In this document: positions 1 through 61,430 of the stretch, piece by piece
Position numbering within the stretch: position 1 is the stretch's first letter
How the letters are laid out: each line of letters starts with the position of its first letter
Source: a virus
Taxonomy: Duplodnaviria > Heunggongvirae > Uroviricota > Caudoviricetes
Length of the DNA: 61,430 nt
Strand: one strand, 5' to 3'
Virus record (IMG/VR): IMGVR_UViG_2663762648_000013
Notes under the pieces: generated by a model
Databases searched by the model: none
What the model was told of the DNA's origin: nothing
What the model saw: the letters and a program-made list of their open reading frames with translations, nothing else
Translations under genes and position numbers: made by a program

Positions 1-414
1 GATGTCGGGCTTTACGTCAGGGGACGGTTGCTTATTGATGATGATCCCCTCGCAAAACGCGCACATGCACACATGAAGGCCGGTTCGTTAACCGGCCTTT
101 CTATTGGGTACGTCCTGAAAGACTGGGAATACGACCGGAGCAAAGAAGCCTTTCTGCTGAAAGAAATCGACCTCTGGGAAGTCAGCCTGGTGACGTTCCC
201 GTCTAACGACGAGGCGCGGATCAGCGACGTCAAGAACGCACTGGCCCGCGGGGAAATCCCCGAACAGAAAAAAATCGAAAGAGTCCTGCGTGATGTCGGA
301 CTCTCCCGTACCCAGGCCAAAGCATTCATGGCCGGGGGCTATGGCGCACTGTCCCTGCGCGACGCTGAGGATGTGGGCTCTGCACTGAATGCACTGAAAA
401 ATCTAAACTTCTAA
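1..414 (+). CDS. prohead protease (HK97 family), C-terminal part; 5' end outside window
   Basis: Frame open from nt 1 to stop at 412-414; translation (...VSLVTFPSNDEARI...) resembles HK97-type prohead protease; lies directly upstream of the capsid gene. Confidence 0.55.
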   Translation, partial: DVGLYVRGRLLIDDDPLAKRAHAHMKAGSLTGLSIGYVLKDWEYDRSKEAFLLKEIDLWEVSLVTFPSNDEARISDVKNALARGEIPEQKKIERVLRDVGLSRTQAKAFMAGGYGALSLRDAEDVGSALNALKNLNF

Positions 415-428
415 TCAGGAGAAATACG

Positions 429-1634
429 ATGGCGGTTGATATTAAAGATGTCGAACAGGTCGCGCAGGAGCTGCAGCAGAAGTTTGACGACTTCAAAGCA
501 AAGAACGACAAGCGCGTGGATGCGATTGAGCAGGAAAAAGGCAAACTTGCCGGGCAGGTGGAAACCCTGAACGGGAAACTCAGCGAGCTGGAAAACCTCA
601 AAAGCGATCTTGAAAAAGAGCTGCTTGAGCTGAAACGTCCGGCAGGTGGTGCGCAAAATAAACTGGCCACCGAGCATAAAGAAGCGTTTGTGGGCTTCCT
701 GCGTAAAGGCCGTGAAGACGGTCTGCGCGATCTGGAGCGCAAGGCATTACAGGTGGGCACCGATGAAGACGGCGGCTATGCCGTGCCGGAAGCACTGGAT
801 CGCAACATTCTCACCCTGCTGAAAGATGAAGTGGTGATGCGCCAGGAAGCCACGGTGATCAGCGTTGGTGGTTCCGACTACAAAAAACTGGTGAATCTGG
901 GCGGCACGGCTTCCGGATGGGTTGGCGAGACTGACGCGCGCTCCAAGACTGCCACCTCAAAACTGGGCCTGATTGAACCTTTCATGGGGGAAATCTACGG
1001 TAACCCGCAGGCCACCCAGAAAATGCTGGATGATGCCTTTTTCAACGTGGAAGCATGGATCAACAGCGAGCTGGCAACCGAATTTGCCGAACAGGAAGAA
1101 ATTGCCTTTACCACCGGCGATGGTACCAAGAAGCCGAAAGGGTTCCTGGCGTATGAGTCCACGGATGAAACAGACAAGGTCCGGGCGTTCGGCAAACTTC
1201 AGCATATTGTATCCGGCGAAGCGACGGCGGTGACCGCAGATGCCATTATCAAACTGATTTACACGCTGCGTAAGGCACACCGCACTGGCGCGAAGTTCAT
1301 GATGAACAACAACAGTCTGTTTGCCATCCGTCTGCTGAAAGACAGTGAGGGTAACTATCTGTGGCGTCCTGGGCTGGAGCTGGGGCAGCCGTCCTCTCTG
1401 GCGGGTTACGCTATCGCTGAAAACGAACAGATGCCGGATATTGCCGCTGATGCGAAAGCCATTGCATTTGGTAACTTCAAACGGGGTTACACCATCGTTG
1501 ACCGTATCGGTACCCGCATTCTGCGTGACCCGTACACCAATAAACCGTTTGTCGGTTTTTATACCACCAAGCGCACCGGCGGCATGCTGGTCGATTCGCA
1601 GGCCATCAAACTGCTGAAGATTGCAGCGGCGTAA
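429..1634 (+). CDS. major capsid protein (HK97 fold)
   Basis: 401-aa ORF with GGAG-type SD upstream; coiled N-terminal delta-like region then capsid-like body; position after protease. Confidence 0.85.
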   Translation: MAVDIKDVEQVAQELQQKFDDFKAKNDKRVDAIEQEKGKLAGQVETLNGKLSELENLKSDLEKELLELKRPAGGAQNKLATEHKEAFVGFLRKGREDGLRDLERKALQVGTDEDGGYAVPEALDRNILTLLKDEVVMRQEATVISVGGSDYKKLVNLGGTASGWVGETDARSKTATSKLGLIEPFMGEIYGNPQATQKMLDDAFFNVEAWINSELATEFAEQEEIAFTTGDGTKKPKGFLAYESTDETDKVRAFGKLQHIVSGEATAVTADAIIKLIYTLRKAHRTGAKFMMNNNSLFAIRLLKDSEGNYLWRPGLELGQPSSLAGYAIAENEQMPDIAADAKAIAFGNFKRGYTIVDRIGTRILRDPYTNKPFVGFYTTKRTGGMLVDSQAIKLLKIAAA

Positions 1635-1642
1635 TCATTCAG

Positions 1643-1664
1643 GGGGCGCAGAAGTGCGCCCCCT
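1643..1664 (+). terminator. GC-rich stem-loop after capsid gene (gggggcgca-gaag-tgcgccccc)
   Basis: Perfect 9-bp inverted repeat 9 nt after capsid stop; no strong U-run, so may be a partial terminator or RNA stability element. Confidence 0.4.
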
Positions 1665-1685
1665 GTTCTGACAGGTGAAAGAATC

Positions 1686-1874
1686 ATGATCCTGAAACAA
1701 GATCTGAAATGGTCACCGGACGGTATGCGTGTTGAGATTATTCGGGCCGGTGAGTATGAAGATAAAGAATTACCCGAACGGGTACGCGAAATTGCCACTG
1801 CAGCTGGGATTGTCTCTGATAAGAGAACACCTGTTGCGCGGGGGGCTGATAAGTCTAAAAAACAGCATTCATAG
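1686..1874 (+). CDS. hypothetical small head-region protein (62 aa)
   Basis: ORF in track between capsid and connector genes; no recognisable motif. Confidence 0.35.
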   Translation: MILKQDLKWSPDGMRVEIIRAGEYEDKELPERVREIATAAGIVSDKRTPVARGADKSKKQHS

Positions 1875-1885
1875 AGGTTGCCCAA

Positions 1886-2191
1886 ATGATGCCCACTCTG
1901 GAAGAGCTTCGTGTTCAGTGCCGGATTGATGATGACAATGAACAGGAGAATTCTCTTCTTATGATGTATCTGGCTGCTGCCAGGGAAGAGGCTGAAAAGT
2001 TTTTAAACCGGACGCTTTACGATGAAACTGTTTCTGAGCAGGATACGACCGGGCTTGTAATAACACCTCTGATAAAACTGCGTCTTATGCAACTGGTTGG
2101 CTACTGGTACGAGAACAGGGAAATGCAGGATGCAGTGCCTGATTTTTTCTATACCGGACTGCGGATGTATCGATTTCATCCCGGAACATAG
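1886..2191 (+). CDS. head-tail connector protein (gp6-like)
   Basis: 101-aa ORF; sequence and position typical of HK97-type head-tail connector. Confidence 0.6.
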   Translation: MMPTLEELRVQCRIDDDNEQENSLLMMYLAAAREEAEKFLNRTLYDETVSEQDTTGLVITPLIKLRLMQLVGYWYENREMQDAVPDFFYTGLRMYRFHPGT

Positions 2192-2199
2192 GAGGACTC

Positions 2200-2538
2200 A
2201 TGCAGGCAGGAAGATTACGTGATCGTGTGGTTATTCTGAATGCCACCACCGTTCGGTCTCCGTCAGGGCACCCTGTGGAAACAATGACGGAGGGGGCAAC
2301 CATATGGGCAGAAGTTAAGGGGATCAGTGGCAGGGAGAGAATATCCGGAGGCGCAGAAACTGCTCAGGCTACAGTGAGGGTCTGGATGAGATTCCGGCGA
2401 GATGTAACAGCAACTTCATGTCTGAAAGTGCTGACTGGTGCATTCAAAGGCGCGATTCTGAGTATAGACGGTCCGCCGATACCGGATGCTCGTGCCACAC
2501 GGCTTGAGATACTCTGTTCTCAGAAGGGGAATGTGTGA
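2200..2538 (+). CDS. head closure / head-tail adaptor protein
   Basis: 112-aa ORF, SD aggagg upstream; position after connector. Confidence 0.6.
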   Translation: MQAGRLRDRVVILNATTVRSPSGHPVETMTEGATIWAEVKGISGRERISGGAETAQATVRVWMRFRRDVTATSCLKVLTGAFKGAILSIDGPPIPDARATRLEILCSQKGNV

Positions 2539-2984
2539 TGGATTTCAGTCTTGATTTTTCAGGTCTGGCGGATATTGCACGGGATCTGGAGACGCTCAGC
2601 AGGGCAGAAAACAATAAGGTACTGCGCGATGCCACCCGTGCCGGTGCTGAAGTTATGCGGGATGCAGTTGTTGAACGTGCGCCGGAGCGAACCGGGAAAC
2701 TGAAGAAAAATGTGGTTGTTCTCACTCAGCGTTCAAAGCGTCGGGGGGAAATTATCTCGGGTGTCCACATTCGTGGACGGAACCTGCGAACCGGAAACAG
2801 TGATAACAGCATGAAAGCCAGTGATCCCCGAAATGCGTTTTACTGGCGCTTTGTGGAGCTGGGAACGATAAACATGCCCGCGCATCCGTTCATTCGCCCG
2901 GCTTTCGATACGACAGAGGAACTGGCAGCACAGATTGCCATACAGCGAATGAATCAGGCTATTGATGAGGTCTTAAGTAAATGA
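2535..2984 (+). CDS. HK97 gp10-family tail component
   Basis: 149-aa ORF; APERTGKL-type motif typical of HK97 gp10 family. Confidence 0.6.
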   Translation: MMDFSLDFSGLADIARDLETLSRAENNKVLRDATRAGAEVMRDAVVERAPERTGKLKKNVVVLTQRSKRRGEIISGVHIRGRNLRTGNSDNSMKASDPRNAFYWRFVELGTINMPAHPFIRPAFDTTEELAAQIAIQRMNQAIDEVLSK

Positions 2985-3325
2985 GAGAGACCACACTGTA
3001 TTCCCTGCTGTCTCAACTGGCCGGAGGACAGGTTTATCCTTATGTGGTCCCGCTGACGGAGGGAAAGCCTGCGGTATCTCCGCCATGGCTGGTATTTTCT
3101 GTGGTGTCTGACACTGCGTCTGATGTGCTTGATGGTCAGGCTGAATCCAGAATTACCGTGCAGATCGATGTCTGGGCAACAGTACCTGATGACGCAGATG
3201 ATATCCGTGAGCAGGCGCTTGATGCGGTAAGGCAACTTGCACCCTCCGTTATTTCTAAAACTCAGGGTTATGATCCTGATTCCCGTCTGAGCAGAGCCAC
3301 GCTTGAATTTCAGGTAATAGCCTGA
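2981..3325 (+). CDS. tail completion / tail terminator protein (DUF3168-like)
   Basis: 114-aa ORF overlapping neighbours by 4 nt; position before major tail gene. Confidence 0.5.
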   Translation: MRETTLYSLLSQLAGGQVYPYVVPLTEGKPAVSPPWLVFSVVSDTASDVLDGQAESRITVQIDVWATVPDDADDIREQALDAVRQLAPSVISKTQGYDPDSRLSRATLEFQVIA

Positions 3326-3384
3326 GGTCGTTAATGATTTTACCCACCCGCCGCTGGCGGGGTTTTTATTTTCAGGAGACGAGT

Positions 3385-4089
3385 ATGTCCTCTAATTTTG
3401 AGCGTTCGCAACTGACGAAAATTATGATTTCGTCTGCACCGGTAACAGCAGAAACCCTGGATTCTGCCAGCTATCTTGGCCTGAGCTGTACAATCAAAGA
3501 GGTGCAGTTTACCGCAGGACAAAAGCAGGATATTGATGTCACCACGCTGTGTTCTGTTGAGCAGGAAAATATTAACGGCCTTGGTGCCGCGTCAGAGATT
3601 TCCATGTCAGGCAACTTTTACCTCAATGCTGCCCAGAACGCGTTGCGCAGTGCCTATGACAATGACACCACGTATGGCTTTAAAGTTATTTTTCCGTCAG
3701 GCAACGGATTTACCTTTATGGCAGAGGTGCGTCAGCATACCTGGTCTGCAGGAACTAATGGTGTTGTGGCTGGAACGTTTTTCCTGCGCCTGAAAGGTAA
3801 ACCTGTGCTGACGACAGAGCCGCTGAAAGTGAAGGTCGATTTAAACAGCACGCTGCAGGTTTCTGCCGGAGCGAAACTCGAAATGGTGGTTGAGGCTGCC
3901 GGTGGTGTGCCGCCTTATTCTTATGTCTGGAAGAAAGGTAGTTCTCCTGTTTCCGGACAGACGGCGGCAACATTCAGTAAGGCATCAGCAGCATCAGGTG
4001 ATGCCGGTGCGTATACCTGCGAGATTTCTGATTCAGCAAGCCCTGTTAACAAGGTGACCTCCACTTCCTGCACTGTTACCGTCAGTTAA
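3385..4089 (+). CDS. major tail protein with C-terminal Ig-like domain
   Basis: ORF 3334-4089, start moved to ATG at 3385 preceded by caggagacgagt SD; C-terminus (VPPYSYVWKKG...AGAYTCEI) is Ig-like. Confidence 0.7.
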   Translation: MSSNFERSQLTKIMISSAPVTAETLDSASYLGLSCTIKEVQFTAGQKQDIDVTTLCSVEQENINGLGAASEISMSGNFYLNAAQNALRSAYDNDTTYGFKVIFPSGNGFTFMAEVRQHTWSAGTNGVVAGTFFLRLKGKPVLTTEPLKVKVDLNSTLQVSAGAKLEMVVEAAGGVPPYSYVWKKGSSPVSGQTAATFSKASAASGDAGAYTCEISDSASPVNKVTSTSCTVTVS

Positions 4090-4475
4090 TGAGGATAGAT
4101 GTGATGACTAAAAATATCCGCAATCTGGCACTGGCAACGATGTCGGGGTTTCGCCATAAAACTGTTGATGTGCCTGAATGGGAAGGGGCAACGGTTGTAT
4201 TACGGGAACCTTCTGCAGAAGCCTGGTTGCGCTGGCAGGAGATCGTTAAAGCAAAAGATGATGAGACACCGTTATCCGTTGCGGAGCGCGCCCGCCGAAA
4301 TCTGGAGGCAGATGTTGAACTGTTCATTGATGTTCTGTGTGATACCGGACTGCAACCTGTATTTTCAGAGGATGATCGTGAACAGGTGATTGCCGTGTAT
4401 GGCCCGGTGCATGCGCGGCTTCTTCGGCAGTCTCTGGAACTGATCAGTGATGCCGGCGAGGTTAAAAAAAAGTAG
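4089..4475 (+). CDS. tail assembly chaperone (gpG-like)
   Basis: 128-aa ORF directly upstream of tape measure; ends in slippery run GTT AAA AAA AAG TAG. Confidence 0.7.
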   Translation: MRIDVMTKNIRNLALATMSGFRHKTVDVPEWEGATVVLREPSAEAWLRWQEIVKAKDDETPLSVAERARRNLEADVELFIDVLCDTGLQPVFSEDDREQVIAVYGPVHARLLRQSLELISDAGEVKKK

Positions 4476-4777
4476 AGCTTCCGGGGATGCGTTTTCTGAT
4501 GATGCTGGCGCTCAGGATCGGGCGCACATTGTCAGAGTTACGCCGGGAAATGTCCGCATCAGAAATCATGATGTGGGCAGAATTTGACAGGTTCAGCCCG
4601 CTGGGTGACGAGCGGGCTGATATCCGGGCTGCCCAGATAGTTTCTGCGGTTTACGGTGCGCAGGGTGTCAAAGTCCCACTGAATGATGCGCTTCTTCAGT
4701 GGGAACAAGAGCAGACAGAAGGCGTCTCAGATCCATTTGCCGGACTGGAAAACGCGCTTTTAATAGTGTCTCAGTGA
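4089..4777 (+). CDS. tail assembly chaperone G-T fusion, predicted programmed -1 frameshift at A_AAA_AAG (4466-4472)
   Basis: -1 frame is open from 4466 to stop at 4775-4777; heptamer A AAA AAG lies in-frame at the end of G; matches the conserved G/GT arrangement of long-tailed phages. Confidence 0.6.
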
Positions 4778-4785
4778 GTCAACAT

Positions 4786-4806
4786 AACCGCTTCGGCGGT
4801 TTTTTT
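4786..4806 (+). terminator. rho-independent terminator-like hairpin between GT and tape measure genes
   Basis: aaccgc-ttcg-gcggtt followed by T6 (4802-4807). Confidence 0.5.
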
Positions 4807-4816
4807 CGTCCGGAGA

Positions 4817-7800
4817 ATGAGTGTGGCGACATTACGTGAACTGATTATTAAAATCTCGGCAAATTCCCGGTCATTCCAGTCAGAGATCTCCCGGGCTTCG
4901 CGTATGGGGCAGGATTACTACCGTACCATGCAGAACGGAGGCCGGCAGTCCGCTGCTGCATCCCGTGAAATGCGGCGTGCACTGGCAGAAGTGACGGATC
5001 AGATAAATACAGCTAAATCTTCGGCACTGAATATGGCGGGGGCATTTGCCGGAGCTTTTGCTACCGGTCATCTTATTTCTCTCGCCGATGAGTGGAATTC
5101 AGTAAATGCCCGTCTGAAGCAGGCTTCACAGTCCAGTGATGATTTTCAGGTATCACAACGTGAATTAATGGCAATCAGCCAGAGAACGGGAACGGCGTTT
5201 TCTGATAACGCCAGCCTTTTTGCCCGCTCTGCAGCTTCCATGCGGGAGTATGGCTACAGTTCTGAGGAGGTACTGAAAGTCACCGAGGCGATCTCCACGG
5301 GCCTGAAATTATCCGGTGCCAGTACAGCAGAAGCCAGTTCGGTGATCACGCAGTTCAGTCAGGCACTGGCGCAGGGAGTGCTGCGCGGTGAAGAATTTAA
5401 CTCTGTGAATGAGAACGGCGATCGTGTTATTCGTGCGCTGGCTGCGGGAATGGGTGTTGCCCGTAAGGATCTGAAGGCCATGGCGGATAACGGAAAACTG
5501 ACCGCCGATAAGGTTGTTCCTGCACTGATTAGTCAGCTTGGGGCGTTGCGTGATGAATATGCAGCAATGCCTGATACTGTTTCATCCTCTGCAACCAAAG
5601 TTGAAAACGCCTTTATGGCCTGGGTTGGTGGTGCGAACGAGGCAAGCGGAGTGACAAAGACACTCACCGGGGTGTTGAATGGTGTTGCAGACAATATTGA
5701 TACCGTGGCTGCTGCAGCTGGCGCACTGGTTGCCGTCGGGGTAGCCCGATATTTTGGCAATATGGCGTCGTCTGCTGGATCTGCAACTGCCGGATTAATT
5801 ACTGCAGCCAGAAACGAAGTGGCTCTTGCTGAAGCGCAACTTCGGGGGACACAGATAGCAACCGCCAGGGCGCGTGCGGCGGTTTATCGTGCGCAACAGG
5901 CGGTTGTTGCTGCTCGCGGTACCGAAAGGCAGGCCGCAGCAGAAGCGAAGCTGACAGCTGCCCAGGCGTCACTTACCCGTAATATTGCGGCCAGAACAGC
6001 GGCACAGACAACGCTGAATACTGTCACGTCAGTGGGGAGTCGTCTGTTAAGTGGTGCGCTGGGGTTGGTTGGTGGTGTGCCGGGACTCGTCATGCTGGGG
6101 GCGACGGCCTGGTACACGATGTATCAGAATCAGGAGCAGGCCAGAGAATCTGCACGCCAGTATGCCGCAACAATCGACGAAATTCGCCAGAAAACGTCGG
6201 CAATGTCGCTTCCTGAAGCGTCAGATAATGAGGAAATGACGCGGCAGGCACTTGATGAGCAAAACAGGTTAATTGACGAGCAGAAAAGTAAGATTAAATC
6301 CTTACAGGAAAAAATTGCTGGCTATCAGTATGTGCTGGCAAACCCGGGCTGGACAACCGATAACGGTTTTATGATTAACCACATGACGTCGGTAAAAACT
6401 GTCACAGAAGGGCTTGCAGAAGCAACAAATCAACTGGCAGTTGAACAGTCCCGTCTCACACAAATGCAGGGCAAAGCGCAATCCATTCAGGATGTGCTTG
6501 CCGGGCTGGAGGAGCGACGGGTGGCGTTGATCCGTCAACAGGCCGCGGAACAAAACAAAGCGTATCAGTCCCTGTTGATCATGAATGGGCAGCATACCGA
6601 GTTTAATCGCCTTCTCGGGCTCGGTAATGAATTACTTCAGCAGCGACAGGGGCTGGTGAATGTACCGTTACGGCTACCACAGGCAACCCTGGATGATAAA
6701 CAGCAGACTGCACTGAATAACAGCGAGCGCGAACTGGCTCTGTCCCGCCTGAAGGGGGAAGCCCGTGAGCGTGCCCGCTTGGGTTATGCTGCGGATGATC
6801 TCGGCTTTGTGGGAGAGGCGTATCAGACAGCCAGGCAGAATTATATCAATAACTCACTGGATGCCTGGCGAAATAACCAGGCAAATAAACCCAAAGCGCA
6901 TAAAAAGACCGAAGCGGAAAAAACAGAAGATATTTATAAACGGCTGATTAAACAGCAAAAAGAACAAATAGCACTGGCAGGGCAGAATACTGAACTGGCT
7001 AAGATGAAATATCAGGTCAGTCAGGGCGAATTATCAACCCTGTCAGAAGCGCAGAAAAAAACGCTTTTGCAGAATGCAGCACTCATCGACCAGAAAAAGA
7101 TTCGTGAGCAGCTTGCTGCGTATGAGAGCAGTCTGGCGGACAGTAATGCCAGTGCCCGGGCATCTGACGAAGCGCAGTTGTTGGGATATGGTGAAGGCTC
7201 ACGGATGCGTGAACGACTCCAGGAAATGTGGAGTATCCGGCAGGCGTTTGAGCAGAAAAATAACGAGCTGCTGAGACAGTATCAGGCCGGAGAAATTGAA
7301 GAAGCCCTGTGGAAACAGGAGAAAGAACTGAATAAAAAATATCTGGAAGAGCGTCTCAGCGATCAGCAGAATTATTATGCAAAGGCCGATGCTTTACGTA
7401 ATAACTGGAATGCCGGACTCCAGGAGGGACTGACCAACTGGGCAGACAGTGCCACCGATTATGCTTCACAGGCGGCAGATGCTGTCGTTTCCACGATGGA
7501 CGGGCTGGTATCAAATATTTCCGATGCACTGGCCGGAAATGTTGTGGACTGGAGAAACTGGGGGAGTTCAATTCTCCAGGAAGTTTCAAAAATTCTGATG
7601 AACGCTGCCATCGTTAACGGGCTGAAGTCACTTTCCAAAAGCATGTCCGGTGCCGGAGGATGGCTTGGTACAGTCGGCGACTGGCTTTCCGGTGCAGTGG
7701 CAAACGCAAAAGGTGGTGTTTACACATCGGCAAATCTGAGTGCTTACAGTAACACTATTGTGGATACACCGACGTATTTTGCTTTTGCGAAAGGTGCCGG

Positions 7801-8062
7801 GTTGATGGGCGAGGCCGGGCCTGAAGCAATCATGCCACTGACACGGGCAGCGGACGGCTCTCTTGGGGTCAGGGCCATTGGAAATGTGAATGGTGGCGGT
7901 GGATTTGTTTATTCTCCCGTGTATCACATCAGCATTCAGAATCAAGGGAGCAATGGCGAGATAGATGCGCGCTCAGCCAGGGGACTGGTGGATCTGATCG
8001 ACAGCAGGGTTGTGTCAATTATGCAGTCATCGCGTCGGGATGGAGGATTGTACAGTGCCTGA
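4817..8062 (+). CDS. tail tape measure protein
   Basis: 1081-aa ORF, coiled-coil and Ala/Gln-rich, position after G/GT. Confidence 0.9.
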   Translation: MSVATLRELIIKISANSRSFQSEISRASRMGQDYYRTMQNGGRQSAAASREMRRALAEVTDQINTAKSSALNMAGAFAGAFATGHLISLADEWNSVNARLKQASQSSDDFQVSQRELMAISQRTGTAFSDNASLFARSAASMREYGYSSEEVLKVTEAISTGLKLSGASTAEASSVITQFSQALAQGVLRGEEFNSVNENGDRVIRALAAGMGVARKDLKAMADNGKLTADKVVPALISQLGALRDEYAAMPDTVSSSATKVENAFMAWVGGANEASGVTKTLTGVLNGVADNIDTVAAAAGALVAVGVARYFGNMASSAGSATAGLITAARNEVALAEAQLRGTQIATARARAAVYRAQQAVVAARGTERQAAAEAKLTAAQASLTRNIAARTAAQTTLNTVTSVGSRLLSGALGLVGGVPGLVMLGATAWYTMYQNQEQARESARQYAATIDEIRQKTSAMSLPEASDNEEMTRQALDEQNRLIDEQKSKIKSLQEKIAGYQYVLANPGWTTDNGFMINHMTSVKTVTEGLAEATNQLAVEQSRLTQMQGKAQSIQDVLAGLEERRVALIRQQAAEQNKAYQSLLIMNGQHTEFNRLLGLGNELLQQRQGLVNVPLRLPQATLDDKQQTALNNSERELALSRLKGEARERARLGYAADDLGFVGEAYQTARQNYINNSLDAWRNNQANKPKAHKKTEAEKTEDIYKRLIKQQKEQIALAGQNTELAKMKYQVSQGELSTLSEAQKKTLLQNAALIDQKKIREQLAAYESSLADSNASARASDEAQLLGYGEGSRMRERLQEMWSIRQAFEQKNNELLRQYQAGEIEEALWKQEKELNKKYLEERLSDQQNYYAKADALRNNWNAGLQEGLTNWADSATDYASQAADAVVSTMDGLVSNISDALAGNVVDWRNWGSSILQEVSKILMNAAIVNGLKSLSKSMSGAGGWLGTVGDWLSGAVANAKGGVYTSANLSAYSNTIVDTPTYFAFAKGAGLMGEAGPEAIMPLTRAADGSLGVRAIGNVNGGGGFVYSPVYHISIQNQGSNGEIDARSARGLVDLIDSRVVSIMQSSRRDGGLYSA

Positions 8063-8396
8063 GCCTGAAGTTTTTAACTGGATCCCCCGTGAGGGGATGG
8101 AGACGACACGAAAGCCATCAGTTATTACGGTAAAGTTTGGTGACGGATATGAACAGCGACGGGCTGGTGGTCTGAATGCGGATCTGAAAACGTTTAAACC
8201 GGTATTTCGTGTCACAGATGAATATTCCCGTGCCGCGCTGGACAGTTTTTTATCCCGTCATGCCGGGATTCGTGCTTTTTTGTGGCGTCCGCCAAAACAC
8301 AACAGGACTGTCCGGGTTGTCTGCAGGGAGTGGAGCATTTCGGATAATGCCATGTATACCGATTTTAACTGTACCTTTGAAGAGGTCACTCACTGA
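8040..8396 (+). CDS. minor tail protein M (lambda gpM-like)
   Basis: ORF 8010-8396; start set to ATG 8040 (or GTG 8055); FGDGYEQR motif as in lambda M. Confidence 0.8.
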   Translation: MEDCTVPEPEVFNWIPREGMETTRKPSVITVKFGDGYEQRRAGGLNADLKTFKPVFRVTDEYSRAALDSFLSRHAGIRAFLWRPPKHNRTVRVVCREWSISDNAMYTDFNCTFEEVTH

Positions 8397-9094
8397 TGCA
8401 GGATATACAGCAGGAAACACTCAATGAGTGCACTAAAACGGAGCAATCCGCGCTGGTCGTGCTCTGGGAAATTGATCTGACAGAGGTCGGCGGAGATCGT
8501 TATTTCTTCTGTAATGAGCAGAACGAAAAAGGTGAACCAGTCACCTGGCAGGGGCGGCAGTATCAGGCTTATCCCATTCAGGGAAGCGGATTTGAGATGA
8601 ACGGCAAAGGAGCCAGTGCAAGGCCAACGCTTAAAGTCTCTAATCTGTACGGCATGGTCACCGGGATGGCGGAAGACCTGCAGAGTCTGGTCGGCGGAAC
8701 GGTGGTCAGGCGTAAGGTTTACGCCCGTTTTCTGGATGCGGTGAACTTCGTCAACGGAAACAGTGACGCCGATCCGGAGCAGGAGGTGATCAGCCGCTGG
8801 CGCATCGAGCAGTGCAGCGAACTGAGCGCGGTGAGTGCCTCCTTTGTACTGTCCACGCCGACGGAAACGGATGGCGCTGTTTTTCCGGGGCGTATCATGC
8901 TGGCCAACACCTGCACCTGGACCTATCGCGGCGATGAGTGCGGTTATCACGGTCCGGCTGTCGCGGATGAATATGACCAGCCGACGTCCGATATCACGAA
9001 GGATAAATGCAGCAAATGCCTGAGCGGCTGTAAGTTTCGCAATAACGTCGGCAACTTTGGCGGCTTCCTTTCCATTAACAAACTTTCGCAGTAA
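8396..9094 (+). CDS. minor tail protein L (lambda gpL-like)
   Basis: 232-aa ORF; matches my recollection of lambda L nearly throughout ([12 protein letters not shown]...SINKLSQ). Confidence 0.9.
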   Translation: MQDIQQETLNECTKTEQSALVVLWEIDLTEVGGDRYFFCNEQNEKGEPVTWQGRQYQAYPIQGSGFEMNGKGASARPTLKVSNLYGMVTGMAEDLQSLVGGTVVRRKVYARFLDAVNFVNGNSDADPEQEVISRWRIEQCSELSAVSASFVLSTPTETDGAVFPGRIMLANTCTWTYRGDECGYHGPAVADEYDQPTSDITKDKCSKCLSGCKFRNNVGNFGGFLSINKLSQ

Positions 9095-9099
9095 ATCCC

Positions 9100-9458
9100 A
9101 TGACAGAGACAGAATCAGCGATTCTGGCGCACGCCCGGCGATGTGCGCCAGCAGAGTCGTGCGGCTTCGTGGTGAGAACGCCGGAGGGGGAAAGATATTT
9201 TCCCTGCGTGAATATCTCCGGTGAGCCGGAGGCGTATTTCCGGATGTCGCCGGAGGACTGGCTGCGGGCAGAGATGCAGGGTGAGATTGTGGCGCTGGTC
9301 CACAGCCACCCCGGTGGTCTGCCCTGGCTGAGTGAGGCTGACCGGCGGCTGCAGGTGCAGAGTGATTTGCCGTGGTGGCTGGTCTGCCGGGGGGCGATTC
9401 ATAAATTCCGCTGTGTGCCGCATCTCACCGGGCGGCGCTTTGAGCACGGGGTGACGGA
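9100..9458 (+). CDS. tail tip assembly protein K (MPN/JAB + NlpC/P60), N-terminal fragment truncated at N (9459)
   Basis: MTETESAILAHARRC...HSHPGG motif; sequence breaks at the single N. Confidence 0.65.
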
Positions 9459-9459
9459 N

Positions 9460-9785
9460 ATGTTTGCCGACGTGATGGTCCGGGTGATCGGCGTGTCATA
9501 TTTCACTTCCGTACCCAGCACCGTCTCGGAGCCGGAGGATTCAAACCCCTCCGGCGGTGACTGCTCCTGCTCACCTGCCCGGAACACCACCGTGACGCCG
9601 GAGATGTTGGTATTCCCCTCATTGTCCAGCACCGGCGTACTGTTCAGCAGCACGCTTTTTAATCCATCCACCGGACCTTCAACCGGCCCTTCACTGATGG
9701 CATCGATCACACTCAGCAGCTGCGTGGACTTCAGGTTGTCCTTCGCTTCGCGCGGGGTATGCCCCTTACTGCTGCCTTTACCCAT
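9460..9785 (-). CDS. tail tip protein J, N-terminal fragment (inverted relative to K)
   Basis: Minus-strand translation MGKGSSKGHTPREAKDNLKSTQLL... equals the gpJ N-terminus; interrupted at N 9459. Confidence 0.65.
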
Positions 9786-9845
9786 TCCTCACGCTCCATA
9801 AACGACAAAACCGCCCGCAGGCGGTTTCTCATAAAACATTTTGCA

Positions 9846-10493
9846 TCAGCGACCAATCACCACAACCTGACCACCATCCCCTTCGTCTGCCGTGCTGATC
9901 TCCTGAGAAACCACACGTGACCCCACGCGCATTTCCCCGTACAGAACAGGCAGAACATTACCCTGGGCAACCATGTTATCCAGTGACGAGAAATACGTGT
10001 TCTGTTTGCCGTTATCTGTACTGGCTGCCGTGGGCGTCCTGGCTTTCGGTGCCAGCATCTGCGCCACACCACCCAGGATCATACTGGCCCCTGCTGCATA
10101 CATACCCGATACAGCCGCGGCCCCCAGCCAGCCCACAGGGTTCCACCATGCCACCGCAATCAGCGCCGCACCCAGCACTGCCTGAAAAATACCGCCACTT
10201 TTGGCACCCGCCAGACGCGGAACGATGTGGATCACGGCACCATTTGCCAGCGGTTCATTAAGACGGGCAGATAATTCATTTTCGCCTGCATCACGCCCGG
10301 CAATGCGCACCTGATACCAGCCGTCGCTCAGTTTCTGACGAAATGCCGGGAGCTGTGTGGCCAGTGCCCGGATGGCTTCGGCCCCCGTTTTCACACGAAG
10401 GTCGATGCGGCGGCCAAATCGCTGCAAATCCCCGTAAAGGCAGATGCGTGCCATGCCCGGTGACGCCAGAGGGAGTGTGTGCGTCGCTGCCAT
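9846..10493 (-). CDS. tail assembly protein I (lambda gpI-like)
   Basis: 215-aa ORF MAATHTLPLASPGMARICLYGDLQRFG... Confidence 0.8.
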   Translation of the reverse strand: MAATHTLPLASPGMARICLYGDLQRFGRRIDLRVKTGAEAIRALATQLPAFRQKLSDGWYQVRIAGRDAGENELSARLNEPLANGAVIHIVPRLAGAKSGGIFQAVLGAALIAVAWWNPVGWLGAAAVSGMYAAGASMILGGVAQMLAPKARTPTAASTDNGKQNTYFSSLDNMVAQGNVLPVLYGEMRVGSRVVSQEISTADEGDGGQVVVIGR

Positions 10494-10984
10494 TTGTCGG
10501 TGTACCTCTCTCGTTTACTCAGTTGTTCAGGAATATGGTGCAGCAGCTCGCCGTCACCACAGTAAATGGCGGCATGATTCGGCACCGATGAACCAAAACA
10601 GCACAGCAGCACGTCGCCAGGCTGCGCCTCTGTCAGTGGGACACGGTAAAAACCCGTTGCCTCCATATTGTCAAGATAGAGATTCTGGCCGTGACGCCAC
10701 CAGTCATCCCCGCGATGAAAATCCGGCATCTCAATTCCCGCCAGATGGTAAGCGTCCCGGAACAGCGTGTAACAGTCCGTCACCCCGTGCTCAAAGCGCC
10801 GCCCGGTGAGATGCGGCACACAGCGGAATTTATGAATCGCCCCCCGGCAGACCAGCCACCACGGCAAATCACTCTGCACCTGCAGCCGCCGGTCAGCCTC
10901 ACTCAGCCAGGGCAGACCACCGGGGTGGCTGTGGACCAGCGCCACAATCTCACCCTGCATCTCTGCCCGCAGCCAGTCCTCCGG
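10391..10984 (-). CDS. tail tip assembly protein K, C-terminal fragment (truncated at N 10985)
   Basis: NlpC/P60-like C-terminal part of K, overlaps I by ~100 nt as in the intact copy. Confidence 0.65.
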   Translation of the reverse strand, partial: PEDWLRAEMQGEIVALVHSHPGGLPWLSEADRRLQVQSDLPWWLVCRGAIHKFRCVPHLTGRRFEHGVTDCYTLFRDAYHLAGIEMPDFHRGDDWWRHGQNLYLDNMEATGFYRVPLTEAQPGDVLLCCFGSSVPNHAAIYCGDGELLHHIPEQLSKRERYTDKWQRRTHSLWRHRAWHASAFTGICSDLAAASTFV

Positions 10985-10985
10985 N

Positions 10986-11473
10986 AAGGCACCAGTACGC
11001 GCCCCACGCTGATGGTTTCTAACCTGTACGGTATGGTCACCGGGATGGCGGAAGATCTACAGAGTCTGGTCGGCGGAACGGTGGTCCGGCGTAAGGTTTA
11101 CGCCCGTTTTCTGGATGCGGTGAACTTCGTCAACGGAAACAGTGACGCCGATCCGGAGCAGGAGGTGATCAGCCGCTGGCGCATTGAGCAGTGCAGCGAA
11201 CTGAGCGCGGTGAGTGCCTCTTTTGTACTGTCCACGCCGACGGAAACAGATGGCGCTGTTTTTCCGGGACGTATCATGCTGGCCAACACCTGCACCTGGA
11301 CCTATCGCGGCGATGAGTGCGGTTATCACGGTCCGGCGGTCGCGGATGAATATGACCAGCCAACGTCCGACATCACGAAGGATAAATGCAGCAAATGCCT
11401 GAGTGGCTGTAAGTTTCGCAATAACGTCGGCAACTTTGGCGGCTTCCTTTCCATTAACAAACTTTCGCAGTAA
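10986..11473 (+). CDS. minor tail protein L, C-terminal fragment (begins after N 10985)
   Basis: Near-identical to the 3' part of L at 8396-9094. Confidence 0.65.
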
Positions 11474-11478
11474 ATCCC

Positions 11479-12222
11479 ATGACAGAGACAGAATCAGCGA
11501 TTCTGGCGCACGCCCGGCGATGTGCTCCAGCGGAGTCGTGCGGCTTCGTGGTAAGAACGCCGGAGGGGGAAAGATATTTCCCCTGCGTGAATATCTCCGG
11601 TGAGCCGGAGGCGTATTTCCGTATGTCGCCGGAAGACTGGCTGCAGGCAGAGATGCAGGGTGAGATTGTGGCGCTGGTCCACAGCCACCCCGGTGGTCTG
11701 CCCTGGCTGAGTGAGGCCGACCGGCGGCTGCAGGGGCAGAGTGATTTGTCGTGGTGGCTGGTCTGCCGCGGGGCGATTCACAAGTTCCGCTGTGTGCCGC
11801 ATCTCACCGGGCGGCGCTTTGAGCACGGGGTGACGGACTGTTACACGCTGTTCCGGGATGCTTACCATCTGGCGGGGATTGAGATGCCGGATTTTCATCG
11901 TGAGGATGACTGGTGGCGTCACGGTCAGAATCTCTATCTGGATAATCTGGAGGCCACAGGGCTGTATCAGGTGCCGTTGTCAGCGGCGCAGCCGGGCGAT
12001 GTGCTGCTGTGCTGTTTTGGTTCATCGGTGCCGAATCATGCCGCCATTTACTGTGGTGACGGCGAGCTGCTGCACCATATTCCTGAACAACTGAGCAAAC
12101 GAGAGAGGTATACCGACAAATGGCAGCGACGCACACACTCCCTCTGGCGTCACCGGGCATGGCACGCATCTGCCTTTACGGGGATTTGCAACGATTTGGC
12201 CGCCGCATCGACCTTCGTGTGA
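11479..12222 (+). CDS. tail tip assembly protein K (MPN/JAB + NlpC/P60), intact copy
   Basis: 247-aa ORF with HSHPGG (JAB) motif and Cys/His NlpC/P60-like C-terminus. Confidence 0.85.
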   Translation: MTETESAILAHARRCAPAESCGFVVRTPEGERYFPCVNISGEPEAYFRMSPEDWLQAEMQGEIVALVHSHPGGLPWLSEADRRLQGQSDLSWWLVCRGAIHKFRCVPHLTGRRFEHGVTDCYTLFRDAYHLAGIEMPDFHREDDWWRHGQNLYLDNLEATGLYQVPLSAAQPGDVLLCCFGSSVPNHAAIYCGDGELLHHIPEQLSKRERYTDKWQRRTHSLWRHRAWHASAFTGICNDLAAASTFV

Positions 12223-12441
12223 AAACGGGTGCCGAAGCCATCCGGGCGATGGCCACACAGCTCCCTGCGTTTCGTCAGAAGCTGAGCGACGGCTGGTATC
12301 AGGTGCGTATTGCCGGGCAGGATGTTAGCACGTCCGGATTAACGGCACAGTTACATGAGGCTCTGCCTGACGGCGCTGTGATTCATATTGTTCCCAGAGT
12401 CGCCGGGGCCAAGTCAGGTGGTGTATTCCAGATTGTCCTGG
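12120..12441 (+). CDS. tail assembly protein I, N-terminal fragment (truncated at N 12442)
   Basis: Duplicate of I start; sequence breaks at N. Confidence 0.55.
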
Positions 12442-12519
12442 NGCTGTGGACCAGTGCCACAATCTCACCCTGCATCTCTGCCTGCAGCCAGTCTTCCGGC
12501 GACATACGGAAATACGCCN

Positions 12520-12922
12520 TGAGCACGGGGTGACGGACTGTTACACGCTGTTCCGGGATGCTTACCATCTGGCGGGGATTGAGATGCCGGATTTTCATCG
12601 TGAGGATGACTGGTGGCGTCACGGTCAGAATCTCTATCTGGATAATCTGGAGGCCACAGGGCTGTATCAGGTGCCGTTGTCAGCGGCGCAGCCGGGCGAT
12701 GTGCTGCTGTGCTGTTTTGGTTCATCGGTGCCGAATCATGCCGCCATTTACTGTGGTGACGGCGAGCTGCTGCACCATATTCCTGAACAACTGAGCAAAC
12801 GAGAGAGGTATACCGACAAATGGCAGCGACGCACACACTCCCTCTGGCGTCACCGGGCATGGCACGCATCTGCCTTTACGGGGATTTGCAACGATTTGGC
12901 CGCCGCATCGACCTTCGTGTGA
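12520..12922 (+). CDS. tail tip assembly protein K, C-terminal fragment (after N 12519)
   Basis: Duplicate of 11830-12222. Confidence 0.55.
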
Positions 12923-13491
12923 AAACGGGTGCCGAAGCCATCCGGGCGATGGCCACACAGCTCCCTGCGTTTCGTCAGAAGCTGAGCGACGGCTGGTATC
13001 AGGTGCGTATTGCCGGGCAGGATGTTAGCACGTCCGGATTAACGGCACAGTTACATGAGGCTCTGCCTGACGGCGCTGTGATTCATATTGTTCCCAGAGT
13101 CGCCGGGGCCAAGTCAGGTGGTGTATTCCAGATTGTCCTGGGAGCAGCCGCCATTGCCGGATCATTCTTTACCGCCGGAGCCACCCTTGCAGCATGGGGG
13201 GCTGCCATTGGTGCCGGTGGTATGACCGGCATTCTGTTTTCTCTCGGTGCCAGTATGGTGCTCGGCGGTGTGGCTCAGATGCTGGCACCGAAAGCCAGAA
13301 CTCCCCGCACACAGACAACGGATAACGGTAAGCAGAACACCTATTTCTCCTCACTGGATAACATGGTTGCCCAGGGCAATGTTATGCCTGTTCTGTATGG
13401 TGAAATGCGCGTGGGGTCACGTGTGGTATCTCAGGAGATCAGCACGGCAGACGAAGGGGATGGTGGTCAGGTTGTGGTGATTGGTCGCTGA
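12820..13491 (+). CDS. tail assembly protein I (lambda gpI-like), intact copy
   Basis: 223-aa ORF with Gly/Ala-rich hydrophobic middle segment. Confidence 0.85.
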   Translation: MAATHTLPLASPGMARICLYGDLQRFGRRIDLRVKTGAEAIRAMATQLPAFRQKLSDGWYQVRIAGQDVSTSGLTAQLHEALPDGAVIHIVPRVAGAKSGGVFQIVLGAAAIAGSFFTAGATLAAWGAAIGAGGMTGILFSLGASMVLGGVAQMLAPKARTPRTQTTDNGKQNTYFSSLDNMVAQGNVMPVLYGEMRVGSRVVSQEISTADEGDGGQVVVIGR

Positions 13492-13551
13492 TGCAAAACA
13501 TTTTATGTGAAACCGCCTGCGGGCGGTTTTGTCGTTTATGGAGCGTGACGA

Positions 13552-13790
13552 ATGGGTAAAGGCAGCAGTAAGGGGCATACCCCGCGCGAAGCGAAGGACA
13601 ACCTGAAGTCCACGCAGCTGCTGAGTGTGATCGATGCCATCAGCGAAGGGCCGGTTGAAGGTCCGGTGGATGGATTAAAAAGCGTGCTGCTGAACAGTAC
13701 GCCGGTGCTGGACAGTGAGGGGAATACCAACATCTCCGGCGTCACGGTGGTGTTCCGGGCAGGTGAGCAGGAGCAGTCACCGCCGGAGGG
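13552..13790 (+). CDS. tail tip protein J, N-terminal fragment (truncated at N 13791)
   Basis: MGKGSSKGHTPREAKDNLK...; preceded by hairpin aaaccgcctgcgggcggtttt. Confidence 0.65.
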
Positions 13791-13791
13791 N

Positions 13792-14267
13792 TCCGTTTCC
13801 GTCGGCGTGGACAGTACAAAGGAGGCACTCACCGCGCTCAGTTCGCTGCACTGCTCGATGCGCCAGCGGCTGATCACCTCCTGCTCCGGATCGGCGTCAC
13901 TGTTTCCGTTGACGAAGTTCACCGCATCCAGAAAACGGGCGTAAACCTTACGCCTGACCACCGTTCCGCCGACCAGACTCTGCAGGTCTTCCGCCATCCC
14001 GGTGACCATGCCGTGCAGATTAGAGACTTTCAGCGTTGGCCTTGCACTGGCACCTTTGCCGTTCATCTCAAATCCACTCCCCTGAATGGGATAGGCCTGA
14101 TACTGCCGACTCTGCCAGGTGACAGACTCTCCTTTCTCGTTCTGCTCATTGCAGAAAAAGTAGCGATCCCCGCCTACCTCGGTCAGGTCGATTTCCCAGA
14201 GCACCACGCTGGCCGACTGCTCCGCACGAATGCATTCATTCAGCGTTTCCTGTTGTATGTCCTGCAT
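13792..14267 (-). CDS. minor tail protein L, N-terminal part (second prophage; truncated at N 13791)
   Basis: Minus-strand [25 protein letters not shown]... Confidence 0.7.
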
Positions 14268-14605
14268 CAGATCACCACTTCGTCAAACTGACACGAAAAA
14301 TCGGTATAGGTGATATGTTCTGTCGCTGACCACGTTCGACACACCACTCTGATTTTTCTGTTAATACCCGGCGGGCGCCAAAAAAAAGATTTATAGCCTT
14401 CATGCCGGGCTAAAAATTTTTCAAATGAATCACGTTCATTCGCCTCAACTTTGAAATCACAGGTGAAAACGCGCAGAGAATGATTAAGTCCATTTGGACT
14501 TCGTTGCTCATAACCATCACCAAATCTTACAGTTTTTATCGATGGTTTATTTTCTGTTTTCATTCCATCCTCTGGTAACCAGTGAAATTCTTCCGTATTA
14601 GCCAC
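14267..14605 (-). CDS. minor tail protein M (lambda gpM-like)
   Basis: 112-aa ORF with FGDGYEQR motif; follows tape measure. Confidence 0.8.
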
Positions 14606-17600
14606 TTAACATTCCCCCATCACGTCGCATATTTAACAGATTGCCCTGCACCCGCTGATCAACCATCCCCATAAGTGCTTTTATTGCCTGAGGGCCAATC
14701 TCTCCATTCTGGCCGTCATTTTGAATAGTGATTTGGTATACAGGGGCATAGGTAATATCTCCGCCTCCATTACCACTTTTACTATTAATAGCTCTGACAC
14801 CAAGAGAACCATCGGAAGTTCGTGTTAATGGCATAATGGCTTCCGGTCCAGCCTCACCAAAAACACCAGCCCCTTTTGCAAAAGCAAAAAATTGCGGGGA
14901 ATCATAAATACCGTTCGAATACGTGCTCAATGACGGAGACTCATAAACACCGCCCTTTGCATTCGGAATAAATTTACTAATAGCACTCCCGATAGTTCCT
15001 AAAATCCCCCCAGAAGAACTGTTACTAATGCTGTCGAAAATCCCAGTAATTGAAGCCTTTAATGCTATTCGACTAAGATCCGAAATCACGGAAGTAGCGA
15101 AAGAACGAAAATTTGCCTTGCCTGTCGTGACAAAATCACCCAGCGCATCGGTCATCCCATCAAACATCTGAGTCGTGGTTGATTTTATCTGCTCACTGAT
15201 ATCCTTAGTGTCATCCAGCCAGTTATTGAATCCCTGGGAGGCACCACTAACCCAGTCTCCTGCCTGAATATCGAGCTGCTCGTTTTTCTGTCTGACAATT
15301 TCTTTTTCCCGTTCCAGAGCATCATTCAGAGCCTGCATTTTCTCTTGAAAAACATGATCTGACATTCCACGGGATTTATCTGCATAGTCACGTTCAAGTT
15401 GCAGACGCTGATTGTTATATCCATGTTCAATCCGCAGTAATTCCTGCTGGCGTTGCTGATTTTTATCGCCAACCCCATAACCAGCAATCTGAATATCATA
15501 CCCCTGCTGACGATTATCAATCGAAGCCTGCAATGAATCACGCCATGCTGTTATTTCGGCGGATTCCTTGATTAGCCTGTTATTTTTTTCAATCGCAACA
15601 TTTTTCTCCATCAACGTGGTTATTTCTTCCCGGTGTAAGAGAAGCGATTTCTGATCCTGGGTTAATTTCGATGATGGTCGTGACTCTAGGTCGGCAATCC
15701 GCTGACGCCACTTAACCAGTTCCTGTTCAGAGGAACTTAATTTAACGGTCAACTCAGCTTGTGAACTTAGTAACGCATTCTGTTGATTCAGATGATCAAT
15801 CATTCGTTGGGCTGCATCATCAGAATAACCTTTCGCCTTTGGTTGCTTTGGATCTTTATAACGCTCATTTATTTGAGCGATAAGATTATTATATTCTTCC
15901 TTTGAATACTGATTCTTTAGCTTTTCCAGTTTTGCAAGTTCACTAGCTCTCTGCTGCTCCCGGGTCTGATATTGTTTTGAAAAGGCATCTGCTCTCTGTC
16001 TGAGTTCAATTCCTTCCTGTTGTCGCTTGTTGTAATCGTTTATTGATGAATTTAGTACGTCCTGAGCAATTTTTTCTGCTTGAAGTACGCCCAATTGCTG
16101 CTTTAATCGTGCCAGCCTTTTATTTTGAGCTCCGCCATCTCCAATGCCACCTAACCCGAAAACTCCGGGTCGGGTATTTTTTTCTATTTCATCAATTTGA
16201 CGGAGAACATCTGAGATTTTTTGATCAAGGGAGGCCTCACGGCCAATATCCAGCATGGAATCCCATGCCCATTTTGCGGAGTCTGCGACAGCTTTCCATG
16301 CAGTCTCAAGATAACCAAGATTTTCTTTAATCTGGTTGGTGCGCTGGATCATTGAGGATGAGTATTCTTCTGTCGCAATGCGGGCGGCCTCCTGCTGGTT
16401 CCCTTCATCCTGTAGCGCCTTAATCTGGTTATAAGTCGCAAGTGTCAGAAAATGGTACTGATCATTAAGTTTTGATATGGCACTGACAGGATCCTTTGCA
16501 ATTTCATTGAAGTCATTAACCAGTTGTTCGGTTGATATTCCTGTTACTTCGCTCGTTTTTACTATCGCTGTCGTCACTTGCTCCAGCGAACTGCTCGCTA
16601 CCTTTCCCGAACGCACAAGCTGATTTAATACTGCCGCCGCAGCACCAGTTGTCGAATCAGCCGCATTCCCGGCACGTTGAGCTATATCGCCCAATTGCCC
16701 GCTGGTTGTCCCCAACTGATTTCCGGTAAGAATAAGAGATTTATTAAATTCGTCCTGCTCCTGAGAGCCTTTATAGTAAGCCAGTCCTAAGACCCCAACG
16801 GCTGCTGCGGCCAGGGTAAAAGGATTAATTAATCCCAGCACATAAGAACCTACACCTTTGATCGCCGGGCCAATCCCACCGAACATATCTTTTAGCTGGC
16901 CGCCCTGCTGCATTAACACCATAAATGGCGACTGACCAGTGGACAACCCAACAACAATATCCGTCATTTGTACAGGCAACATGCGCATAGCAAAAGCCGT
17001 TTGTTTTGCCGACATTCCGGTTTTGCTTAATTGTGATTGAGTAACCTCAAGCTCACTCCGCATAGCACGAAGTTTTCCAGAAAGCTCCTCATACATTTCA
17101 GGAGAAAGCATCCCCTTAGCTTTTGCTTCATTGAGCTGTTTCTGTTGTTCTACCAGACGATTAAAAGCAGTTCCGACAGGATCAAGTTGAGCAATCAGAC
17201 GTTGCAAAGCAACAACCTGTTCATCATGCGCTTTTGCTGCTTCTCGCTCTGCCTGAGCCTCTCCGGTAAGCTCTCGCCGTGTTTCCTGTATTTTTCGGCT
17301 ATAATTCTCAAACTGAGAACCATTTATTTTCCCGGATGCAAACGCAGCATTAAGTTCATCATGCTGTTGTTCAAGATTTCTTAGCGCCGCAGCCAGAGGG
17401 TCGATCTTGTCCAGCATTCTTTGAAAGGCCTGAGCCTGCGCTTCCTGCTGGGCGGCAGCAAGTTTTCCGGCCTTCTCGGCTTCTCTCTGCGCTTGCGCAA
17501 CCCCGCTCAATTCCTCTGTGGTTTCATTAAGTTTACGGACAAGAAATTCATATTCTTCTTTATCAATAAGCCCTTTATCGAAAAATTTCTTTAATTCAGA

Positions 17601-17831
17601 ATAGCGTCGACCGACAGTATCAATTGCGGCACCAACTGGATCAATAGCTGCTTTTAATTTTGCGAGCGCGTTCTTCTCATCTTCTGTTGCCTTAGTCACT
17701 TTCCCTGCGCTATTTGCAGCAGTTTCCCCAGCCTGCGTCATTTTGACTAATGAGGAGGTCAGATTGTCAGCATTATTTTTCGCTCCAGTGCTATCAATAA
17801 TTATTGCGAGACGCGAGGTTTGCTCTGCCAT
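14598..17831 (-). CDS. tail tape measure protein
   Basis: 1077-aa coiled-coil-rich ORF; SD GGAG upstream. Confidence 0.9.
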
Positions 17832-17852
17832 TTATTAAAACTCCTGACAACA

Positions 17853-17877
17853 AAAAACCCACCGCGAAGTGGGTTTC
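17853..17877 (-). terminator. terminator-like hairpin in spacer between T and tape measure genes
   Basis: Minus strand: aaacccac-ttcgcg-gtgggttt followed by TTTTTG. Confidence 0.35.
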
Positions 17878-17996
17878 AGGCGACATAATAGTAGATATAG
17901 CGATTACGAGGCCACGCAATGCTTTTCTCCAGGAGCATCATCGATTTAATTAAAGACACCATCACATCTCTGTAACAGAGTGTACGTAATTAACAA

Positions 17997-18766
17997 CTAC
18001 ACACACTGCTCCTGAAAATACTGGTCATCCAGTGCAAAGATCACTGCTTCAAATTCATCGCGCTCAATCAATACCGGATGAGTGGCTAAATATTCATTTA
18101 TCTCTGTCAGAGATAAAGGCAAAGGCACCCCAGCCATTCCAGCATAACGTCGGGCACGGGATATTACCGAATAGGCGTACAACAACTCCTTAAGCACCGG
18201 GTCTATTTCTGGTTCCGGTATCGGTGGCAACCTGAGTTTTTCTCGCTTCCATCTTGCCTTTTCCCCCCTTTCTCCCCCGAACTCCGATAACCACCGCTGG
18301 GCAGCTATGGCTTTTTTATCGTATCCTGCTTCTGCTGCTCTTTACCCTGGGCGATGCTGGCTGCTTCTGCAAGGATCTGCCAGTACAACTCTGGATTCTG
18401 CTTAAGCAGCGCGATCCCTCGTTCTGCCGTATATTCCAGTGCAACCTCAACACCATTAACCAGTTCACCAACCCCTTTCCAGTCTTTCAGCAGATAACGA
18501 GCGGCATTATCAATGAGTAAATCATCAACAGAATCCACCTCGGAAACCTTTGAAATATCAAACTCCTTCGTTCCGACGTGCAAACTGGCATCCATTTTCT
18601 CAATGTGGCGACGGATTAATGCATTACGGGAGCGATACTGATCGTTATCGCTGCTTGCCACCAACAGTTTTAACCCGTCTACAGGTTTTAAGTCCTTCAT
18701 TGGCGTAAACCAGCGTTCTCCACCAATGATAATTTTCTGATTAAGAATAAACATCCATAACCTCAT
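17997..18766 (-). CDS. tail assembly chaperone G-T fusion, predicted -1 frameshift at A_AAA_AAG (18311-18317)
   Basis: Hand translation shows the -1 frame is continuous from the heptamer into the downstream ORF ending at 17997. Confidence 0.6.
18305..18766 (-). CDS. tail assembly chaperone (gpG-like)
   Basis: 153-aa ORF ending ...ATA AAA AAG CCA TAG. Confidence 0.7.
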   Translation of the reverse strand: MRLWMFILNQKIIIGGERWFTPMKDLKPVDGLKLLVASSDNDQYRSRNALIRRHIEKMDASLHVGTKEFDISKVSEVDSVDDLLIDNAARYLLKDWKGVGELVNGVEVALEYTAERGIALLKQNPELYWQILAEAASIAQGKEQQKQDTIKKP

Positions 18767-18814
18767 TCAATGCGTCCCCCTGTAGGGCAGTACCACAGGA
18801 GGAATAACGGAAAA

Positions 18815-19777
18815 TCAACTAATCGCCTCAGCACTGGCTTTTGCGATCACGGCAGCCGGGGAATTTTTTTTTCTGGTTATCGTAGGTGCTTCATCTGCTG
18901 CGGTAATGCTCAATTGAACCTGGATAATGTCGCTATTACCCCCATCAGGCCATTCACCTGACACCTGAACCTTCGGGAAACTGAAAGTGTATGCCCCCTC
19001 TCCATTCGAAAGCGTGAAGCTGAACGGAACTGTTTCTCCAGTCAGTGTTTTACTCCAGATTTCCCACGCGGCTTTAGACCATGAAAGCGTCACCGTACCG
19101 GACGGTGTAAAAGTAGTCGGAATATTTGCTCCTGCATAAGGCGAGCCAGTCCCGATACAACGCTGTGTCTGGAGTTTGTTATCGAACTGAATATCAAAAC
19201 TGTCGATACAAAAACCGTTACCTCCGGCAACACCATTCAGGCTTACTGCTGAAACCTCCTTAAACGAATAACGTAGCTTTCCTGCACTATCCACAGGTTC
19301 GCCTTTGATAAAATTCGTATCATCGGCCTTTGATTCCCAGTCCAGTCCGGCAAAGGTTACGGTCGCTGTAATATCGCCGTCGTTAGGGATCTGCATTTTC
19401 CATGAGCCAACCTGCGCTCCTCTGACGACAGAGGCAATTCCGACATCGGACGCATAGGTCGCCAGAGAAAATGTTATTCGCTCATTCCCCATTGTCAGAG
19501 AATCGCCTGACCATTCCGCGCCGAAACAGGATGCAAGAAAATCATCATGTTGACCCCAGCGAAATTTGGTACCAACATCACCGCCGACATCCACAGTGCC
19601 AGGCGTCGCCCCCTGAGCCATCCGGGAGCCACCAATCTCATTATTTTCGCCTTTATTCTGGGTGGGTTTTACTCCCCAGCTTGTGCGTTTTAATAAACTC
19701 CAGTCACCACTTGCTGGCGTAGTGCCTGCAACCGTCTCCCGGATAAATGCCGAGATAACCTTTGCACCTGAACTCAC
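18815..19777 (-). CDS. major tail protein (lambda gpV-like, with Ig-like C-terminus)
   Basis: 320-aa ORF; position between terminator protein and chaperone. Confidence 0.75.
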   Translation of the reverse strand: MSSGAKVISAFIRETVAGTTPASGDWSLLKRTSWGVKPTQNKGENNEIGGSRMAQGATPGTVDVGGDVGTKFRWGQHDDFLASCFGAEWSGDSLTMGNERITFSLATYASDVGIASVVRGAQVGSWKMQIPNDGDITATVTFAGLDWESKADDTNFIKGEPVDSAGKLRYSFKEVSAVSLNGVAGGNGFCIDSFDIQFDNKLQTQRCIGTGSPYAGANIPTTFTPSGTVTLSWSKAAWEIWSKTLTGETVPFSFTLSNGEGAYTFSFPKVQVSGEWPDGGNSDIIQVQLSITAADEAPTITRKKNSPAAVIAKASAEAIS

Positions 19778-19803
19778 AGGAGCCTCCTATGTCATTAATT
19801 GCG

Positions 19804-20196
19804 CTAGAGCGCGCGATATGGAATTTGAAGATTAAGCTGGAACCAGCCATTCTTTTCGCCAACGGCTATTGAGGAAACAGCCTGGTAACTGAGACGATCG
19901 TCATCCTGAAACTCAAACAGTTCCCGCAATTTATCGGCTGTCTCAGTAATGAGTTTTGAACCAGAACCTGCGGGGACAAATAACTGAATAATGATTATCC
20001 CCGTGCGATAAACAACCGGCCCCGCGCCAATTTCATTAACTCCAGCCTGCCCGGGAATATTACTTAACCGCGCCCAGATTAACTTACCGGAAGGATCGAA
20101 CGTTGGCCCGTTCGGATACAATACGTCTTTTCCATCAATAATCGTCTGTGCCGTCATTCTGGAAATAACCGTATTTCTGATTTCAGTAAACTTCAT
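19804..20196 (-). CDS. tail terminator protein (gpU-like)
   Basis: 130-aa ORF in conserved position. Confidence 0.5.
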   Translation of the reverse strand: MKFTEIRNTVISRMTAQTIIDGKDVLYPNGPTFDPSGKLIWARLSNIPGQAGVNEIGAGPVVYRTGIIIIQLFVPAGSGSKLITETADKLRELFEFQDDDRLSYQAVSSIAVGEKNGWFQLNLQIPYRAL

Positions 20197-20573
20197 TTGT
20201 AAGCCTGTAAAACACCATGAAAAGCGTTGGCATACACGCCAGTTGGCGCTTGTTGTGAATGACCGTTTTCAAGAGCCTCTGCATAAGGAAGGTTATTCTG
20301 GATATAAATAACCCCGTAATTTGCAGCTTTCGAAATAACCCCGATCCCACGCTGAACAGCAATCGTACCGTTCGGATCCACGTTATCAGATATACCAAAA
20401 TCGGGATGCTGTAACGACACCAGGTTGTTATTTCTGAAACGTCCGGTATCAACCGGAGCAGCAATATCAATAGCAGTAAGAATCTGCATAGCGATGTAGC
20501 GAATCTTCAGCCCTACATCTTCCTCAATCATCCCGGCAAATATTGACGGTTCTATATCCCATGCCTTTGCCAT
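20193..20573 (-). CDS. HK97 gp10-family tail completion protein
   Basis: 126-aa ORF with PVDTGRFRNN motif typical of the gp10 family. Confidence 0.55.
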   Translation of the reverse strand: MAKAWDIEPSIFAGMIEEDVGLKIRYIAMQILTAIDIAAPVDTGRFRNNNLVSLQHPDFGISDNVDPNGTIAVQRGIGVISKAANYGVIYIQNNLPYAEALENGHSQQAPTGVYANAFHGVLQAYK

Positions 20574-20957
20574 TTACGCTCTCCTTAACTGGATAGAGTA
20601 AACTGATGCGGAAGGATCTACACTTGCTGTAATTACCTCGTATCGTTGTAACTGCCTTGATACAGGATCATAAATCTCAATAATATGGTCGACAGCTGGT
20701 TTATCCGTAACCTCGCATACCAGAGCGGTTAATTTAAGGTCACCATGCAAAATATTAATCCCATCAATTCTGCCCAGCTTATAACGTGTCAACACGCCTC
20801 GCCCGGTATAGATTGCGGTGGATTCGCCGCCAGTTTCCGTCACAGGATCCCAGTGCCGGTGCGTAACGTAAGAACCAGAAAAATCACTCACGGCGTCCGC
20901 TAAATCCTCATCAAAAGCAGCGGCAACCTCTGACTGAATCTCTTCACGAAGCCCCAT
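20574..20957 (-). CDS. head closure / head-tail joining protein
   Basis: 127-aa ORF; assignment by position. Confidence 0.45.
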   Translation of the reverse strand: MGLREEIQSEVAAAFDEDLADAVSDFSGSYVTHRHWDPVTETGGESTAIYTGRGVLTRYKLGRIDGINILHGDLKLTALVCEVTDKPAVDHIIEIYDPVSRQLQRYEVITASVDPSASVYSIQLRRA

Positions 20958-21352
20958 TATCCCCCCCTCACAACCCTGACTTGTGAGCGACTAAGTCCGT
21001 ACGGTTTCAGCAGTGCTATCGCAAGCTGTAAATCGGGTTCAAGCAATGCAGTGCTGTTTGCTGGCAACTCAGAAAATGATTTCGATACACTGACCCCGTC
21101 AGCCGACACGGCTTTACTGATAACAACGCCAGAATCATTTTTCTGCTGAAACAACTTACCGAATGAGGCAATTCTGGCTGCATATGCTCCCGCAAGTTTT
21201 ACCTCTTCCGGAATACGGGATGGGTTAATTTTCAGGTTGAAGCCATTAAGCCAGGCATTAGCCATTAAAACAGCTTTATTTTTAGCGTTCTCACTCGTCC
21301 AGGCGTTCCCAAACGCATTATCAACGTCATCACAGGTCACGTAAGTGATCAT
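20957..21352 (-). CDS. head-tail connector protein
   Basis: 131-aa ORF; assignment by position. Confidence 0.4.
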   Translation of the reverse strand: MITYVTCDDVDNAFGNAWTSENAKNKAVLMANAWLNGFNLKINPSRIPEEVKLAGAYAARIASFGKLFQQKNDSGVVISKAVSADGVSVSKSFSELPANSTALLEPDLQLAIALLKPYGLSRSQVRVVRGG

Positions 21353-21355
21353 GTG

Positions 21356-21532
21356 TTACTCCTGAGTTTTCCAGCCCATAGCCTTCCAGTTGTCAACTTC
21401 ATCAGGATGAACATTAGCGATAGTTGGTGCGCCGGGAAACATCTGATAATCGGTCACCATAACCACTAACTCAATTTGCGTTTTTTGTGCGGCTTCACGC
21501 TGTGCTCTTTGCTCTTTAGTTAATCCGGCCAT
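21356..21532 (-). CDS. small hypothetical head-region protein (58 aa)
   Basis: Hand-translated MAGLTKEQRAQREAAQK...WKTQE; below the ORF-track size cutoff; fills the gap between capsid terminator and connector gene. Confidence 0.3.
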   Translation of the reverse strand: MAGLTKEQRAQREAAQKTQIELVVMVTDYQMFPGAPTIANVHPDEVDNWKAMGWKTQE

Positions 21533-21543
21533 ATGCCCCCCAT

Positions 21544-21564
21544 TAAAAATGGGGCCGAAGCCCC
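21544..21564 (-). terminator. rho-independent terminator after major capsid gene
   Basis: Minus strand GGGGC-ttcg-GCCCC followed by ATTTTTAA. Confidence 0.5.
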
Positions 21565-21574
21565 GTTTGAATGT

Positions 21575-22714
21575 TTAACCAAGAATCAGACAACCATGTG
21601 CCGGCTTCACTGATGAAACACCCCATGCCAGTCCAACTTCATAGCGCACCTGGCGATACTGACGATACAGTGCAATCTGGAACGTAATCCCTGAAATCGG
21701 GTCCGTAACATTCATTACATCATCAGCATTATCGCCACCTTCCGGCATTGCCGGAGTACGGGATGCCAGCAGAAACGCGTTGCGATCAAACGCCATATTT
21801 GCAGTAAAGGCCCCAACAACTGTGATGGCAGTATCATCGGCCAGATCCTGACGCAGTCCGGGCGCTGCAAGAGTAATCAGATTGCTGGTCGCTGCTGCCA
21901 CAACATACTGATTCGGATCACCAGCGAACGTAACAATCTGACCTGCAGAAATACTCCCCGAACCAGTATCAATGGAAATAAGAACATCGCCTTCTTTTTT
22001 CTCTCCATTCACGAGATAACCAGTTGCAGCAACCTTTGGCGCTCGTTTCACACCTGCCGAACTGTGAATATTGAATCCCTCCAGACGCCCCAACACGCCC
22101 TCACGCAGTAGCTGTTCAGTGCCGGATTCATTCACTTTAAACAATACAGACTGTTTTCCGCGCAAATTAGCAATGGCAGTGGAGCCAAGCACCATCTGCA
22201 GATCGGTTGTCGGTGCGCCGTTATCCTCCAGAACCTGACGAGCCAGAGCAGCATCAGAAAGATCATCTTTAACACCAAACGGCGTTGTCCCTGCGGTTCC
22301 CACGGCGCGGGAAGCACCGAAATACAACGCACCAAGATCAGCCTCAACCTCGTTTGCAAGGGCGCGAAAAGCCTGCTTGAACTGATCAGCCAGAATGGTG
22401 TTGTAAGTCCCTGAAGGGCCAAGAGCCAGTTGTTCTTCACCATTCCATTTAACCGGTGCCATTTTGGATTTAGTAATTTTTACATCAACAGTGCCAATAT
22501 TTTGATCACCGGTATTCGGAGCTGACGGCCCCGGTACGATATCTTCGGTTTTCGCCTCAGGCGCAACTGGCGCGGTTACCGTCTGATCTTTTGCTGCGGC
22601 GTCAGCTTTTGCGTTTTTTGCTACCGCAGGGATAAAACCTACCTGCTCACGGGATACAACATCCAGGGCGGTATAAATAGTCGGGATCAACCCGGTCAGG
22701 GTATTTCCAGCCAT
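21575..22714 (-). CDS. major capsid protein
   Basis: ORF 21575-22807; start set to ATG 22714 preceded by AAGGAA SD; position after scaffold. Confidence 0.7.
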   Translation of the reverse strand: MAGNTLTGLIPTIYTALDVVSREQVGFIPAVAKNAKADAAAKDQTVTAPVAPEAKTEDIVPGPSAPNTGDQNIGTVDVKITKSKMAPVKWNGEEQLALGPSGTYNTILADQFKQAFRALANEVEADLGALYFGASRAVGTAGTTPFGVKDDLSDAALARQVLEDNGAPTTDLQMVLGSTAIANLRGKQSVLFKVNESGTEQLLREGVLGRLEGFNIHSSAGVKRAPKVAATGYLVNGEKKEGDVLISIDTGSGSISAGQIVTFAGDPNQYVVAAATSNLITLAAPGLRQDLADDTAITVVGAFTANMAFDRNAFLLASRTPAMPEGGDNADDVMNVTDPISGITFQIALYRQYRQVRYEVGLAWGVSSVKPAHGCLILG

Positions 22715-22812
22715 AATTAAATATTCCTTAAAAATTTGCGTAATTGTGAATAGATGGAGTAATGAGCTATCCAGCCCTGACACCAGCTCCCATCCGGAAG
22801 CTGACAAATGTG

Positions 22813-23577
22813 TTAATCAACGATTGTGATACCGTCTTTCAATGCGTTTTGCTTACCTGCAACATCCAGTGCATCAAAAGCAGAGCGTTTCATCGTTTTC
22901 TGACCAATATCATGCTGTGTCGGACGGGAGCCGCCGCCATTGTTGCCACTGGCTTTCAGGATGTAGTCTTTCTGAGGGTAATTTTCGACAAGGAACTCCA
23001 GCGCCTCATCAAACTGCGCCAGTTCGCCAGGCTTCGCGCGGGAATAAATTTTGTTGCCGGAAGCGTCATAAGCAACGATCCTCCCTTCTTCCACTTTGAA
23101 TGCCTGCCCGAAGCGGGCTTGTAATAAATCTGCCGGGATCGCAATTTTATCGGCAATATATTTTGAACCCGCAAAACTACCGCCAATCATAGAATCGTAA
23201 AGCTGCTTCTCCAGCATCTGAGAGCGTTGCTTTTCTTCATCTAATTGCTGCTGAAAATTTTTCGTAATTTCTGCCTTAACCTGGTCAACCTGTCCCGCAT
23301 CGAGCAGCTTTTTCTGGTCGATTTTTGACAGCATTTCCAGTGCCTCGATCGCCTTCTTCGGGTCTTCGATAGCGGCAAACTTAGCCAGTTTTTCCTCTGC
23401 AGCTTCTTTAGCCAGGCGATGATTTTTTGCCTCGCCATTAAGCTCTGTAATTTTTTTTGTCGCCAGCGGTGCATCGAAGCCAATTTCTTTACCATCGTCG
23501 TGCACATAAACTGGCAGGCCAGCAGTATCAATTTCTGCGTATTGTTTTCCGTTAATCTCGACCGTTTTCAGTTTCAT
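22813..23577 (-). CDS. head scaffolding protein
   Basis: Acidic, coiled-coil-rich ORF between morphogenesis and capsid genes; start set to MKLKTVEING. Confidence 0.5.
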   Translation of the reverse strand: MKLKTVEINGKQYAEIDTAGLPVYVHDDGKEIGFDAPLATKKITELNGEAKNHRLAKEAAEEKLAKFAAIEDPKKAIEALEMLSKIDQKKLLDAGQVDQVKAEITKNFQQQLDEEKQRSQMLEKQLYDSMIGGSFAGSKYIADKIAIPADLLQARFGQAFKVEEGRIVAYDASGNKIYSRAKPGELAQFDEALEFLVENYPQKDYILKASGNNGGGSRPTQHDIGQKTMKRSAFDALDVAGKQNALKDGITIVD

Positions 23578-23681
23578 ATTAGTACCTGGTTTAAGTCTTC
23601 CGACAGTTACGCTGCTCACCATCCGGATCGCAGCAATAAAAAAGGCCACCCGAAGGTAGCCTGTTGTAATAAATGATTTAT

Positions 23682-24797
23682 TTAAATCCCTGCTTTTCTG
23701 AATACCTGTGCATCACGCTCACGGAGCTGCTTCAGCGTCAGCCATTCGCCTTTATCGGTGTAAAATTCATCTGGCGACATACCACCATCCCGAATCAGCT
23801 TTGCTCGGCTTTCCCCCACAATCTGTTTTTGTCTGGTGTAAGGCTGACGCAAAAACCATTCCCTGTAGGTTGTATCTCCGGCCACCACGCCATCCATGCT
23901 GGCCCGCTCAGCCGGGGAAATATCGCGAACATCAATACCCAGTTCCTTCGCTGATTTCAGAATGAACGTTTCCGTTGAGCGGCAGCAGAAATGAATTTTT
24001 CCCGGCCCCTGCAAATAAGGCACGCTGTGACCTACAGGTTTATTATTCAGCGTATATTTGAGGCGATCCCTGATTCGACATTGTGGCGTAGTACGATTAT
24101 CAAGCGTTGATAACCATTGCTTACCCTTAATCAAATCATTATTCGCGCTGGCAAAACTCTCACGGGCAGTAGCAGCAAGATGTCCAACCGCTGTTTTTGC
24201 AATGCTGGCCGCATTAGCCCGGCTCATCTGCAATGCACCATCCTGAAATCCCTTACTGACATGTCCCCGAATTTTTCTTGCGATCTGCTCATTGGTATCC
24301 CCCAGCAAAAAACCCTGACGCACTGTATTTGTTATGCGTCTGAGCCGATCCGCCTCAAGATCTGAGGCCCACTCACTGAGCAGTCGTCCCTGGAATGGTC
24401 GCGCCATTGCAGCGGCATAAAGTGCATCAGGAGAGATACCAACCAGAGGGTGAACATCAGCAACAAAATCAGGTAGCATAGAATCAAACAGACTTAACTG
24501 ATAACCAGCCTCATAAATTGCCAGCTCGTTCAGCTCTCCGGAGAGACTGGTAAACATGCTGTTAATAGCAGTGCGGTTAACCTCTCTGACGCTCGCCAGA
24601 AGTGACTCCAGGCGCTTAACGGTAAAACTACCTGGATCGAGGCTGTCCAGTGCTATCAGCAGGCGAGCAGTAAGTTCCGCATCGCTGTCATTCAGTATTT
24701 TCACCATTCTGGCAGCCACGCCAGTGCTATAGCGGGATATCCAGACTGCATGAGCAATTGATTCATCACGCAGCCGTTCATTCACGGTTTGCATCAT
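23682..24797 (-). CDS. head morphogenesis protein (SPP1 gp7 / Mu F-like)
   Basis: 371-aa ORF downstream of portal. Confidence 0.7.
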   Translation of the reverse strand: MMQTVNERLRDESIAHAVWISRYSTGVAARMVKILNDSDAELTARLLIALDSLDPGSFTVKRLESLLASVREVNRTAINSMFTSLSGELNELAIYEAGYQLSLFDSMLPDFVADVHPLVGISPDALYAAAMARPFQGRLLSEWASDLEADRLRRITNTVRQGFLLGDTNEQIARKIRGHVSKGFQDGALQMSRANAASIAKTAVGHLAATARESFASANNDLIKGKQWLSTLDNRTTPQCRIRDRLKYTLNNKPVGHSVPYLQGPGKIHFCCRSTETFILKSAKELGIDVRDISPAERASMDGVVAGDTTYREWFLRQPYTRQKQIVGESRAKLIRDGGMSPDEFYTDKGEWLTLKQLRERDAQVFRKAGI

Positions 24798-26184
24798 TGA
24801 TTTCCATCAGCATTACACTCTGATTTTTTAATTCATCGATCACTTCCTCTGGACGGGAATCCTGATCGATAAATTTCAACGCCTGCAACACCCGAACCGC
24901 ATCAATCTGACGTATATCACCGCCCTGACGCAATGACTGAACAGCCAGCGCGGAGGATGAGTCAAACACCTGGGCAGATACATCCAGTTCAGTGCGCACA
25001 TCCACATTGCCACCGCAACTCTCTCCGATCCATTCCGCCATTATCTGGAGAATATTATCGAGGGCATCTTCGAGGGAGTTCGCCATTGTATAAAGCGGCG
25101 AGTTTTCCTGCATTCGCTCTTCATTAGTCTGATCAACAGATTTGGTGGATGTATTTTCAGCACGCAGAAGTTTAGCGCCGGCATGACGCATCTGATTTTC
25201 CAGCTTCTCAAGTGATGTTTCGCCAGATTCTATCGCTGCGCCACTATGTTCAACATATTCGAGGCCATTTTTTGTTCTGTCCTCAAAAATCGTAGCGGTG
25301 GATGCACCAACCGTCAGTTCTTCATTCCTGTCCAGCCCGTAGGCCACCAGCAATGGAACGCGGGCAACATGAAGAATATTGTCCTGCTCGCTCTGGCTTT
25401 GCCAGTGCTTGATATTCAGCAAGCCAAGATTAAGCAATGGCGGTGTACCACGCATAAATCCTGTTTTCTTCGTGTACAGTGTTACCAGAGGAATATCATC
25501 ACGGCTGGTATTCCATGACTCATGAAGCGTCCAGACAGATTCGCCATTAGTGCCTTCGCTACGTCGATAAATTTCAACTCGACGGGGCATAATATGGCGG
25601 ATCTGCTCCACCTTCTTCTGCCCGAAATCATCACCATCAATAATGATGACCTCTTTTATACGCAAATCAGTGAGAACAACTTTCCCTTTTTCAACTTTCG
25701 ATTTCCATCCAATAACCTGGCGTGGATTCAGCATCGTAACGTACGGACGACCACCGGTCGCGTTTTCATCGGCTTTTGTCCGAATCTCTTTCATATCCGT
25801 TCGTGGATAGTCCACCAGCGCATGTGCCACACCATACTGAAATGCGAGGCTGAAAAATTGCTGCGCCCACACATCCAGTCGGCTCCCCTCCATGTCGATA
25901 TTTTCTGCATATTCCCTGATTTTTGCCGGCGTTTCCTCACTCAATACTGTCGGCTCTGCAAATATGCGCCCAATATTTTGCTTGATGCTTTCTTCATACA
26001 CAGGAAGTAGCGTAGCCACAGACAGGCGTTTTTTATAAGCGTCTTCATCTTCGTTAGGCCATTTTGGGAGATAATTTTCCCCCTGCCTGCGCATTTCAAG
26101 CGTACCGCCCATCAGTGCGTCGTTAATATCCCACGCCTCCAGCATATCGTTATAGTCGAGGTTGGGTGTTGATATATCAGCCAT
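24778..26184 (-). CDS. portal protein
   Basis: 468-aa ORF immediately downstream of large terminase. Confidence 0.8.
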   Translation of the reverse strand: MADISTPNLDYNDMLEAWDINDALMGGTLEMRRQGENYLPKWPNEDEDAYKKRLSVATLLPVYEESIKQNIGRIFAEPTVLSEETPAKIREYAENIDMEGSRLDVWAQQFFSLAFQYGVAHALVDYPRTDMKEIRTKADENATGGRPYVTMLNPRQVIGWKSKVEKGKVVLTDLRIKEVIIIDGDDFGQKKVEQIRHIMPRRVEIYRRSEGTNGESVWTLHESWNTSRDDIPLVTLYTKKTGFMRGTPPLLNLGLLNIKHWQSQSEQDNILHVARVPLLVAYGLDRNEELTVGASTATIFEDRTKNGLEYVEHSGAAIESGETSLEKLENQMRHAGAKLLRAENTSTKSVDQTNEERMQENSPLYTMANSLEDALDNILQIMAEWIGESCGGNVDVRTELDVSAQVFDSSSALAVQSLRQGGDIRQIDAVRVLQALKFIDQDSRPEEVIDELKNQSVMLMEINDANRE

Positions 26185-26186
26185 AA

Positions 26187-27497
26187 TTAAATCCGAAGTG
26201 ATGTGACTCTTCCGGTCGGTTTGACAATAGGGAATTGCTTAACGATGAAATAACCTCCGGCATCATTCGGGTGATCATTGCCAGATTTTTTATCAGGCTC
26301 CCCCTTCTCATCCCAGACCTGTTGCTCCAGAGATTCGGCATATAACGGGCAACGCTTCACATTAACTTTATAGCGACGCTCACCATTGGCATTGCAGAAC
26401 ATTGCATTCATTGAGTTAACGCGATCTTTTACTGGCGGGTTCGAGCTGTTCACCACAACGTTAAAACCAGCCTGCTTAAGCTGGGCTATATCCGTCGTAC
26501 TTGCGTTACTTGATTTTCTGGAATCCCCGGAAGCATCTGGATAAATATAAATTTCCCTCACTTTCCGGTAATCATTCCCATCATACAGCCAGAAGCGTTC
26601 TTTAATGATGCGGATCATATCCGGCGTATCGTAGGCATTGATGATTTCAGTTACCGCACATGGAAGCCCCAAACGCAGCACATGGACGATTCCCGCCATC
26701 TTTCCAACGTTAAAATCCATCCCAATATAAATCGGCTCCCCTGGCTGCTCCACTTCTTCGCAATTATTCAGTTTCCGGTCAAACTGATGGTAAACAGTAC
26801 CACTTGTCAGGTTAGTAAACTGTCCTCGAAGATAGGCTTTAATCAGCTCTGGAGGGTATGATTCAAGAAGCGAAGGAATGTAATCTGCTGGCAGGTTCTT
26901 TTCATTATCGAAAGTAGATGCCTGCACCAGACCATACAGTGAGGCCAGCTCTGTTTTTTCACGCACGGCTTTAACAAACTGCTCGTAGACAAATTTGAAT
27001 CCTTCCGGCGTGGTTGTAACGTCAATACCGTTGCGAAGTCCATCAATCTTATAACGCATACGTGCAATTATCTTGCGCCACGCCGTTCTGGCTTTTTCCT
27101 TCGGCAAAATGTCCAGTTCATCCACCAACGCATTACCAATTTTGAAACCGACGATCGTTTGTGGCTTCTCCATCGATCTGCAGATAGTGGTTCCCCGATA
27201 CTGGCGTCCGTAATAAAAGTGAACCTCTTTATTTCCCTCATTAATTTTTACGTTCAATCCCCAGTCAGCAGCAACTTCTTCCACTGTAGGGTAAAAAATA
27301 TCGCGAATTTGGGGATACGTTGGCGCAAAATATCCCTGATTTATACCTGGATGCTCCCAAATCCCCTTGCATATGCCGCCACACCCAACCCATGTTTTGC
27401 CCGAGCCAAAACCAGCAATATAGGCTTTAAATTTATGGGGCATTGAAAGAAATCGCGCCTGAGGCACATTAAGCGTCGGAGAGATCATCTTCATCAC
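26187..27497 (-). CDS. terminase large subunit
   Basis: Walker A motif AGFGSGKT near N-terminus; acidic nuclease-like C-terminal half. Confidence 0.9.
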   Translation of the reverse strand: MMKMISPTLNVPQARFLSMPHKFKAYIAGFGSGKTWVGCGGICKGIWEHPGINQGYFAPTYPQIRDIFYPTVEEVAADWGLNVKINEGNKEVHFYYGRQYRGTTICRSMEKPQTIVGFKIGNALVDELDILPKEKARTAWRKIIARMRYKIDGLRNGIDVTTTPEGFKFVYEQFVKAVREKTELASLYGLVQASTFDNEKNLPADYIPSLLESYPPELIKAYLRGQFTNLTSGTVYHQFDRKLNNCEEVEQPGEPIYIGMDFNVGKMAGIVHVLRLGLPCAVTEIINAYDTPDMIRIIKERFWLYDGNDYRKVREIYIYPDASGDSRKSSNASTTDIAQLKQAGFNVVVNSSNPPVKDRVNSMNAMFCNANGERRYKVNVKRCPLYAESLEQQVWDEKGEPDKKSGNDHPNDAGGYFIVKQFPIVKPTGRVTSLRI

Positions 27498-28563
27498 TCC
27501 TTACTCTGGCATCAACCACATTAATATTGATCGCCACAGGCTGGGGATGTTCATTATCTTCCACCGTTTCGATCTCTTTGCGCAGCTTCTGGTTTTCCAT
27601 TCTGCGCCGTTCAATTTCCAGTCCCCGTAGCCGCTTATCTGCACATAAAGCCCCGCCAGCAGAAAACAAACGCAACAATTCACGCCGGGCGGCAGCCTTA
27701 TCCTCCAGCAGGATCTCAACGCCGAATTTTCCGAATTTTGCCCCTGCATATAATTGCCGCGCATCCCCATCAAGCAGAGTGGTATCAGCCATATAAAGCT
27801 GTCCCGTTCCCTCACCGCAGCACTTCGGGCAGTCCGGATTGGGTATGGCGTTATCAACAAAGCCGAGGCCTCCATATTCCGGTTCGGGTTTGCCATCTCT
27901 GGAAGCCTGCGCCGCTGCCTTGTCGAATTCTGCTATATCGCGCCACTGGTAGAGATGATTCTCGCCCCAGCAATAACGGCAGTTAACACGGCGAAATTGT
28001 GCAAGCTGATTGGGGTCGGCCAGGACAATAGCCATCAACTGACTCACTAGTAAATCCAGGTCTGCGGTATAGCGTTTCTGGTACTGATTGCGGAAGTAGC
28101 TGATAGCGCGAAAAACCCTGGCATTTCTAAGCATACGACTGGCGTTGCTGTTAGCTGTCGCACCTTGCCCCTCATAACCGGCTAGTCGGTACGCCTCTGT
28201 CGGCTTTTTACCCTGAGCAACAAGCATCGCAAACTTAGCCTGCTGGTCAGAAATGCCGAATTCATCGGGACAGAACGAAAATTCCTCCGCGTCGCCCTCA
28301 TTCAGGCCCGCATCGAATACTGGCTTTTTTTCCTGAGATTTTTCGTTCCGCTTTTGTGCAGTCTGCGCAGATTTTTTCTGCGCACTTTTTTGCGCAGTTT
28401 TGCACATTTCTGTCTGCGCATTTTTCGGAGTTTTTTTGATGTAACGACGGGCTGTTGCGTAATTCAGTCCCCTTGCTTCACACCATGCCACCGGAGATAT
28501 ACCGGAGCGGGTGTATTCAGCAATATACTCCTGCTGCAACGCCCCCCAGTCCGGTCTGCTCAT
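27469..28563 (-). CDS. terminase small subunit-like DNA-binding protein
   Basis: 364-aa ORF with N-terminal HTH-like segment directly upstream of large terminase. Confidence 0.55.
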   Translation of the reverse strand: MSRPDWGALQQEYIAEYTRSGISPVAWCEARGLNYATARRYIKKTPKNAQTEMCKTAQKSAQKKSAQTAQKRNEKSQEKKPVFDAGLNEGDAEEFSFCPDEFGISDQQAKFAMLVAQGKKPTEAYRLAGYEGQGATANSNASRMLRNARVFRAISYFRNQYQKRYTADLDLLVSQLMAIVLADPNQLAQFRRVNCRYCWGENHLYQWRDIAEFDKAAAQASRDGKPEPEYGGLGFVDNAIPNPDCPKCCGEGTGQLYMADTTLLDGDARQLYAGAKFGKFGVEILLEDKAAARRELLRLFSAGGALCADKRLRGLEIERRRMENQKLRKEIETVEDNEHPQPVAININVVDARVRSDEDDLSDA

Positions 28564-28566
28564 CAG

Positions 28567-28818
28567 TTAGTCCTGATTTTTATCCACCCTGAGTAGTTCG
28601 CGCAGAGCAAAGGCATCCCCTTTTCTGGCAAGCTTAAACAATGCCGCTCGTAACTCGGCTTCACCTTTCGCTCTGCCCTTACGGATGGCCGCATAAAAAT
28701 CTGTCATTGCTTCCCGATTTTCTTTCAGTCGGTTCAGATCAACATCCAGAACGTCAGCGATTTGTTGTGCAGTCATCCGGCACGCTGCCAGAGACTCGAC
28801 TTTCGAATACGGAATCAT
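28567..28818 (-). CDS. small HTH protein (packaging-region, function unknown)
   Basis: 83-aa ORF; true start may be the internal ATG (MTAQQIADVL). Confidence 0.4.
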   Translation of the reverse strand: MIPYSKVESLAACRMTAQQIADVLDVDLNRLKENREAMTDFYAAIRKGRAKGEAELRAALFKLARKGDAFALRELLRVDKNQD

Positions 28819-29704
28819 TTGTCACCCCCATTGATATGCAGGGTGTCTTCTTCCTGTATTTTTCGTGAAGGATTTTTACTGCAGCGTTGTTCCAGGTGAC
28901 CTGATGGTGAATGCGTTTATGACTGGCACCCATAAGTGAGATTTTTACGCACGACGGCGCATACATGACGGAGTAAAAACTTTTAACGTAGGTTCCGGAA
29001 TCCAGATACAGCTCGGTCATTCCGCCGCTGTTTTTCTGCGTCTGTTTCTGCCCTAACTGGACAGCACCGATCGTCATAAACAATTCACCACAGCGACCGA
29101 GATTCGTGTACGTATTCACATCCTCGTTAATGCGCCCCATGAATGAGAACGGTCGATCAACCGAACAGATAAAGCTGTTCATTGCCTTGCGTTTCACCCA
29201 CGAAGCATGGCCGCCATTGTCACCAAGAAAATCCCCGCCCTGCGACATAGCGATGGAAAGAGCAGGTATTGATTCGTAGTACGCAAGCATTTCAGAAAGG
29301 ATCTCATCCAGTTTCCTTATCGGGAAATAGGCCTGGTCATAGTTGCGATCCACCCGAAACTGGAACTCGTGATAATCATCATCGAGCTGAATGAAGTATT
29401 TACACCCGACCAGTTTTGCCTGGTCGAAACAGGCATTACGGGCGTAAAAAATTGAGCGGCGGTCACTAAAATTATCGGCTTCGTCAAAACGACTAGCAAT
29501 ATCGGCTTTGGAAAATACCAGCACCTGTTCACCAAATTCAGCCATGTACTGATGCCGTGTCTTATCTTCATCATCAACAACGATAAAAATTTTCCCGGTA
29601 TAGCCAGCACGACGCAACGTCCGGTAAGTCAGAACTTTGTCCGGTCGCCCGTGAGTCAGAATAAAGGCGCAAAAATCATCACGCATATTCCTCCTCCCCG
29701 CCAT
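28754..29704 (-). CDS. GT-A-like (glycosyltransferase-fold) protein, function unknown
   Basis: 316-aa ORF; AFILTHGRPD then IFIVVDDED then YFIQLDDDY pattern resembles a GT-A nucleotide-sugar transferase fold with a DxD motif. Confidence 0.45.
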   Translation of the reverse strand: MAGRRNMRDDFCAFILTHGRPDKVLTYRTLRRAGYTGKIFIVVDDEDKTRHQYMAEFGEQVLVFSKADIASRFDEADNFSDRRSIFYARNACFDQAKLVGCKYFIQLDDDYHEFQFRVDRNYDQAYFPIRKLDEILSEMLAYYESIPALSIAMSQGGDFLGDNGGHASWVKRKAMNSFICSVDRPFSFMGRINEDVNTYTNLGRCGELFMTIGAVQLGQKQTQKNSGGMTELYLDSGTYVKSFYSVMYAPSCVKISLMGASHKRIHHQVTWNNAAVKILHEKYRKKTPCISMGVTNDSVFESRVSGSVPDDCTTNR

Positions 29705-30467
29705 GCATGATCTCCACCATGCGCTGCGTCATTCGGACAAATCCATTTTCAATAGCCTGCTGATAATCAATGATCACCAGCGCCGACTCCTCGAAAAGGC
29801 ACTGAATTTCAGCGGGGGCATGAGCGTAATAGTCCGCAATTCTGCTGAAATTAAACACCGTGTGACGTTCTGCTGCACACAGGAGGAATTTCTCAATATC
29901 AGGATCAAGGGACGCCGAACGTATCCGGCTGATCAGCTCCTGAGTTTTCGTATCGTCGTACAGTTCACTGATATCCGGTTTACCGCCTGACGGCTCATAA
30001 ACAGGCGTATCAATTTTCGTCGTATACGGCTCCTCCTCATTTCCTGTACCGGGCAAAACATCCGTCAACAGTTCATCAATTTCTGCCGGGATGAAGCCTG
30101 TCAGGGAGACATCAAAATCAGCATTGATTAGGTCCGACAGCTCCATCCGCAACAGATCTTCATCCCAGCCAGCATTCATCGGCAGGCGATTATCTGCCAG
30201 GCGGTACGCCTTTTTCTGCTCATCCGTCAGGCCAGACAGAACAATGACCGGAACAGAATCCATTTTGAGCATTTCAGCCGCCATAACACGACCGTGACCC
30301 GCAATAATTTCGCCCTTTTCGTCAATCAGCACCGGATTAGTCCAGCCGAATTGCTTAATACTTTCTACCAGTTGTGCCACCTGCTCAGTACTGTGCGTCC
30401 TGGCGTTGTGCGCATACGGTGACAATTCTTGTAATGGGCGATAGACTATCTTTAATTTCTCGCTCAT
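29679..30467 (-). CDS. ParB-like nuclease domain protein
   Basis: 262-aa ORF; N-terminal ParB/Srx-like motifs (NARTHS..., IIAGHGRV). Confidence 0.65.
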   Translation of the reverse strand: MSEKLKIVYRPLQELSPYAHNARTHSTEQVAQLVESIKQFGWTNPVLIDEKGEIIAGHGRVMAAEMLKMDSVPVIVLSGLTDEQKKAYRLADNRLPMNAGWDEDLLRMELSDLINADFDVSLTGFIPAEIDELLTDVLPGTGNEEEPYTTKIDTPVYEPSGGKPDISELYDDTKTQELISRIRSASLDPDIEKFLLCAAERHTVFNFSRIADYYAHAPAEIQCLFEESALVIIDYQQAIENGFVRMTQRMVEIMHGGEEEYA

Positions 30468-30604
30468 ACAGCCTTGCTTTATGAATAAAACGCACCCCAG
30501 CAGCCAGTGCTACTGGGGGCGGAGGTGTTGCTGGTAAAGTTAGGTATTGGATCAATGAGTGAGTCAACATAATATTAAACTCACAATTATAAATCAGCCA
30601 TATA

Positions 30605-32080
30605 TTAGGAGCGCCAAAAAAAACCTGAAAACAATATAATAACAGGATAAATTTCAAGGCGACCAAGAATCATAGCTATGCACATTAAATATTTTGCAAT
30701 GTCATTAAGCACTCCGAATGACGATGCAGTAGCCCCAAAACCTAATCCCATATTATTAATACATGCAGCCACTGTTGCAAATGATGTAAGAAAATCATAT
30801 CCCATACCATTTAACACCAGTATAAAAAACACCGTGAAGAGAGTATAAAGAAAAAAGAAACTCCATACAGACCTCATTACACGATCTGTAACTATCTTCC
30901 CTCCTACATTTACACTCAACAACGCTCTGGGATGAGAAAGCTGATTTATCTCGTGTTTGCTTTGTTTGAAAAGTATAAGAAATCGAAGTGACTTAATTCC
31001 ACCACAGGTTGAACCTATACATCCCCCAAAGAAACTTGACAACAGCAAAAACACTATCGTGTGCGTGGGCCAGTTTGCATAATCCTGCGTAGCTAAACCA
31101 TTATCAGTGAGCATGGAGCTGGCAAGAAAAAACGAATGAATAAAACTTCCATGCAAGTCATACATACCTATATGCCAGACCTGGAAAGAGGTAACAATGA
31201 TCACCCCTAAGGCTATTAACAGAAAGAAACGAAGTTCAATATCTCTGATTAAAGGTTTTATCGTTTTTCTGCTAATAACAATATACCAAAGAGTGAAGTT
31301 GAAAGCCGATAGCAGGGAAAAAGAACCAGCCACCAGCTCAACCAAATAGTTATTAAAATATCCGATACTCTCGCTATGAGTTGAGAAACCACCAAGCGAA
31401 ACTGTGGAAATCCCGTGACAAATAGCATCAAACAAAGGCATTCCTGCAAGTCTATAACAGACAATACAAGCAATACCTAATAAAGAATAAGTTATCCACA
31501 GTGTCCGTGACGTATCGGCCAGGCGGGGAGTGAGTTTGTCATCCTTAAATGGCCCCGGCATTTCTGACTGATAAAGCTTTGCACCACCAATACCCAATAA
31601 TGGCAATACTGCAACCGCCAGAACAATAACTCCTAAACCACCTATAAAATTTAACTGTGACCGATAGTACAAATATGCCCGAGGTAATGAACTAACATCA
31701 TCAATTACAGTTGCTCCTGTTGTTGTTATTCCAGAAACCCCTTCAAACAGAGCATCAATGAACGTTAAATTAAGTTCTGAGTCAATCCATAAAGGGAATG
31801 CACTAATAACAGAAAACAAAATCCAAAACATTACAATTATAATAAACCCATCACGGGTACGTAATTGAATGCCAGATTTCTTAGTTGTATACCACGCTCC
31901 GCCACCAATGCAAAAAAATATAACGAAAGTTATAAAGAAAACGAACAGGCTTTTTTCTTTATAAAACAATGCTACAACCATTGGTGGCAACATTGAAAGA
32001 CTATAGAGCCAAACCAGGAACCCACACATATGAGTAACAACTCTTACATGAGATGTATTCATATCTAAATATTCTTTCAA
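30605..32080 (-). CDS. trkG: Trk-system potassium uptake membrane protein (TrkG-like), prophage cargo
   Basis: 491-aa polytopic membrane ORF; AAGGTGG SD before ATG 32080; alternative start 32062 (MNTSHVRVV) gives 485 aa. Confidence 0.85.
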   Translation of the reverse strand: MKEYLDMNTSHVRVVTHMCGFLVWLYSLSMLPPMVVALFYKEKSLFVFFITFVIFFCIGGGAWYTTKKSGIQLRTRDGFIIIVMFWILFSVISAFPLWIDSELNLTFIDALFEGVSGITTTGATVIDDVSSLPRAYLYYRSQLNFIGGLGVIVLAVAVLPLLGIGGAKLYQSEMPGPFKDDKLTPRLADTSRTLWITYSLLGIACIVCYRLAGMPLFDAICHGISTVSLGGFSTHSESIGYFNNYLVELVAGSFSLLSAFNFTLWYIVISRKTIKPLIRDIELRFFLLIALGVIIVTSFQVWHIGMYDLHGSFIHSFFLASSMLTDNGLATQDYANWPTHTIVFLLLSSFFGGCIGSTCGGIKSLRFLILFKQSKHEINQLSHPRALLSVNVGGKIVTDRVMRSVWSFFFLYTLFTVFFILVLNGMGYDFLTSFATVAACINNMGLGFGATASSFGVLNDIAKYLMCIAMILGRLEIYPVIILFSGFFWRS

Positions 32081-32199
32081 TTATAACCACCTTGCTGCAA
32101 TATTATGATTATACTGTATAAAATTTAACTCCTCTTAGATCTTACTTCACTGTTCCTTATGAAACAATCATCAAAATGAATCATATTGTAGTTAAGATT

Positions 32200-32664
32200 T
32201 TACTTTAAACACTGCTCGGTTATGTATTGCTGAGCACCTTCAAGTTGGGCCTGCATCATTACCAGTCGTTCCCGGAGGGTGAAATAATCCCGTTCAGCGG
32301 TGTCTGCCAGTCGGGGGCTGGTTGCATTATCCACGCCGGAGGCGGTGGTGGCTTCACGCACTGACTGACAGACTGCTTTGATGTGCAACCGACGACGACC
32401 AGCGGCAACATCATCACGCAGAGCATCATTTTCAGCTTTCGCATCAGCTAACTCCTTCGTGTATTTTGCATCGAGCGCAGCAACATCACGCTGACGCATC
32501 TGCATGTCAGTAATTGCCGCGTTCGCCAGCTTCAGTTCTCTGGCATTTTTGTCGCGCTGGGCTTTGTAGGTAATGGCGTTATCACGGTAATGATTAACAG
32601 CCCATGACAGGCAGACGATGATGCAGATAACCAGAGCGGAGATAATCGCGGTTACTCTGTTCAT
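32200..32664 (-). CDS. i-spanin Rz
   Basis: N-terminal TM helix then coiled coil; ATG overlaps endolysin stop (ATGA). Confidence 0.75.
32259..32444 (-). CDS. o-spanin Rz1 lipoprotein, embedded in Rz in an alternate frame
   Basis: 61-aa ORF with lipobox LVVVGC and proline-rich mature part. Confidence 0.7.
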
Positions 32665-33158
32665 TGCTGACCCCACAAACAGATTTCACGCTCAATCTCA
32701 CGACGAGTCATGAGACCTTTCCATTGCTTACCGCCAGCATATGTCCAGCGACGTAGCTGGTCACATGCGCCTTTGATATCGCCCTGGTTTATTTTGCGAA
32801 GAAGCGTCGATGTTCTGAAATTGCCAGCGCCCACGTTGTAAACGAACGAGTAAAGAGCGCCGCGCGTTGTTTCCGGTATATCGACTTTGATGTACGGGTT
32901 AATTTGTCTGGCGACAGTGGCAAGGTCTTTATTCAAGAGTGTTTTGCATTCTGCTTTGGTATACGTTTTACCGAGCATGATGTCTTTTCCTGTATGCCCG
33001 TGACATACAGTCCATACACCAACAATATCTTTGTATGGTATGTAGCTGACACCTTCCAGACCATCGTTACCACTTGGGCCAGTGATTAACACTGATGCTA
33101 TAGCAATTGCTCCGCCACCAATAGCAGCAGCAACGACTTTTCGTAATGATGGAGGCAT
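32661..33158 (-). CDS. SAR endolysin (phage 21 R-type lysozyme)
   Basis: N-terminal Gly/Ala-rich signal-arrest-release helix ([18 protein letters not shown]) then lysozyme catalytic region. Confidence 0.85.
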
Positions 33159-33373
33159 TATTCACCTCTCGCAGCCTTGCGCTTATCTTCTTTAATCTTG
33201 AAATAAAGGTTTGTCAGGTACGTCAGCAGGCCAAATACCAGACTACCCAGCACACCGATTGCAGCCCACTGTGACGGAGTTACTCTATCGAGCAACTGTA
33301 AAAACCAGTAGCCAGCACTGCCTGCGGAGGTGCCATAGGCAATGCCCGTTGAAATTTTGTCCATGGATTTCAT
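33158..33373 (-). CDS. pinholin (S21-like), dual-start motif MKSMDK
   Basis: ORF 33158-33430; start set to ATG 33373 preceded by GGAGGTGA; two TM helices; matches phage 21 S. Confidence 0.8.
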
Positions 33374-33474
33374 AGCCTCACCTCCGCACGGAACGGATGG
33401 CATAGTTATTATGTGTAGGCTTTCAGACACATCAATCAGAGCCTTAATTGATATATATGCTGGAGACGATGCAA

Positions 33475-33499
33475 TATAAAAAGCTCGCCGTAGCGAGCT
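33475..33499 (-). terminator. rho-independent terminator downstream of lipoprotein gene
   Basis: Minus strand AGCTCGC-tacg-GCGAGCT followed by TTTTATA. Confidence 0.45.
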
Positions 33500-33624
33500 A
33501 ATAAAATGTATTTCTCTGATATTATGTTTATTTGTATTAGCTCAGACTTGACATCACAGGTTTCGTATATAGAACATCATCAAATCTGTCAGTTTGCTAT
33601 GAATGAGATATAGTAATTGAAGAG

Positions 33625-34020
33625 CTAACCTCGCATGTCAAAGCCAGATTTCTGAAAATCTCTGTAGACTTCCGGATTGTTGAAGGCCGGAAATTTGGCT
33701 TTATGAGCTGCGGACTTTATCGCTTCGCAATAGGCTTTATCACCGTTACTGGTAGATATTTTTAACGCCGTGCCATCCTGAGAGAATTCCATATGCAACC
33801 TGCATTTTTTCCCTTTCCAGTTATGCGGCTCATCAAGTTTGGCATTAATTGCAGCTCTGATTCCCCGCGCTTGCGCCCCCCATTCATCCTGATCATCCCA
33901 GCGTCCTGAACTGCAACTACCTGTAGCAGTAGTTTTGTGGCAATCTGAAGGGTGTAAAGGTGTGCATCCCGCAACAAAACCGACCCAAAAAGTCAACATA
34001 ACGATTTTCTTTAATCCCAC
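33625..34020 (-). CDS. lipoprotein with TolA C-terminal (domain III)-like fold
   Basis: Signal peptide plus lipobox VAGC; C-terminal half aligns by eye with the second copy and with E. coli TolA domain III. Confidence 0.6.
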   Translation of the reverse strand: MGLKKIVMLTFWVGFVAGCTPLHPSDCHKTTATGSCSSGRWDDQDEWGAQARGIRAAINAKLDEPHNWKGKKCRLHMEFSQDGTALKISTSNGDKAYCEAIKSAAHKAKFPAFNNPEVYRDFQKSGFDMRG

Positions 34021-34170
34021 TTCTTGCTCCTCAATCCATTAAAATCTCAGCAATAGTAGTTGTTACGTCCGCCACTGGCTCAGAGCTGACTATCCGCTAA
34101 ATTTAGCTCAGTGCCGTAGCTGTGTCAGAACAAACCTAAGCCGAAACCGTTTATTACAAAACAATAAATA

Positions 34171-34599
34171 TCAGGGTTTAAAATCCAGCACCCCATTTTG
34201 AAATACTTTATATACTTCCGGCGAAGGGGGGGCAGGTATATCAGCATTCTTTATCGCATTCATCGCTTCACGACATAAATCGAGGTCTCCACTTTCTCTT
34301 TTAACCTCCAGTAGAAGGCCATTCGGGGCCATATGCATTCTCAGTGTACACTCTTTTCCTGAATACTTACTCGCATCCCCGAACTGTTTTTCGATGGCGC
34401 TCTTGATTTGATGGGCATACAGACGGATATCCTCACTAACATCAGAAGTACGTTCAGATGAACTCACATACTGTGTCTCTATTGCTTTATCGGAGTAATA
34501 TGATGTACGGTCATGATAATTTGTCGATACAGCATCAGTGCACCCGATAATAATCCCACTAATAATCAACGTAAGAATTGATGCGCTACGAAAACCCAT
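34171..34599 (-). CDS. lipoprotein with TolA C-terminal (domain III)-like domain
   Basis: Lipobox IIGC; YAHQIKSAIEKQF...KECTLRMHMAPNGLLLEV...IPAPPSPEVYKVFQNGVLDFKP closely parallels the TolA C-terminus as I recall it; GAGGAA SD. Confidence 0.7.
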   Translation of the reverse strand: MGFRSASILTLIISGIIIGCTDAVSTNYHDRTSYYSDKAIETQYVSSSERTSDVSEDIRLYAHQIKSAIEKQFGDASKYSGKECTLRMHMAPNGLLLEVKRESGDLDLCREAMNAIKNADIPAPPSPEVYKVFQNGVLDFKP

Positions 34600-35185
34600 T
34601 TTTCCTCACATATGTCATATAGTAAAGGATTATATATACCGTTGTTTTGGACGCTCAAACAGCGAATCAGATCAAATAAAACGCACATTTGTTAACATTT
34701 ACACAAAGTCTGCGTGGGATATTCTGAAAGAATATCCATAATGTGGAGAGAATCTATTGAAGTGCATGGTGCTGGGTGCCTCCCGGTGAACAAAATGTTC
34801 GTGATACCTGTCGGCGACAGAAAAGGTTAATGGTATCACCCCACCGCACAGGGGGATTCACCATGCAGGAGTTTTCTTAGCAAACTCACTGCGCGCCCGG
34901 CAACTCCCAACCACATAAAATGCGGAGTTTGTGGCATTTATGCATATAACTCGCAGGAATTATCTTAAAAAACTGATGTCGATCCGGATTAAAAAGAAGC
35001 AGGTCATCATCAGATGACTGGAAAAAAGGAAAACAAAAAATACTCATCATACAGTTTTGATTGCAGGGATGAGCCTGCTATGCACAATATGCAGAATATA
35101 AGCAAGATAAAAATATGCAGGCATATTATTTCGGATCTTGTTATTAACACAACCTTTTTAATAATCATTTGGCATACAATAAACC

Positions 35186-35216
35186 AGCCCAAAAAGAACC
35201 GCCTAAACAGGCGGTT
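35186..35216 (-). terminator. rho-independent terminator (candidate tR'-type) downstream of Q
   Basis: Minus strand AACCGCC-tgttta-GGCGGTT followed by CTTTTTGGG. Confidence 0.45.
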
Positions 35217-35536
35217 GGTCAATACAAAGGATGCTTCGTCTTTATTATAGTAATCTGAGGCGTCGGGTGTCTTGTATCAGACAACATATTGTCCCGCTAA
35301 ACAGCGAATTACAAACCACCCTGCAATGATCTCTCATCTCATTTTATATGAGTTGACGACATCAGGATAACGCATCATCAGCCCCTGCCAAGAAATATCA
35401 AAACTCCCGCCAGCAATGTGTTATCACAATATTGTAAAAAAAACACAGCACCGAAACTATAACTGGTCTCTGTTATAATTTGGAGCAGAAAGACCAGTTG
35501 CCCAACTAGCAGCATTCTCCCCTGCTTTCCTGACGT

Positions 35537-35563
35537 AAAAAAACCGCATTAAGCGGTTTTTTT
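35537..35563. terminator. bidirectional terminator-like palindrome just downstream of Q
   Basis: aaaaaaaccgc-attaa-gcggttttttt, perfect palindrome flanked by A and T runs. Confidence 0.5.
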
Positions 35564-35643
35564 ACGATGTCCATGTCTGCAATCCGCCTCGCGATACAGC
35601 TTTGCGAAGCATAGCAAAATTGAAGCAGTTTATACGTAAGAAA

Positions 35644-36186
35644 TCAAGCCATTTTCTCAGCAAATGATTCACGCATGGGAATATATAGGGCATACTCAGC
35701 AACAGCTAACCAATTAGCAATCCGTTTTTCGCATGTGCTAAAACACCACTCTGGGTGTGCATCATTTAGCAATTCAGCCATTTTGCGCTTAGTCATCCCC
35801 CGCCCTTCATAGCGTTGCCGGAGAATGCAAATCAATCCTGGATGCTCTGCCAGCACCTCACTTATGACTCGATCAATACATAACGCCTCTGCATCAGTAC
35901 AATGCGCCAGCCAGCTCTTTTGCTTGCCGTTGATCATCTCTCGCAAAAACGCTTCCAGCTCAGCTTTCTCTATTCCCGCTTTTTTCATTCTGCGCAGGGC
36001 TTCATTAATGGCTGTTTTCGTCAGTTTTTTGGATGCCAACAACTGATTGAACATATTCCCTGACCTGCCACCGCCAATATACGACCAGCGCCCCCACATA
36101 CGTAGTTTTCCCTGAATCCAGACACTTTCCAGCGTGGTGAGGCGAAGGTGTTCTCCGCTTTTTCCTGTATTCGTTGGGTAAATCAT
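35644..36186 (-). CDS. late-gene antitermination protein Q
   Basis: 180-aa ORF upstream of the lysis cassette; family assigned by recollection and position. Confidence 0.65.
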   Translation of the reverse strand: MIYPTNTGKSGEHLRLTTLESVWIQGKLRMWGRWSYIGGGRSGNMFNQLLASKKLTKTAINEALRRMKKAGIEKAELEAFLREMINGKQKSWLAHCTDAEALCIDRVISEVLAEHPGLICILRQRYEGRGMTKRKMAELLNDAHPEWCFSTCEKRIANWLAVAEYALYIPMRESFAEKMA

Positions 36187-36473
36187 AAATGACCTTTCTT
36201 TCTCCAGATTTCTTGTGTGCGAAAAACCCCTTCAGCATGCATCAGGCGCAATTCTTCTTTGGTGTAATCGCTGGTTTTTACCCGCCCGTCGATTAGATCG
36301 TGGCATGAGCTACAGGCTATCGCCGCCTGCATATCATGTGGTTTTGTCGCTGTTCCGCACGTCCCCGCCAGCCTGTAATGCGCCAGCACAGAGGTTTCGG
36401 GATTGTGATTGCAGTAGCCAGGGATTCTGATCTGGCACATCTGGCCTTTAGCCGCTTTACGTAAATTCACCAT
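36183..36473 (-). CDS. nin-region Cys-rich protein (DUF1364 / YbcO-like)
   Basis: 96-aa ORF with CxxC...CxxC pattern. Confidence 0.5.
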   Translation of the reverse strand: MVNLRKAAKGQMCQIRIPGYCNHNPETSVLAHYRLAGTCGTATKPHDMQAAIACSSCHDLIDGRVKTSDYTKEELRLMHAEGVFRTQEIWRKKGHL

Positions 36474-37072
36474 TACGCAAACTCCAGTAGTTGTGCGGCC
36501 ACATTTTCAACTTCCTCCTGAGAGGAGAATTTACGGAACAGAATCCAGTTCCACAGCACATTCAGTACAGATTTATAAACCTGCTGAAACTCGACTTCGT
36601 CCATATTCGCAAAAGCGATGGATTTTGCCCGACGCCCACGGCTACCGTCCGGATAAATATGCTCGGTGTAAAATCCGGCCTGAATGGTTACCCACTCGCG
36701 GAAAGCCTCAAACGACTTTAGCAACGCCGTATCCCGGGTTCTACGAGTCGCAACGGTGTTAAGGTATTGCTCTGCGGCATCACTCAGGGCTGGCGTGTGT
36801 TCCCGACCAACTGATTCGCACAGGTAATCAACGAAACCAGACAGCAGTTCTCGTTCGCGAGGCGTGATCGCCCCACCGACCGGAGTCCAGTAATCGAAAC
36901 CCAGTTGCAGGAGTTTGAAAAAACGCTTGTGGAATGCGTAGTTACACACACGCTTAAAGTCTGCGTGTATCCACTCACCTATTTTGATTTGATGCAGAAA
37001 ATCGCAACTCTCCGGCGTCGCCGGGAGAAGTAAACCAGAAGAGGTTTGTTTGACCAGTTGTATATGCGCCAT
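36473..37072 (-). CDS. nin-region protein (DUF1367-like)
   Basis: 199-aa ORF upstream of Q. Confidence 0.5.
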   Translation of the reverse strand: MAHIQLVKQTSSGLLLPATPESCDFLHQIKIGEWIHADFKRVCNYAFHKRFFKLLQLGFDYWTPVGGAITPRERELLSGFVDYLCESVGREHTPALSDAAEQYLNTVATRRTRDTALLKSFEAFREWVTIQAGFYTEHIYPDGSRGRRAKSIAFANMDEVEFQQVYKSVLNVLWNWILFRKFSSQEEVENVAAQLLEFA

Positions 37073-37352
37073 TTCTCAATCTCTCGATGGCGCAGCGCAG
37101 CAGATGCCAGTTGTTCAGGCTGACGAATAAAGTATAAATAAACTGGCTATGGTGTAAAGCCCCACATAGCATGAACAAACACTAGATATCAAATAGCTGG
37201 TACAAGGATAGAAATACGACACTTATTATTAAAAACGATTAGATAAATTACATTTTAATGTTATGCAAAAGTTCTTTTTTATCATAACATTTCAATAAAA
37301 GCATTACAGATGCAATCATCCCGTCATCATCAATTATTTAAGGTGGTTAAAC

Positions 37353-37439
37353 ATGGAAAATAACAAGTTCGCACATCTCGCTCCTTTTTTATCCGTAATC
37401 CTTTTCGCTTGTTGTTTTATATGGGCATTATTTTTATAA
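37353..37439 (+). CDS. 28-codon hydrophobic peptide ORF (MENNKFAHLAPFLSVILFACCFIWALFL)
   Basis: Strong SD AAGGTGG 6 nt before ATG; single predicted TM helix; in AT-rich intergenic DNA; not in ORF track (below 60 aa). Confidence 0.3.
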   Translation: MENNKFAHLAPFLSVILFACCFIWALFL

Positions 37440-37885
37440 AGTAGCCACATGATAAGTTGCTGGAATCATATTTCCCACTCAAGTCATTAACATTTGATAA
37501 GATATATCTAAAAGGACGCCTTTACATTATTTATGCGTATATAATTTATTTATATACACAGTAAAGGTATCCTGGGAAAATATTTATCGTTAAAAAATAC
37601 ATCATAAATAATTAAGCTGAAATTTCAGAACACAACTAATACACACAATAAGGTTCAGTAACAGTAATCTATGTGGACTACATCGAGATTTTTTGATTAA
37701 ACTTTAATAACTTATTCCTAACACACAGAATGCATAAACTAAAAGTAAAACAAATAGTTATACGAAAAACAACCATATTTATTCTATCTTCTCCTCTAAT
37801 CAACATATCAATTATGTGTTTCATAACAGCTTGACATAACCCTCCAAAAGATGCATTTTTAATGCATGTTTTGGAGGAGGTGGTT

Positions 37886-38224
37886 ATGACACACAAGAGA
37901 ATTCCTAAAGATTGGGTAATCAAACGCTCAACTCCGTTCTTCACAAAAGAGAACGTACCTTCAGCGTTATTAACACATCATAATACAGCAGCAGGTGTTT
38001 TTGGGCAGTTGTGCGTAATGGAAGGCACTGTAACATATTATGGTTTTACTGATGAGAATGCTACTGAACCGGAGATAAAAGTAGTCATTAATGCTGGCGC
38101 TTTTGCAACAAGCCCACCACAATACTGGCACCGTGTTGAACTAAGCGATGATGCTCAGTTTAATATTAACTTTTGGGTCGCTCCAGACTTTTCGGGCGAA
38201 AAAGTCTATAGCACCAAAAAATAG
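37886..38224 (+). CDS. YeaR-like DUF1971 (TehB N-terminal-like) protein
   Basis: ORF 37862-38224; start set to ATG 37886 after GGAGGAGGTGG; resembles E. coli YeaR as I recall it. Confidence 0.6.
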   Translation: MTHKRIPKDWVIKRSTPFFTKENVPSALLTHHNTAAGVFGQLCVMEGTVTYYGFTDENATEPEIKVVINAGAFATSPPQYWHRVELSDDAQFNINFWVAPDFSGEKVYSTKK

Positions 38225-38253
38225 ATGATCATATTAAAAATGCTTTAACAGTC

Positions 38254-38290
38254 AGACCCGGCAGGGCTATCCCCGACGGGTCTCATTTTT
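38254..38290 (+). terminator. rho-independent terminator after YeaR-like gene
   Basis: agacccg...cgggtct stem followed by CATTTTTG. Confidence 0.55.
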
Positions 38291-38844
38291 GTAAATATAT
38301 TGGTTCTACATTGACAGGAGACTTCAACCATAAGAAGTAATCTGAATACTTGAGCAATAAATTTACTTAAGATTAATGAGCGCACCTTGCCGGACAAAGA
38401 TAAACCAAGGTAACACCTTTTTTCTAGCCAGTATGTAATCAATCAGAAAGCCGCTCCATAAGAACAACAGCAAGACAATAAATTGCCATTACAGCCGCAA
38501 TAGCCAGCGCACATTTGAGAACCAGCACGACAACCCCCTGTATTAGACGCACACCAGTCCTGATAAATATGAGGCTGTCTCGTCAGTGATTCAATACAAC
38601 TATTGGGTATAGTTTCTGTGATTTTATTCTGTAGAAATGGAACACAACAACCAGTCACCACCAGCACTTCCTTAAATGCTCTAAGTCAGAAACAAGCCAA
38701 CATTTTAGTCCGCTTTGAGCGATCTGCAGACATTGCTAGCAGCCTTCTGTGTGAATTCTCAGGGAGCAGGTCGGCATAGCATCACGTTGAGGCTCTTACC
38801 CTACTTGTTCACACCAACCCTAACTCCACAGACTGATTCATAAA

Positions 38845-39846
38845 TTAGTAATCTGCGTGTTTCGCACTTTTCAGAAATGCTTTCATATTTTCATTAGGTC
38901 GCTCAATTTCGAAGTTACTTCCATATAACTCTTGTAATTTTGGCCATAACTTACTTAATAACCCTCTCCTGCGATAAAATGGATGTATCCAAACGGTAGA
39001 TAGGTACGGAGAATTTGCATTTGAATTGTTTATTGTGACCAGCCCAACTAAACATTGTCGATAACCACTATTATCCATTGATTGTATTTCTTCGACGAAT
39101 GGATACGCGATTACATCAGTCCAACCATGATCGGTTGTATCCCATTGCATTCCGTCATGACATTCCTTCGACTGATAGCGGCGTAAAGCTACACACGCGA
39201 GCTTTTGCCAATCTGGAGAATTAATTGTGATCTCTTCATCGTATGACGCGCCTATTGGAGCGGGTATTGGTCTGATTAATCCAGCATGGCATTCATCATA
39301 GAACTTCATGTTTCCCTCAGAAACGTTGTGTACGTTGGGTTGCTCCATGTGTGCGCCATTCAAAAATAGCTCTGATAGTAGTGTATCTACACTGTAATCT
39401 TTATTGATTATTGTCGGCTTAGAGTTTTTCTTATTAAGGCCGCGAGTAACGATTTTTTGATCAATGTTAACAACATGGAATAATCCGTCGGGGAGGCTAG
39501 CGAACCACGATGGGGCATCGGACCAGAATAGCATGCCTTTTGTACTTCTTAAGAGTTTAATTAAGTTAATACAAGCTTCTTCACTAGTCTTGCCGTTGAT
39601 GCGAAGTATGTTAGGACTAAAGTAATATTCATCCATATCAGGGAATGCAGCTTCGCAAAACTCCTGTACATAATTTAGCACCTGGATTCTACAGAGATCA
39701 TCATAGCTGGTAATAACTAAGGGGGTATCTTCATTACTATTATGATTATCAATAATGTAATCTATAGCGAGACTTACTGCTTTGCGTATCACTTCAGTTG
39801 AATCTAACGACTCTAAAAATTTTGTCTTTCGTGTGCGAATATCCAT
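38845..39846 (-). CDS. hypothetical protein B (333 aa) with GNAT-like C-terminal motif; second gene of candidate accessory cassette
   Basis: Clear ORF in low-GC DNA; C-terminus CLVGLVTI...VWIHPFYRRRGLLSKLW resembles GNAT strand/motif-A pattern. Confidence 0.6.
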   Translation of the reverse strand: MDIRTRKTKFLESLDSTEVIRKAVSLAIDYIIDNHNSNEDTPLVITSYDDLCRIQVLNYVQEFCEAAFPDMDEYYFSPNILRINGKTSEEACINLIKLLRSTKGMLFWSDAPSWFASLPDGLFHVVNIDQKIVTRGLNKKNSKPTIINKDYSVDTLLSELFLNGAHMEQPNVHNVSEGNMKFYDECHAGLIRPIPAPIGASYDEEITINSPDWQKLACVALRRYQSKECHDGMQWDTTDHGWTDVIAYPFVEEIQSMDNSGYRQCLVGLVTINNSNANSPYLSTVWIHPFYRRRGLLSKLWPKLQELYGSNFEIERPNENMKAFLKSAKHADY

Positions 39847-39861
39847 GTATGACCTGCGCTA

Positions 39862-40884
39862 TTAAAATTCATGAATGAACGGTTTGTCATCTGGTTGCAA
39901 AATGGTGGTTTTATTCGTTGCTACATTTAAACTGTTGTAGAGCATAATTGCCAGGTTCGATGCATTTTCAATCAGCGTTTCAAGATCCTGGTCTGTAATC
40001 ACTACGAGGTTCCCTTCTTTATCCTTTCCACCACGATGCACTAAGTGATTTCGATTGAGGGTTGCCAATTCAATAGCTTCTATCGGACAGTCTTTTTGTA
40101 CTTTTATATCGAATGTAGCTTCATAGCGGTCGATTACCTTTTTAGTGCTATGCCAGCTTGCACTGATCAAGTGTTCCTTGATTGACCTGATTAGCTCTCC
40201 CCTAATTTTCTCGATGGGTTCACCCTTGAAAGGCAACGCAGCAATATCTTTGCTTACTTTAAATTCAGTCTTACCTTTTTCTATACAATTGGCTATGTAG
40301 ACATCATCTTTCTCTATAGAATTAATGAATAGCTCAACATAAAGCGTTTCCAAAGCTGTAATAACATTCGTGTAGAGCAAACTAAGCAAGTGGTTTTTTT
40401 GCTGTTGTTCAGTTTTATCTTTTGCAAGTTTTTTTATTTTATCGATATTATCAATGAATTTTAAATACGGATTACCGGAAGACGTTACAGCGTCGTAGAT
40501 ATCATCATCGTACCAATCATCTATATTATTTGAGTTTCCAGACCAGTCAAAACATTGTGTTTGTAATTCATCTACTAATTCCTCAATATACTCAGATTTA
40601 ACATATTGACCGAAGATGGATTGTAGTTCTTCGCTCGCATCATACGGCCCGCCATATATGTAAGCATAGCCACCTTCTCTACTTTCATACGGACAAGCAT
40701 TTGCCGGATCTTCAAAGTTTTCAAAGAACCAGTTTTTCATTACTTCGAGTTGATCTTTTTTGCTTATGTATTTTAAAGATTTTAGTGGAACTTTCTTTCC
40801 ATTAACCTCGAAAACAATTTTCACGATGTAACGCTCCCTTGTATCAATTGCGCAACTATTATACCACAGCGAAATACAGGGCAT
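39862..40884 (-). CDS. hypothetical protein A (340 aa) with HEPN-type RNxxxH motif; first gene of candidate accessory cassette
   Basis: ORF 39862-40953; start set to ATG 40884 preceded by AAGGAGG; motif LNRNHLVHRGG at 40027-40053; low GC. Confidence 0.65.
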   Translation of the reverse strand: MPCISLWYNSCAIDTRERYIVKIVFEVNGKKVPLKSLKYISKKDQLEVMKNWFFENFEDPANACPYESREGGYAYIYGGPYDASEELQSIFGQYVKSEYIEELVDELQTQCFDWSGNSNNIDDWYDDDIYDAVTSSGNPYLKFIDNIDKIKKLAKDKTEQQQKNHLLSLLYTNVITALETLYVELFINSIEKDDVYIANCIEKGKTEFKVSKDIAALPFKGEPIEKIRGELIRSIKEHLISASWHSTKKVIDRYEATFDIKVQKDCPIEAIELATLNRNHLVHRGGKDKEGNLVVITDQDLETLIENASNLAIMLYNSLNVATNKTTILQPDDKPFIHEF

Positions 40885-41022
40885 AACCTGCCTCCTTAAA
40901 CTAACATACCATGAGCCAGCAATGTCCGCTATTGGCACAAAGCGGACAACCACGCTAGCTCTCCCCTGTGCCAGAAAAATGTCAATTTACATATGAACTA
41001 ATGCTCTTTGATCTAGTAACGT

Positions 41023-41439
41023 CTATAAATACCGAAGATTTCCTTGATAAAATGCCAGTACACGTTTCATAACTTCACTCTTCCGGCACTCGCGACAGAT
41101 TATGTTCTGACGCCTGTCATAGCGGCGTATTTCTCCGTCTGGTAATGACCAGATAAGGTCAGGATCAACCACAACCGTTTTTTTCACCTTTGCCCTGGAT
41201 AGTTTTTTGCGGGCGTTTTTCCAATCCTTACGAGCCTGTTCAGACGGGAATAACCCGTAGCCAGAGTTGTATACATCCCCACTGGCAACCAGCTCTCTGG
41301 CGAGAACGCTTATTAAATATCTTGTCGCCCCGGTTTTAGCTTCCAGTTGTCGTAACGTCTCGCGCCCACTCTGGCGTACGAGTTCAACAACCTGCCCCTT
41401 AATTTTTTCCCGCTCTTCCTGTGTAAATACTTTTGCCAT
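41023..41439 (-). CDS. winged-helix DNA-binding protein (138 aa), prophage early region
   Basis: N-terminal HTH-like segment; C-terminal CRECRK; three diverged paralogues in window. Confidence 0.55.
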   Translation of the reverse strand: MAKVFTQEEREKIKGQVVELVRQSGRETLRQLEAKTGATRYLISVLARELVASGDVYNSGYGLFPSEQARKDWKNARKKLSRAKVKKTVVVDPDLIWSLPDGEIRRYDRRQNIICRECRKSEVMKRVLAFYQGNLRYL

Positions 41440-41454
41440 AAGCGCCCCCGGCAA

Positions 41455-42180
41455 TCACTTTTCCGACACAATACGACCGGAGGAATCGACAATCTGTCGA
41501 ACAATATCCCGGTGCTTGTTCAGCTCCCGCAACGCGGCGCAGACACGCTCCCACTTCTGGACATGACTTTTCGCCCGACGCAGTTCGCGGTTTGCCATAT
41601 GCAGCGATGGTAAAACCAGGTCATCCGCTTGCGTTTCGGTGAACGATGGCAACGACTGCACAATGTCCGCCACAGTTTCTGTTTTAATTTCTTCCTGTGT
41701 TGCAGCTTCCTGTACCGGTAACGCAACACCTGCTGGCTGAGGAAAGACTTTACCATCCGTTTCCGCTATGGATGCGGCTTTCGGCTCTGCCGGTAAATCA
41801 GCGCCCGGTATGCAGTACCGAAATTTACCGCCCTGATTCACGCGAATCAGACGCCCTTTGCTGATTGCCATGGCCAGCGATGAATTCGCCCGGCGGGAGG
41901 TAATCCCGAACATCAGTGCCAGCTCATCCGCCGTTTGTGGGCCATGTTGTTCAATCGCCTCAGTCAGCATTTGCGCTGTCACTTTCGGTACCGGTGACAC
42001 TGGTTCACTTTCACCAGCCTGAATCAGCCACCACATCGAACCCTTGTTATCCGCTTCACCACGGCGCTTCAGTTTCCACAGTTCGTTGACCGCATCTTCA
42101 CGGCTGATTCCAAGGCGGGACGCCACCACATGTGAAGAGGCTCTTTTCAGTGCTTTCAGTGCGTCAAATACAGTTTCCAT
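41455..42180 (-). CDS. prophage early-region protein (241 aa, winged-helix repeats)
   Basis: ORF 41455-42198 trimmed to ATG 42180 preceded by GGAGGA; paralogue at 43577-44338. Confidence 0.5.
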
Positions 42181-42198
42181 TAAAACATCCTCCAACAA

Positions 42199-42391
42199 AA
42201 ATTACTTCACAACTCCCGGAAAGCTGACATTTGAACGCCAGCTATCCCAGTTAAACGTCACCCACCGACAACCGTTCATGGTCATGCGGTCCATAATCCT
42301 CTCACCAAGAAGCGTGCTCATTGCGGCATGATTCAGGTTTGTTAACATCCCGACACTGCACAGTGATGCTGTCCGGCGATCAATTATCTGG
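42199..42391 (-). CDS. DnaC-like helicase loader, C-terminal fragment (diverged allele; truncated at N 42392)
   Basis: Minus-strand translation parallels the C-terminus of the ydaV-like genes. Confidence 0.4.
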
Positions 42392-42392
42392 N

Positions 42393-43006
42393 TTACCTTT
42401 TTCTATACAATTGGCTATGTAGACATCATCTTTCTCTATAGAATTAATGAATAGCTCAACATAAAGCGTTTCCAAAGCTGTAATAACATTCGTGTAGAGC
42501 AAACTAAGCAAGTGGTTTTTTTGCTGTTGTTCAGTTTTATCTTTTGCAAGTTTTTTTATTTTATCGATATTATCAATGAATTTTAAATACGGATTACCGG
42601 AAGACGTTACAGCGTCGTAGATATCATCATCGTACCAATCATCTATATTATTTGAGTTTCCAGACCAGTCAAAACATTGTGTTTGTAATTCATCTACTAA
42701 TTCCTCAATATACTCAGATTTAACATATTGACCGAAGATGGATTGTAGTTCTTCGCTCGCATCATACGGCCCGCCATATATGTAAGCATAGCCACCTTCT
42801 CTACTTTCATACGGACAAGCATTTGCCGGATCTTCAAAGTTTTCAAAGAACCAGTTTTTCATTACTTCGAGTTGATCTTTTTTGCTTATGTATTTTAAAG
42901 ATTTTAGTGGAACTTTCTTTCCATTAACCTCGAAAACAATTTTCACGATGTAACGCTCCCTTGTATCAATTGCGCAACTATTATACCACAGCGAAATACA
43001 GGGCAT
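42393..43006 (-). CDS. second copy of cassette protein A, N-terminal part only (truncated at N 42392)
   Basis: Identical in translation to 40271-40884 including the upstream AAGGAGG. Confidence 0.5.
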
Positions 43007-43144
43007 AACCTGCCTCCTTAAACTAACATACCATGAGCCAGCAATGTCCGCTATTGGCACAAAGCGGACAACCACGCTAGCTCTCCCCTGTGCCAGAAAA
43101 ATGTCAATTTACATATGAACTAATGCTCTTTGATCTAGTAACGT

Positions 43145-43561
43145 CTATAAATACCGAAGATTTCCTTGATAAAATGCCAGTACACGTTTCATAACTTCAC
43201 TCTTCCGGCACTCGCGACAGATTATGTTCTGACGCCTGTCATAGCGGCGTATTTCTCCGTCTGGTAATGACCAGATAAGGTCAGGATCAACCACAACCGT
43301 TTTTTTCACCTTTGCCCTGGATAGTTTTTTGCGGGCGTTTTTCCAATCCTTACGAGCCTGTTCAGACGGGAATAACCCATAGCCAGAGTTGTATACATCG
43401 CCACTGGCAACCAACTCTCTGGCAAGAATGCTCATCAGATATCTTGTCGCACCTGTCTTGGCCTCCAGTTGCCTTAACGTCTCGCGCCCACTCTGGCGTA
43501 CCAACTCAACAACCTGCTCCTTAATTTTTTCACGCTCTTCCTGTGTAAAAACTTTTGCCAT
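43145..43561 (-). CDS. winged-helix DNA-binding protein (paralogue of 41023-41439)
   Basis: 143-aa ORF, near-identical protein. Confidence 0.55.
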   Translation of the reverse strand: MAKVFTQEEREKIKEQVVELVRQSGRETLRQLEAKTGATRYLMSILARELVASGDVYNSGYGLFPSEQARKDWKNARKKLSRAKVKKTVVVDPDLIWSLPDGEIRRYDRRQNIICRECRKSEVMKRVLAFYQGNLRYL

Positions 43562-43576
43562 AAGCGCCTCCGGCAA

Positions 43577-44338
43577 TCACTTTTCCGACACAATACGACT
43601 GGAGGAATCGACAATCTGTCGGACAATATCCCGGTGCTTGTTCAGCTCCCGCAGCGCGGCGCAGACTCGCTCCCACTTCTGGACATGATTTTTCGCCCGA
43701 CGCAGTTCGCGGTTTGCCATATGCAGCGATGGTAAAACTAGGTCATCCGCTTGCGTTTCGGTGAACGATGGCAACGACTGCACAATGTCCGCCACAGTTT
43801 CTGTTTTAATATCTTCCTGTGTTGCCGCTTCCTGTACTGGTAACGCAACACCGGCTGGCTGAGGAAAGGCTTTACCATCAGTTTCCGCTACCGATGCAGC
43901 TTTCGGCTCTGCTGGTAAATTATCGCCCGGCATGCAGTAACGAAATTTACTGTTCTGGTTTACGCGAATCAGGCGTCCTTTGCTGATTGCCATTGCCAGC
44001 GTTGAAGCAACTTTGCGGGATGTTGTACCGAACAGCGTAGCCAGTTCATCCGCCGTTTGTGGTCCGCGTTGTTCAATCGTCGCGGTTAAATCGCACTCTG
44101 AGATTTTCACTACAGTTGCCGTGGTGGTTTCTTCCGGCAGTTCTGCCTGCATTGGCTGTTCCTGCTGAACGTTGTTATCAGCCACACGCCAGGTGTACGC
44201 GCTTTTATCAACGAAACCAGCTTTTTTCAGTTCCCATAGTTCGTTCAGCACTTCTTCACGACTGATATCAAGTCGCGCAGCAAGTTCTATGGATGTGGCT
44301 TTTCCCATTGCTTTCAGTGCGTCAAAAACAGTCTCCAT
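43577..44338 (-). CDS. prophage early-region protein (253 aa, paralogue of 41455-42180)
   Basis: ORF 43577-44389 trimmed to ATG 44338 preceded by GGGAGGA. Confidence 0.5.
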
Positions 44339-44360
44339 AAAAATTTCCTCCCGGTAAAAA

Positions 44361-45107
44361 TTACTTCTCAATTCCTGGCTGGACGACATTCGGACGCCAG
44401 CTCTCCCAGTTAAAATTCACCCATCGCCCGCCGTTCATGGTCATGCGATCCATAATCCGCTCGCCGAGCAATGTTTTCATGGCCTCATAGTTCAGGTTTG
44501 TCAGCATCCCCACGCTGCGCATCGACGCTGTCCGGCGATCAACAATCTGGTGCAGCACCACCTGCTCGTTTTTCGTCTCGCGCTGAATGCCAATTTCATC
44601 AAGAACCAGCAGATCCACTTCGCATAGTTCCCGCAAAAATTTTTCGCCTGACTGCCCATCGTCATAGCTGGCGTGCAGGGCACTCATAACATCAGCCACG
44701 GTAACCACAATCACTGTCTGACCGTCTTTCAGCAGGCGATTCCCGATAGCTGCCGCTAAGTGGTTCTTCCCGGTACCAGGTTTTCCGCTGAACGCAAAAT
44801 TTGTACACCCGGTCATCAGTTCATCAGCGATGGATTTCGCCTGACTCAACGCGTATCGCTGCGCTTCGTTCTGCACCTGGTAATTCGAAAACGAGCATTT
44901 GCGGTGCAATGGCTGGATGCCAGAGCGATTCAGAATTTTTTCCACCCGCAACTGGCGATTCAGGCGGTTGATCTCCTCGCTACGTTTCTGGCCTTCAGCA
45001 AGTTGCCACTCGCGCCACTCCGCTACCGTTCTGAATGGGGCGGTTACATGTGGCGGGGTCAGTCGGCGGATGCGTTCCAGAACGCCGCCTGTCGCAATAT
45101 TTTTCAT
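44361..45107 (-). CDS. DnaC-like replication protein / helicase loader (YdaV-like)
   Basis: Walker [14 protein letters not shown] and Walker B LLVLDEIG. Confidence 0.85.
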
Positions 45108-45113
45108 GGTCCG

Positions 45114-45383
45114 TTACCCCCTGAAGCCTGGCGGGATCGCACTGTCCGGCAACGAGACGGTGTTAACCTGTCGGAGCAACGTCTCAGGCCGAACACCTTT
45201 CGGCGCGAACAGGCCCTGGTATTCATTGGCGATGCTGTGTCGAATCACCTGCTCAGGTGTAAAACCCTGCTGACGGAATTTTTCCAGTTCCCGTATCGCC
45301 CCGTTAGCGCCCTGCTCCGTTCGAATCGGTTTTCGCAATGCCTGTCTGAACCGGACCCACTCATGCCAGAGTGTTTCCGGCAA
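45114..45383 (-). pseudogene. replication initiator C-terminal domain (YdaU-like), apparently frameshifted variant
   Basis: 89-aa ORF matches the C-terminus of the 285-aa protein at 51642-52499; upstream homologous coding continues in another frame across an A/T run near 45417-45422. Confidence 0.45.
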
Positions 45384-45552
45384 CCAATCGGGCAGCTCAA
45401 TAGCCTCCGGCTCGAATTTTTTAGACGCTCGTTTTTGGCGAGGGGGAGATCAGTATTTAGATCTTCCTCTTCCTCTTCCTCTGGTAACGCTTTTTGATCC
45501 GTTTGTGTAACGCTGGCAGCGTTACCTTTTCGTTTCAGTTCGCGTATTTTTG

Positions 45553-45804
45553 TTACTCGCTCGTTTGTAACCGCCCGTTTTTTTTAGAGCTTTTTCCGTT
45601 ATGACGTTCAAAGTTAGGTAGAGAAAGCCCTCCGTCATTTTCGACCAGCCATCCAACCTGAATTAACGCATCAGCAAAACCAGACATAAAAGTGATGCGA
45701 TCTATTGCACTTTTTGTAACGCCGCGAGCGTTACAATCTGCATTACCGTCTATCATTTGTTGATCCGCCCATGCCCAGAAGCGAATAACCTGAGGTAGCC
45801 TGAG
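45553..45804 (-). CDS. hypothetical early-region protein, partial (interrupted at N 45805)
   Basis: Duplicate of 49674-49911. Confidence 0.35.
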   Translation of the reverse strand, partial: LRLPQVIRFWAWADQQMIDGNADCNARGVTKSAIDRITFMSGFADALIQVGWLVENDGGLSLPNFERHNGKSSKKNGRLQTSE

Positions 45805-45805
45805 T

Positions 45806-46436
45806 TTAACGGACNGCGGTGTAGATTGGTATCGCGCAGAGAATACACACAGCCACAATATTCCTGCTGATAGAATTTTTCGCGCTTGCTGATTTCAATC
45901 ATACGGGACGAGCCGCCCTGCTTGCGCCAGTTATAATCCCAGTACACCATGCCCGGATAATGCGCGACGGCTCGCCGCCCACAGTCGTTAACCTGCTGCA
46001 TATTTTTCCAGCGTGAAATGCCCAGTGAACTGCTGATCACACTGAAACCATTTTCAGCGGCGTACAGCGCTGTCCGCTCAAAACGCATGTCAAAACACAT
46101 GGTGCAACGGATCCCTCGTTCGGGCTCCCATTCCATTCCTTTGGCTCGTTCAAACCAGTTGTCTGTGTCGTAATCAGCATCAATAAACGGCACGCCGTGT
46201 TGTTCAGCAAAGCGAATATTCTCATCCTTACGAATTAAATACTCTTTCTGAGGATGAATGTTCGGGTTGTAGAAAAAGATGGTGTAGTCGATTCCCGAGG
46301 CCTGAAGCGCCTCCATCACCTCACCGGAACATGGAGCACAGCAAGAGTGCAGTAGTAGTTTGTTTGCCCCGTTTGGGAGCTCCAATTTGGGCCGTTTGAA
46401 ATCAGCAACTGTCATAAATATGTTTATTGGGGTCAT
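45806..46436 (-). CDS. epoxyqueuosine reductase QueH-like protein (DUF208), 3' end at N 45805
   Basis: N-terminal [11 protein letters not shown] motif and C-terminal EYCGCVYS, as I recall for QueH. Confidence 0.65.
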
Positions 46437-46583
46437 AAAAATATCAAAGAGTGTAGCATTAGAACGGGGCTATCGGAAACAGATGTGTGACTGCTCCCCG
46501 CCCTTTCGGGTGGTCTCCTGATGATTTGAGGGTGCAGAAATCCCTCCGGTTAAGGATTAAATTTTTAACAGTGCTAAATTTAA

Positions 46584-46940
46584 TTATTCAGTTCTGGATT
46601 TTGTCGCCCTGCGTATCCGCGCTTTCGCGTTACGCTCAATCTGTATCAGCTTTTCTATATTTCTCCGCCTTTCCTGTTCCTCCTGGCGCAATAGCCTTAC
46701 ATCATCTGCCAGTCTGGTTTCTCTTTTTGCCACAGAGAGCATCCAGTCAAACGGCTCCACAACCGCACCGCAGATTTTACAGCGGACCTGACGCTCTTTT
46801 TCGTCAACCCGTACAGAGGCGTGATGGCAATATGGTCTTTCCGATGGCTCATAAAGAAAATTAACCTGATTACGAGGGTCATCCTCTTTTACCGGAAATA
46901 AAACGATATTGCTTAACTCATCTTCTGGTTTTATTTCCAT
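46584..46940 (-). CDS. hypothetical protein (118 aa) with Cys/His cluster and basic coiled-coil tail
   Basis: ORF 46584-46997 trimmed to ATG 46940 preceded by AAAGGAGAGGAG. Confidence 0.45.
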   Translation of the reverse strand: MEIKPEDELSNIVLFPVKEDDPRNQVNFLYEPSERPYCHHASVRVDEKERQVRCKICGAVVEPFDWMLSVAKRETRLADDVRLLRQEEQERRRNIEKLIQIERNAKARIRRATKSRTE

Positions 46941-46997
46941 GCTCCTCTCCTTTGATGCGAATGCCAGCGGTAATTGAAGCCTGATAGCTAATTTCAT

Positions 46998-47420
46998 TCA
47001 CAGTATCGCCTCCTGAAAATTACCCTGATAGAAAGCCAGTACACGCTGCATAGCTTCGCTCTTCCGGCACTCGCGACAGATTATATTCAGGCGCCTGTCG
47101 TAGCGGCGTATTTCTCCGTCAGGTAATGACCAGATAAGGTCCGGATCAACAACAACCGGTTTCCTCACCTTTACTCTCGAGAGTTTTTTGCGGGCGCTTT
47201 GCCAGTCCTTGCGAGCCTGTTCAGACGGGAATAAGCCGTAGCCAGAATTATATACATCACCACTTGCGACCAGTTCTATGCATAAGCGACCGACAGACGC
47301 ACGACTGATACCTGTTTCATCTGACAACTGCCGAATCGTGACCCGACCGTCCTGATGCACGAGTTCCACAATTCGCGTCTTCAGTTCTTCCCGCTGTTCG
47401 GGAGTAAAAGGTTTCGCCAT
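46998..47420 (-). CDS. winged-helix DNA-binding protein (third, more diverged paralogue)
   Basis: 140-aa ORF with conserved ...DVYNSGYGLFPSEQARKDW...CRECRKSE. Confidence 0.55.
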   Translation of the reverse strand: MAKPFTPEQREELKTRIVELVHQDGRVTIRQLSDETGISRASVGRLCIELVASGDVYNSGYGLFPSEQARKDWQSARKKLSRVKVRKPVVVDPDLIWSLPDGEIRRYDRRLNIICRECRKSEAMQRVLAFYQGNFQEAIL

Positions 47421-47434
47421 AAATCCTCCTGAAA

Positions 47435-48181
47435 CTACTTAACAACCCTCGAATGGCTAACATTCGGACGCCAGCTCTCCCAGTTAAAATTCACCCAGCG
47501 CCCGCCGTTCATGACCATGCGATCCATCACCCGCTCGCCGAGCAATGTTTTCATCACCTCATAGTTCAGGTTTGTCAGCATCCCCACGCTGCGCATCGAC
47601 GCTGTCCGGCGATCAACAATCTGGTGCAGCACCACCTGCTCGTTTTTCGTCTCGCGCTGAATGCCAATTTCATCAAGAACCAGCAGATCCACTTCGCACA
47701 GCTCCCGCAAAAATTTTTCGCCTGACTGCCCGTCGTCATAGCTGGCGTGCAGGGCGCTCATAACATCAGCCACGGTAACCACAATCACTGTCTGACCGTC
47801 TTTCAGCAGGCGATTCCCGATAGCTGCCGCTAAGTGATTCTTCCCGGTACCAGGTTTTCCGCTGAACGCAAAATTTGTACACCCGGTCATCAGTTCATCG
47901 GCGATGGATTTCGCCTGGCTTAACGCGTATCGCTGGCCGTCGTTCTGCACCTGGTAATTCGCAAACGAGCATTTACGGTGCAACGGCTGGATGCCTGAGC
48001 GATTCAGAATTTTTTCCACCCGCAACTGACGATTCTGACGGTTGATCTCCTCACAACGTTTCTGGCCTTCGGAAAGTTGCCACTCGCGCCACTCCGCTAC
48101 CGTCTTGAATGGCGCGGTTACATGTGACGGGGCCAGTCTGCGGATACGTTCAAGAACGTCGCCTGTCGCAATATTTTTCAT
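47435..48181 (-). CDS. DnaC-like replication protein / helicase loader (YdaV-like), second allele
   Basis: 248-aa ORF with Walker A/B motifs. Confidence 0.85.
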   Translation of the reverse strand: MKNIATGDVLERIRRLAPSHVTAPFKTVAEWREWQLSEGQKRCEEINRQNRQLRVEKILNRSGIQPLHRKCSFANYQVQNDGQRYALSQAKSIADELMTGCTNFAFSGKPGTGKNHLAAAIGNRLLKDGQTVIVVTVADVMSALHASYDDGQSGEKFLRELCEVDLLVLDEIGIQRETKNEQVVLHQIVDRRTASMRSVGMLTNLNYEVMKTLLGERVMDRMVMNGGRWVNFNWESWRPNVSHSRVVK

Positions 48182-48187
48182 GGTCAG

Positions 48188-48820
48188 TTACCCCCTGAAG
48201 CCTGGCGGGATCGCACTGTCCGGCAACGAGACGGTGTTAACCTGTCGGAGCAACGTCTCAGGCCGAACACCTTTCGGCGCGAACAGGCCCTGGTATTCAT
48301 TGGCGATGCTGTGTCGAATCACCTGCTCAGGTGAAAAACCCTGCTGGCGGAATTTTTCCAGCTCCCGTATCGCCCCGTTAGCGCCCTGCTCCGTTCGAAT
48401 CGGTTTTCGCAATGCCTGGCGAAATTCAACCCACTCACGCCAAAGCGAGACAGAAATCCAGTTCGGCAAAGCAATATCCAGAGGGTCAAACTTTTTGACA
48501 CCTCGATTCCCCCGGGGGGGATTTAGGGGGGGATCTGTTTTTAGATCTTTATCTGTATCTTTATTAGTTGCCTTTGTGTTGACATCATGTTCAAACACCA
48601 CTTCAACATCTGTTTGAACACCTGTTAAATTTCTCTCTTGTTTTGTTTGAACATCTGCTTCCTTTCTGCTTCTTCTGGCCTGAACAGATGCTTTTCCTGC
48701 GGCTGATTTTTTGGTTAATTTTTCCCTGACTGATGCCAGATCTTCCTCAATCCGAAGATGCACCCATTCCTCGCCGTTATCGCAAAAAAACTCCTGCAAG
48801 GATGGTTCAACATCAGCCAC
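48188..48820 (-). CDS. YdaU-like replication protein, 3' two-thirds (part of chimeric ORF 48188-49228)
   Basis: Identical to 51642-52270; joins DnaC-like sequence at about 48821. Confidence 0.4.
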   Translation of the reverse strand: MADVEPSLQEFFCDNGEEWVHLRIEEDLASVREKLTKKSAAGKASVQARRSRKEADVQTKQERNLTGVQTDVEVVFEHDVNTKATNKDTDKDLKTDPPLNPPRGNRGVKKFDPLDIALPNWISVSLWREWVEFRQALRKPIRTEQGANGAIRELEKFRQQGFSPEQVIRHSIANEYQGLFAPKGVRPETLLRQVNTVSLPDSAIPPGFRG

Positions 48821-49228
48821 GGTAACCACAATCACTGTCTGACCGTCTTTCAGCAGGCGATTCCCGATAGCTGCCGCTAAGTGGTTCTTCCCGGTACCAG
48901 GTTTTCCGCTGAACGCAAAATTTGTACACCCGGTCATCAGTTCATCAGCGATGGATTTCGCCTGACTCAACGCGTATCGCTGCGCTTCGTTCTGCACCTG
49001 GTAATTCGAAAACGAGCATTTGCGGTGCAATGGCTGGATGCCAGAGCGATTCAGAATTTTTTCCACCCGCAACTGACGATTCTGACGGTTGATCTCCTCA
49101 CAACGTTTCTGGCCTTCGGAAAGTTGCCACTCGCGCCACTCCGCTACCGTCTTGAATGGCGCGGTTACATGTGACGGGGCCAGTCTGCGGATACGTTCAA
49201 GAACGTCGCCTGTCGCAATATTTTTCAT
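48821..49228 (-). CDS. DnaC-like replication protein, N-terminal part (fused in-frame to preceding fragment)
   Basis: Identical to the N-terminal region of the ydaV-like genes. Confidence 0.4.
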
Positions 49229-49234
49229 GGTCCG

Positions 49235-49504
49235 TTACCCCCTGAAGCCTGGCGGGATCGCACTATCCGGTAACGAGACGGTGTTAACCTGTCGGAGTAA
49301 CGTCTCAGGTCGAACACCTTTCGGCGCGAACAAGCCCTGGTATTCATTGGCGATGCTGTGTCGAATCACCTGCTCAGGTGTAAAACCCTGCTGACGGAAT
49401 TTTTCCAGTTCCCGTATCGCCCCGTTAGCGCCCTGCTCCGTTCGAATCGGTTTTCGCAATGCCTGTCTGAACCGGACCCACTCATGCCAGAGTGTTTCCG
49501 GCAA
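49235..49504 (-). pseudogene. YdaU-like C-terminal domain, duplicate of 45114-45383
   Basis: Identical 89-aa ORF. Confidence 0.4.
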
Positions 49505-49673
49505 CCAATCGGGCAGCTCAATAGCCTCCGGCTCGAATTTTTTAGACGCTCGTTTTTGGCGAGGGGGAGATCAGTATTTAGATCTTCCTCTTCCTCTTCC
49601 TCTGGTAACGCTTTTTGATCCGTTTGTGTAACGCTGGCAGCGTTACCTTTTCGTTTCAGTTCGCGTATTTTTG

Positions 49674-49911
49674 TTACTCGCTCGTTTGTAACCGCCCGTT
49701 TTTTTTAGAGCTTTTTCCGTTATGACGTTCAAAGTTAGGTAGAGAAAGCCCTCCGTCATTTTCGACCAGCCATCCAACCTGAATTAACGCATCAGCAAAA
49801 CCAGACATAAAAGTGATGCGATCTATTGCACTTTTTGTAACGCCGCGAGCGTTACAATCTGCATTACCGTCTATCATTTGTTGATCCGCCCATGCCCAGA
49901 AGCGAATAACC
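49674..49911 (-). CDS. hypothetical early-region protein (about 80 aa); 5' end abuts IS element
   Basis: ORF 49674-49937 in track; start lies inside the predicted IS end. Confidence 0.35.
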
Positions 49912-49975
49912 TGAGGTAGCCTGAGTTTAACGGACACTCCTTCCTGAAATAGAATGGCATCAGAAGGAGCTAATA

Positions 49976-50278
49976 ATGAGCAGAAAAACCCAACGTTACT
50001 CTAAAGAGTTCAAAGCCGAAGCTGTCAGAACGGTTCCTGAAAATCAACTTTCGATCAGTGAAGGCGCTTCCCGATTATCTCTTCCTGAAGGCACTTTAGG
50101 ACAATGGGTTACCGCCGCCAGAAAAGGGCTCGGTACTCCTGGTTCCCGCACGGTGGCTGAACTGGAATCTGAAATTCTGCAACTGCGTAAGGCGTTAAAT
50201 GAAGCTCGCCTTGAGCGAGATATATTAAAAAAAGCAACAGCGTATTTTGCACAGGAGTCGCTGAAAAATACGCGTTAA
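49976..50278 (+). CDS. IS3-family transposase OrfA
   Basis: 100-aa HTH/leucine-zipper ORF with an A7G slippery run (50227-50234). Confidence 0.8.
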   Translation: MSRKTQRYSKEFKAEAVRTVPENQLSISEGASRLSLPEGTLGQWVTAARKGLGTPGSRTVAELESEILQLRKALNEARLERDILKKATAYFAQESLKNTR

Positions 50279-50313
50279 TCGAACAATGGCGACAACAATT
50301 TCCCATTGAAGCG

Positions 50314-51009
50314 ATGTGTCAGGTATTTGGTGTATCCAGGAGCGGTTATTACAACTGGGTACAGCATGAACCCTCAGACAGAAAACAAAGTGATGAGCGG
50401 CTAAAACTGGAGATTAAGGTGGCACATATCCGCACTCGCGAAACATATGGAACCCGGCGGCTCCAGACGGAGCTGGCAGAGAATGGCATCATCGTTGGTC
50501 GTGACCGACTGGCACGTCTTCGTAAGGAGCTAAGGCTACGCTGTAAGCAGAAACGCAAGTTCAGAGCGACTACGAACTCGAACCACAATCTGCCAGTTGC
50601 GCCAAATCTGCTGAACCAGACGTTCGCTCCTACAGCACCAAATCAGGTCTGGGTGGCGGACCTGACGTATGTTGCCACACAGGAGGGATGGTTGTACCTC
50701 GCTGGCATCAAAGATGTTTATACGTGCGAAATTGTCGGCTACGCCATGGGAGAGCGCATGACAAAAGAGCTGACAGGTAAAGCCCTGTTTATGGCGCTCA
50801 GGAGCCAGCGCCCACCTGCCGGGCTAATCCACCACTCTGATCGAGGTTCACAGTACTGCGCATACGATTACCGGGTCATACAGGAGCAGTCTGGTCTGAA
50901 AACATCAATGTCGCGTAAAGGTAACTGTTACGACAACGCTCCGATGGAAAGCTTCTGGGGAACGCTGAAAAATGAGAGCCTGAGCCACTATCGTTTTAAT
51001 AACCGGGAT
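50314..51009 (+). CDS. IS3-family transposase OrfB (catalytic domain), truncated at N
   Basis: -1 frame relative to orfA; frame is open back to the slippery run. Confidence 0.75.
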
Positions 51010-51010
51010 N

Positions 51011-51635
51011 CCTCATAGTTCAGGTTTGTCAGCATCCCCACGCTGCGCATCGACGCTGTCCGGCGATCAACAATCTGGTGCAGCACCACCTGCTCGTTTT
51101 TCGTCTCGCGCTGAATGCCAATTTCATCAAGAACCAGCAGATCCACTTCGCATAGTTCCCGCAAAAATTTTTCGCCTGACTGCCCATCGTCATAGCTGGC
51201 GTGCAGGGCACTCATAACATCAGCCACGGTAACCACAATCACTGTCTGACCGTCTTTCAGCAGGCGATTCCCGATAGCTGCCGCTAAGTGGTTCTTCCCG
51301 GTACCAGGTTTTCCGCTGAACGCAAAATTTGTACACCCGGTCATCAGTTCATCAGCGATGGATTTCGCCTGACTCAACGCGTATCGCTGCGCTTCGTTCT
51401 GCACCTGGTAATTCGAAAACGAGCATTTGCGGTGCAATGGCTGGATGCCAGAGCGATTCAGAATTTTTTCCACCCGCAACTGACGATTCTGACGGTTGAT
51501 CTCCTCACAACGTTTCTGGCCTTCGGAAAGTTGCCACTCGCGCCACTCCGCTACCGTCTTGAATGGCGCGGTTACATGTGACGGGGCCAGTCTGCGGATA
51601 CGTTCAAGAACGTCGCCTGTCGCAATATTTTTCAT
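51011..51635 (-). CDS. DnaC-like replication protein (YdaV-like), 3' end lost at N 51010
   Basis: ORF 50988-51635 with Walker motifs; follows ydaU. Confidence 0.6.
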
Positions 51636-51641
51636 GGTCAG

Positions 51642-52499
51642 TTACCCCCTGAAGCCTGGCGGGATCGCACTATCCGGTAACGAGACGGTGTTAACCTGTC
51701 GGAGTAACGTCTCAGGTCGAACACCTTTCGGCGCGAACAAGCCCTGGTATTCATTGGCGATGCTGTGTCGAATCACCTGCTCAGGTGAAAAACCCTGCTG
51801 GCGGAATTTTTCCAGCTCCCGTATCGCCCCGTTAGCGCCCTGCTCCGTTCGAATCGGTTTTCGCAATGCCTGGCGAAATTCAACCCACTCACGCCAAAGC
51901 GAGACAGAAATCCAGTTCGGCAAAGCAATATCCAGAGGGTCAAACTTTTTGACACCTCGATTCCCCCGGGGGGGATTTAGGGGGGGATCTGTTTTTAGAT
52001 CTTTATCTGTATCTTTATTAGTTGCCTTTGTGTTGACATCATGTTCAAACACCACTTCAACATCTGTTTGAACACCTGTTAAATTTCTCTCTTGTTTTGT
52101 TTGAACATCTGCTTCCTTTCTGCTTCTTCTGGCCTGAACAGATGCTTTTCCTGCGGCTGATTTTTTGGTTAATTTTTCCCTGACTGATGCCAGATCTTCC
52201 TCAATCCGAAGATGCACCCATTCCTCGCCGTTATCGCAAAAAAACTCCTGCAAGGATGGTTCAACATCAGCCCATCGCTCGTTAGTCAGACGGGCAATTT
52301 TTGCCAGCCTGTTTTTAGGTATTGGCTTTCCTGTTTGCCAGTAATTGAACATCAGCAACAAATACGCACCATGCTCCTCTGCTGACAAATGCATGGTGTC
52401 AGCCAGGTAATCAGCTATGTACAGTTGCATGTATGGTAATGCGGCCATAATTGCCCCGTATGATGCTGCCCGGTGGCTTAGAATAAGCACAAACAGCAT
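51642..52499 (-). CDS. ydaU: replication protein YdaU-like (DUF1376 N-terminus plus DnaT-like C-terminus)
   Basis: 285-aa ORF; position between ydaT-like and DnaC-like genes as in Rac. Confidence 0.75.
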   Translation of the reverse strand: MLFVLILSHRAASYGAIMAALPYMQLYIADYLADTMHLSAEEHGAYLLLMFNYWQTGKPIPKNRLAKIARLTNERWADVEPSLQEFFCDNGEEWVHLRIEEDLASVREKLTKKSAAGKASVQARRSRKEADVQTKQERNLTGVQTDVEVVFEHDVNTKATNKDTDKDLKTDPPLNPPRGNRGVKKFDPLDIALPNWISVSLWREWVEFRQALRKPIRTEQGANGAIRELEKFRQQGFSPEQVIRHSIANEYQGLFAPKGVRPETLLRQVNTVSLPDSAIPPGFRG

Positions 52500-52511
52500 G
52501 GAAACTTTTGC

Positions 52512-52934
52512 TTAATGAACAATGACAGAATCGTCGGAAGACCCGCCGCCGCTGAAATGCGCTTTCCGGTAAACGGCTTGGACTGCATCATCATGCGCAT
52601 CAATTGCCGTACTTAACGCTTCCTGCGCCGCCAGTAATGCACGGCGTTCCAGGGTATCGAAGATGCAGAGTCGGTGACGCAGCTCGCGCGGAAGGATTGC
52701 CAGAATTGCTGGGATCAGCTTCTGAATTTTTTCTCTTTGCGTTTTCGTTTCACCTTTCAACCAACGGTGATAGATATTCTGCTGATTATTCCAGTCCTTG
52801 CCTGGTACCAGGGGCAATTCGCCGCCCCCCTGGCGCAGATATTCTTCAGTAATGGCATTGGCTACCCATGCCTGCCCTTTTTCGGCTGCCAGGGCTAACA
52901 ACACTGACTCGATGTGCTCATGCTTGATTTTCAT
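52512..52934 (-). CDS. ydaT: YdaT-like protein
   Basis: 140-aa ORF downstream of Cro-like gene. Confidence 0.65.
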   Translation of the reverse strand: MKIKHEHIESVLLALAAEKGQAWVANAITEEYLRQGGGELPLVPGKDWNNQQNIYHRWLKGETKTQREKIQKLIPAILAILPRELRHRLCIFDTLERRALLAAQEALSTAIDAHDDAVQAVYRKAHFSGGGSSDDSVIVH

Positions 52935-53185
52935 GAATCAACTCCCATCAGCTTTTTCGTAGTAGTTTTATTTCTGCCAATAGTTAAAATTACATCAGCA
53001 GAAAATAATCCGTTTGATGCATGAGCGATTTTTTCAGCGTAATTTGTTTCGCCGGTATATTCTGTGCGAGGCAATTTTCCGTTATCCATCCATTTGTAGA
53101 TTGCTCTTTGGCTGACACCACAAACGTCGGCCACAACAGAAACGCGAACAGTTTTGATTACATCTTCAAGTGTTTTCTGGTTCAT
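52931..53185 (-). CDS. ydaS: Cro-like HTH regulator (YdaS-like)
   Basis: ORF 52931-53257 trimmed to ATG 53185 preceded by GAGGGTGA; divergent from racR. Confidence 0.6.
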   Translation of the reverse strand: MNQKTLEDVIKTVRVSVVADVCGVSQRAIYKWMDNGKLPRTEYTGETNYAEKIAHASNGLFSADVILTIGRNKTTTKKLMGVDS

Positions 53186-53246
53186 ATCACCCTCACAATG
53201 TGAACTTTGAGTACATGCTATAACAGAACTGACAGTACATTCAAGA

Positions 53247-53684
53247 GTGAATATCATTGAACTTATGGTTCATGAAGATAAAGCGCGTAAAGAGTTCGCC
53301 AGTAGGCTTGCGCTAGCCTGTGAAAACGCTGGTTATGAACAACATGGAAGGCAGGCAGAAATTGCCCGTCGAATGAAATTAACACCAAAAGCGGTTAGCA
53401 AATGGTTTAATGGCGAAACAATTCCTCGCCGAGAGAAATTAAGGGAATTAGCAACACTCATTGGAACAACACCAACCTATCTTTTGGGAGAGGATACAGA
53501 AGAAAGTGGACAGGTACGTTTCTATCAGGAGTTAAATCCAAGACAAAAAATCATCATTGACCTTCTGGACGAGCTCCCTGACAGTGAGACAGATGAACTT
53601 TTAAAAACTCTTGAGGAGAAAAAACAGAAGTACAATGCAATTTACGAAGAGCTAGCACGAAAGAAAAAACAAAAAGCCTCTTAA
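53247..53684 (+). CDS. racR: prophage repressor (RacR-like, XRE-type HTH)
   Basis: 145-aa ORF with HTH (QAEIARRMKLTPKAVSKW), divergently arranged with cro-like gene. Confidence 0.7.
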   Translation: MNIIELMVHEDKARKEFASRLALACENAGYEQHGRQAEIARRMKLTPKAVSKWFNGETIPRREKLRELATLIGTTPTYLLGEDTEESGQVRFYQELNPRQKIIIDLLDELPDSETDELLKTLEEKKQKYNAIYEELARKKKQKAS

Positions 53685-53974
53685 ACCAGCATAAATCCGG
53701 TAGCGTCCCCCTCCGGGTTTGTGCTTCACTTTATCCCATCTCATTTTTTTACACACAAAATGTACTTATAGTACTTTACATCAATGAACACAAAGTACAT
53801 TATATACCTACCAACCCACCCCGCCCCACAGAACGCAGGGCAATACTTCGAGTTACCAGGCAGTGGTCAGGGGTTAAGTAGCCAGCCCGAGGCGTATGAA
53901 CATGACGGCAGGGTTCAGATTTTGCAGTGCAGCAGGTTTCAGTTCCGCCACCCGGCGTTAAGGGGAGAGATAAG

Positions 53975-54109
53975 ATGGTGCATTACGAAGTAGTTCAGTA
54001 TTTGATGGATTGTTGCGGTATCACTTACAACCAGGCTGTGCAGGCTTTACGCAGCAACGACTGGGATCTCTGGCAGGCAGAAGTCGCTATACACAGCAAC
54101 AAGATGTGA
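53975..54109 (+). CDS. ydaG: small Rac protein (YdaG-like, 44 aa)
   Basis: ATG 53975 preceded by AAGGGGAGAG; ORF 53927-54109 in track. Confidence 0.45.
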   Translation: MVHYEVVQYLMDCCGITYNQAVQALRSNDWDLWQAEVAIHSNKM

Positions 54110-54119
54110 GATTCGCAAA

Positions 54120-54275
54120 ATGCAAAAAATCGACCTCGGCAACAACGAATCCCTGGTGTGCGGCGTGTTCCCCAACCAGGATGGAACGTTCACTGCCATG
54201 ACGTATACCAAAAGCAAAACATTTAAAACCGAAACTGGTGCGCGCCGATGGTTGGAGAAGCACACAGTAAGCTAA
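54120..54275 (+). CDS. ydaF: small Rac protein (YdaF-like, 51 aa)
   Basis: Hand-translated MQKIDLGNNESLVCGVF...; weak SD; convergent with sieB. Confidence 0.4.
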   Translation: MQKIDLGNNESLVCGVFPNQDGTFTAMTYTKSKTFKTETGARRWLEKHTVS

Positions 54276-54760
54276 CGATTAAAACGTCTACTCCTGCTGT
54301 TCCAGAATAACTTCATAAAATGGGAGTATTTTTCGGTGACGAGATAATAAGAACAGTTTGCGCTATCACTCTGATGTTGAATGATGCCCTTCCGTTCTAA
54401 TTTTTTCATAACCGGGTTACGGCAAGGAGAAGTGATAATAAGATTTCCTGTTTTAAGGAAATCTTTAAATACAGCGATTTCTTTCTCAGATAAACGAAGC
54501 AATACTCGTTGCTCTGGTAGTAATGAATAATGCTTTTGAATATGTGCTCGCAATCTTGAGAAGGAAATGGCGACCACGAAAGAAAAGGCAAAAACGATAA
54601 TCTGAAAGAGCCAAGGTATTTCAGTATAAGCATTGAATGCGACAGTAAACTCTTTCGGTATCAGCCAGAGAGTGAGACCAAAAATGATAATCGTATACAT
54701 AAGTATTTCGAGTGGCTCGTTAGCAAAAAGTTTCAACAATGGAGTAAATACATCCAACAT
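54272..54760 (-). CDS. sieB: superinfection exclusion protein B
   Basis: ORF 54272-54883 trimmed to internal ATG giving 162 aa (MLDVFTPLLKLFANEPLE...); membrane helices. Confidence 0.8.
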   Translation of the reverse strand: MLDVFTPLLKLFANEPLEILMYTIIIFGLTLWLIPKEFTVAFNAYTEIPWLFQIIVFAFSFVVAISFSRLRAHIQKHYSLLPEQRVLLRLSEKEIAVFKDFLKTGNLIITSPCRNPVMKKLERKGIIQHQSDSANCSYYLVTEKYSHFMKLFWNSRSRRFNR

Positions 54761-55201
54761 ATCAATAACTCTCAACTGTAAGGGTATTGAAATGTTAACA
54801 CAAGCTCTCGCTGTAGGGGTATAGCCGAGACCACCGAAGCCCGGAGGTGGTGAAATAAAACCGGGCACAACACGAAGGCGCATTTCCGATATCCATAAAG
54901 AGTCGGTCTTGTCTGTTAAATTTAAATGGTGGGAGTGCGCCTCCGGTTGTAAATAACGACATTGCTGTGTGTAGTCCTGGCGGCATCAGTTTTTTTCTTG
55001 AAGTTCGGCTGATGTCCGCCCTTTTTAAAGTGAATTTTGTGATGCGGTGAATGCGGCTAAGCGCACGTGGCACAGTTAAAAGTCATGTTAGTCCTTATTG
55101 GTTTGGGTGGGAAAGCCGACTGTAATTGTTAACTGGTTGCAGTCACCTGGAGGCACCAGGCACCGCATCAACAAAGTTCATTTGTAAAAATGGAGATAAT
55201 T

Positions 55202-55423
55202 ATGATTGCACATCACTTCGGAACTGATGAAATACCACGTCAGTGTGTGACTCCTGGCGATTATGTTCTTCATGAAGGCCGGACATATATTGCCTCGGCA
55301 AACAATATTAAAAAGCGAAAACTATATATTCGTAACCTGACCACAAAAACATGCATTACTGACCGCATGATTAAAGTCTTCCTCGGTCGTGATGGTTTAC
55401 CTGTAAAGGCGGAGTCATGGTGA
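55202..55423 (+). CDS. kilR: FtsZ-inhibiting killing protein KilR
   Basis: 73 aa from ATG 55202 ([14 protein letters not shown]...) with GGAG SD. Confidence 0.75.
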
Positions 55424-55593
55424 TGACTAAGAAAATAAAATGTGCTTACCACCTTTGCAAAAAAGACGTTGAAGAAAGCAAAGCTATTGAAAGAATGCTT
55501 CACTTCATGCACGGGATTTTATCAAAAGACGAACCGAGAAAATATTGCAGTGAAGCTTGTGCCGAAAAAGACCAGATGGCACATGAACTTTAA
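55423..55593 (+). CDS. ydaE: small Cys-rich protein YdaE-like (56 aa)
   Basis: Hand-translated [14 protein letters not shown]...CSEACAEKDQMAHEL; ATG overlaps kilR stop (TGATG). Confidence 0.55.
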   Translation: MTKKIKCAYHLCKKDVEESKAIERMLHFMHGILSKDEPRKYCSEACAEKDQMAHEL

Positions 55594-55667
55594 TTAATTG
55601 ACTATTCGAAACTGAATTTATGCCAGAAATGGCAGGTATTCGCTCAACCTTAATTAAGGAGAAAAAC

Positions 55668-55943
55668 ATGATTACCAATTATGAAGCCACTGTTGTAACT
55701 ACCGATGACATTGTTCACGAGGTGAATCTGGAAGGAAAGCGCATTGGCTACGTAATTAAAACAGAAAATAAAGAAACCCCATTCACTGTGGTTGATATCG
55801 ATGGTCCATCAGGCAACGTAAAAACACTTGATGAAGGTGTCAAAAAAATGTGCCTGGTGCATATCGGAAAGAATCTGCCCGCAGAAAAAAAAGCCGAATT
55901 TCTGGCAACTCTAATTGCAATGAAATTAAAAGGTGAAATCTGA
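55668..55943 (+). CDS. racC: RacC
   Basis: ORF 55620-55943 trimmed to ATG 55668 preceded by AAGGAG; 91 aa. Confidence 0.65.
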   Translation: MITNYEATVVTTDDIVHEVNLEGKRIGYVIKTENKETPFTVVDIDGPSGNVKTLDEGVKKMCLVHIGKNLPAEKKAEFLATLIAMKLKGEI

Positions 55944-56044
55944 AAGAAATAGCCTGCGTATGGCGCAGGCTATGAACAGTGTGTATCCGGCAAGATCATT
56001 CACTGAACAAAACGAATTTTAATCTGAGTTGAGGTTAAAAAACA

Positions 56045-58645
56045 ATGAGCACAAAACCACTCTTCCTGTTACGGAAAGCGAAAAAATCATCCGGTGAACC
56101 TGACGTCGTCCTGTGGGCAAGCAACGATTTTGAATCGACCTGTGCCACTCTGGACTACCTGATCGTTAAGTCAGGTAAAAAACTGAGCAGCTATTTTAAA
56201 GCTGTTGCCACGAATTTTCCTGTCGTTAATGACCTGCCCGCTGAAGGTGAGATCGATTTTACCTGGAGTGAACGCTATCAACTCAGCAAAGACTCCATGA
56301 CATGGGAACTAAAACCGGGAGCAGCACCAGACAACGCTCACTATCAAGGCAATACCAACGTCAACGGCGAAGACATGACTGAGATTGAGGAGAATATGCT
56401 ACTCCCAATTTCTGGCCAGGAACTGCCCATTCGTTGGCTTGCTCAACACGGCAGCGAAAAACCGGTAACGCACGTTTCACGCGACGGACTCCAGGCATTA
56501 CACATTGCTCGGGCTGAAGAACTACCGGCTGTTACTGCCCTGGCTGTTTCCCACAAAACCAGCCTGCTCGACCCGCTGGAAATTCGCGAACTCCACAAAC
56601 TGGTTCGTGACACTGACAAAGTTTTCCCTAATCCTGGTAATTCAAACCTGGGACTGATAACTGCTTTTTTCGAAGCATACCTGAACGCTGACTACACCGA
56701 TCGAGGACTGCTGACAAAAGAGTGGATGAAGGGTAATCGTGTTTCACACATCACTCGCACGGCTTCCGGTGCTAATGCTGGCGGCGGAAACCTCACCGAT
56801 CGCGGCGAAGGTTTCGTACACGATCTGACGTCACTGGCGCGGGACGTAGCCACTGGCGTACTGGCCCGTTCAATGGATCTGGACATCTATAACCTTCATC
56901 CGGCACACGCTAAACGCATTGAGGAAATTATCGCTGAAAATAAACCGCCCTTTTCTGTTTTCCGCGACAAATTCATCACCATGCCTGGCGGGCTGGATTA
57001 TTCCCGCGCCATCGTGGTTGCGTCCGTAAAAGAAGCACCAATTGGGATCGAGGTCATCCCCGCGCACGTCACTGAATATCTGAACAAAGTACTGACTGAA
57101 ACCGATCATGCCAACCCTGATCCGGAAATCGTGGATATTGCCTGCGGTCGCTCCTCTGCCCCGATGCCGCAGCGAGTAACAGAAGAAGGAAAACAGGATG
57201 ATGAAGAAAAACCGCAACCATCTGGAACAACGGCAGTTGAACAGGGAGAGGCTGAAACAATGGAACCGGACGCAACTGAACATCATCAGGACACGCAGCC
57301 GCTGGATGCTCAGTCACAGGTAAATTCTGTTGATGCGAAATATCAGGAACTGCGGGCAGAACTCCATGAAGCCCGGAAAAACATTCCATCAAAAAATCCT
57401 GTCGATGCCGATAAATTGCTTGCTGCATCACGTGGTGAATTTGTTGACGGAATTAGCGACCCGAACGATCCGAAATGGGTAAAGGGGATCCAGACTCGCG
57501 ATTGTGTGTACCAGAACCAGCCAGAAACGGAAAAAACCAGCCCGGATATGAATCAACCTGAGCCAGTAGTGCAACAGGAACCGGAAATAGCCTGCAATGC
57601 CTGCGGCCAGACTGGCGGGGATAACTGCCCTGACTGTGGTGCGGTGATGGGCGACGCAACATACCAGGAAACATTCGATGAAGAGAGTCAGGTTGAAGCT
57701 AAGGAAAATGATCCGGAGGAAATGGAAGGCGCTGAACATCCGCACAATGAGAATGCTGGCAGCGATCCGCATCGCGATTGCAGTGATGAAACTGGCGAAG
57801 TCGCAGATCCCGTAATCGTAGAAGACATAGAGCCAGGTATTTATTACGGAATTTCGAATGAGAATTACCACGCGGGTCCCGGTGTCAGTAAGTCTCAGCT
57901 CGATGACATTGCTGATACTCCGGCACTGTATTTGTGGCGTAAAAATGCCCCCGTGGACACCACAAAGACAAAAACGCTCGATTTAGGAACCGCTTTCCAC
58001 TGCCGGGTACTTGAGCCGGAAGAATTCAGTAACCGCTTTATCGTAGCACCTGAATTTAACCGCCGGACAAACTCCGGAAAAGAAGAAGAGAAAGCGTTTC
58101 TGAGGGAATGCGCAAGCACAGGAAAAACGGTTATCACTGCCGAAGAAGGCCGGAAAATTGAACTCATGTATCAGAGCGTTATGGCTTTGCCGCTGGGGCA
58201 ATGGCTTGTTGAAAGCGCCGGACACGCTGAATCATCAATTTACTGGGAAGATCCTGAAACAGCAATTTTGTGTCGGTGCCGTCCGGACAAAATTATCCCT
58301 GAATTTCACTGGATCATGGACGTGAAAACTACGGCGGATATTCAACGATTCAAAACCGCTTATTACGACTACCGCTATCACGTTCAGGATGCATTCTACA
58401 GTGACGGTTATGAAGCACAGTTTGGAGTGCAGCCAACTTTCGTTTTTCTGGTTGCCAGCACAACTATTGAATGCGGACGTTATCCGGTTGAAATTTTCAT
58501 GATGGGCGAAGAAGCAAAACTGGCAGGTCAGCTGGAATATCACCGCAATCTGCGAACCCTGGCTGACTGCCTCAATACCGATGAATGGCCAGCTATTAAG
58601 ACGTTATCACTGCCCCGCTGGGCTAAGGAATATGCAAATGACTAA
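56045..58645 (+). CDS. recE: exodeoxyribonuclease VIII (RecE)
   Basis: 866-aa ORF; gene order recE-recT. Confidence 0.9.
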
Positions 58646-59447
58646 GCAACCACCAATCGCAAAAGCCGATCTGCAAAAAACTCAGGGAAACCGTGCACCA
58701 GCAGCAATTAAAAATAACGACGTGATTAGTTTTATTAACCAGCCATCAATGAAAGAGCAACTGGCAGCAGCTCTTCCACGCCATATGACGGCTGAACGTA
58801 TGATCCGTATCGCCACCACAGAAATTCGTAAAGTTCCGGCGTTAGGAAACTGTGACACTATGAGTTTTGTCAGTGCAATCGTACAGTGTTCACAGCTCGG
58901 ACTTGAGCCCGGTAGCGCCCTCGGTCATGCATATTTACTGCCTTTTGGTAATAAAAACGAAAAGAGCGGTAAAAAAAACGTTCAGCTAATCATTGGCTAT
59001 CGCGGCATGATTGATCTGGCTCGCCGTTCAGGTCAAATCGCCAGCCTGTCAGCCCGTGTTGTCCGTGAAGGTGACGAGTTTAATTTCGAATTTGGCCTTG
59101 ATGAAAAGTTAATACACCGCCCAGGAGAAAACGAAGATGCCCCTGTTACCCACGTCTATGCTGTCGCAAGACTGAAAGACGGAGGTACTCAGTTTGAAGT
59201 TATGACGCGCAAACAGATTGAGCTGGTGCGCAGCCAGAGTAAAGCTGGTAATAACGGGCCGTGGGTAACTCACTGGGAAGAAATGGCAAAGAAAACGGCT
59301 ATTCGTCGCCTGTTCAAATATCTGCCCGTATCAATTGAGATCCAGCGTGCAGTATCAATGGATGAAAAGGAACCACTGACAATCGATCCTGCAGATTCCT
59401 CTGTATTAACCGGGGAATACAGTGTAATCGATAATTCAGAGGAATAA
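58638..59447 (+). CDS. recT: recombinase RecT
   Basis: ORF 58581-59447 trimmed to ATG 58638 ([13 protein letters not shown]...), overlapping recE stop. Confidence 0.9.
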
Positions 59448-59502
59448 TTCAGCCTGGCGGTGTAATGCACCGCCAACTTGAAATATTTTTATGAGAAAAA
59501 TT

Positions 59503-59652
59503 ATGAGATATGACAATGTTAAACCATGTCCATTTTGTGGTTGTCCATCAGTAACGGTGAAAGCCATTTCAGGATATTACCGAGCGAAGTGTAACGGATG
59601 CGAATCCCGAACCGGTTATGGTGGAAGTGAAAAAGAAGCACTCGAACGATGA
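59503..59652 (+). pseudogene. ralR: ralR-like toxin gene with premature in-frame TGA (49 codons)
   Basis: MRYDNVKPCPFCGCPSV...EKEALER then TGA at 59650-59652; the same frame continues ...NKRTTGNNNGGVHV to TAA 59695-59697. Confidence 0.45.
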
Positions 59653-59689
59653 AATAAACGAACCACTGGAAATAATAATGGAGGTGTTC

Positions 59690-59878
59690 ATGTATAAAAT
59701 TACCGCCACTATTGAAAAGGAAGGTGGCACTCCTACTAACTGGACAAGATATTCAAAATCTAAACTAACGAAATCAGAATGCGAAAAAATGCTCTCAGGT
59801 AAAAAAGAAGCAGGCGTTTCCAGAGAGCAGAAAGTAAAACTGATAAATTTTAATTGCGAGAAACTTCAGTCCTCGTGA
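59690..59878 (+). CDS. ydaC: YdaC-like protein (62 aa)
   Basis: ATG 59690 preceded by GGAGGTG; ORF 59618-59878 in track. Confidence 0.6.
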   Translation: MYKITATIEKEGGTPTNWTRYSKSKLTKSECEKMLSGKKEAGVSREQKVKLINFNCEKLQSS

Positions 59879-59977
59879 ATTGCATTGTATTCAAATTAAA
59901 ACTTCATAGCTGATTATTAATAATCAACATCGGGCGTCAATTTAAGTCTAACATTGGCGCCTGCCAGAGGTGATGCG

Positions 59978-60193
59978 ATGGCACAAGTAATCTTTAATGA
60001 AGAGTGGATGGTTGAATACGGCCTGATGCTTCGCACTGGTCTGGGGGCCAGACAAATTGAAGCATACCGCCAGAACTGTTGGGTGGAAGGCTTCCACTTC
60101 AAACGAGTATCTCCTTTAGGGAAGCCAGACAGTAAGCGAGGGATTATCTGGTATAACTATCCAAAGATAAATCAGTTTATCAAAGACTCATGA
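59978..60193 (+). CDS. xisR: excisionase (XisR-like)
   Basis: ORF 59954-60193 trimmed to [10 protein letters not shown]...; directly upstream of integrase. Confidence 0.7.
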
Positions 60194-60194
60194 T

Positions 60195-61430
60195 ATGTCT
60201 AAATTACCAACAGGTGTCGAGATTCGAGGTAAATACATTCGCATCTGGTTCATGTTTCGAGGAAAACGATGTCGGGAAACATTGAAAGGCTGGGAGGTTA
60301 CTAACAGTAACATTAAAAAAGCCGGGAATTTAAGAGCGTTGATAGTTCATGAAATCAATTCCGGTGAGTTTGAGTATTTAAGACGTTTTCCCCAGTCCAG
60401 CACTGGGGCAAAAATGGTGACAACGAGGGTCATAAAAACGTTCGGGGAGCTTTGTGATATCTGGACAAAAATTAAAGAAACAGAGTTAACAACAAACACA
60501 ATGAAGAAAACGAAATCACAATTAAAAACACTCAGGATAATAATTTGTGAGAGTACTCCGATATCGCATATTCGTTATAGCGATATCTTAAACTACCGGA
60601 ATGAACTGCTGCATGGAGAAACGCTTTACCTGGATAATCCAAGATCCAACAAAAAAGGAAGAACCGTGCGCACAGTTGATAACTATATCGCCCTGCTCTG
60701 TTCGTTGTTACGTTTTGCGTATCAGTCGGGATTTATATCAACCAAACCATTTGAAGGAGTAAAGAAATTACAGAGAAACAGAATAAAGCCTGACCCGTTA
60801 TCTAAAACAGAATTCAATGCATTAATGGAAAGTGAAAAAGGACAGAGCCAGAACTTGTGGAAATTTGCCGTATACTCCGGGCTTCGTCACGGGGAACTGG
60901 CTGCTCTGGCGTGGGAGGATGTGGATTTCGAGAAGGGAGTTGTGAATGTCAGAAGAAACCTGACGATACTGGATATGTTCGGTCCCCCAAAAACAAATGC
61001 GGGGATCCGGACGGTAACACTACTGCAGCCTGCTCTTGAAGCACTGAAGGAGCAATACAAACTGACCGGGCATCATCGCAAAAGCGAAATCACTTTTTAT
61101 CATCGGGAGTACGGCAGAACCGAAAAGCAAAAACTGCATTTTGTTTTCATGCCCAGAGTGTGTAACGGAAAACAGAAACCTTATTACTCGGTAAGCAGTT
61201 TGGGTGCGAGATGGAATGCAGCAGTAAAACGTGCTGGTATTCGCCGCCGTAATCCGTACCATACGCGGCATACTTTTGCCTGCTGGCTGTTGACGGCAGG
61301 AGCGAACCCGGCGTTTATAGCCAGCCAGATGGGGCATGAAACTGCGCAGATGGTGTATGAAATTTACGGTATGTGGATTGATGACATGAACGACGAACAG
61401 GTAGCCATGTTGAATGCGCGGTTATCGTAG
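60195..61430 (+). CDS. intR: tyrosine-type prophage integrase (IntR-like)
   Basis: 411-aa ORF; C-terminal catalytic region with HTRHTFA...Y signature. Confidence 0.9.
   Translation: MSKLPTGVEIRGKYIRIWFMFRGKRCRETLKGWEVTNSNIKKAGNLRALIVHEINSGEFEYLRRFPQSSTGAKMVTTRVIKTFGELCDIWTKIKETELTTNTMKKTKSQLKTLRIIICESTPISHIRYSDILNYRNELLHGETLYLDNPRSNKKGRTVRTVDNYIALLCSLLRFAYQSGFISTKPFEGVKKLQRNRIKPDPLSKTEFNALMESEKGQSQNLWKFAVYSGLRHGELAALAWEDVDFEKGVVNVRRNLTILDMFGPPKTNAGIRTVTLLQPALEALKEQYKLTGHHRKSEITFYHREYGRTEKQKLHFVFMPRVCNGKQKPYYSVSSLGARWNAAVKRAGIRRRNPYHTRHTFACWLLTAGANPAFIASQMGHETAQMVYEIYGMWIDDMNDEQVAMLNARLS

Follow-up and report, generated by a model that had tools for sequence, protein, structure and literature searches.

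In phage lambda, the tail-tip module consists of gpM-gpL-gpK-gpI-gpJ and is followed by lom, stf, and tfa. The biology underlying the region described here is well known: E. coli with at least three lambdoid prophages that carry near-identical, mosaic tail-tip genes. The Rac-type prophage of E. coli, whether defective or intact, occupies the ttcA/intR-sit locus, and its representative in NCTC10444 carries intR, recET, sieB, ydaSTUV, trkG, and lysis, head, and tail genes. Draft assemblies of E. coli have been documented to fail because lambdoid prophages resemble one another (PMC4587872). In mis-scaffolded drafts of poly-lysogenic E. coli (e.g., those with O157/STEC lambdoid prophages), near-identical modules break the assembly.

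We analyzed a stretch of 61,430 nucleotides, referred to as the window, in which the tail-tip region at 9.1 to 14.3 kb departs from the lambda and Rac-type arrangements. Compared with the lambda module, the gene order is scrambled, J stops at codon 80 to 108, and lom, stf, and tfa are missing. Compared with the NCTC10444 Rac-site prophage, to which two segments of the window (F and I) are 99.9 to 100% identical, the copy in the window is cut in L at its tail end, and additional variant contigs (G and H) enlarge its replication region. As in mis-scaffolded drafts, near-identical modules appear to have broken the assembly, contigs end in shared sequence, unrelated prophages are joined through shared repeats, and open reading frames at the joins are chimeric. 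Nothing material differs from the usual case, although the window is unusually tidy in its interleaved series and single-N joins. We consider it very probable that the region is a scaffolding artefact involving at least three lambdoid prophages in a short-read draft of E. coli. The tail-tip jumble is ordinary and not a biological feature.

The window contains exactly eight non-ACGT characters, every one a single N. Counting them confirmed the five that the first-pass annotation had placed in the tail-tip region. The features are as follows.

1-9458, plus strand: segment A, prophage 1
4817-8062, plus strand: tape measure, prophage 1
8010-8396, plus strand: M, prophage 1
8396-9094, plus strand: complete gpL (minor tail protein L), prophage 1, segment A; PHROG phrog_18/4199 over its full length
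9100-9458, plus strand: 5' part of gpK (aa 1 to about 120), truncated where segment A ends
9459: single N, join 1; K position 7458 (plus) meets J position 8798 (minus)
9460-10984, minus strand, opposite to A: segment B (1525 bp), with J aa 1-108, complete I, and K aa 51-247
9785-9462, minus strand: J aa 1-108, segment B (tblastn)
10394-9849, minus strand: I aa 1-190, segment B (tblastn)
10984-10394, minus strand: K aa 51-247, segment B (tblastn)
10985: single N, join 2; K 7250 (minus) meets L 6608 (plus)
10986-12441, plus strand: segment C (1456 bp), with L aa 72-232, complete K, and I aa 1-74
10988-11470, plus strand: L aa 72-232, segment C (tblastn)
11479-12222, plus strand: complete K, segment C (tblastn, aa 1-247 at 11479-12219)
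12219-12440, plus strand: I aa 1-74, segment C (tblastn)
12442: single N, join 3
12443-12518, minus strand: segment D, a 76-bp K fragment, aa 46-69 (tblastn match 12514-12443)
12519: single N, join 4
12520-13790, plus strand: segment E (1271 bp), with K aa about 115-247, complete I, and J aa 1 to about 80; continues C
12506-12919, plus strand: K aa 110-247, segment E (tblastn)
12919-13491, plus strand: complete I, segment E (tblastn, aa 1-190 at 12919-13488)
from 13552, plus strand: J aa 1 to about 80, segment E (tblastn)
13791: single N, join 5; J 8711 (plus) meets L 6872 (minus)
13792-42391, minus strand: segment F, prophage 2
13792-14267, minus strand: gpL aa 1-158, prophage 2, truncated where segment F starts (tblastn, 14267-13794)
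14267-14605, minus strand: gpM-like, prophage 2
14598-17831, minus strand: tape measure, prophage 2
9100-9801, 10691-11473, and 13536-14267: chimeric "fusion" open reading frames, with similar ones at 42-51 kb
42392, 45815, and 51010: single Ns further right, in the replication module

Reference M, L, K, I, and J proteins tile positions 9100 to 14267 completely in tblastn. Between the Ns lie whole and partial lambda-type copies of L, K, and I and the first 80 to 108 codons of J, on both strands, much as had been described; the earlier figure of about 80 J codons holds for the plus-strand stub in segment E and falls short for the minus-strand stub in segment B, which has 108. Homology to the M/L/K/I/J families is clear (PHROG E values of 1e-37 to 1e-162; tblastn identities of 76 to 100%), and in protein sequence the pieces share 75 to 100% identity with canonical M, L, K (C40 peptidase), I, and the J N terminus. 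The sole complete L copy, at 8396-9094 just left of the region's start at 9100, matches L aa 1-232 at 100% in tblastn, and the K match beyond it covers aa 1-122 (plus strand, 9100-9465). In self-BLAST, the tail-tip copies are 86 to 100% identical among themselves. When the J, Lom, Stf, and Tfa proteins of three reference prophages were compared with the window, only the two J N-terminal stubs were matched, in agreement with the reported absence of a J body and a side tail fiber gene.

Each N-delimited segment gives one end-to-end colinear alignment to the canonical M-L-K-I-J locus, and all five strand flips or coordinate jumps relative to that locus fall exactly at the five Ns. The segments form two convergent colinear series that are perfectly interleaved: A, C, and E read from L to J on the plus strand, and B, D, and F read from J to L on the minus strand, with the gpM-like gene and tape measure of prophage 2 converging on the prophage 1 tail module. 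As written, order and orientation are scrambled, and the canonical arrangement with a full-length J (about 1,130 to 1,160 aa) and lom/stf/tfa is not found.

Tail-related DNA in both orientations is a property that the window shares with the invertible tail-fiber segments of the Gin/Cin/Pin type, and one of its segments is flanked by inverted repeats, as might be expected of programmed invertible or shufflon-like DNA that switches tail-tip or host-range genes. In those systems, however, an invertase acts on fiber C-terminal cassettes. The window contains neither: L/K/I/J homology accounts for all of 9.1 to 14.3 kb, a tape-measure gene lies to the left and another to the right, and no recombinase gene is present. 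The flipped pieces are the tip-assembly genes L, K, and I and the J N terminus rather than alternative fiber C termini, the repeats are 200 to 600 bp of coding homology rather than short crossover sites, and the breakpoints all lie at Ns. We give this explanation practically no weight; the missing recombinase and the position of the breakpoints at Ns effectively rule it out.

Of the 14 interior segment ends, eight terminate in sequence repeated exactly (63 to 986 bp) in another segment, with terminal repeats of 209, 622, 63, 75, and 223 bp in the tail-tip region and of 986, 602, and 472 bp around the Ns of the replication module. The last 209 bp of A (9250-9458) are the exact reverse complement of 10776-10984, an overlap that leads from A on the plus strand into B on the minus strand. 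The last 622 bp of C (11820-12441) recur without a difference at the start of E (12520-13141), and the first 223 bp of F (from 13792) are the exact reverse complement of 8649-8871 within the L gene of A. With the self-BLAST identities, the 209- and 622-bp overlaps bear out the earlier remark that the segments are near-identical to other copies. D differs by one base from the copy of K in C and ends exactly 63 bases beyond that variant base.

Merging the pieces through these overlaps (A with the reverse complement of B, and C with E) brings back full K and I reading frames in canonical order, and the reverse complement of B is the natural sequence continuation of A. Merged A and B are found as a single colinear piece in 882 complete E. 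coli genomes, and merged C and E are found as a single colinear piece in 4,284.

The same repeats could be read as traces of real events. In that reading, two tail-to-tail prophages would have suffered J-distal deletions and repeated inversions and partial duplications by recombination between their modules, and the Ns would be ambiguous base calls. The perfect 209-bp inverted repeat around B has the geometry of an invertible or recombining segment, and the direct repeat of 622 bp on either side of D has that of a tandem duplication; moreover, lambdoid prophages do recombine, as the mosaic L gene of F shows. Against this, when inverted prophages recombine by homology, the chromosome between them is flipped while each L-K-I-J-lom-stf series stays intact, and J would not be cut at codons 80 to 108. 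Nor is there a recombinational rationale for a free-standing, inverted 76-bp fragment of K. All five breakpoints carry an N, while the only other Ns in the window lie at three analogous breakpoints, which is not expected of real junctions.

Finished genomes speak to the same question. We searched 5,426 finished genomes with 600-bp queries spanning the Ns. As written, joins 1, 2, and 5 were spanned by none of them. Among the best matches listed for these joins, exactly one half of the query aligned at 99 to 100% identity and ended at the N; for join 1, the matches listed covered the J-side half at 100% and stopped at the N. For joins 3 and 4, the two plus-strand pieces aligned to exactly 622 bp of the matched record with their order permuted, leaving D uncovered. 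The 7-kb region as written was found at 80% or more in none of the 5,426 genomes and in none of 50,697 phage records, and a 42-mer spanning an N had no match in any of three contig collections (viral, genome-representative, and metagenome).

The two flanking prophages themselves match complete genomes at 99.9 to 100%. Segment A is 99.9% identical to a prophage of E. coli N51, where the sequence continues as L-K-I-J(3480 bp)-lom-stf-tfa-zinT, and the reverse complement of B matches N51 exactly over 428 bp that span the end of A. The exact overlap and the synteny with N51 support continuity from A into the reverse complement of B. Segment F is 100% identical over 14.2 kb to the NCTC10444 Rac-site prophage, which continues as L-K-I-J(3414 bp)-lom-stf-tfaR-sitDCBA. 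The chromosomal sites of the two relatives differ, with prophage 1 on the zinT side and prophage 2 at the Rac/sit site.

A real convergent fusion of tail modules, in which nested inverted and direct partial L-K-I-J(5') duplications and the loss of both host-recognition regions would be a scar of repeated recombination and the Ns would happen to mark low-quality bases at each breakpoint, is hard to reconcile with these comparisons: the region is colinear in none of the phage records, joins 1, 2, and 5 occur in none of the 5,426 finished genomes, and the nearest finished relatives keep both phages complete beside different chromosomal genes. We regard such a rearrangement as very unlikely, both as a history of recombination and as a scar of fusion. 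It would be modestly interesting inter-prophage recombination debris if true; the inversion or deletion that the first-pass annotation had offered as its alternative finds no support here. By contrast, its preferred reading, scaffolding or repeat collapse, is supported by the breakpoints at Ns, the exact overlaps, the colinear merged loci, and the canonical relatives.

That reading had invoked two prophages with near-identical tail-tip genes. The shared genes stand, and the number does not: at least three tail-tip sequence contexts are present in the window, which points to three or more lambdoid tail-tip loci in the source genome. Segment C, at 95.7% identity to A, represents a second haplotype and differs from both A and F. 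Segments B, C, and E are only 96 to 98% identical to the best finished genomes, so any assignment of the small contigs to prophages is tentative; B is also 96.6% identical, in the same orientation, to the NCTC10444 copy of prophage 2.

Sequence logic and comparison together lead us to infer a mis-join, which could have arisen as follows. The source would be a short-read draft whose L-K-I-J(5') tail-tip genes are 86 to 100% identical between prophages. The assembler would have left these repeats unresolved, yielding the short contigs B, C, D, and E that end inside shared sequence. A scaffolder would then have linked the unrelated unique contigs A (prophage 1 head-tail, plus strand) and F (Rac-site prophage 2, minus strand) through the shared repeat contigs and put one N at every join without an estimated gap, so that contigs of the A-C-E series came to alternate with those of the B-D-F series. 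Neither phage would have lost its J body, lom, stf, and tfa, which would instead lie on other contigs or outside the scaffold. Several scaffolders insert one N between contigs that they predict to be adjacent or overlapping. The link was presumably made through paired ends or the assembly graph, and the identity of the assembler is likewise a matter of inference: the end of D 63 bases past its variant and the length of all terminal repeats, at least 63 bp, would fit a de Bruijn assembler run at k=64, a suggestive match on which the artefact reading does not depend.

Single-N spacers between unmerged, overlapping pieces, both here and at 42 to 51 kb, would also be left by a downstream pipeline that concatenated or reference-ordered separate contigs, with order and orientation carrying no linkage information. 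The absence of the junction string from all searchable public collections also speaks for this explanation. However, the contigs are not sorted by length, and they are placed thematically, tail-tip pieces between tail modules and replication pieces in the replication module, which implies that linkage or homology information was used. Reference-guided ordering is an unlikely source of the layout, given that pieces of one locus have mixed orientations. On balance we find concatenation very unlikely; whether the pieces were concatenated or scaffolded, the conclusion that the region is an artefact is unchanged.

Where an open reading frame runs across an N, only a portion of it matches tail-protein profiles, so such frames are chimeras. 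The one at 9100-9801, for example, fits K profiles only at aa 1-126, and its remainder is chimeric. Annotators should be cautious with this record, from which chimeric "fusion" open reading frames would be called, tail-fiber-less or rearranged prophages would be wrongly inferred, and two unrelated prophages would be read as one 60-kb element.

The three Ns of the replication module (42 to 51 kb) behave like those of the tail-tip region. One single-copy stretch of NCTC10444 is covered by segments F, G, and I, whose overlaps were left unmerged, and H is an additional variant. A further jump, at about 48809-48818, carries no N. As a separate observation on segment F, its L gene is a mosaic in which the last 223 bp are identical to the L gene of A and the rest is about 75% identical.

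The window contains exactly eight non-ACGT characters, every one a single N. Five of these (9459, 10985, 12442, 12519 and 13791; joins 1 to 5) were reported in the first-pass annotation, and three more lie at 42392, 45815 and 51010. Together they divide the window into nine segments, A to I. As a mapping reference we used the canonical tail-tip locus in the complete genome ETEC4090 (L 6397-7095, K 7100-7843, I 7840-8412, J 8473-11886).

Segments between the single Ns: window coordinates, length, strand and reference span
A: 1-9458, 9458 bp, plus, ETEC4090 up to 7458
B: 9460-10984, 1525 bp, minus, ETEC4090 8798 to 7250
C: 10986-12441, 1456 bp, plus, ETEC4090 6608 to 8062
D: 12443-12518, 76 bp, minus, ETEC4090 7305 to 7235
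E: 12520-13790, 1271 bp, plus, ETEC4090 7441 to 8711
F: 13792-42391, 28600 bp, minus, ETEC4090 from 6872 onward; extends to NCTC10444 locus position 14987
G: 42393-45814, 3422 bp, NCTC10444 locus 13301-16252
H: 45816-51009, 5194 bp
I: 51011-61430, 10420 bp, begins at NCTC10444 locus 15391

The tail-tip region (9100-14267) sits between convergent tail modules, with tape measure genes at 4817-8062 (plus) and 14598-17831 (minus). According to PHROG scans and tblastn searches with reference proteins, its entire content is lambda-type L, K, I and J N-terminal sequence, complete or partial, on both strands, and self-BLAST finds the copies 86 to 100% identical to each other, as the first-pass annotation had described in all essentials. 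As members of the lambda M-L-K-I-J tail-tip family, they are unremarkable. A programmed invertible segment is excluded, as the region lacks any recombinase gene and the nature of the flipped genes (L, K, I and the J N-terminus) argues otherwise. When J, Lom, Stf and Tfa from three reference prophages were compared with the 61 kb, the only matches were two J N-terminal stubs, in agreement with the earlier observation that the J body and side tail fibre are absent:

9785-9462, minus, J amino acids 1-108 (tblastn)
from 13552, plus, J amino acids 1 to about 80 (tblastn)

The earlier estimate of about 80 codons thus holds for the second stub and falls short for the first. Long open reading frames at 9100-9801, 10691-11473 and 13536-14267 pass through single Ns and would be called by gene callers; each joins a genuine tail-protein fragment to antisense sequence of the adjacent contig. 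Tail-protein profiles cover just part of each frame, indicating that they are chimeras.

Segments A to F each align to the ETEC4090 locus over their full length as one colinear stretch; therefore, all strand changes and coordinate jumps among them lie at Ns and nowhere else. In window order, A, C and E form an ascending colinear series and B, D and F a descending one, the two perfectly interleaved. At eight of the 14 interior segment ends, the terminal sequence is repeated exactly in another segment (209, 622, 63, 75, 223, 986, 602 and 472 bp). Among these, A overlaps the reverse complement of B by 209 bp, C overlaps E on the same strand by 622 bp, and the initial 223 bp of F are the exact reverse complement of a stretch in the L gene of A. 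Once A is merged with the reverse complement of B, and C with E, through these overlaps, intact K and I frames return; the merged pieces occur as single colinear stretches in 882 and 4,284 complete E. coli genomes, respectively.

As written, the 7-kb region is colinear (at least 80% in one place) in none of 5,426 complete E. coli genomes and in none of 50,697 phage records. For 600-bp queries with join 1, 2 or 5 at their midpoint, no complete E. coli genome spans the query, and the best listed matches cover exactly one half at 99 to 100% and end at the N. The query for joins 3 and 4 scores 83% merely because two same-strand pieces are reported jointly; these lie in permuted order inside exactly 622 bp of the record, the length of the C/E overlap, and leave D uncovered. 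A real convergent fusion of prophages with nested inversions and duplications is disfavoured by the absence of joins 1, 2 and 5 from finished genomes and by an N at every breakpoint; moreover, homologous exchange between inverted prophages would keep full modules rather than J stubs, and the 76-bp inverted K scrap (D) has no recombinational logic.

The tail-tip mosaic is no real feature, and very probably reflects a short-read assembly broken at prophage repeats and then mis-scaffolded. The scaffolding or repeat artefact proposed at first pass is supported by the colinearity of every piece, breakpoints at Ns, exact overlaps, canonical merged loci, the lack of joins 1, 2 and 5 in finished genomes, and relatives that keep the canonical gene order. 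Lambdoid prophages are hard to assemble from draft data (PMC4587872). A short-read assembler would have stopped at near-identical prophage repeats, and a scaffolding step could then have linked the unique contigs A and F via repeat contigs common to several prophages, with one N inserted between contigs predicted to touch or overlap; we found no documentation of such a single-N convention in the literature searched. The interleaved order may stem from links across the repeats they share, either read-pair or graph-based. Plain concatenation or reference ordering in place of read-pair scaffolding is possible and would have the same outcome, namely, that order and orientation are not biological. 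D stops 63 bases beyond its single variant base and all terminal repeats are at least 63 bp, which might fit k = 64 but is only a hint as to the assembler.

Aligned in gene orientation, the pieces form two main haplotypes downstream of L, A with the reverse complement of B and C with E; D differs from the latter by one base. At reference positions 6624-6683, A, C and F carry three distinct sequences, which puts the number of lambdoid tail-tip loci in the source genome at three or more, as is normal in E. coli (median, 3 to 6 matching places per genome). This is more than the two source prophages originally proposed. B shows about 96.6% identity to the N51 copy and to the NCTC10444 copy alike, and for this reason the small contigs (B to E) are not assignable to individual phages from sequence alone.

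Over 14.2 kb, the tail-head part of F shows 100.0% identity to a prophage in the genome of E. coli NCTC10444, and segment I matches that genome at 100% as well. In NCTC10444, the genes after L are K, I, J (3,414 bp), lom, a tail fibre gene (3,072 bp), tfaR and then chromosomal sitDCBA. Segment A shares 99.9% identity with a prophage in strain N51, in which K, I, J (3,480 bp), lom, stf, tfa and then zinT come after L; the reverse complement of B matches N51 exactly over 428 bp, crossing the end of A. These gene orders indicate that both phages are complete and adjoin different chromosomal genes in their nearest finished genomes. The convergent placement of the phages and the seeming loss of the J body belong to this record alone.

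The left-hand phage has an HK97-type head and lambda-type tail, and the right-hand phage is a Rac-site lambdoid prophage. The latter (F and I, window 13792-61430) carries intR, recE, recT, sieB, kilR, ydaSTUV, trkG and essD-rrrD lysis genes, retains a full head-tail morphogenesis module and is 99.9 to 100% identical to NCTC10444; in strain FORC_081, a deletion that extends into sitB truncates the same prophage at the small terminase. Its L gene is mosaic: its final 223 bp, up to where the contig stops, are identical to L of the left-hand phage (window 13792-14267 versus 8396-8871), while upstream L, M and the tape measure are just about 75% identical (M, 50% at the protein level). NCTC10444 carries the same sequence, which marks the boundary as a genuine product of recombination between lambdoid phages.

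The Ns at 42392, 45815 and 51010 fall in the replication module of the Rac-site prophage (ydaU/primosomal, ydaV/DnaC-like, DUF1627 and DUF977 genes), and this cluster (40271-52499) is the same artefact. Together, F, G and I cover a stretch that is single-copy in NCTC10444, with their overlaps left unmerged, and H is an additional variant. That a second repeat family behaves alike supports an assembly-wide property over a local biological event. In the cluster, the ydaV/DnaC-like loader and ydaU/primosomal genes are present in three to four copies, complete or truncated, and the DUF977, DUF1627 and phrog_17908 genes are duplicated. Within H, a coordinate jump at about 48809-48818 carries no N: H covers NCTC10444 locus 15294-16652 and restarts at 15596, an apparent tandem repeat of about 1,057 bp (ydaV 3'/ydaU 5') with copies 95.8% identical. 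In the best-matching complete genomes, each half matches at 100%, as two permuted pieces over 1,057 bp. The jump, which yields a 346-amino-acid fusion frame at 48188-49228, probably marks a chimeric contig that went unflagged, but could be a real tandem duplication.

Follow-up and report, generated by a model that had tools for sequence, protein, structure and literature searches.

Full-length, inducible Rac-like prophages are already known, and the idea of such an element is not new. KingRac (46,834 bp, at ttcA) is mitomycin-inducible, yields virions visible by electron microscopy and took the place of K-12 Rac in the mouse gut (Frazao et al. 2019; PMC6731689), Sp10 and CP-933R of O157:H7, at ttcA, reportedly retain their replication machinery and infect K-12 once excised (PMC4632033), and the LT-II toxin is encoded by full-sized Rac-like prophages (Jobling 2016; PMC5917428). 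Going by published descriptions, all of these are full-size Rac-related lambdoids at ttcA and resemble the element described here, differing from it in their cargo (e.g., the LT-II toxin genes). The stretch analysed (the window, 61,430 nt) corresponds to positions 1-61430 of the draft scaffold CXFX01000005.1 (GCA_001261315.1), a 72,851-nt WGS record with matching coordinates that was stitched from nine contigs (S1-S9) by eight single-N joins. Judging from sequence comparison, we posit, with a probability of roughly 0.85, that it holds an ordinary full-length Rac-like lambdoid prophage at the 5' end of ttcA, in a draft scaffold with repeat contigs misplaced into gaps.

The initial annotation had called the element Rac-type, and this was borne out by gene content and by integration site. 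IntR, XisR, RcbA (YdaC), RalR, RecT, RecE, RacC, YdaE, KilR, SieB, YdaF, YdaG, YdaT, YdaU, YdaV, RzoR and TrkG were all encoded in K-12 order at 96-100% amino-acid identity, as were, likewise in order, the K-12 remnants YnaK (aa 1-86), YdaY and YnaA (aa 1-312). The 205 bases past the window end correspond to the K-12 intR-attL-ttcA junction (258/260 identical over record bases 61376-61635) and are followed by a gene for a 311-aa PF01171 protein; neither att site lies inside the window, attL and ttcA following its end in the record and attR being absent from the window. As a reference, K-12 Rac (ttcA; NC_000913.3 1411899-1434958) has the same integration junction and shares the early-left operon from intR to ydaG at 98.7% DNA identity, and ydaT/U/V, Rz1, trkG, the ynaK N-terminus, ydaY and ynaA are common to both. 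The gene list first drawn up from K-12 Rac thus stood from intR through sieB and for ydaT/U/V and trkG, and failed for racR and ydaS, neither of which had a match in the window at E<=1e-3. Their place is occupied by a different cI-like/cro-like pair, whose cI-like repressor is not a racR allele. Absent from K-12 Rac are the nin/Q region, the holin and endolysin genes, the block from terminase to tail tube and the greater part of the tape measure; its stfR, tfaR, pinR and ynaE have no copy in the window. Compared in this way, K-12 Rac reads as a three-deletion derivative of such a full-length genome, the deletions running from DUF1627 to Rz, from the ParB-like gene to ydaY and from the tape measure to lom, with K-12 ydaW, ynaK and ynaA as their scars.

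Structurally, the closest complete counterpart is the single contiguous ttcA prophage of NCTC10444 (NZ_LR134092.1, about 2.716-2.764 Mb), to which the window is 99.66% identical over 28.2 kb and 99.97% over 10.4 kb. The former match is colinear over 13792-41957 of S6, all ORFs being full length, and the latter covers S9 (51011-61430). Proteins from the M-like minor tail protein through IntR are 97-100% identical to those of NCTC10444, those of the early-left operon 100% (97.7-100% to K-12), and those from TerS to M-like 99.7-100%, the DUF1627/ydaV alleles at the S6 end being the exception. The terminase, portal and capsid noted initially are present and full length, as are the head morphogenesis and scaffold proteins, four connectors, tail tube, chaperone, tape measure and M-like protein. 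The same holds for the predicted nin/Q genes, found as a Q-like DUF1133 antiterminator, YbcO and a DUF1367 protein, and for the S21/R21/Rz/Rz1-type lysis cassette, which is complete. As in phage 21, it combines a PF04971 holin with an MKSM dual start, a 165-aa lysozyme and an Rz with embedded lipoprotein Rz1; the holin and endolysin presumably resemble the S21 and R21 sequences closely. The low-GC cargo (37862-40824) had no match in PADLOC.

Table 1. Coordinates of contig pieces, joins and genes in the window.
Feature	Position	Strand	Remark
S1, HK97-type lambdoid prophage B	1-9458	+	outside Rac-like element; prohead protease fragment, major capsid, connectors, tape measure 4817-8062, M, L 8396-9094, K aa 1-122
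Single-N join S1/S2	9459	.	colinearity break
S2, Rac-like-type tail-tip fragment	9460-10984	-	J aa 1-108, complete I (182 aa), K aa 51-247; orientation as S6
Single-N join S2/S3	10985	.	
S3, third allele of L (aa 72-232), K, I (aa 1-74)	10986-12441	+	
N 12442, S4 (76 nt), N 12519	12442-12519	.	S4: K-gene fragment, antisense
S5, prophage-B-type K aa 110-247, I (190 aa), J aa 1-85	12520-13790	+	
Single-N join S5/S6	13791	.	
S6, late, nin and cargo arm of Rac-like prophage	13792-42391	-	28.6 kb
Minor tail protein L, aa 1-158 only	13794-14267	-	cut by contig end
M-like minor tail protein	14267-14605	-	
Tape measure, 1077 aa	14598-17831	-	first 312 aa = K-12 ynaA
Tail assembly chaperone region	17997-18230	-	phrog_313, phrog_290 (chaperone/tube)
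ydaY (chaperone region)	18305-18664	-	100% to K-12
Tail tube	18815-19777	-	phrog_313, phrog_290 (chaperone/tube)
Tail terminator, tail completion, head closure, head-tail adaptor, 58-aa protein	19804-21532	-	phrog_179, 169, 161, 493, 1514
P22-type major capsid	21575-22714	-	
Scaffold protein	22813-23577	-	
Head morphogenesis protein	23682-24797	-	
Portal	24778-26184	-	
TerL	26187-27488	-	
TerS	27469-28563	-	
TAGT-family glycosyltransferase	28754-29686	-	PF20691
ParB_N-domain protein, 262 aa	29679-30467	-	PF02195; first 86 aa = K-12 ynaK
trkG potassium-transporter cargo gene	30605-32062	-	99.6% to K-12 TrkG
Rz	32200-32664	-	PF03245
Rz1, embedded in Rz, 61 aa	32259-32444	-	98% identical to RzoR
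SAR-type endolysin, 165-aa lysozyme	32661-33158	-	PF00959; Gly/Ala-rich N-terminus
Phage-21-type pinholin, 71 aa	33158-33373	-	PF04971; MKSM dual start
Two TolA C-terminal-domain cargo genes	33625-34599	-	PF06519; between Q and holin
Q-like antiterminator DUF1133	35644-36186	-	
YbcO nuclease	36183-36473	-	
DUF1367 protein	36473-37072	-	
DUF1971 protein	37862-38224	+	low-GC cargo
Two function-unassigned proteins	38845-39846, 39862-40824	-	low-GC cargo
S6 terminal part: DUF977, divergent DUF1627 allele, divergent ydaV C-terminal fragment	41023-42391	-	DUF1627 allele 41455-42198
Single-N join S6/S7	42392	.	
S7, second copy of hypothetical gene's N-terminal half, DUF977, DUF1627, ydaV	42393-45814	-	
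Single-N join S7/S8	45815	.	
S8, QueH, Zn-ribbon protein, DUF977 allele, ydaV allele, ydaU aa 77-285	45816-51009	-	
IS600	49897-51009	+	cut off
Single-N join S8/S9	51010	.	
ydaV aa ~1-208	from 51011	-	start of S9; cut by contig end
ydaU, O-like initiator	51642-52499	-	
ydaT, cII-like	52512-52934	-	
cro-like HTH	52931-53185	-	
cI-like repressor, 139 aa	53265-53684	+	HTH_3
Early-left operon ydaG, ydaF, kilR, ydaE, racC, recE, recT, ralR, rcbA/ydaC	53975-59878	+	
sieB	54272-54760	-	within early-left operon span
recE	56045-58645	+	
recT	58638-59447	+	
ralR	59503-59652	+	
rcbA/ydaC	59690-59878	+	
xisR	59978-60193	+	
intR	60195-61430	+	window end = intR stop codon

Each of the eight single Ns, probably placeholders of a scaffolder or gap-closer, coincides exactly with a colinearity break; three of them split 14267-61430 into four contig pieces, five more lie at 9459-13791, and sequences at contig ends recur elsewhere in the window. 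The initial view of intact modules was therefore right about the genes, those lying inside contigs being intact and every coding sequence from the M-like gene to intR full length, and wrong to treat 14267-61430 as one piece. Short-read contigs would have broken where the Rac-like prophage shares near-identical modules (L-K-I-J of the tail and ydaU/ydaV of replication) with the strain's other lambdoid prophages, and the scaffolder would then have strung variant repeat contigs into the gaps of the tail and replication modules. The prophage would thereby have been joined falsely, tail to tail, to a second one, and its replication genes would seem to be present in extra copies. The tail-tip and replication modules both lie in joins between short repeat contigs, and the initial reading of the whole prophage as undegraded and potentially inducible goes further than the sequence does.

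To the left of 13792, interleaved tail contigs adjoin the second, HK97-type prophage (B), which is 98.6% identical to the prophage adjoining zinT in strain JP538. The S1 end and S5 start overlap by 18 nt, in register, and the S5 I protein is 96% identical to that of JP538 prophage B; by these matches S5 is evidently the true continuation of S1. The S2 I protein is 99.5% identical to that of the NCTC10444 Rac-like prophage versus 76% to that of prophage B, and S3, whose gene copies are 93-96% identical to those of S1, S2 and S6, probably derives from another lambdoid prophage. The full tail gene set claimed initially was not found: within 14267-61430 the last complete tail gene is M-like, L being cut at aa 158 (13792), and a complete K, I-J in continuity, lom, side fibres and fibre assembly genes are absent from that span, as are a complete K, a complete J, lom and the side fibres from the whole window. 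If the order of the record, which does give the pieces in that sequence, were physically real, the prophage would be rearranged and defective, with partial replication-gene copies and an IS600 fragment arrayed inside it and its tail fused tail-to-tail to the second prophage, J and the fibres being lost. IS600 is indeed present, IS elements promote rearrangements, and in strain 08_3323, a relative, an IS3-family element lies within ydaU and an IS600 close to recT. The one N-free discontinuity (48809-48818, in S8) rests on an overlap of exactly 10 nt, AACATCAGCC, a microhomology that illegitimate recombination could also produce; by default, GapFiller merges two extensions from exactly this overlap length upward (PMC3446322). 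However, all other discontinuities sit exactly on an N, six junctions, in alternating orientation, crowd into 4.4 kb of tail genes, and the pieces fall neatly into two paths, a sense one of B type and an antisense one of Rac type. Moreover, in JP538 and APEC 102026 some 0.6-0.7 Mb separate prophage B from the Rac-like prophage, their relative orientation being that of the window, and fusing the two would cost the chromosome this 0.6-0.7 Mb between inverted sequences; and the arrangement occurs in 0 of 5426 complete genomes, the best of which covers 69% of it. We thus consider a physically real order very improbable.

The replication-module joins are better accounted for, in our preferred reading, by misplaced repeat contigs. 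Over its first 986 nt S7 repeats S6 40271-41256 without a difference and departs from it thereafter, ending in an alternative initiator fragment and the initial 39 nt of IS600; beyond its internal junction, S8 holds ydaV aa 1-~140, the alternative initiator fragment and IS600. Comparison with other genomes assigns the QueH-DUF977-ydaV module to another lambdoid prophage, the ydaV copies in the window differ mutually by 2-5%, and the extra replication-gene copies appear to be foreign or artefactual. NCTC10444 is continuous here, with a single DUF977-DUF1627-ydaV-ydaU copy and a full L-K-I-J-lom-fibre set, whereas the window shows contig breaks and extra repeat contigs at precisely the replication and tail-tip spots.

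The initial annotation had held that its reading would fall if the int-recET and structural arms came from different contigs, and taken literally this is what the record contains, the former arm being on S9 and the latter on S6. Over its final 434 nt, S6 has a DUF1627/ydaV allele other than that of S9 or NCTC10444 (72.7% and 77% amino-acid identity to the latter; the best DNA match of this segment in complete genomes is only 93%), and S6 and S9 are not continuous and share no exact overlap, so that the link between the arms rests on comparison with other genomes and not on the window sequence. Could the arms, then, come from two different lambdoid prophages paired only by the scaffolder, the ttcA prophage perhaps being a short K-12-like remnant? 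The allele mismatch would fit, as would a reassortment of modules: the structural arm (at least 80% of 14267-36000 in one place) occurs in 670 of 5426 complete E. coli genomes versus only 11 for the full early arm plus cargo, and the CFT073 prophage at potB, another site, has similar structural genes (PMC4632033). Yet trkG, ynaK, ydaY and ynaA, all remnants of K-12 Rac at ttcA, lie on S6; in those 11 genomes, at 99.2-99.3% identity, the same early arm is linked to the same cargo/nin region; one ttcA prophage, that of NCTC10444, to which the Rac-like prophages of 10 complete genomes are similar, matches both arms (99.7-99.97%); and S7, with its stretch identical to S6, forms an NCTC10444-like bridge. 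We therefore regard a two-prophage origin as unlikely, and from the complete genomes the two arms likely belong to one prophage.

Functionally, homology to lambdoid phages suggests that IntR and XisR would mediate integration and excision, with the cI-like/cro-like switch conferring an immunity specificity unlike that of K-12 Rac. A leftward operon would express kilR, ydaE, racC, recET and ralR, and a rightward one the cII-like YdaT, O-like YdaU and DnaC-like YdaV, while the Q-like antiterminator would turn on a late operon comprising the phage-21-type pinholin, SAR endolysin, Rz/Rz1, the trkG cargo gene, the ParB-like/TAGT pair, terminase, portal, P22-type capsid and a lambda-type non-contractile tail. 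Within this order trkG is placed between the lysis and packaging genes, as it is in K-12.

On the best-supported reading, to which we assign a probability of about 0.85, a fragmented scaffold has captured an ordinary Rac-like lambdoid prophage of full length at ttcA. The description of the element as Rac-type in the initial annotation was borne out both by four DNA blocks colinear with K-12 Rac and by the 96–100% amino-acid identity of K-12 Rac proteins (IntR, XisR, RcbA, RalR, RecT, RecE, RacC, YdaE, KilR, SieB, YdaF and YdaG, together with YdaT, YdaU, YdaV, RzoR and TrkG). The early-left operon xisR-rcbA-ralR-recT-recE-racC-ydaE-kilR, along with sieB, keeps the K-12 order at 97.7–100% amino-acid identity, and ydaT, ydaU and ydaV stand at 99.3%, 99.6% and 97.7%, respectively, with ydaV ending at about residue 208 at a contig end. 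Record bases 61376-61635, which reach 205 bases past the window end, match the K-12 intR-attL-ttcA junction at 258 of 260 positions, and the gene after the junction encodes a 311-aa PP-loop protein (PF01171), namely ttcA, which places the element at the ttcA 5' end beside intR and xisR. The other attachment site, attR (the ttcC' fragment), was absent from the window, where blastn-short returned only chance matches of 12–14 nt; it would lie past the tail fibers, on another scaffold. Within 59503-59878, ralR stops after 49 codons (64 in K-12) and rcbA/ydaC after 62 (69 in K-12), each alignment passing through one stop; the annotation of NCTC10444, a complete E. coli genome with a continuous Rac-like prophage at ttcA, has identical short alleles.

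Structurally, the window is E. coli DNA and makes up positions 1-61430, in identical coordinates, of NCBI record GCA_001261315.1 CXFX01000005.1 (72,851 nt), the only public record in which two ORFs unique to the window were found. Because every single N in the window sits at a break in colinearity, it must be a scaffold, one assembled from nine contig pieces (S1–S9), among them S6 (13792-42391), which carries the structural and late arm, and S9 (51011-61430), which carries the int-recET arm. The contig ends lie within sequences found again at other places in the window, as expected of a short-read assembly that breaks at repeats. The single N is presumably the placeholder of SSPACE/GapFiller-type pipelines. 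Such placeholders are not mentioned in the GapFiller paper (PMC3446322). Where a sequence seems duplicated or inverted, or a gene truncated, at one of the eight N, this should be taken as a feature of the assembly, and, for genome scans in general, single-N joins in draft scaffolds call for caution, as they can imitate gene amplification, palindromic rearrangement or unrelated prophages lying side by side.

Features of the scaffold and of its Rac-like element, in window coordinates
Feature	Position (nt)	Strand	Detail
Single N characters (n = 8)	9459, 10985, 12442, 12519, 13791, 42392, 45815, 51010		Colinearity with complete reference genome broken exactly at each
Contig pieces S1–S9			Sizes in nt: 9458, 1525, 1456, 76, 1271, 28600, 3422, 5194, 10420
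K-12 Rac DNA block ydaY-ynaA	16897-18656		99.9% identity
K-12 Rac DNA block rzpR/rzoR-trkG-ynaK	30214-32644		99.2% identity
QueH (epoxyqueuosine reductase) homologue	45816-46436	-	In lambdoid early-region module
YdaV (aa 1-~140)::YdaU (aa 77-285) in-frame fusion ORF	48188-49228	-	346 aa
IS600 copy	49897-51009; first 39 nt also 45776-45814	+	Inserted in alternative replication-initiator gene; cut off at two contig ends
K-12 Rac DNA block ydaV to ydaT	51011-52940		99.4% identity
K-12 Rac DNA block ydaG to intR	53809-61430		98.7% identity

The additional modules reported for the element are real, with nin/Q-region genes, a complete phage-21-type lysis cassette, terminase, portal and capsid all found by domain and homology matches. 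Upstream of the lysis cassette are DUF1367, YbcO and a DUF1133/Phage_antitermQ Q-like antiterminator. The cassette itself matches the phage 21 pinholin/SAR-endolysin system in each part: a 71-aa holin (PF04971) with an MKSM dual start, a 165-aa lysozyme (PF00959) whose Gly/Ala-rich N-terminal segment, typical of SAR endolysins, suggests SAR character, and an Rz (PF03245) with an embedded 61-aa Rz1 that is 98% identical to RzoR. Downstream follow trkG, a ParB-like/TAGT pair, TerS, TerL, portal, head morphogenesis protein, scaffold and P22-type capsid, as well as four connector proteins, tail tube, chaperone, a 1077-aa tape measure and an M-like protein. All of these genes, from the Q region and lysis cassette through trkG and the ParB-like/TAGT pair to the M-like protein, are full length and 99.7–100% identical to NCTC10444 counterparts that form one continuous ttcA prophage in that complete genome; the packaging, head, connector, tail-tube, chaperone and tape-measure genes are uninterrupted, and no disruptive mutations were seen within any contig. 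The description "apparently intact" holds in that sense for genes within contigs; for the whole element this sequence does not support it, with N joins falling in both the tail-tip and the replication modules.

Judged by homology, IntR and XisR would carry out recombination at ttcA, a cI-like/cro-like pair would form the switch, and YdaT, YdaU and YdaV would have cII-like, O-like and DnaC-like roles, respectively. Late transcription would be Q-dependent, lysis would proceed via pinholin, SAR endolysin and spanin, and terminase-driven packaging would lead to a P22-type head with a lambda-type tail. As to the switch, the racR and ydaS of the initial annotation were not recovered: K-12 RacR and YdaS had no tblastn match at E ≤ 1e-3, and their position holds a 139-aa HTH_3 repressor and an 84-aa cro-like protein. 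With a different repressor/cro-like pair in place of the unmatched RacR and YdaS, the element is predicted to be Rac-like but heteroimmune to K-12 Rac.

The "full tail gene set" is likewise not supported, as tail genes in 14267-61430 stop at the M-like gene. The end of the contig, at 13792, truncates L at residue 158, and a continuous K-I-J, lom, stfR, tfaR and pinR are absent from the window, as are the body of J and the fibers. At the far side, S1 (1-9458) belongs to a second, HK97-type lambdoid prophage (prophage B) and is 98.6% identical to a zinT-adjacent prophage in strain JP538. Prophage B (1-9458 plus 12520-13790) comprises a prohead protease fragment, capsid, tape measure, L, K, I and J', its head-proximal part beginning mid-gene at the scaffold start. 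Four short contigs with L/K/I/J' fragments in alternating orientation separate S1 from S6, and the S1–S6 tail fragments fall into two convergent paths. The end of S1 and the start of S5 share an 18-nt overlap in register, and the I protein of S5 is B-type, 96% identical to that of JP538 prophage B; S2, a separate contig with a Rac-type K'-I-J' fragment, is antisense like S6, and its I protein is 99.5% identical to that of NCTC10444 versus 76% to that of prophage B. S3 represents a third allele. In JP538 and APEC 102026, prophage B and the Rac-like prophage share the relative orientation seen in the window and lie ~0.6-0.7 Mb apart. The tail-to-tail adjacency of the two prophages is best explained by the scaffolder joining contigs via common tail repeats. 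We also considered, and rejected, an inversion involving both prophages, which would give each a sense-oriented K-I-J continuation, not bring the tail ends together.

In the replication region, three N joins (42392, 45815 and 51010) and two repeat contigs, S7 and S8, lie between DUF1627 and ydaV. The first 986 nt of S7 are an exact repeat of S6, after which it diverges; it carries DUF977, DUF1627 and ydaV, followed by a fragment of an alternative initiator, and breaks off after the first 39 nt of IS600. At the start of S8 is a QueH–Zn-ribbon–DUF977–ydaV module belonging to another lambdoid prophage, and at its end an IS600 that is cut off. The QueH module is common to prophages of FDAARGOS_944, strain 042 and APEC O1. 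Between these, YdaV and YdaU are fused in frame, and the junction (48809-48818) contains no N and is an exactly 10-nt overlap, AACATCAGCC, ten nucleotides being the shortest overlap that GapFiller, by default, accepts for merging two extensions (PMC3446322). The fusion is probably a false gap closure, not a real gene; that GapFiller itself was used is conjecture on our part. The ydaV copies in the window are 2–5% divergent from each other. We rejected a simple tandem duplication of the region, with copies 2–28% different, neighbors that differ (QueH, IS600) and all junctions but one on an N.

The arrangement of 42392-51010 was found in none of 5426 complete genomes, the best coverage being 69%. 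That the order as written is real, as the record presents it, is very improbable in our estimate. Slightly more so is the specific version in which the extra pieces of 42392-51010 truly belong to the prophage, recombination among the strain's resident lambdoid prophages together with IS600 having assembled partial replication modules into an array that includes the N-free YdaV::YdaU fusion; in this version the tail-to-tail junction with prophage B would be real as well. Returning to the full-length Rac-like prophage, S6 ends in a DUF1627/ydaV allele unlike that of S9 and NCTC10444 and has no exact overlap with S9, so the link between the structural and int arms is drawn by comparison with other genomes. 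The same cargo and nin region are joined to the same early arm in 11 complete genomes, and the K-12 Rac remnants trkG, ynaK, ydaY and ynaA are all located on S6; an origin of the two arms in different prophages, with which the unlike allele could be squared, we consider unlikely.

Evolutionarily, comparison with K-12 gives a clean map of three deletions yielding K-12 Rac, in which ydaW, ynaK and ynaA are explained as fusion or truncation scars. In K-12 YdaW, the N-terminus of DUF1627 (aa 1-151) is fused to a C-terminal fragment of Rz; in YnaK, the first 86 residues of the 262-aa ParB-like protein are joined to ydaY; and YnaA is tape measure aa 1-312. These proteins mark three deletion scars, and K-12 Rac is thus derived from such a phage by three deletions.

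The structural arm is present at a coverage of at least 80% in 670 of 5426 complete E. coli genomes (about 12%), and also in several deposited prophage records. KingRac, a 46,834-bp prophage at ttcA, is mitomycin-inducible, excises, replicates, yields virions visible by EM and, in the mouse gut, took the place of K-12 Rac (PMC6731689); full-sized Rac-like prophages are described as encoding LT-II toxins (PMC5917428), and a review lists Rac as intact in EDL933 and incomplete in K-12 (PMC6379469). The likeness of our element to KingRac, Sp10 and CP-933R, all published Rac-like prophages, is known from descriptions, not from sequence alignment. The element is of a known kind and was correctly recognized as such: full-length Rac-like prophages are common, and excision and particle formation have already been shown for such prophages. 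Its importance beyond bookkeeping is small, the two useful points being the deletion map and the caution about scaffolds.

Functionally, several cargo genes accompany the virion modules. Just upstream of the small terminase (28754-30467, - strand), a 310-aa TAGT-family (TET-associated glycosyltransferase) protein (PF20691) overlaps the 262-aa ParB_N-domain protein, and the pair may be a phage DNA-modification module. In other lambdoid phages, the interval between Q and holin carries toxin or tRNA cargo; here, it holds two paralogous TolA C-terminal-domain proteins (131 and 142 aa, 28% identical; 33625-34599, - strand), and a tRNA scan of the window found none. A low-GC (33–41%) island at 37000-41000, between the nin genes and DUF977, encodes a DUF1971/TehB-like protein and proteins of 333 and 320 aa (phrog_16994 and phrog_17908) without Pfam-level function. 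A PADLOC scan of the low-GC cargo, TolA-like genes, sieB, ralR and ydaY gave no matches for these genes, the only hit being that of the ParB domain of 29679-30467 to the N-terminal part of a methyltransferase model. In a deposited relative, ON470595, the genes at the 37000-41000 position are different ones (an FtsH-like protein and an S8 peptidase by annotation), which makes the island look like a variable cargo slot.

Follow-up and report, generated by a model that had tools for sequence, protein, structure and literature searches.

A ParB-fold protein and a TAGT-family glycosyltransferase encoded before the terminase genes of a Rac-type prophage: a possible DNA-modifying pair

The Cassette and Its Neighbourhood

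The window analysed here, a stretch of 61,430 nucleotides from the IMG/VR record IMGVR_UViG_2663762648_000013, carries an intact, integrated Rac-type prophage of E. coli, and database searches found identical DNA in many E. coli genomes. Two overlapping genes on its minus strand form the cassette under study: ORF1 (29679..30467; 262 aa), which PGAP names ynaK, and ORF2 (28754..29704; 316 aa), which encodes a glycosyltransferase. Both sets of coordinates agree exactly with the original prediction, which had placed the pair between trkG and the packaging genes, and this placement was also borne out. The low-GC moron trkG (30605..32080) lies on the upstream side of ynaK and is followed, just upstream of ynaK, by a terminator-like hairpin (30495..30518, minus strand). 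Beyond the cassette the minus strand encodes a small ORF of 83 aa (69 aa in PGAP; 28567..28818; PHROG 309), TerS (Terminase_2; 27469..28563), TerL (Terminase_6N/6C; 26187..27497) and the portal protein (24778..26184), the last three recognised by Pfam, PHROG and PGAP alike. Enterobacterial loci conserve the small ORF behind the cassette; it resembles part of a small terminase. The ynaK gene is truncated in K-12, and ORF1 represents its intact form.

Because more than 7,700 database homologues were found for ORF1 and more than 7,700 for ORF2, and the identical DNA recurs in many E. coli genomes, the sequence evidence leaves no place for a chance-ORF explanation and we take both ORFs to be real genes. 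Their position suggests that they are late genes, expressed from the phage late operon, and that the cassette would be silent in the lysogen.

The overlap of the two genes had been given as 26 nt, a length that holds only if the first ATG of ORF2 is used. The true start is probably Met7 (ATG at 29686), since the aligned homologues of ORF2 begin at MRDDFC, a GGAGG-rich Shine–Dalgarno sequence (GGGGAGGAGG; 29690..29699, minus strand) can be read inside the 3' end of ynaK ahead of this ATG, and PGAP chose the same codon. The product would then comprise 310 aa (28754..29686) and the overlap with the ynaK stop would be 8 nt (ATGCGTGA). Under either start the two genes look translationally coupled.

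The Glycosyltransferase

The protein encoded by ORF2 can be assigned by profile to a named family, TAGT (PF20691), which goes beyond the original prediction; the match covers aa 14–228 with an E-value of 4.1e-34 and 118.8 bits (cutoff 27.5). ORF2 also matches PHROG 842 (E 8e-104), and PGAP names it 'GREB1-related protein'. No relative of TAGT with a solved structure was found by sequence. The GT-A fold with a DDD motif that had been proposed for its N-terminal half is confirmed by structure prediction: the AF2 model of this half has pLDDT values mostly above 85, its PDB matches in Foldseek are exclusively GT-A enzymes (SpsA, glycogenin, LARGE1, ColGalT1), and the top Foldseek matches of ORF2 in BFVD are TAGT-domain proteins. 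The predicted Rossmann-like catalytic core spans aa 10–160 in the 316-aa numbering (29225..29677, minus strand) and contains D108-D109-D110 (29375..29383, minus strand), a DxD metal and nucleotide-sugar motif that is invariant across 29 homologues. The C-terminal half (28835..29224, minus strand) is basic (pI 9.6), modelled poorly alone, and strongly conserved, with NEDV, GGMT and R-x-H-H motifs; it is a candidate surface for binding DNA and/or a partner protein.

The YnaK-Like Protein

ORF1 encodes, according to its AF2 model, a ParB/Srx-fold, putative nucleotide-binding domain, a short helical segment, a disordered linker of about 35 aa and a C-terminal domain; the C-terminal halves of both models, YnaK and TAGT, are of low confidence. 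The whole protein matches PHROG 620 (E 1.7e-90). Its N-terminal domain (aa 1–95; 30183..30467, minus strand) matches ParB_N (PF02195; E 8.7e-07, 29.3 bits, cutoff 26.3), and ParB/Srx-fold proteins were retrieved both by sequence from the PDB (Spo0J with E 1.8e-05, ParB and Noc) and by Foldseek (Noc, ParB-CDP/CTPgS, PadC, KorB and sulfiredoxin), so the ParB/Srx fold proposed earlier stands. In the alignment N21-x-R23, S36, G57-H58-G59-R60 and D92-N93 show little or no variation. With respect to the nucleotide-binding boxes of the fold (Box I N/Q-x-R, Box II GxxR, Box III N), N21, R23, S36, G57, R60 and N93 are conserved, but in the canonical GERR box Glu is replaced by His58 and the first Arg by Gly59.

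YnaK shares the N-terminal CTPase-fold domain with the partition proteins ParB, Spo0J, Noc and KorB, but it differs from them in the missing HTH, ParA and GERR Glu, in its C-terminal domain and in its location in a late phage operon. A role as a partition ParB was rejected: there is no HTH or parS-binding domain, the score against TIGR00180 (38 bits) lies below the cutoff of 58, no ParA occurs in the neighbourhoods, and the element is an integrated prophage. Neither the Pfam scan nor the AF2 model revealed an HTH or other DNA-binding domain in YnaK, and the family is very acidic (pI about 4.5).

The profiles that match the ParB domain most strongly are those of DNA methyltransferases, from phages and of type II, and the match falls at their N-termini (PHROG 498, E 6e-51; PADLOC MTase_II, E 1.5e-38). 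Phage ParB-domain methyltransferases are typically encoded in the late or packaging regions of prophages. They possess the ParB domain closest to that of YnaK (PHROG 498; PADLOC MTase_II; ParB-N6_N4_Mtase, PMC12704722) and carry it fused to the catalytic domain, whereas the enzyme of YnaK is a separate protein that may be recruited via the C-terminal domain. The pair was rejected as a known defence system, as TAGT has no PADLOC match and YnaK matches only the ParB-like N-terminus of MTase_II.

Absent from the original prediction is a second conserved, apparently novel domain at the C-terminus of ORF1 (aa about 144–255; 29703..30038, minus strand), which consists of a linear motif and a predicted helical bundle. 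No Pfam model matched this domain and no relative was found among PDB structures; weak armadillo-repeat and gp54 matches in the structure searches were judged to be chance. Its linear motif, P-Y-T-x-K-I-x-x-P-x-Y-E-P-S (aa 147–160; 29988..30029, minus strand), falls within a region predicted to be disordered (pLDDT below 50 for aa 136–169). Y148, T149, K151, P155, Y157 and P159 are invariant, and homologues consisting of the domain alone retain Y148, Y157 and E158. The motif is a candidate docking peptide or acceptor site. In database searches 1,195 clusters (50% identity) matched the C-terminal domain. Among the best 150 of these the domain is C-terminal or stands alone, the longer proteins gain only ParB_N, and no fusion to TAGT or another enzyme was found.

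Pairing and Distribution of the Cassette

The loci examined comprised 80 viral contigs, 45 species genomes of many phyla and several cultured phages, and pairing was counted where upstream DNA was available. In nearly all of the about 130 loci the gene directly upstream of this TAGT subfamily encodes the YnaK C-terminal domain (local HMM). In most cases the gene overlaps the start of TAGT, and this obligate genomic pairing holds down to 27% TAGT identity. The cassette is pan-phylum and not peculiar to Rac, with representatives in Enterobacterales, Bacteroidota, Clostridia, Veillonella, Acidobacteriota, the actinophage NTR1 and the archaeal virus HHTV-2. No TAGT homologue or cassette was present in 72,556 plasmids, and no recurrent third gene was found across 46 diverse loci.

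The constant partner of this TAGT subfamily is the C-terminal domain rather than the ParB part. In the Vibrio jumbo phage pv27 the partner is the C-terminal domain alone, with the ParB part absent. Median pairwise identity decreases from 54% for TAGT to 44% for the C-terminal domain and 27% for the ParB domain, and the divergence of TAGT tracks that of the C-terminal domain (rho 0.59) much more closely than that of the ParB domain (rho 0.23). A T4-like TAGT occurs without a YnaK-type partner.

The cassette moves between phage types. It has been placed immediately before terS/terL repeatedly, in unrelated phage lineages, and is followed by at least four terminase families (Terminase_6, T7-like, lambda GpA and TerL_ATPase-type) of both cos and pac types; the capsids and portals of its carriers differ as well. 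In a jumbo phage it is located among replication genes. Several lytic Lactobacillus phages hold decayed copies, which indicates that the cassette is dispensable in those phages.

The original prediction knew of no characterised function for the pair, and indeed no study of it was found in the searchable literature. If a linkage of ParB and TAGT has been described computationally before, the most likely source is Iyer et al. 2013 (NAR 41:7635), whose ParB hypothesis is relayed by two citing papers (PMC8256090, PMC13229309).

A ParB-Assisted DNA Glycosyltransferase?

We see about an even chance that the pair is a two-component, ParB-assisted DNA glycosyltransferase acting around the time of packaging; the physical complex, the DNA target, the timing and the benefit are what we infer here. 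TAGT would be the catalyst, a metal-dependent GT-A enzyme with a nucleotide-sugar donor, and the YnaK-like protein its dedicated adaptor or activator. The novel C-terminal domain, perhaps together with the invariant Tyr-rich peptide preceding it, would bind TAGT, and the ParB-fold nucleotide-binding domain would gate the complex or hold it on double-stranded DNA. Newly replicated phage DNA would be glycosylated before or while the terminase packages it, and the likely benefit would be protection from host nucleases at the next infection. A hypermodification or anti-restriction module had been among the functions proposed originally. This part of the proposal is now the best supported, through the TAGT family, the methyltransferase-like ParB domain and the ParB176 precedent described below, but the substrate would be replicated DNA before or during packaging and not packaged DNA as such.

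DNA is favoured as the target because it is the sole target common to all cassette-bearing viruses, whose terminases, capsids and portals differ. At one locus a second TAGT and a fused methyltransferase domain are added to the cassette, an arrangement that an elaboration of the glycan would predict. The one biochemically defined TAGT member glucosylates glucosyl-hmC in T2/T6 DNA (PMC13216743, PMC13390438). This beta-glucosyl-HMC-alpha-glucosyltransferase, whose name PHROG 842 bears, has the Pfam family, the GT-A fold, the DxD motif and the phage origin in common with ORF2. The T-even TAGTs are too distant for tblastn, which matched only that of Aeromonas phage 65 (23%), and they have no YnaK-type partner.

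The closest functional analogy for YnaK is ParB176, the obligate activator of the phage thymine dioxygenase 5mYOX176 on dsDNA (O'Toole et al., PNAS 2026, PMC13229309). By its published description ParB176 has a layout like that of YnaK: a nucleotide-binding domain is followed by short helices, a disordered linker and a C-terminal domain, and a DNA-binding domain is missing. Its residues N14, R16, S29 and R56 correspond to N21, R23, S36 and R60 of YnaK, within shared N-x-R, S and GxxR elements. Both proteins are encoded beside the gene of an enzyme, and genes of the ParB176 type often lie near glycosyltransferase and terminase genes. The partner of ParB176 is a dioxygenase, whereas that of YnaK is a glycosyltransferase, and by analogy it may depend on YnaK in the same way.

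Weighing against a ParB-assisted DNA glycosyltransferase are the missing source of a hydroxyl handle, the acidity of YnaK and its lack of a DNA-binding domain, the fact that GREB1, a eukaryotic TAGT relative, modifies a protein, the low confidence of the C-terminal halves of both AF2 models, and the decayed copies in lytic Lactobacillus phages. The search for such a handle covered several levels. For the identical prophage, the annotation by PGAP lists neither TET/JBP nor another source of hydroxymethyl-pyrimidine, and Pfam scans of ten early-region ORFs of the window uncovered no hidden TET/JBP. In five Pfam-annotated loci the 10 kb around TAGT contain no TET/JBP, thymidylate-synthase-like hydroxymethylase or other source. 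Phage phi jlb1, whose genome (38 kb) is complete, also has no hydroxymethyl-pyrimidine source, and its 1.4-kb unannotated gap upstream of the cassette has no ORF longer than 73 aa. In this the cassette differs from the TAGTs of TET/5mYOX clusters. With no source of hmC, glucosyl-hmC or TET here, the acceptor probably differs from that of the T2/T6 enzyme. To our knowledge, no glycosyltransferase acts on canonical DNA bases, and we know of no report of glycosylated lambdoid phage DNA. That a ParB-clamped TAGT in temperate tailed phages attaches sugars straight to canonical DNA free of hydroxymethyl groups, or to the backbone or an end of the DNA, appears unlikely, at perhaps one chance in five.

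Other Targets and Roles

A protein may be glycosylated instead. TAGT would then modify the Tyr/Thr peptide of YnaK, in the manner of glycogenin, or another phage or host protein, with the ParB domain serving only as a nucleotide-gated regulator; we regard this, too, as rather improbable. The invariant Y148, T149, Y157 and S160 of the motif sit in a disordered linker and travel with the cassette, and conservation across phyla could equally be explained by an acceptor that the cassette brings along. The GT-A structural neighbours of TAGT include glycogenin and collagen or protein glycosyltransferases, and the head module of one cassette-bearing phage contains a further four GT2 genes. The eukaryotic TAGT-domain protein GREB1 adds O-GlcNAc to ER-alpha (PMC7968844). 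It shares the glycosyltransferase domain family with ORF2 but, unlike it, is a 1,949-aa multidomain cytoplasmic protein with a protein substrate (PMC7968844). Against a protein target stand the DNA substrate of the family's characterised phage member and a ParB domain of the type fused to DNA methyltransferases, whose closest functional precedent activates a DNA enzyme (PMC13229309). Moreover, the virion proteins of cassette-bearing phages are wholly different, and the jumbo-phage cassette lies among replication genes.

Alternatively, the cassette may act only on DNA in which another system has already placed 5hmC, 5hmU or glucosyl-hmC; it might modify the DNA of a co-infecting or superinfecting phage, or be what is left of a larger TET-containing pathway and have little function in Rac-type prophages. 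The family is named for its association with TET, the T2/T6 enzyme extends a sugar already in place by another (PMC13216743), and the genes most often found beside phage 5mYOX genes are those for ParB, glycosyltransferases and terminase (PMC13229309). We give this only a small chance, however: both genes appear intact in about 130 loci, with a median TAGT identity of 54% across phyla, no TET was found in cis, a complete small phage genome lacks the partner pathway, and genes of the late operon would be silent in the lysogen.

We assign a similarly small chance to a target among RNAs, tRNA included, or among small molecules, nucleotides for example, in which case the adjacency to the terminase would reflect only a convenient insertion site in the late operon. 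Small-molecule kinases (SerK, sulfiredoxin) are among the proteins with the ParB/Srx fold, which can bind a range of NTPs (PMC12704722), and a DNA-binding domain is not evident. On the other hand, RNA-binding domains were not found, the family precedent is DNA, and the position before terS/terL recurs in unrelated phages.

That ORF1 is a ParB-like nuclease aiding terminase cutting, as the original prediction also proposed by analogy with the HNH proteins of HK97-like phages, or else a partition ParB, is highly improbable: the historical label 'ParB-like nuclease', database names such as 'chromosome partitioning protein' and the terminase adjacency, which YnaK shares with the HK97 gp74-type HNH endonuclease encoded just upstream of terS/terL, speak for it, but YnaK lacks the HNH fold and Pfam found no HNH or nuclease motif. 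Conservation is lowest in the ParB part, which pv27 lacks altogether, and the constant partner of TAGT is the C-terminal domain outside it. At least four unrelated terminase families follow the cassette, and HK97-like loci encode separate HNH proteins in addition to it.

Implications

If a ParB-assisted DNA glycosyltransferase is indeed encoded here, lambdoid prophages that are common in E. coli would carry a sugar modification made without a TET or hydroxymethylase step, as would temperate phages of gut Bacteroidota, of Firmicutes and of other phyla. This would bear on the escape from restriction and CRISPR, the targeting by type IV restriction, the host range in phage therapy and sequencing bias. 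The recently discovered activation of DNA-modifying enzymes by ParB-fold proteins would widen from dioxygenases to glycosyltransferases, and the C-terminal domain of YnaK would become a new domain, acting as the coupling element. Were canonical DNA the substrate, the product would form a chemically new class of DNA modification. Roughly a sixth or more of sequenced E. coli would have it in their Rac-type prophages, and so would viruses of many bacterial phyla and of at least one haloarchaeon; that it escaped notice would be explained by short-read sequencing, which is blind to such adducts. Should the target be a protein, the cassette would still be a phage glycosylation system that is widespread, linked to packaging and as yet unexplained. 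With its two small genes, the system is directly testable in E. coli.

The Glycosyltransferase and Its ParB-Fold Partner

ORF calling placed both genes on the minus strand where they had been reported, the ynaK-like gene at 29679-30467 (262 aa) and its downstream neighbor at 28754-29704 (316 aa from the first ATG), and the pairing of a ParB-like with a GT-A-like gene is real. The description of the downstream product as GT-A-like with a DDD motif was also right: in Foldseek searches of the PDB, its AlphaFold2 model (29 homologues; confident over aa 10-155, poor past that) matched GT-A enzymes only, including SpsA, glycogenin, LARGE1, ColGalT1 and hyaluronan synthase, and D108-D109-D110 (numbering of the 316-aa product) is invariant in the alignment of homologues. 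The protein is a member of a named family, the TET-associated glycosyltransferases (TAGT; Pfam PF20691, E 4e-34), matches PHROG 842 at E 8e-104, has TAGT-domain proteins as its Foldseek matches among viral models, and is called 'GREB1-related protein' by PGAP. Homologues start at MRDDFC, Met7 is preceded by a ribosome-binding site rich in GGAGG, and this residue is also where PGAP starts the protein; the product is therefore probably 310 aa long, and the overlap between the TAGT start and the ynaK stop is probably 8 nt (ATGCGTGA) rather than the 26 nt of the original prediction.

The YnaK-like protein exceeds the threshold for Pfam ParB_N, and PHROG 620 matches it from end to end. Its AlphaFold2 model (mean pLDDT 66) has four parts: aa 1-95 form a ParB/Srx-fold domain, which is followed by a short run of helices ending near aa 135, a disordered region at aa 136-169 and a helical C-terminal domain at aa 170-255. 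Foldseek neighbors of the N-terminal domain are Noc, ParB with CDP or CTPγS bound, PadC, KorB and sulfiredoxin. N21-x-R23, S36, G57-x-x-R60 and D92-N93 vary little or not at all among homologues, and His58 replaces the Glu of the GERR box. In profile searches the ParB domain most resembles the N-terminal regions of DNA methyltransferases, both phage and type II (PHROG 498, E 6e-51; PADLOC MTase_II, E 1.5e-38). Domain searches and the model revealed no helix-turn-helix DNA-binding domain, and the score against the partition ParB model TIGR00180 is below the cutoff; a partition role is not supported.

No Pfam model covers the C-terminal part of YnaK, and the PDB contains no relative of it by sequence. 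It carries an invariant peptide, P-Y-T-x-K-I-x-x-P-x-Y-E-P, within a predicted disordered stretch, followed by the conserved helices AAxRHTVFNF-KIADYY and LFEESALVIID. A search of 1.84 billion representative proteins with this domain alone retrieved 1,195 clusters at E ≤ 1e-3; in the best 150 of these it is either C-terminal in proteins of about 250-300 aa or standalone in proteins of 128-160 aa, and in none of these 150 is it fused to an enzyme. We infer that it is a previously unmodelled coupling domain.

Conservation of the Cassette

Relatives of the TAGT gene were gathered from IMG/VR (80 loci) and from a one-genome-per-species set (45 loci), the latter including Enterobacterales, Bacteroidota, Clostridia, Veillonella, Desulfovibrionaceae, Acidobacteriota, Prosthecochloris, Saccharibacteria, Hyphomonadaceae and others. 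According to local HMMs, the same-strand gene directly upstream of TAGT encodes the YnaK C-domain in all loci with upstream DNA, the two genes usually overlapping by a few bases; the exception is a Hyphomonadaceae MAG (L119), where a second, fused TAGT gene intervenes. There, positions 2614-6161 hold a ParB/C-domain gene, then a TAGT that carries a fused class-I SAM methyltransferase-like domain (Methyltransf_23/11), then a second TAGT, a gene set that hints at a methylated disaccharide product. The narrow local ParB HMM missed the N-domain of several Bacteroidota partners, in which ParB-type 'NPR ... GGNMRY' motifs could be read by eye.

Cultured viruses with the pair are the L. gasseri phage phi jlb1 (gp24/gp25), L. 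delbrueckii phages c5, LL-Ku, phiLdb, Ld17 and PMBT4 (some copies decayed), Nocardia phage NTR1 (Orf1/Orf2), Porphyromonas phages (TAGT identity only 27%) and the haloarchaeal virus HHTV-2 (gp21/gp22). In LL-Ku, Ld17, Ld25A and phiLdb, where TAGT is split, truncated, or a fragment fused to the ParB ORF, the cassette appears to be in decay. The pair of Vibrio jumbo phage pv27 lies among primase, exonuclease and helicase genes, and the gene upstream of TAGT there encodes a 139-aa standalone C-domain (E 4e-44) without the ParB part. No YnaK-type partner was found for the T4-like TAGT of Aeromonas phage 65.

Pairwise identity across 40 diverse loci has a median of 54% in TAGT, against 44% in the C-domain and 27% in the ParB domain, and TAGT divergence correlates with that of the C-domain at a Spearman coefficient of 0.59, versus 0.23 for the ParB domain. 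Sequence comparison thus indicates that the enzyme and the C-domain co-evolve and that the ParB module is exchanged.

Gene Neighborhood and Possible Function

Of 46 diverse loci, at least 32 have a large terminase of one of three recognised clusters no more than four genes downstream; in several of the others, small-terminase-like genes precede unclassified large ORFs. No recurrent third gene accompanies the pair in these 46 loci, none of 72,556 plasmids carries the cassette, and PADLOC matched it to no known defence system. At least four terminase families occur with it (Terminase_6 in the window, T7-like, lambda GpA and TerL_ATPase/HK97-like); small subunits vary (Terminase_2, P22 gp3, Terminase_4), as do portals and capsids. 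One cassette-bearing HK97-like phage contig has a row of four GT2-family glycosyltransferase genes a short way downstream of its capsid gene (L134 17837-20316; also L135).

TAGT proteins owe their name to linkage with TET/JBP dioxygenases, which make the sugar-accepting hydroxyl. No such source was found in the PGAP annotation of the identical E. coli prophage, in Pfam scans of the early-region ORFs of the window, within 10 kb in five Pfam-annotated cassette neighborhoods, or in the complete 38-kb genome of phi jlb1, where early ORFs are all small and the sole unannotated gap has no ORF above 73 aa. This 1.4-kb gap (L133 11350-12746) lies directly upstream of the ParB gene, and some of its reading-frame translations, judged by eye, look like those of tRNA genes. 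C5-methyltransferases occur in just 5 of the 46 loci.

The T2/T6 TAGT puts a second glucose onto alpha-glucosyl-hmC (PMC13216743, PMC13390438). Phage TET/5mYOX clusters include glycosyltransferases that act on 5hmC (PMC8256090; bioRxiv 10.1101/2023.12.21.572611; PMC13229309), and ParB-like genes and terminases are common neighbors in these clusters (PMC8256090; bioRxiv 10.1101/2023.12.21.572611; PMC13229309, section 12). Work published in 2026 showed that a thymine dioxygenase acting on dsDNA has a phage ParB as its obligate activator, specific for the cognate enzyme; this ParB consists of a nucleotide-binding domain, helices spanning about 20 aa, a disordered linker of about 50 aa and a C-terminal domain, without a DNA-binding domain, and activation needs both the nucleotide-binding and C-terminal domains (PMC13229309). 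YnaK shares this layout, and the N-x-R, S and GxxR residues are conserved in both. The searchable text of a 2025 survey of the ParB-CTPase fold reports methyltransferase and DUF fusions in prophages and does not mention glycosyltransferases or terminases (PMC12704722).

The most economical reading, in which our confidence is about even, is that the cassette is a two-component DNA glycosyltransferase. TAGT would be the catalyst, and the YnaK-like protein its adaptor or activator, bound via the C-domain, with the ParB-fold module providing nucleotide-gated engagement with DNA. The cassette would be expressed together with the packaging genes, so that replicated DNA would be modified before or during packaging. 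DNA is favored as the target because it is the only substrate shared by viruses whose virion and packaging proteins differ so much, because the ParB module is that used by DNA methyltransferases, and because the characterised phage TAGT family member acts on DNA. The hypermodification or anti-restriction module originally proposed is partly upheld, by the TAGT family and the ParB domain; no enzyme that would generate the acceptor was found. This, the very acidic character of YnaK (computed pI 4.5) and a protein-substrate precedent keep our confidence from rising further. That precedent, the eukaryotic TAGT-domain protein GREB1 (PMC7968844), speaks for the main rival, protein glycosylation by TAGT, possibly on the invariant Tyr/Thr peptide of YnaK itself, which we consider unlikely. 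A nuclease accessory to packaging, comparable to HNH enzymes, is not supported, given the at least four terminase families at the cassette and a separate genuine HNH gene upstream of it in two HK97-like loci. As a DNA glycosyltransferase, the cassette would be a ParB-assisted TAGT-type nucleic-acid-modification module that, in contrast to TET-linked TAGT systems, lacks the TET step; it has a wide distribution and carries the previously unmodelled, putative coupling domain.

Prophage Setting

The 2.2 kb surrounding the cassette matches the chromosomes of several E. coli strains with 100% identity; according to PGAP annotation, it lies there in an intact lambdoid prophage of the Rac type that carries recE/recT, kilR, sieB, ydaS/T/U/V-like genes, an essD-rrrD-rzpD lysis cassette, trkG and ynaK, then head and tail genes. 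The cassette region has matches in 1,619 of 5,426 complete E. coli genomes (query coverage of at least 80% in 867 of them), and it occurs in ten deposited Escherichia or Salmonella phage records at 98.6-98.7% identity. In E. coli K-12 only a 5' stump of ynaK remains, in line with the PGAP note 'missing C-terminus' on the identical prophage. Full-length ynaK is under-annotated because the reference protein, that of K-12, is truncated; in strain EC2 (100% identical DNA; L001 21711-21968, window 30210-30467) RefSeq/PGAP labels it an incomplete pseudogene, yet the 262-aa ORF is intact.

In the window, the lysis genes are followed by trkG, a low-GC (0.39-0.43) moron that ends in its own terminator-like hairpin (30495-30518; 30495-32080 in all), and then by the cassette, which on this placement we infer to be part of the late transcript. 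Between the late-regulator region and the lysis genes, two small minus-strand genes (33625-34020 and 34171-34599) encode proteins with signal-peptide or lipoprotein-like N-termini, read by eye; their EC2 counterparts are TolA C-terminal-domain proteins according to PGAP, one a partial pseudogene, and they may be superinfection-exclusion or Tol-mimic factors. The early/replication region carries a QueH-type epoxyqueuosine reductase gene (45753-46436, minus strand; PF02677, E 2e-65), an unusual phage cargo absent from the PGAP annotation of the retrieved EC2 prophage stretch and possibly linked to queuosine/tRNA or 7-deazaguanine chemistry. Segments of the early region (40271-51515) are present in two to four direct copies, mostly 93-100% identical, encoding ydaV-like IstB/DnaC ATPases, DUF1627, DUF977 and HEPN_RES_NTD1-like proteins, which points to duplication of segments in tandem or to stacked replication modules. 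Among the tail genes, a nest of inverted repeats (8355-14308; 209-696 nt, 90-100% complementary; GC 0.58-0.60) and two tape-measure-sized ORFs facing each other (4817-8062, plus strand; 14598-17831, minus strand) suggest that two tail modules were joined or rearranged head to head.

Follow-up and report, generated by a model that had tools for sequence, protein, structure and literature searches.

Two lipoprotein genes in the late region of prophage Rac

The DNA analysed here (the window) is a stretch of 61,430 nt from the virus record IMGVR_UViG_2663762648_000013. On its minus strand it carries two genes for short lipoproteins of 142 and 131 amino acids, which are flanked by a Q-like gene on one side and a P21-type holin gene on the other, within Rac, a cryptic prophage of E. 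coli. Both open reading frames, with the lipoboxes IIGC and VAGC, were recovered exactly at the limits given in the initial annotation. The genes and sites of the locus are as follows:

35644..36186, minus strand: Q-like late-gene regulator, DUF1133 (PF06576, 2.5e-107; PF06530 Phage_antitermQ marginal, 26.1 bits with the cutoff at 26)
34629..34658, minus strand: sigma-70 promoter-like site, TTGAGC-18 nt-TATAAT (10/12 matches in a consensus scan)
34171..34599, minus strand: gene of the 142-aa lipoprotein (open reading frame, ATG start)
34021..34170, minus strand: intergenic spacer between the lipoprotein genes (DNA alignment and scan)
33625..34020, minus strand: gene of the 131-aa lipoprotein (open reading frame, GTG start)
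33482..33499, minus strand: hairpin resembling an intrinsic terminator, AGCTCGC-TACG-GCGAGCT and then TTTTTAT, separating the 131-aa gene from the holin gene (terminator scan)
33158..33430, minus strand: P21-S-type holin, first lysis gene (PF04971, 4.5e-35)
32661-33158, directly downstream of the holin gene: lysozyme (PF00959, 1.8e-45)
32200-32676, following the lysozyme gene: Rz/Rz1 (open reading frames)

The Q-like DUF1133 gene heads the late operon that holds the lipoprotein cassette. The promoter-like site precedes the ribosome-binding site (GAGGA) and start codon (ATG) of the 142-aa gene by ~25 nt, and a second, weak promoter-like site was found by the consensus scan within the spacer (34128-34100). 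The last ~45 nt of the spacer, in which a GAGGAG ribosome-binding site lies, accompany the 131-aa gene on plasmids and in other genera. As judged from consensus matches, the pair would thus be bracketed by a candidate promoter and a candidate terminator in the manner of a moron; the hairpin would presumably not stop a Q-modified polymerase. For one relative, terminators are present downstream and no convincing promoter upstream. The GTG start of the 131-aa gene is supported by the plasmid copies, which have ATG at the same codon in the DNA alignment; the NCBI call of this gene comprises 124 aa and would drop the Lys-Lys n-region. Plus-strand reading frames under the gene pair are only 40-71 aa long and lack support, tblastn across the window yielded no third copy, and matches to isrK and STnc350 were weak, staying below the gathering scores.

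In lambdoid phages the late region is a site of cargo, with stx between Q and S, and bor and lom are carried as morons. The initial annotation had assigned the lipoprotein pair to the slot used by stx. This assignment is corroborated by a 66%-identical relative that is found in a Q-to-holin array typical of Stx phages (Q - tRNAs - [gene] - NanS-p - DUF1378 - DUF826 - holin). The pair thus shares with stx the position after Q and ahead of the holin gene, but unlike such cargo, which encodes an exported toxin or an adhesin, it would encode a mimic of a host protein in the cell's own envelope.

Domain architecture and relation to TolA

Both proteins start with a lipoprotein signal peptide, with lipobox IIGC (Cys20) in the 142-aa protein, lipobox VAGC (Cys19) in the 131-aa protein and Thr at position +2 in either case, and not with the transmembrane domain I that couples TolA to TolQ/TolR. 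In the 142-aa protein, a disordered linker of ~30 residues and a copy of TolA domain III (TolA-III; residues ~51-142) follow, while the 131-aa protein contains a diverged copy of this domain at residues ~40-131. Domains I and II of TolA (421 aa) are absent from both; in the AlphaFold2 (AF2) models a disordered linker of 20-30 residues takes the place of the long Ala/Lys/Glu-rich helical domain II, and matches to whole-TolA profile HMMs extend only from position 293 to 386 (profile length 387) and from 265 to 362 (profile length 362). The combination of a lipobox of the pattern [LVI][ASTVI][GAS]C with a residue other than Asp at +2, which is the Lol signal for the outer membrane, is conserved across both families. 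It occurs in 52 of 69 complete short homologues (cluster representatives), none of which has Asp at +2, and points to an outer-membrane localisation of both lipoproteins.

The Pfam model PF06519 (TolA_C) covers residues 49-140 of the 142-aa protein (E 2.4e-23, 82.6 bits) and residues 44-125 of the 131-aa protein (E 1.3e-14, 54.6 bits; cutoff 25 in both cases), and a phmmer search of PDB sequences matched both to E. coli TolA (E 5e-28 for the 142-aa protein with TolA 334-421, E 5e-9 for the 131-aa protein). Identity amounts to 59% for the 142-aa protein (52 of 88 positions, TolA 334-421) and 34% for the 131-aa protein (27 of 79 positions, TolA 341-419), in agreement with the earlier view that the former has a C-terminus close to that of TolA and the latter is the more diverged copy. 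The AF2 models show a pLDDT of ~90 over the TolA-III domain of both proteins. When aligned by Foldseek, they superimpose on crystal structures of TolA-III with an rmsd of 0.7 A and a TM score of 0.95 (142-aa protein, 2x9a_B) or 1.1 A and 0.92 (131-aa protein, 3qdp), so that the structural comparison proposed with the initial annotation speaks for the TolA-III assignment. Besides the fold, both proteins share the disulphide pair of E. coli TolA domain III (~334-421; PDB 1TOL, 1S62, 3QDP/3QDR, 2X9A), the cysteines equivalent to C363 and C388 being kept and invariant.

Because the 142-aa protein is just 59% identical to TolA, a recent capture from E. coli tolA is unsupported. A recent tandem duplication can likewise be ruled out, since the copies share only 29% identity and the two families differ in where they occur; by sequence comparison, the cassette pair consists of two separate lineages.

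The pair is not unannotated, as NCBI (PGAP) names both genes by their domain. The TolA family models treat the two proteins differently: both fail NF007065 (107.8 bits for the 142-aa and 53.7 for the 131-aa protein, cutoff 213), while on TIGR02794 (cutoff 59.45) the 142-aa protein reaches 75.6 from domain III alone and the 131-aa protein remains below with 47.2. The PGAP name 'tolA' for the 142-aa gene results from this pass and overstates the protein; both genes lie outside the tol-pal operon, in the Rac late operon next to trkG. Among Pfam families only TolA and TonB_2 score above threshold, a But2 match (E 0.15, below cutoff) being due to chance. PHROG 5772 is annotated as of unknown function, PADLOC contains no model of the two proteins and matched neither, and the Pfam, PHROG and PADLOC searches showed no homology to described exclusion proteins (Llp, Cor) or defence proteins. 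In the literature on prophage- and plasmid-borne TolA-like lipoproteins we found no functional study of either gene, which is probably explained by their absence from K-12, where Rac has lost the cassette. An O157 array paper mentions tolA solely as a colicin-related gene and does not link it to the prophage copy.

TolA has two known edges for its ligands. The beta3 edge is the site for g3p, colicin N and TolB, with the backbone amides of D418 and K420 holding g3p and colicin N; a second edge serves colicin A. The 142-aa protein has kept the beta3 edge almost unchanged (GVLDFKP compared to APLDFKP in TolA, with D139 and K141 as the equivalents of D418 and K420), and its colicin A edge reads LLEVKR compared to LLDIKP, with two of the three cation-pi lysines kept. 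With both known docking edges retained, the 142-aa protein is likely to be a general decoy for TolA ligands. In the 131-aa protein, all three colicin A cation-pi lysines are lost and beta3 is altered, hence the classical ligands may not be bound at all. Its linker is strongly conserved and rich in Cys, Trp and acidic residues (PLHPSxCHKTTAxGSCSSGRWDDQDEWG). Together, the change of both edges and the strong constraint on the linker suggest that this protein probably has a different or additional partner. We also considered that the linker stretch SSGRWDDQDEWG could mimic the TolB box of colicins, DGSGWSSENNPWG. This possibility is given a low probability, because the Trp spacing is off by one residue; it is further weakened by the AF2 model, in which residues 40-50 form the start of the folded domain.

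Both families are under purifying selection. In the 131-aa family dN/dS is 0.07-0.17 overall and 0.02-0.10 in the linker, and in the 142-aa family it is 0.24 in the domain and 0.59 in the linker. These values, which were obtained at dS 0.5-1.1 and lie well below 1, bear on the question of whether the genes are non-functional debris, that is, fragments of tolA that arose by illegitimate recombination and persist passively in a decaying prophage. Rac is indeed defective in this lineage, and several truncated or frameshifted copies occur among the database clusters. Yet both reading frames are intact and equipped with acquired lipoprotein signal peptides and ribosome-binding sites, the domain cysteines do not vary, and ~780 genomes carry both genes at at least 99% identity. 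We thus regard an origin as mere debris as highly improbable.

Distribution and mobility

The tandem is not rare, being present in ~14% of complete E. coli genomes, with the 131-aa type in 23%. Hereafter the two families part. The 142-aa family was found at 950 chromosomal places and only 2 on plasmids, and almost exclusively between Q and the holin. The 131-aa type resides on ~600 plasmids, among them pO157-type IncF plasmids (EHEC pO157) and IncK/IncI plasmids, where it lies beside the leading region or the relaxase gene, and its identity across genera amounts to 80-88%. Short TolA-III lipoproteins in general form a broad class. Among 50,697 phage records a single one carries the genes, namely that of the viable temperate phage mEp460_ev081, with the tandem in the Q-holin slot; the match of the window to this phage ends at 34790, upstream of the cassette. 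Patchy presence and homology that ends at the cassette borders, as expected of a moron, are thus both observed.

As a lone gene, the 131-aa family occupies unrelated chromosomal sites in Enterobacter, Citrobacter and Serratia, and its homology stops at the stop codon and ~45 nt upstream of the start. The new neighbourhood in each genus, together with homology that ends at the gene borders, constitutes the signature of a mobile cassette. This pattern has to be weighed against the possibility that the proteins, and those of the 131-aa family especially, are housekeeping-type envelope paralogues. Such paralogues, as ordinary accessory lipoproteins of the envelope, would bind an endogenous partner, for example TolB, CpoB or a peptidoglycan or lipoprotein factor, and tune the envelope under some stress, and the copy in Rac would be a hitch-hiker unrelated to colicins or phages. 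In Enterobacter the gene does hold a conserved position, flanked by gpx and ridA-like genes at over 15 places of this kind, and the low dN/dS of the linker, which suggests a specific partner, and the divergence of the classical docking edges would suit a role of this kind. The change of surroundings from genus to genus and the sharp ends of homology speak against it, as do the high identity between genera, the spread on plasmids and the fact that the Serratia copy adjoins GmrSD and HEPN defence genes. On balance, we consider a housekeeping role improbable.

A proposed decoy for TolA ligands

To enter cells, group A colicins and filamentous phages hijack TolA, and all of them need to dock on its domain III. 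We propose that both lipoproteins are unenergised, outer-membrane-tethered competitors for the ligands of TolA and thereby confer tolerance to group A colicins and filamentous phages, a reading for which we see the chances as evenly balanced. From its outer-membrane lipid anchor, the flexible linker would hold a free-standing TolA domain III in the periplasm. As domains I and II are missing and the predicted lipid anchor replaces the inner-membrane helix of TolA, the proteins would not be coupled to the TolQR motor and could only bind. They would then compete with host TolA for ligands that dock on domain III by beta-strand addition; the known ones are filamentous-phage g3p with its N1 domain, group A colicins such as A and N with their translocation domains, and TolB with its N-terminus. 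Colicin N binds TolA with an affinity of 1 uM, compared to 40 uM for TolA-TolB (PMC4339652). Since invaders bind TolA ~40-fold tighter than TolB does, a modest amount of decoy just beneath the outer membrane could intercept them with little damage to Tol-Pal function, and a lysogen expressing the cassette would become tolerant to Tol-dependent colicins and filamentous phages. The distribution of relatives favours such a function, as judged from their genomic context: the phages Ff and If1, which depend on TolA, use pili of the IncF and IncI types as their primary receptors, and such relatives are found on pilus-encoding conjugative plasmids as well as on bacteriocin plasmids.

There are precedents for individual parts of this proposal. 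Periplasmic N-domains of g3p block Ff infection (PMC3102678), which represents the mirror case. In both, the g3p-TolA step would be blocked by saturating one partner in the periplasm, but in g3p-mediated exclusion the ligand occupies the receptor, whereas the lipoproteins, as receptor copies, would sequester the ligand.

A periplasmic TolA domain III was reportedly shown by Levengood-Freyermuth, Click and Webster (J Bacteriol, 1993) to cause tolerance to group A colicins along with leakiness. Like this engineered domain, the lipoproteins would act as isolated, dominant competitors. Unlike the soluble, overproduced laboratory construct, they are natural, mobile, predicted to be lipid-tethered and present in two diverged versions. 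Phage-encoded outer-membrane lipoproteins that block FhuA and cause exclusion are represented by Llp of T5 and Cor of phi80 and N15. The proteins described here resemble Llp and Cor in being small phage-encoded lipoproteins with a predicted location at the periplasmic face of the outer membrane and a proposed protective effect against phages and colicins; in contrast to them, they are unrelated in sequence and would mimic a periplasmic co-receptor domain instead of plugging an outer-membrane receptor. If the proposal holds, a horizontally spreading TolA-III decoy would represent a new route to tolerance, based on periplasmic receptor mimicry as opposed to the loss or blocking of a receptor. 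Its consequences would extend to colicin ecology in the gut, to colicins and pilus-specific phages employed against plasmids or pathogens, and to the host range of M13-type tools.

As the main alternative, the same unpowered competitor could serve the phage, with TolB as ligand. In this case, Q-dependent late transcription would produce a burst of TolA-III during lytic growth that titrates the TolB N-terminus, whereupon Pal mobilisation would stop, the outer membrane would loosen and spanin-mediated lysis would proceed faster or more vesicles would be shed. The confinement of the 142-aa family to the Q-holin slot, which is seen in two unrelated late-region architectures, is no less compatible with a role in lytic growth than with one in the lysogen. 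Likewise, the occupied slot in the viable phage mEp460_ev081, the conservation in the 142-aa protein of the beta3 site to which TolB docks and the hyper-vesiculation of tol mutants (PMC7391070) are in accord with Tol-Pal antagonism. It also counts against the decoy reading that binding of TolB might of itself give rise to a tol-like defect. Several observations oppose this explanation. Due to the weak TolA-TolB affinity it would require high protein levels. Holin, signal-anchored lysozyme and Rz/Rz1 already make up a full lysis cassette, and most lambdoid phages do without the lipoprotein genes. Moreover, the cassette has stayed intact in the defective, non-lysing Rac whose lysozyme gene is split by IS2. 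The success of the 131-aa family on plasmids and, as a single gene, in chromosomes without lysis genes argues that its function is independent of such genes. Taken together, Tol-Pal antagonism during lysis appears unlikely; were it correct, the proteins would represent a natural means of modulating the stability of the outer membrane and its vesiculation.

Returning to the decoy reading, a wider version of it is suggested by plasmids that pair TolA-III with TonB. Group A colicins hijack the energy transducer TolA and group B colicins the energy transducer TonB, and on Klebsiella cloacin-type bacteriocin plasmids a TolA-III lipoprotein adjoins a secreted TonB C-terminal domain. Tentatively, and with more doubt than conviction, we suggest that mobile elements of enterobacteria carry a so far unrecognised envelope defence. 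Through receptor mimicry in the periplasm, unpowered copies of the ligand-binding heads, TolA-III as outer-membrane lipoprotein and the TonB C-terminal domain as secreted protein, would capture colicins that depend on Tol or Ton as well as filamentous phages specific for pili. In Rac, the tandem would then combine a generalist (142 aa) and a specialist (131 aa), the linker of the latter providing a second epitope, possibly for TolB. The genes K and L of CloDF13 were considered as a possible plasmid-borne TolA/TonB-like pair linked to insensitivity to male-specific phages. They were rejected, as the K and L proteins encoded in this slot of CloDF13 (NC_002119) are unrelated. The Klebsiella lipoprotein itself shares the architecture of the Rac proteins and the residence on a mobile element (its lipobox is LTAC and its C-terminus NAPLDFRP), but it is only ~27% identical to the 131-aa protein over the aligned part, and differs from it in having TonB_C, and not a second TolA-III, as partner and a bacteriocin plasmid as carrier.

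Two lipoproteins with the ligand-binding domain of TolA

The two genes lie in Rac, a prophage of E. coli, and near-identical DNA is present in many E. coli strains. Every gene from position 37072 down to 32200 lies on the minus strand, in the order DUF1367, YbcO, a DUF1133 protein with a marginal Phage_antitermQ match, about 1 kb free of ORFs, two lipoprotein genes, a P21-S-type holin, lysozyme, Rz/Rz1 and trkG. With the Q-like DUF1133 gene upstream and the holin downstream, the lipoprotein pair occupies the late-cargo slot of lambdoid phages, as the initial annotation had proposed. The genes and the signals next to them are the following.

Lipoprotein genes and flanking sites
34171..34599, minus strand: 142-aa lipoprotein gene (ORF, ATG start)
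33625..34020, minus strand: 131-aa lipoprotein gene (ORF, GTG start)
34658-34629, minus strand: promoter-like site (TTGAGC, 18-nt spacer, TATAAT; -10 perfect, -35 4/6; consensus match only), just upstream of the ribosome-binding site of the 142-aa gene
33499-33482, minus strand: terminator-like GC hairpin and T-run between the 131-aa gene and the holin gene (consensus match only)

Flanked by these consensus matches, the pair would have the layout of a moron within the late operon. Both proteins start with a short basic n-region, followed by a hydrophobic core and a lipobox (IIGC with Cys20 in the 142-aa protein, VAGC with Cys19 in the 131-aa protein). The residue after the lipobox cysteine governs Lol-dependent sorting to the outer membrane; since it is Thr in both proteins, both are predicted to be sorted there.

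Pfam PF06519 (TolA_C) covers the C-terminal two-thirds of each protein (residues 49-140, E 2.4e-23, and 44-125, E 1.3e-14, respectively). In a phmmer comparison with PDB sequences, the 142-aa protein aligns with E. coli TolA 334-421 (E 5e-28, 52/88 identical) and the 131-aa protein with TolA 341-419 (E 5e-9, 27/79 identical), while they share no more than 29% identity. In both AlphaFold2 models the N-terminal 40-50 residues are disordered and the domain is confident (pLDDT ~90); Foldseek superposes the domains on TolAIII crystal structures, namely 2x9a_B for the 142-aa model (rmsd 0.7 Å, TM 0.95) and 3qdp for the 131-aa model (rmsd 1.1 Å, TM 0.92). [quoted passage not shown] A search of the whole window for a further copy of the domain found no third one.

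Both proteins belong to Pfam TolA_C but lie outside the TolA family proper, because they lack domains I and II as well as the operon context of TolA. The 142-aa lipoprotein, although limited to domain III, appears in PGAP/RefSeq as 'tolA: cell envelope integrity protein TolA', since domain III by itself clears the TIGR02794 cutoff (75.6 against 59.45); against NF007065 the protein fails (107.8, cutoff 213). For the second gene, PGAP/RefSeq uses an internal ATG (124 aa), whereby the signal peptide loses its Lys-Lys n-region. The same start position in the DNA alignment is ATG in plasmid copies and GTG in Rac, which favours the 131-aa start over the NCBI call. PHROG 5772 matches the family, with its function unassigned in PHROG, PADLOC has no model for either protein, and our search of the literature on prophage or plasmid TolA-like lipoproteins, decoys and morons found no paper on this family. 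The gene pair is genuine and widespread, and its domains already carry annotations.

Distribution and selection

In K-12 MG1655 (1,422,752-1,423,782), ydaW passes directly to a truncated rzpR, followed by trkG; the Q-like gene, both TolA-like genes, holin and lysozyme are absent, so that the whole block was lost from the model strain. The 142-aa gene is present in 888 of 5,426 complete E. coli genomes, nearly always on the chromosome (782 at ≥99% identity). The 131-aa gene occurs in 1,269 of these genomes, 784 at ≥99%, in agreement with the tandem, and at another 525 places on plasmids at ~88% identity. Among 50,697 phage records a single one carries the genes, mEp460_ev081, with both between Q and holin; phages of this type include a viable temperate isolate from infant-gut E. 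coli (PMC6969025). Other lambdoid prophages have a lone member of the 142-aa family, 66% identical, in the cargo slot of Stx phages, here arrayed as Q (PF03589), TfpB, AraC-like, tRNAs, the gene itself, NanS-p, DUF1378, DUF826 and holin.

Mobility is much higher in the 131-aa family. A homologue ~88% identical to the 131-aa protein is found on roughly 600 plasmids, lying after psiB-psiA-hok and before toxB on pO157-type IncF plasmids (pTA112, L003 5965-6396) and directly downstream of the relaxase gene on IncK/IncI-type plasmids (IncK2/Z pSH15sh104, L005 5965-6396). DNA homology extends from ~45 nt upstream of the start codon to the stop codon. Lone family members also sit in the chromosomes of Enterobacter, Citrobacter and Serratia, at sites unrelated to one another; the Serratia gene (L020 5001-7736) lies between nrdDG and genes for GmrSD_N and HEPN (MAE_28990/RiboL-PSP) proteins, a small, defence-island-like neighbourhood.

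Across Rac, plasmids and three genera, dN/dS of the 131-aa gene is 0.07-0.17 at dS 0.5-1.1, and its linker (PLHPSxCHKTTAxGSCSSGRWDDQDEWG; 0.02-0.10) is constrained at least like the domain. The 142-aa family shows constraint on the domain (0.24) and far less on the linker (0.59). Given these low values, and given that both genes are intact in a Rac copy whose lysozyme gene is split by IS2, they are functional genes; that they are debris is highly improbable.

Searched exhaustively with HMMER, 1.84 billion cluster representatives yielded 130 clusters at E ≤ 1e-3, 69 of them complete proteins of 100-170 aa. A lipobox is present in 52 of these 69, none of the 52 having Asp at +2, and many short homologues end in an FKNAPLDFKP-like motif. 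Besides an immunity gene of the E3-like kind and a lysis gene, Klebsiella cloacin-type ColRNAI plasmids of ~10 kb encode a 123-aa TolA-III lipoprotein (lipobox LTAC, C-terminus NAPLDFRP) whose stop codon overlaps the start of a gene for a 121-aa secreted TonB_C protein (L004 1510-2243, K. pneumoniae pKP2509-5, NZ_CP065951; also L006). This pair sits in the slot of the unrelated CloDF13 genes K and L.

Binding surfaces and proposed function

In published structures, ligands dock to TolA-III in two modes. Beta3 (A415-K420) receives an additional strand from g3p N1, from colicin N or from the N-terminus of TolB, the backbone amides of D418 and K420 being critical; the strand of colicin A is added to beta2 (L375-P380) instead, and K368, K379 and K396 take part in cation-pi contacts with it (PMC4339652, PMC3365938, PMC7391070).

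Binding surfaces in TolA, the 142-aa and the 131-aa protein
Beta3 edge: APLDFKP; GVLDFKP; SGFDMRG
Colicin A beta2 edge: LLDIKP; LLEVKR; ALKIST
K368/K379/K396: K, K, K; H, K, K; E, S, H

As the edge residues are largely kept, the 142-aa protein looks, from its sequence, able to bind all TolA-III ligands; both edges of the 131-aa protein have diverged from TolA. Without domains I and II, neither protein can be energised by TolQR, which leaves competition for ligands as the only mode of action. In the most likely picture, they would be decoys tethered to the outer membrane, close below the porins and pilus channels by which g3p and the translocation domains of colicins come in. TolA affinity is 1 µM for colicin N versus 40 µM for TolB (PMC4339652), so that moderate decoy amounts could catch invaders without crippling Tol-Pal. 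We regard the case for such a decoy, conferring tolerance, as evenly poised. In a laboratory construct of Levengood-Freyermuth et al. from 1993, TolA-III exported to the periplasm reportedly caused colicin tolerance together with leakiness. The initial interpretation, a possible block of group A colicins and filamentous phages or a modulation of Tol-Pal, is reasonable and partly supported.

The same chemistry directed at TolB could instead benefit the phage, antagonising Tol-Pal and loosening the outer membrane in the late phase. With the 142-aa family strictly placed between Q and holin, this main alternative still carries weight. It appears unlikely, and we favour host protection over a lysis-specific role because the family occurs independently of lysis genes, because the pili of its carrier plasmids are receptors for TolA-dependent phages, and because bacteriocin plasmids combine it with a TonB domain. 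An endogenous envelope role, considered for the 131-aa family, is quite improbable. A host-protective decoy would functionally resemble the phage lipoproteins Llp and Cor; whereas these plug an outer-membrane receptor, the Rac proteins would mimic a periplasmic co-receptor. They would also mirror, with the roles reversed, the g3p-mediated exclusion known from filamentous phages (PMC3102678).

Further features of the region

A full-length match to the sRNA family STnc100 (Rfam) lies at 34710-34896 (minus strand), ~110 nt upstream of the 142-aa gene, scoring 79 bits, compared to 114 bits in mEp460_ev081 (L002 4700-4890); the gathering score is 47. The U-tail of the consensus is missing from its 3' hairpin in Rac; in L015, a locus with a relative, a hairpin like the consensus STnc100 3' terminator is located downstream of the TolA-like gene instead (6612-6631). 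The segment 35185-35273 (minus strand), which lies ~370 nt downstream of the Q-like gene, combines a promoter-like site (AAGACA, 18-nt spacer, TATAAT) with a strong terminator hairpin (AACCGCC-TGTT-TAGGCGGTT and T-run) no more than ~30 nt beyond it, a candidate late promoter/terminator pair for Q action. Weak isrK-like matches at 35482-35610 are under the gathering score. The lysis cassette (32661-33430, minus strand) combines the P21-S-type holin with a lysozyme whose N-terminus resembles a signal-anchor-release segment, and would be of the pinholin/SAR-endolysin type. Finally, a 300-nt repeat of 100% identity (40271-40570 and 42393-42692, 2.1 kb apart) is flanked by diverged repeats of 75-79% identity; in this region (ORFs 39862-40953, 41023-42198, 42380-43075 and 43145-44389) the DUF977 and DUF1627 ORFs are duplicated, and a protein with a weak HEPN/RES N-terminal-domain match is present in a full (363 aa) and a shorter (231 aa) copy.
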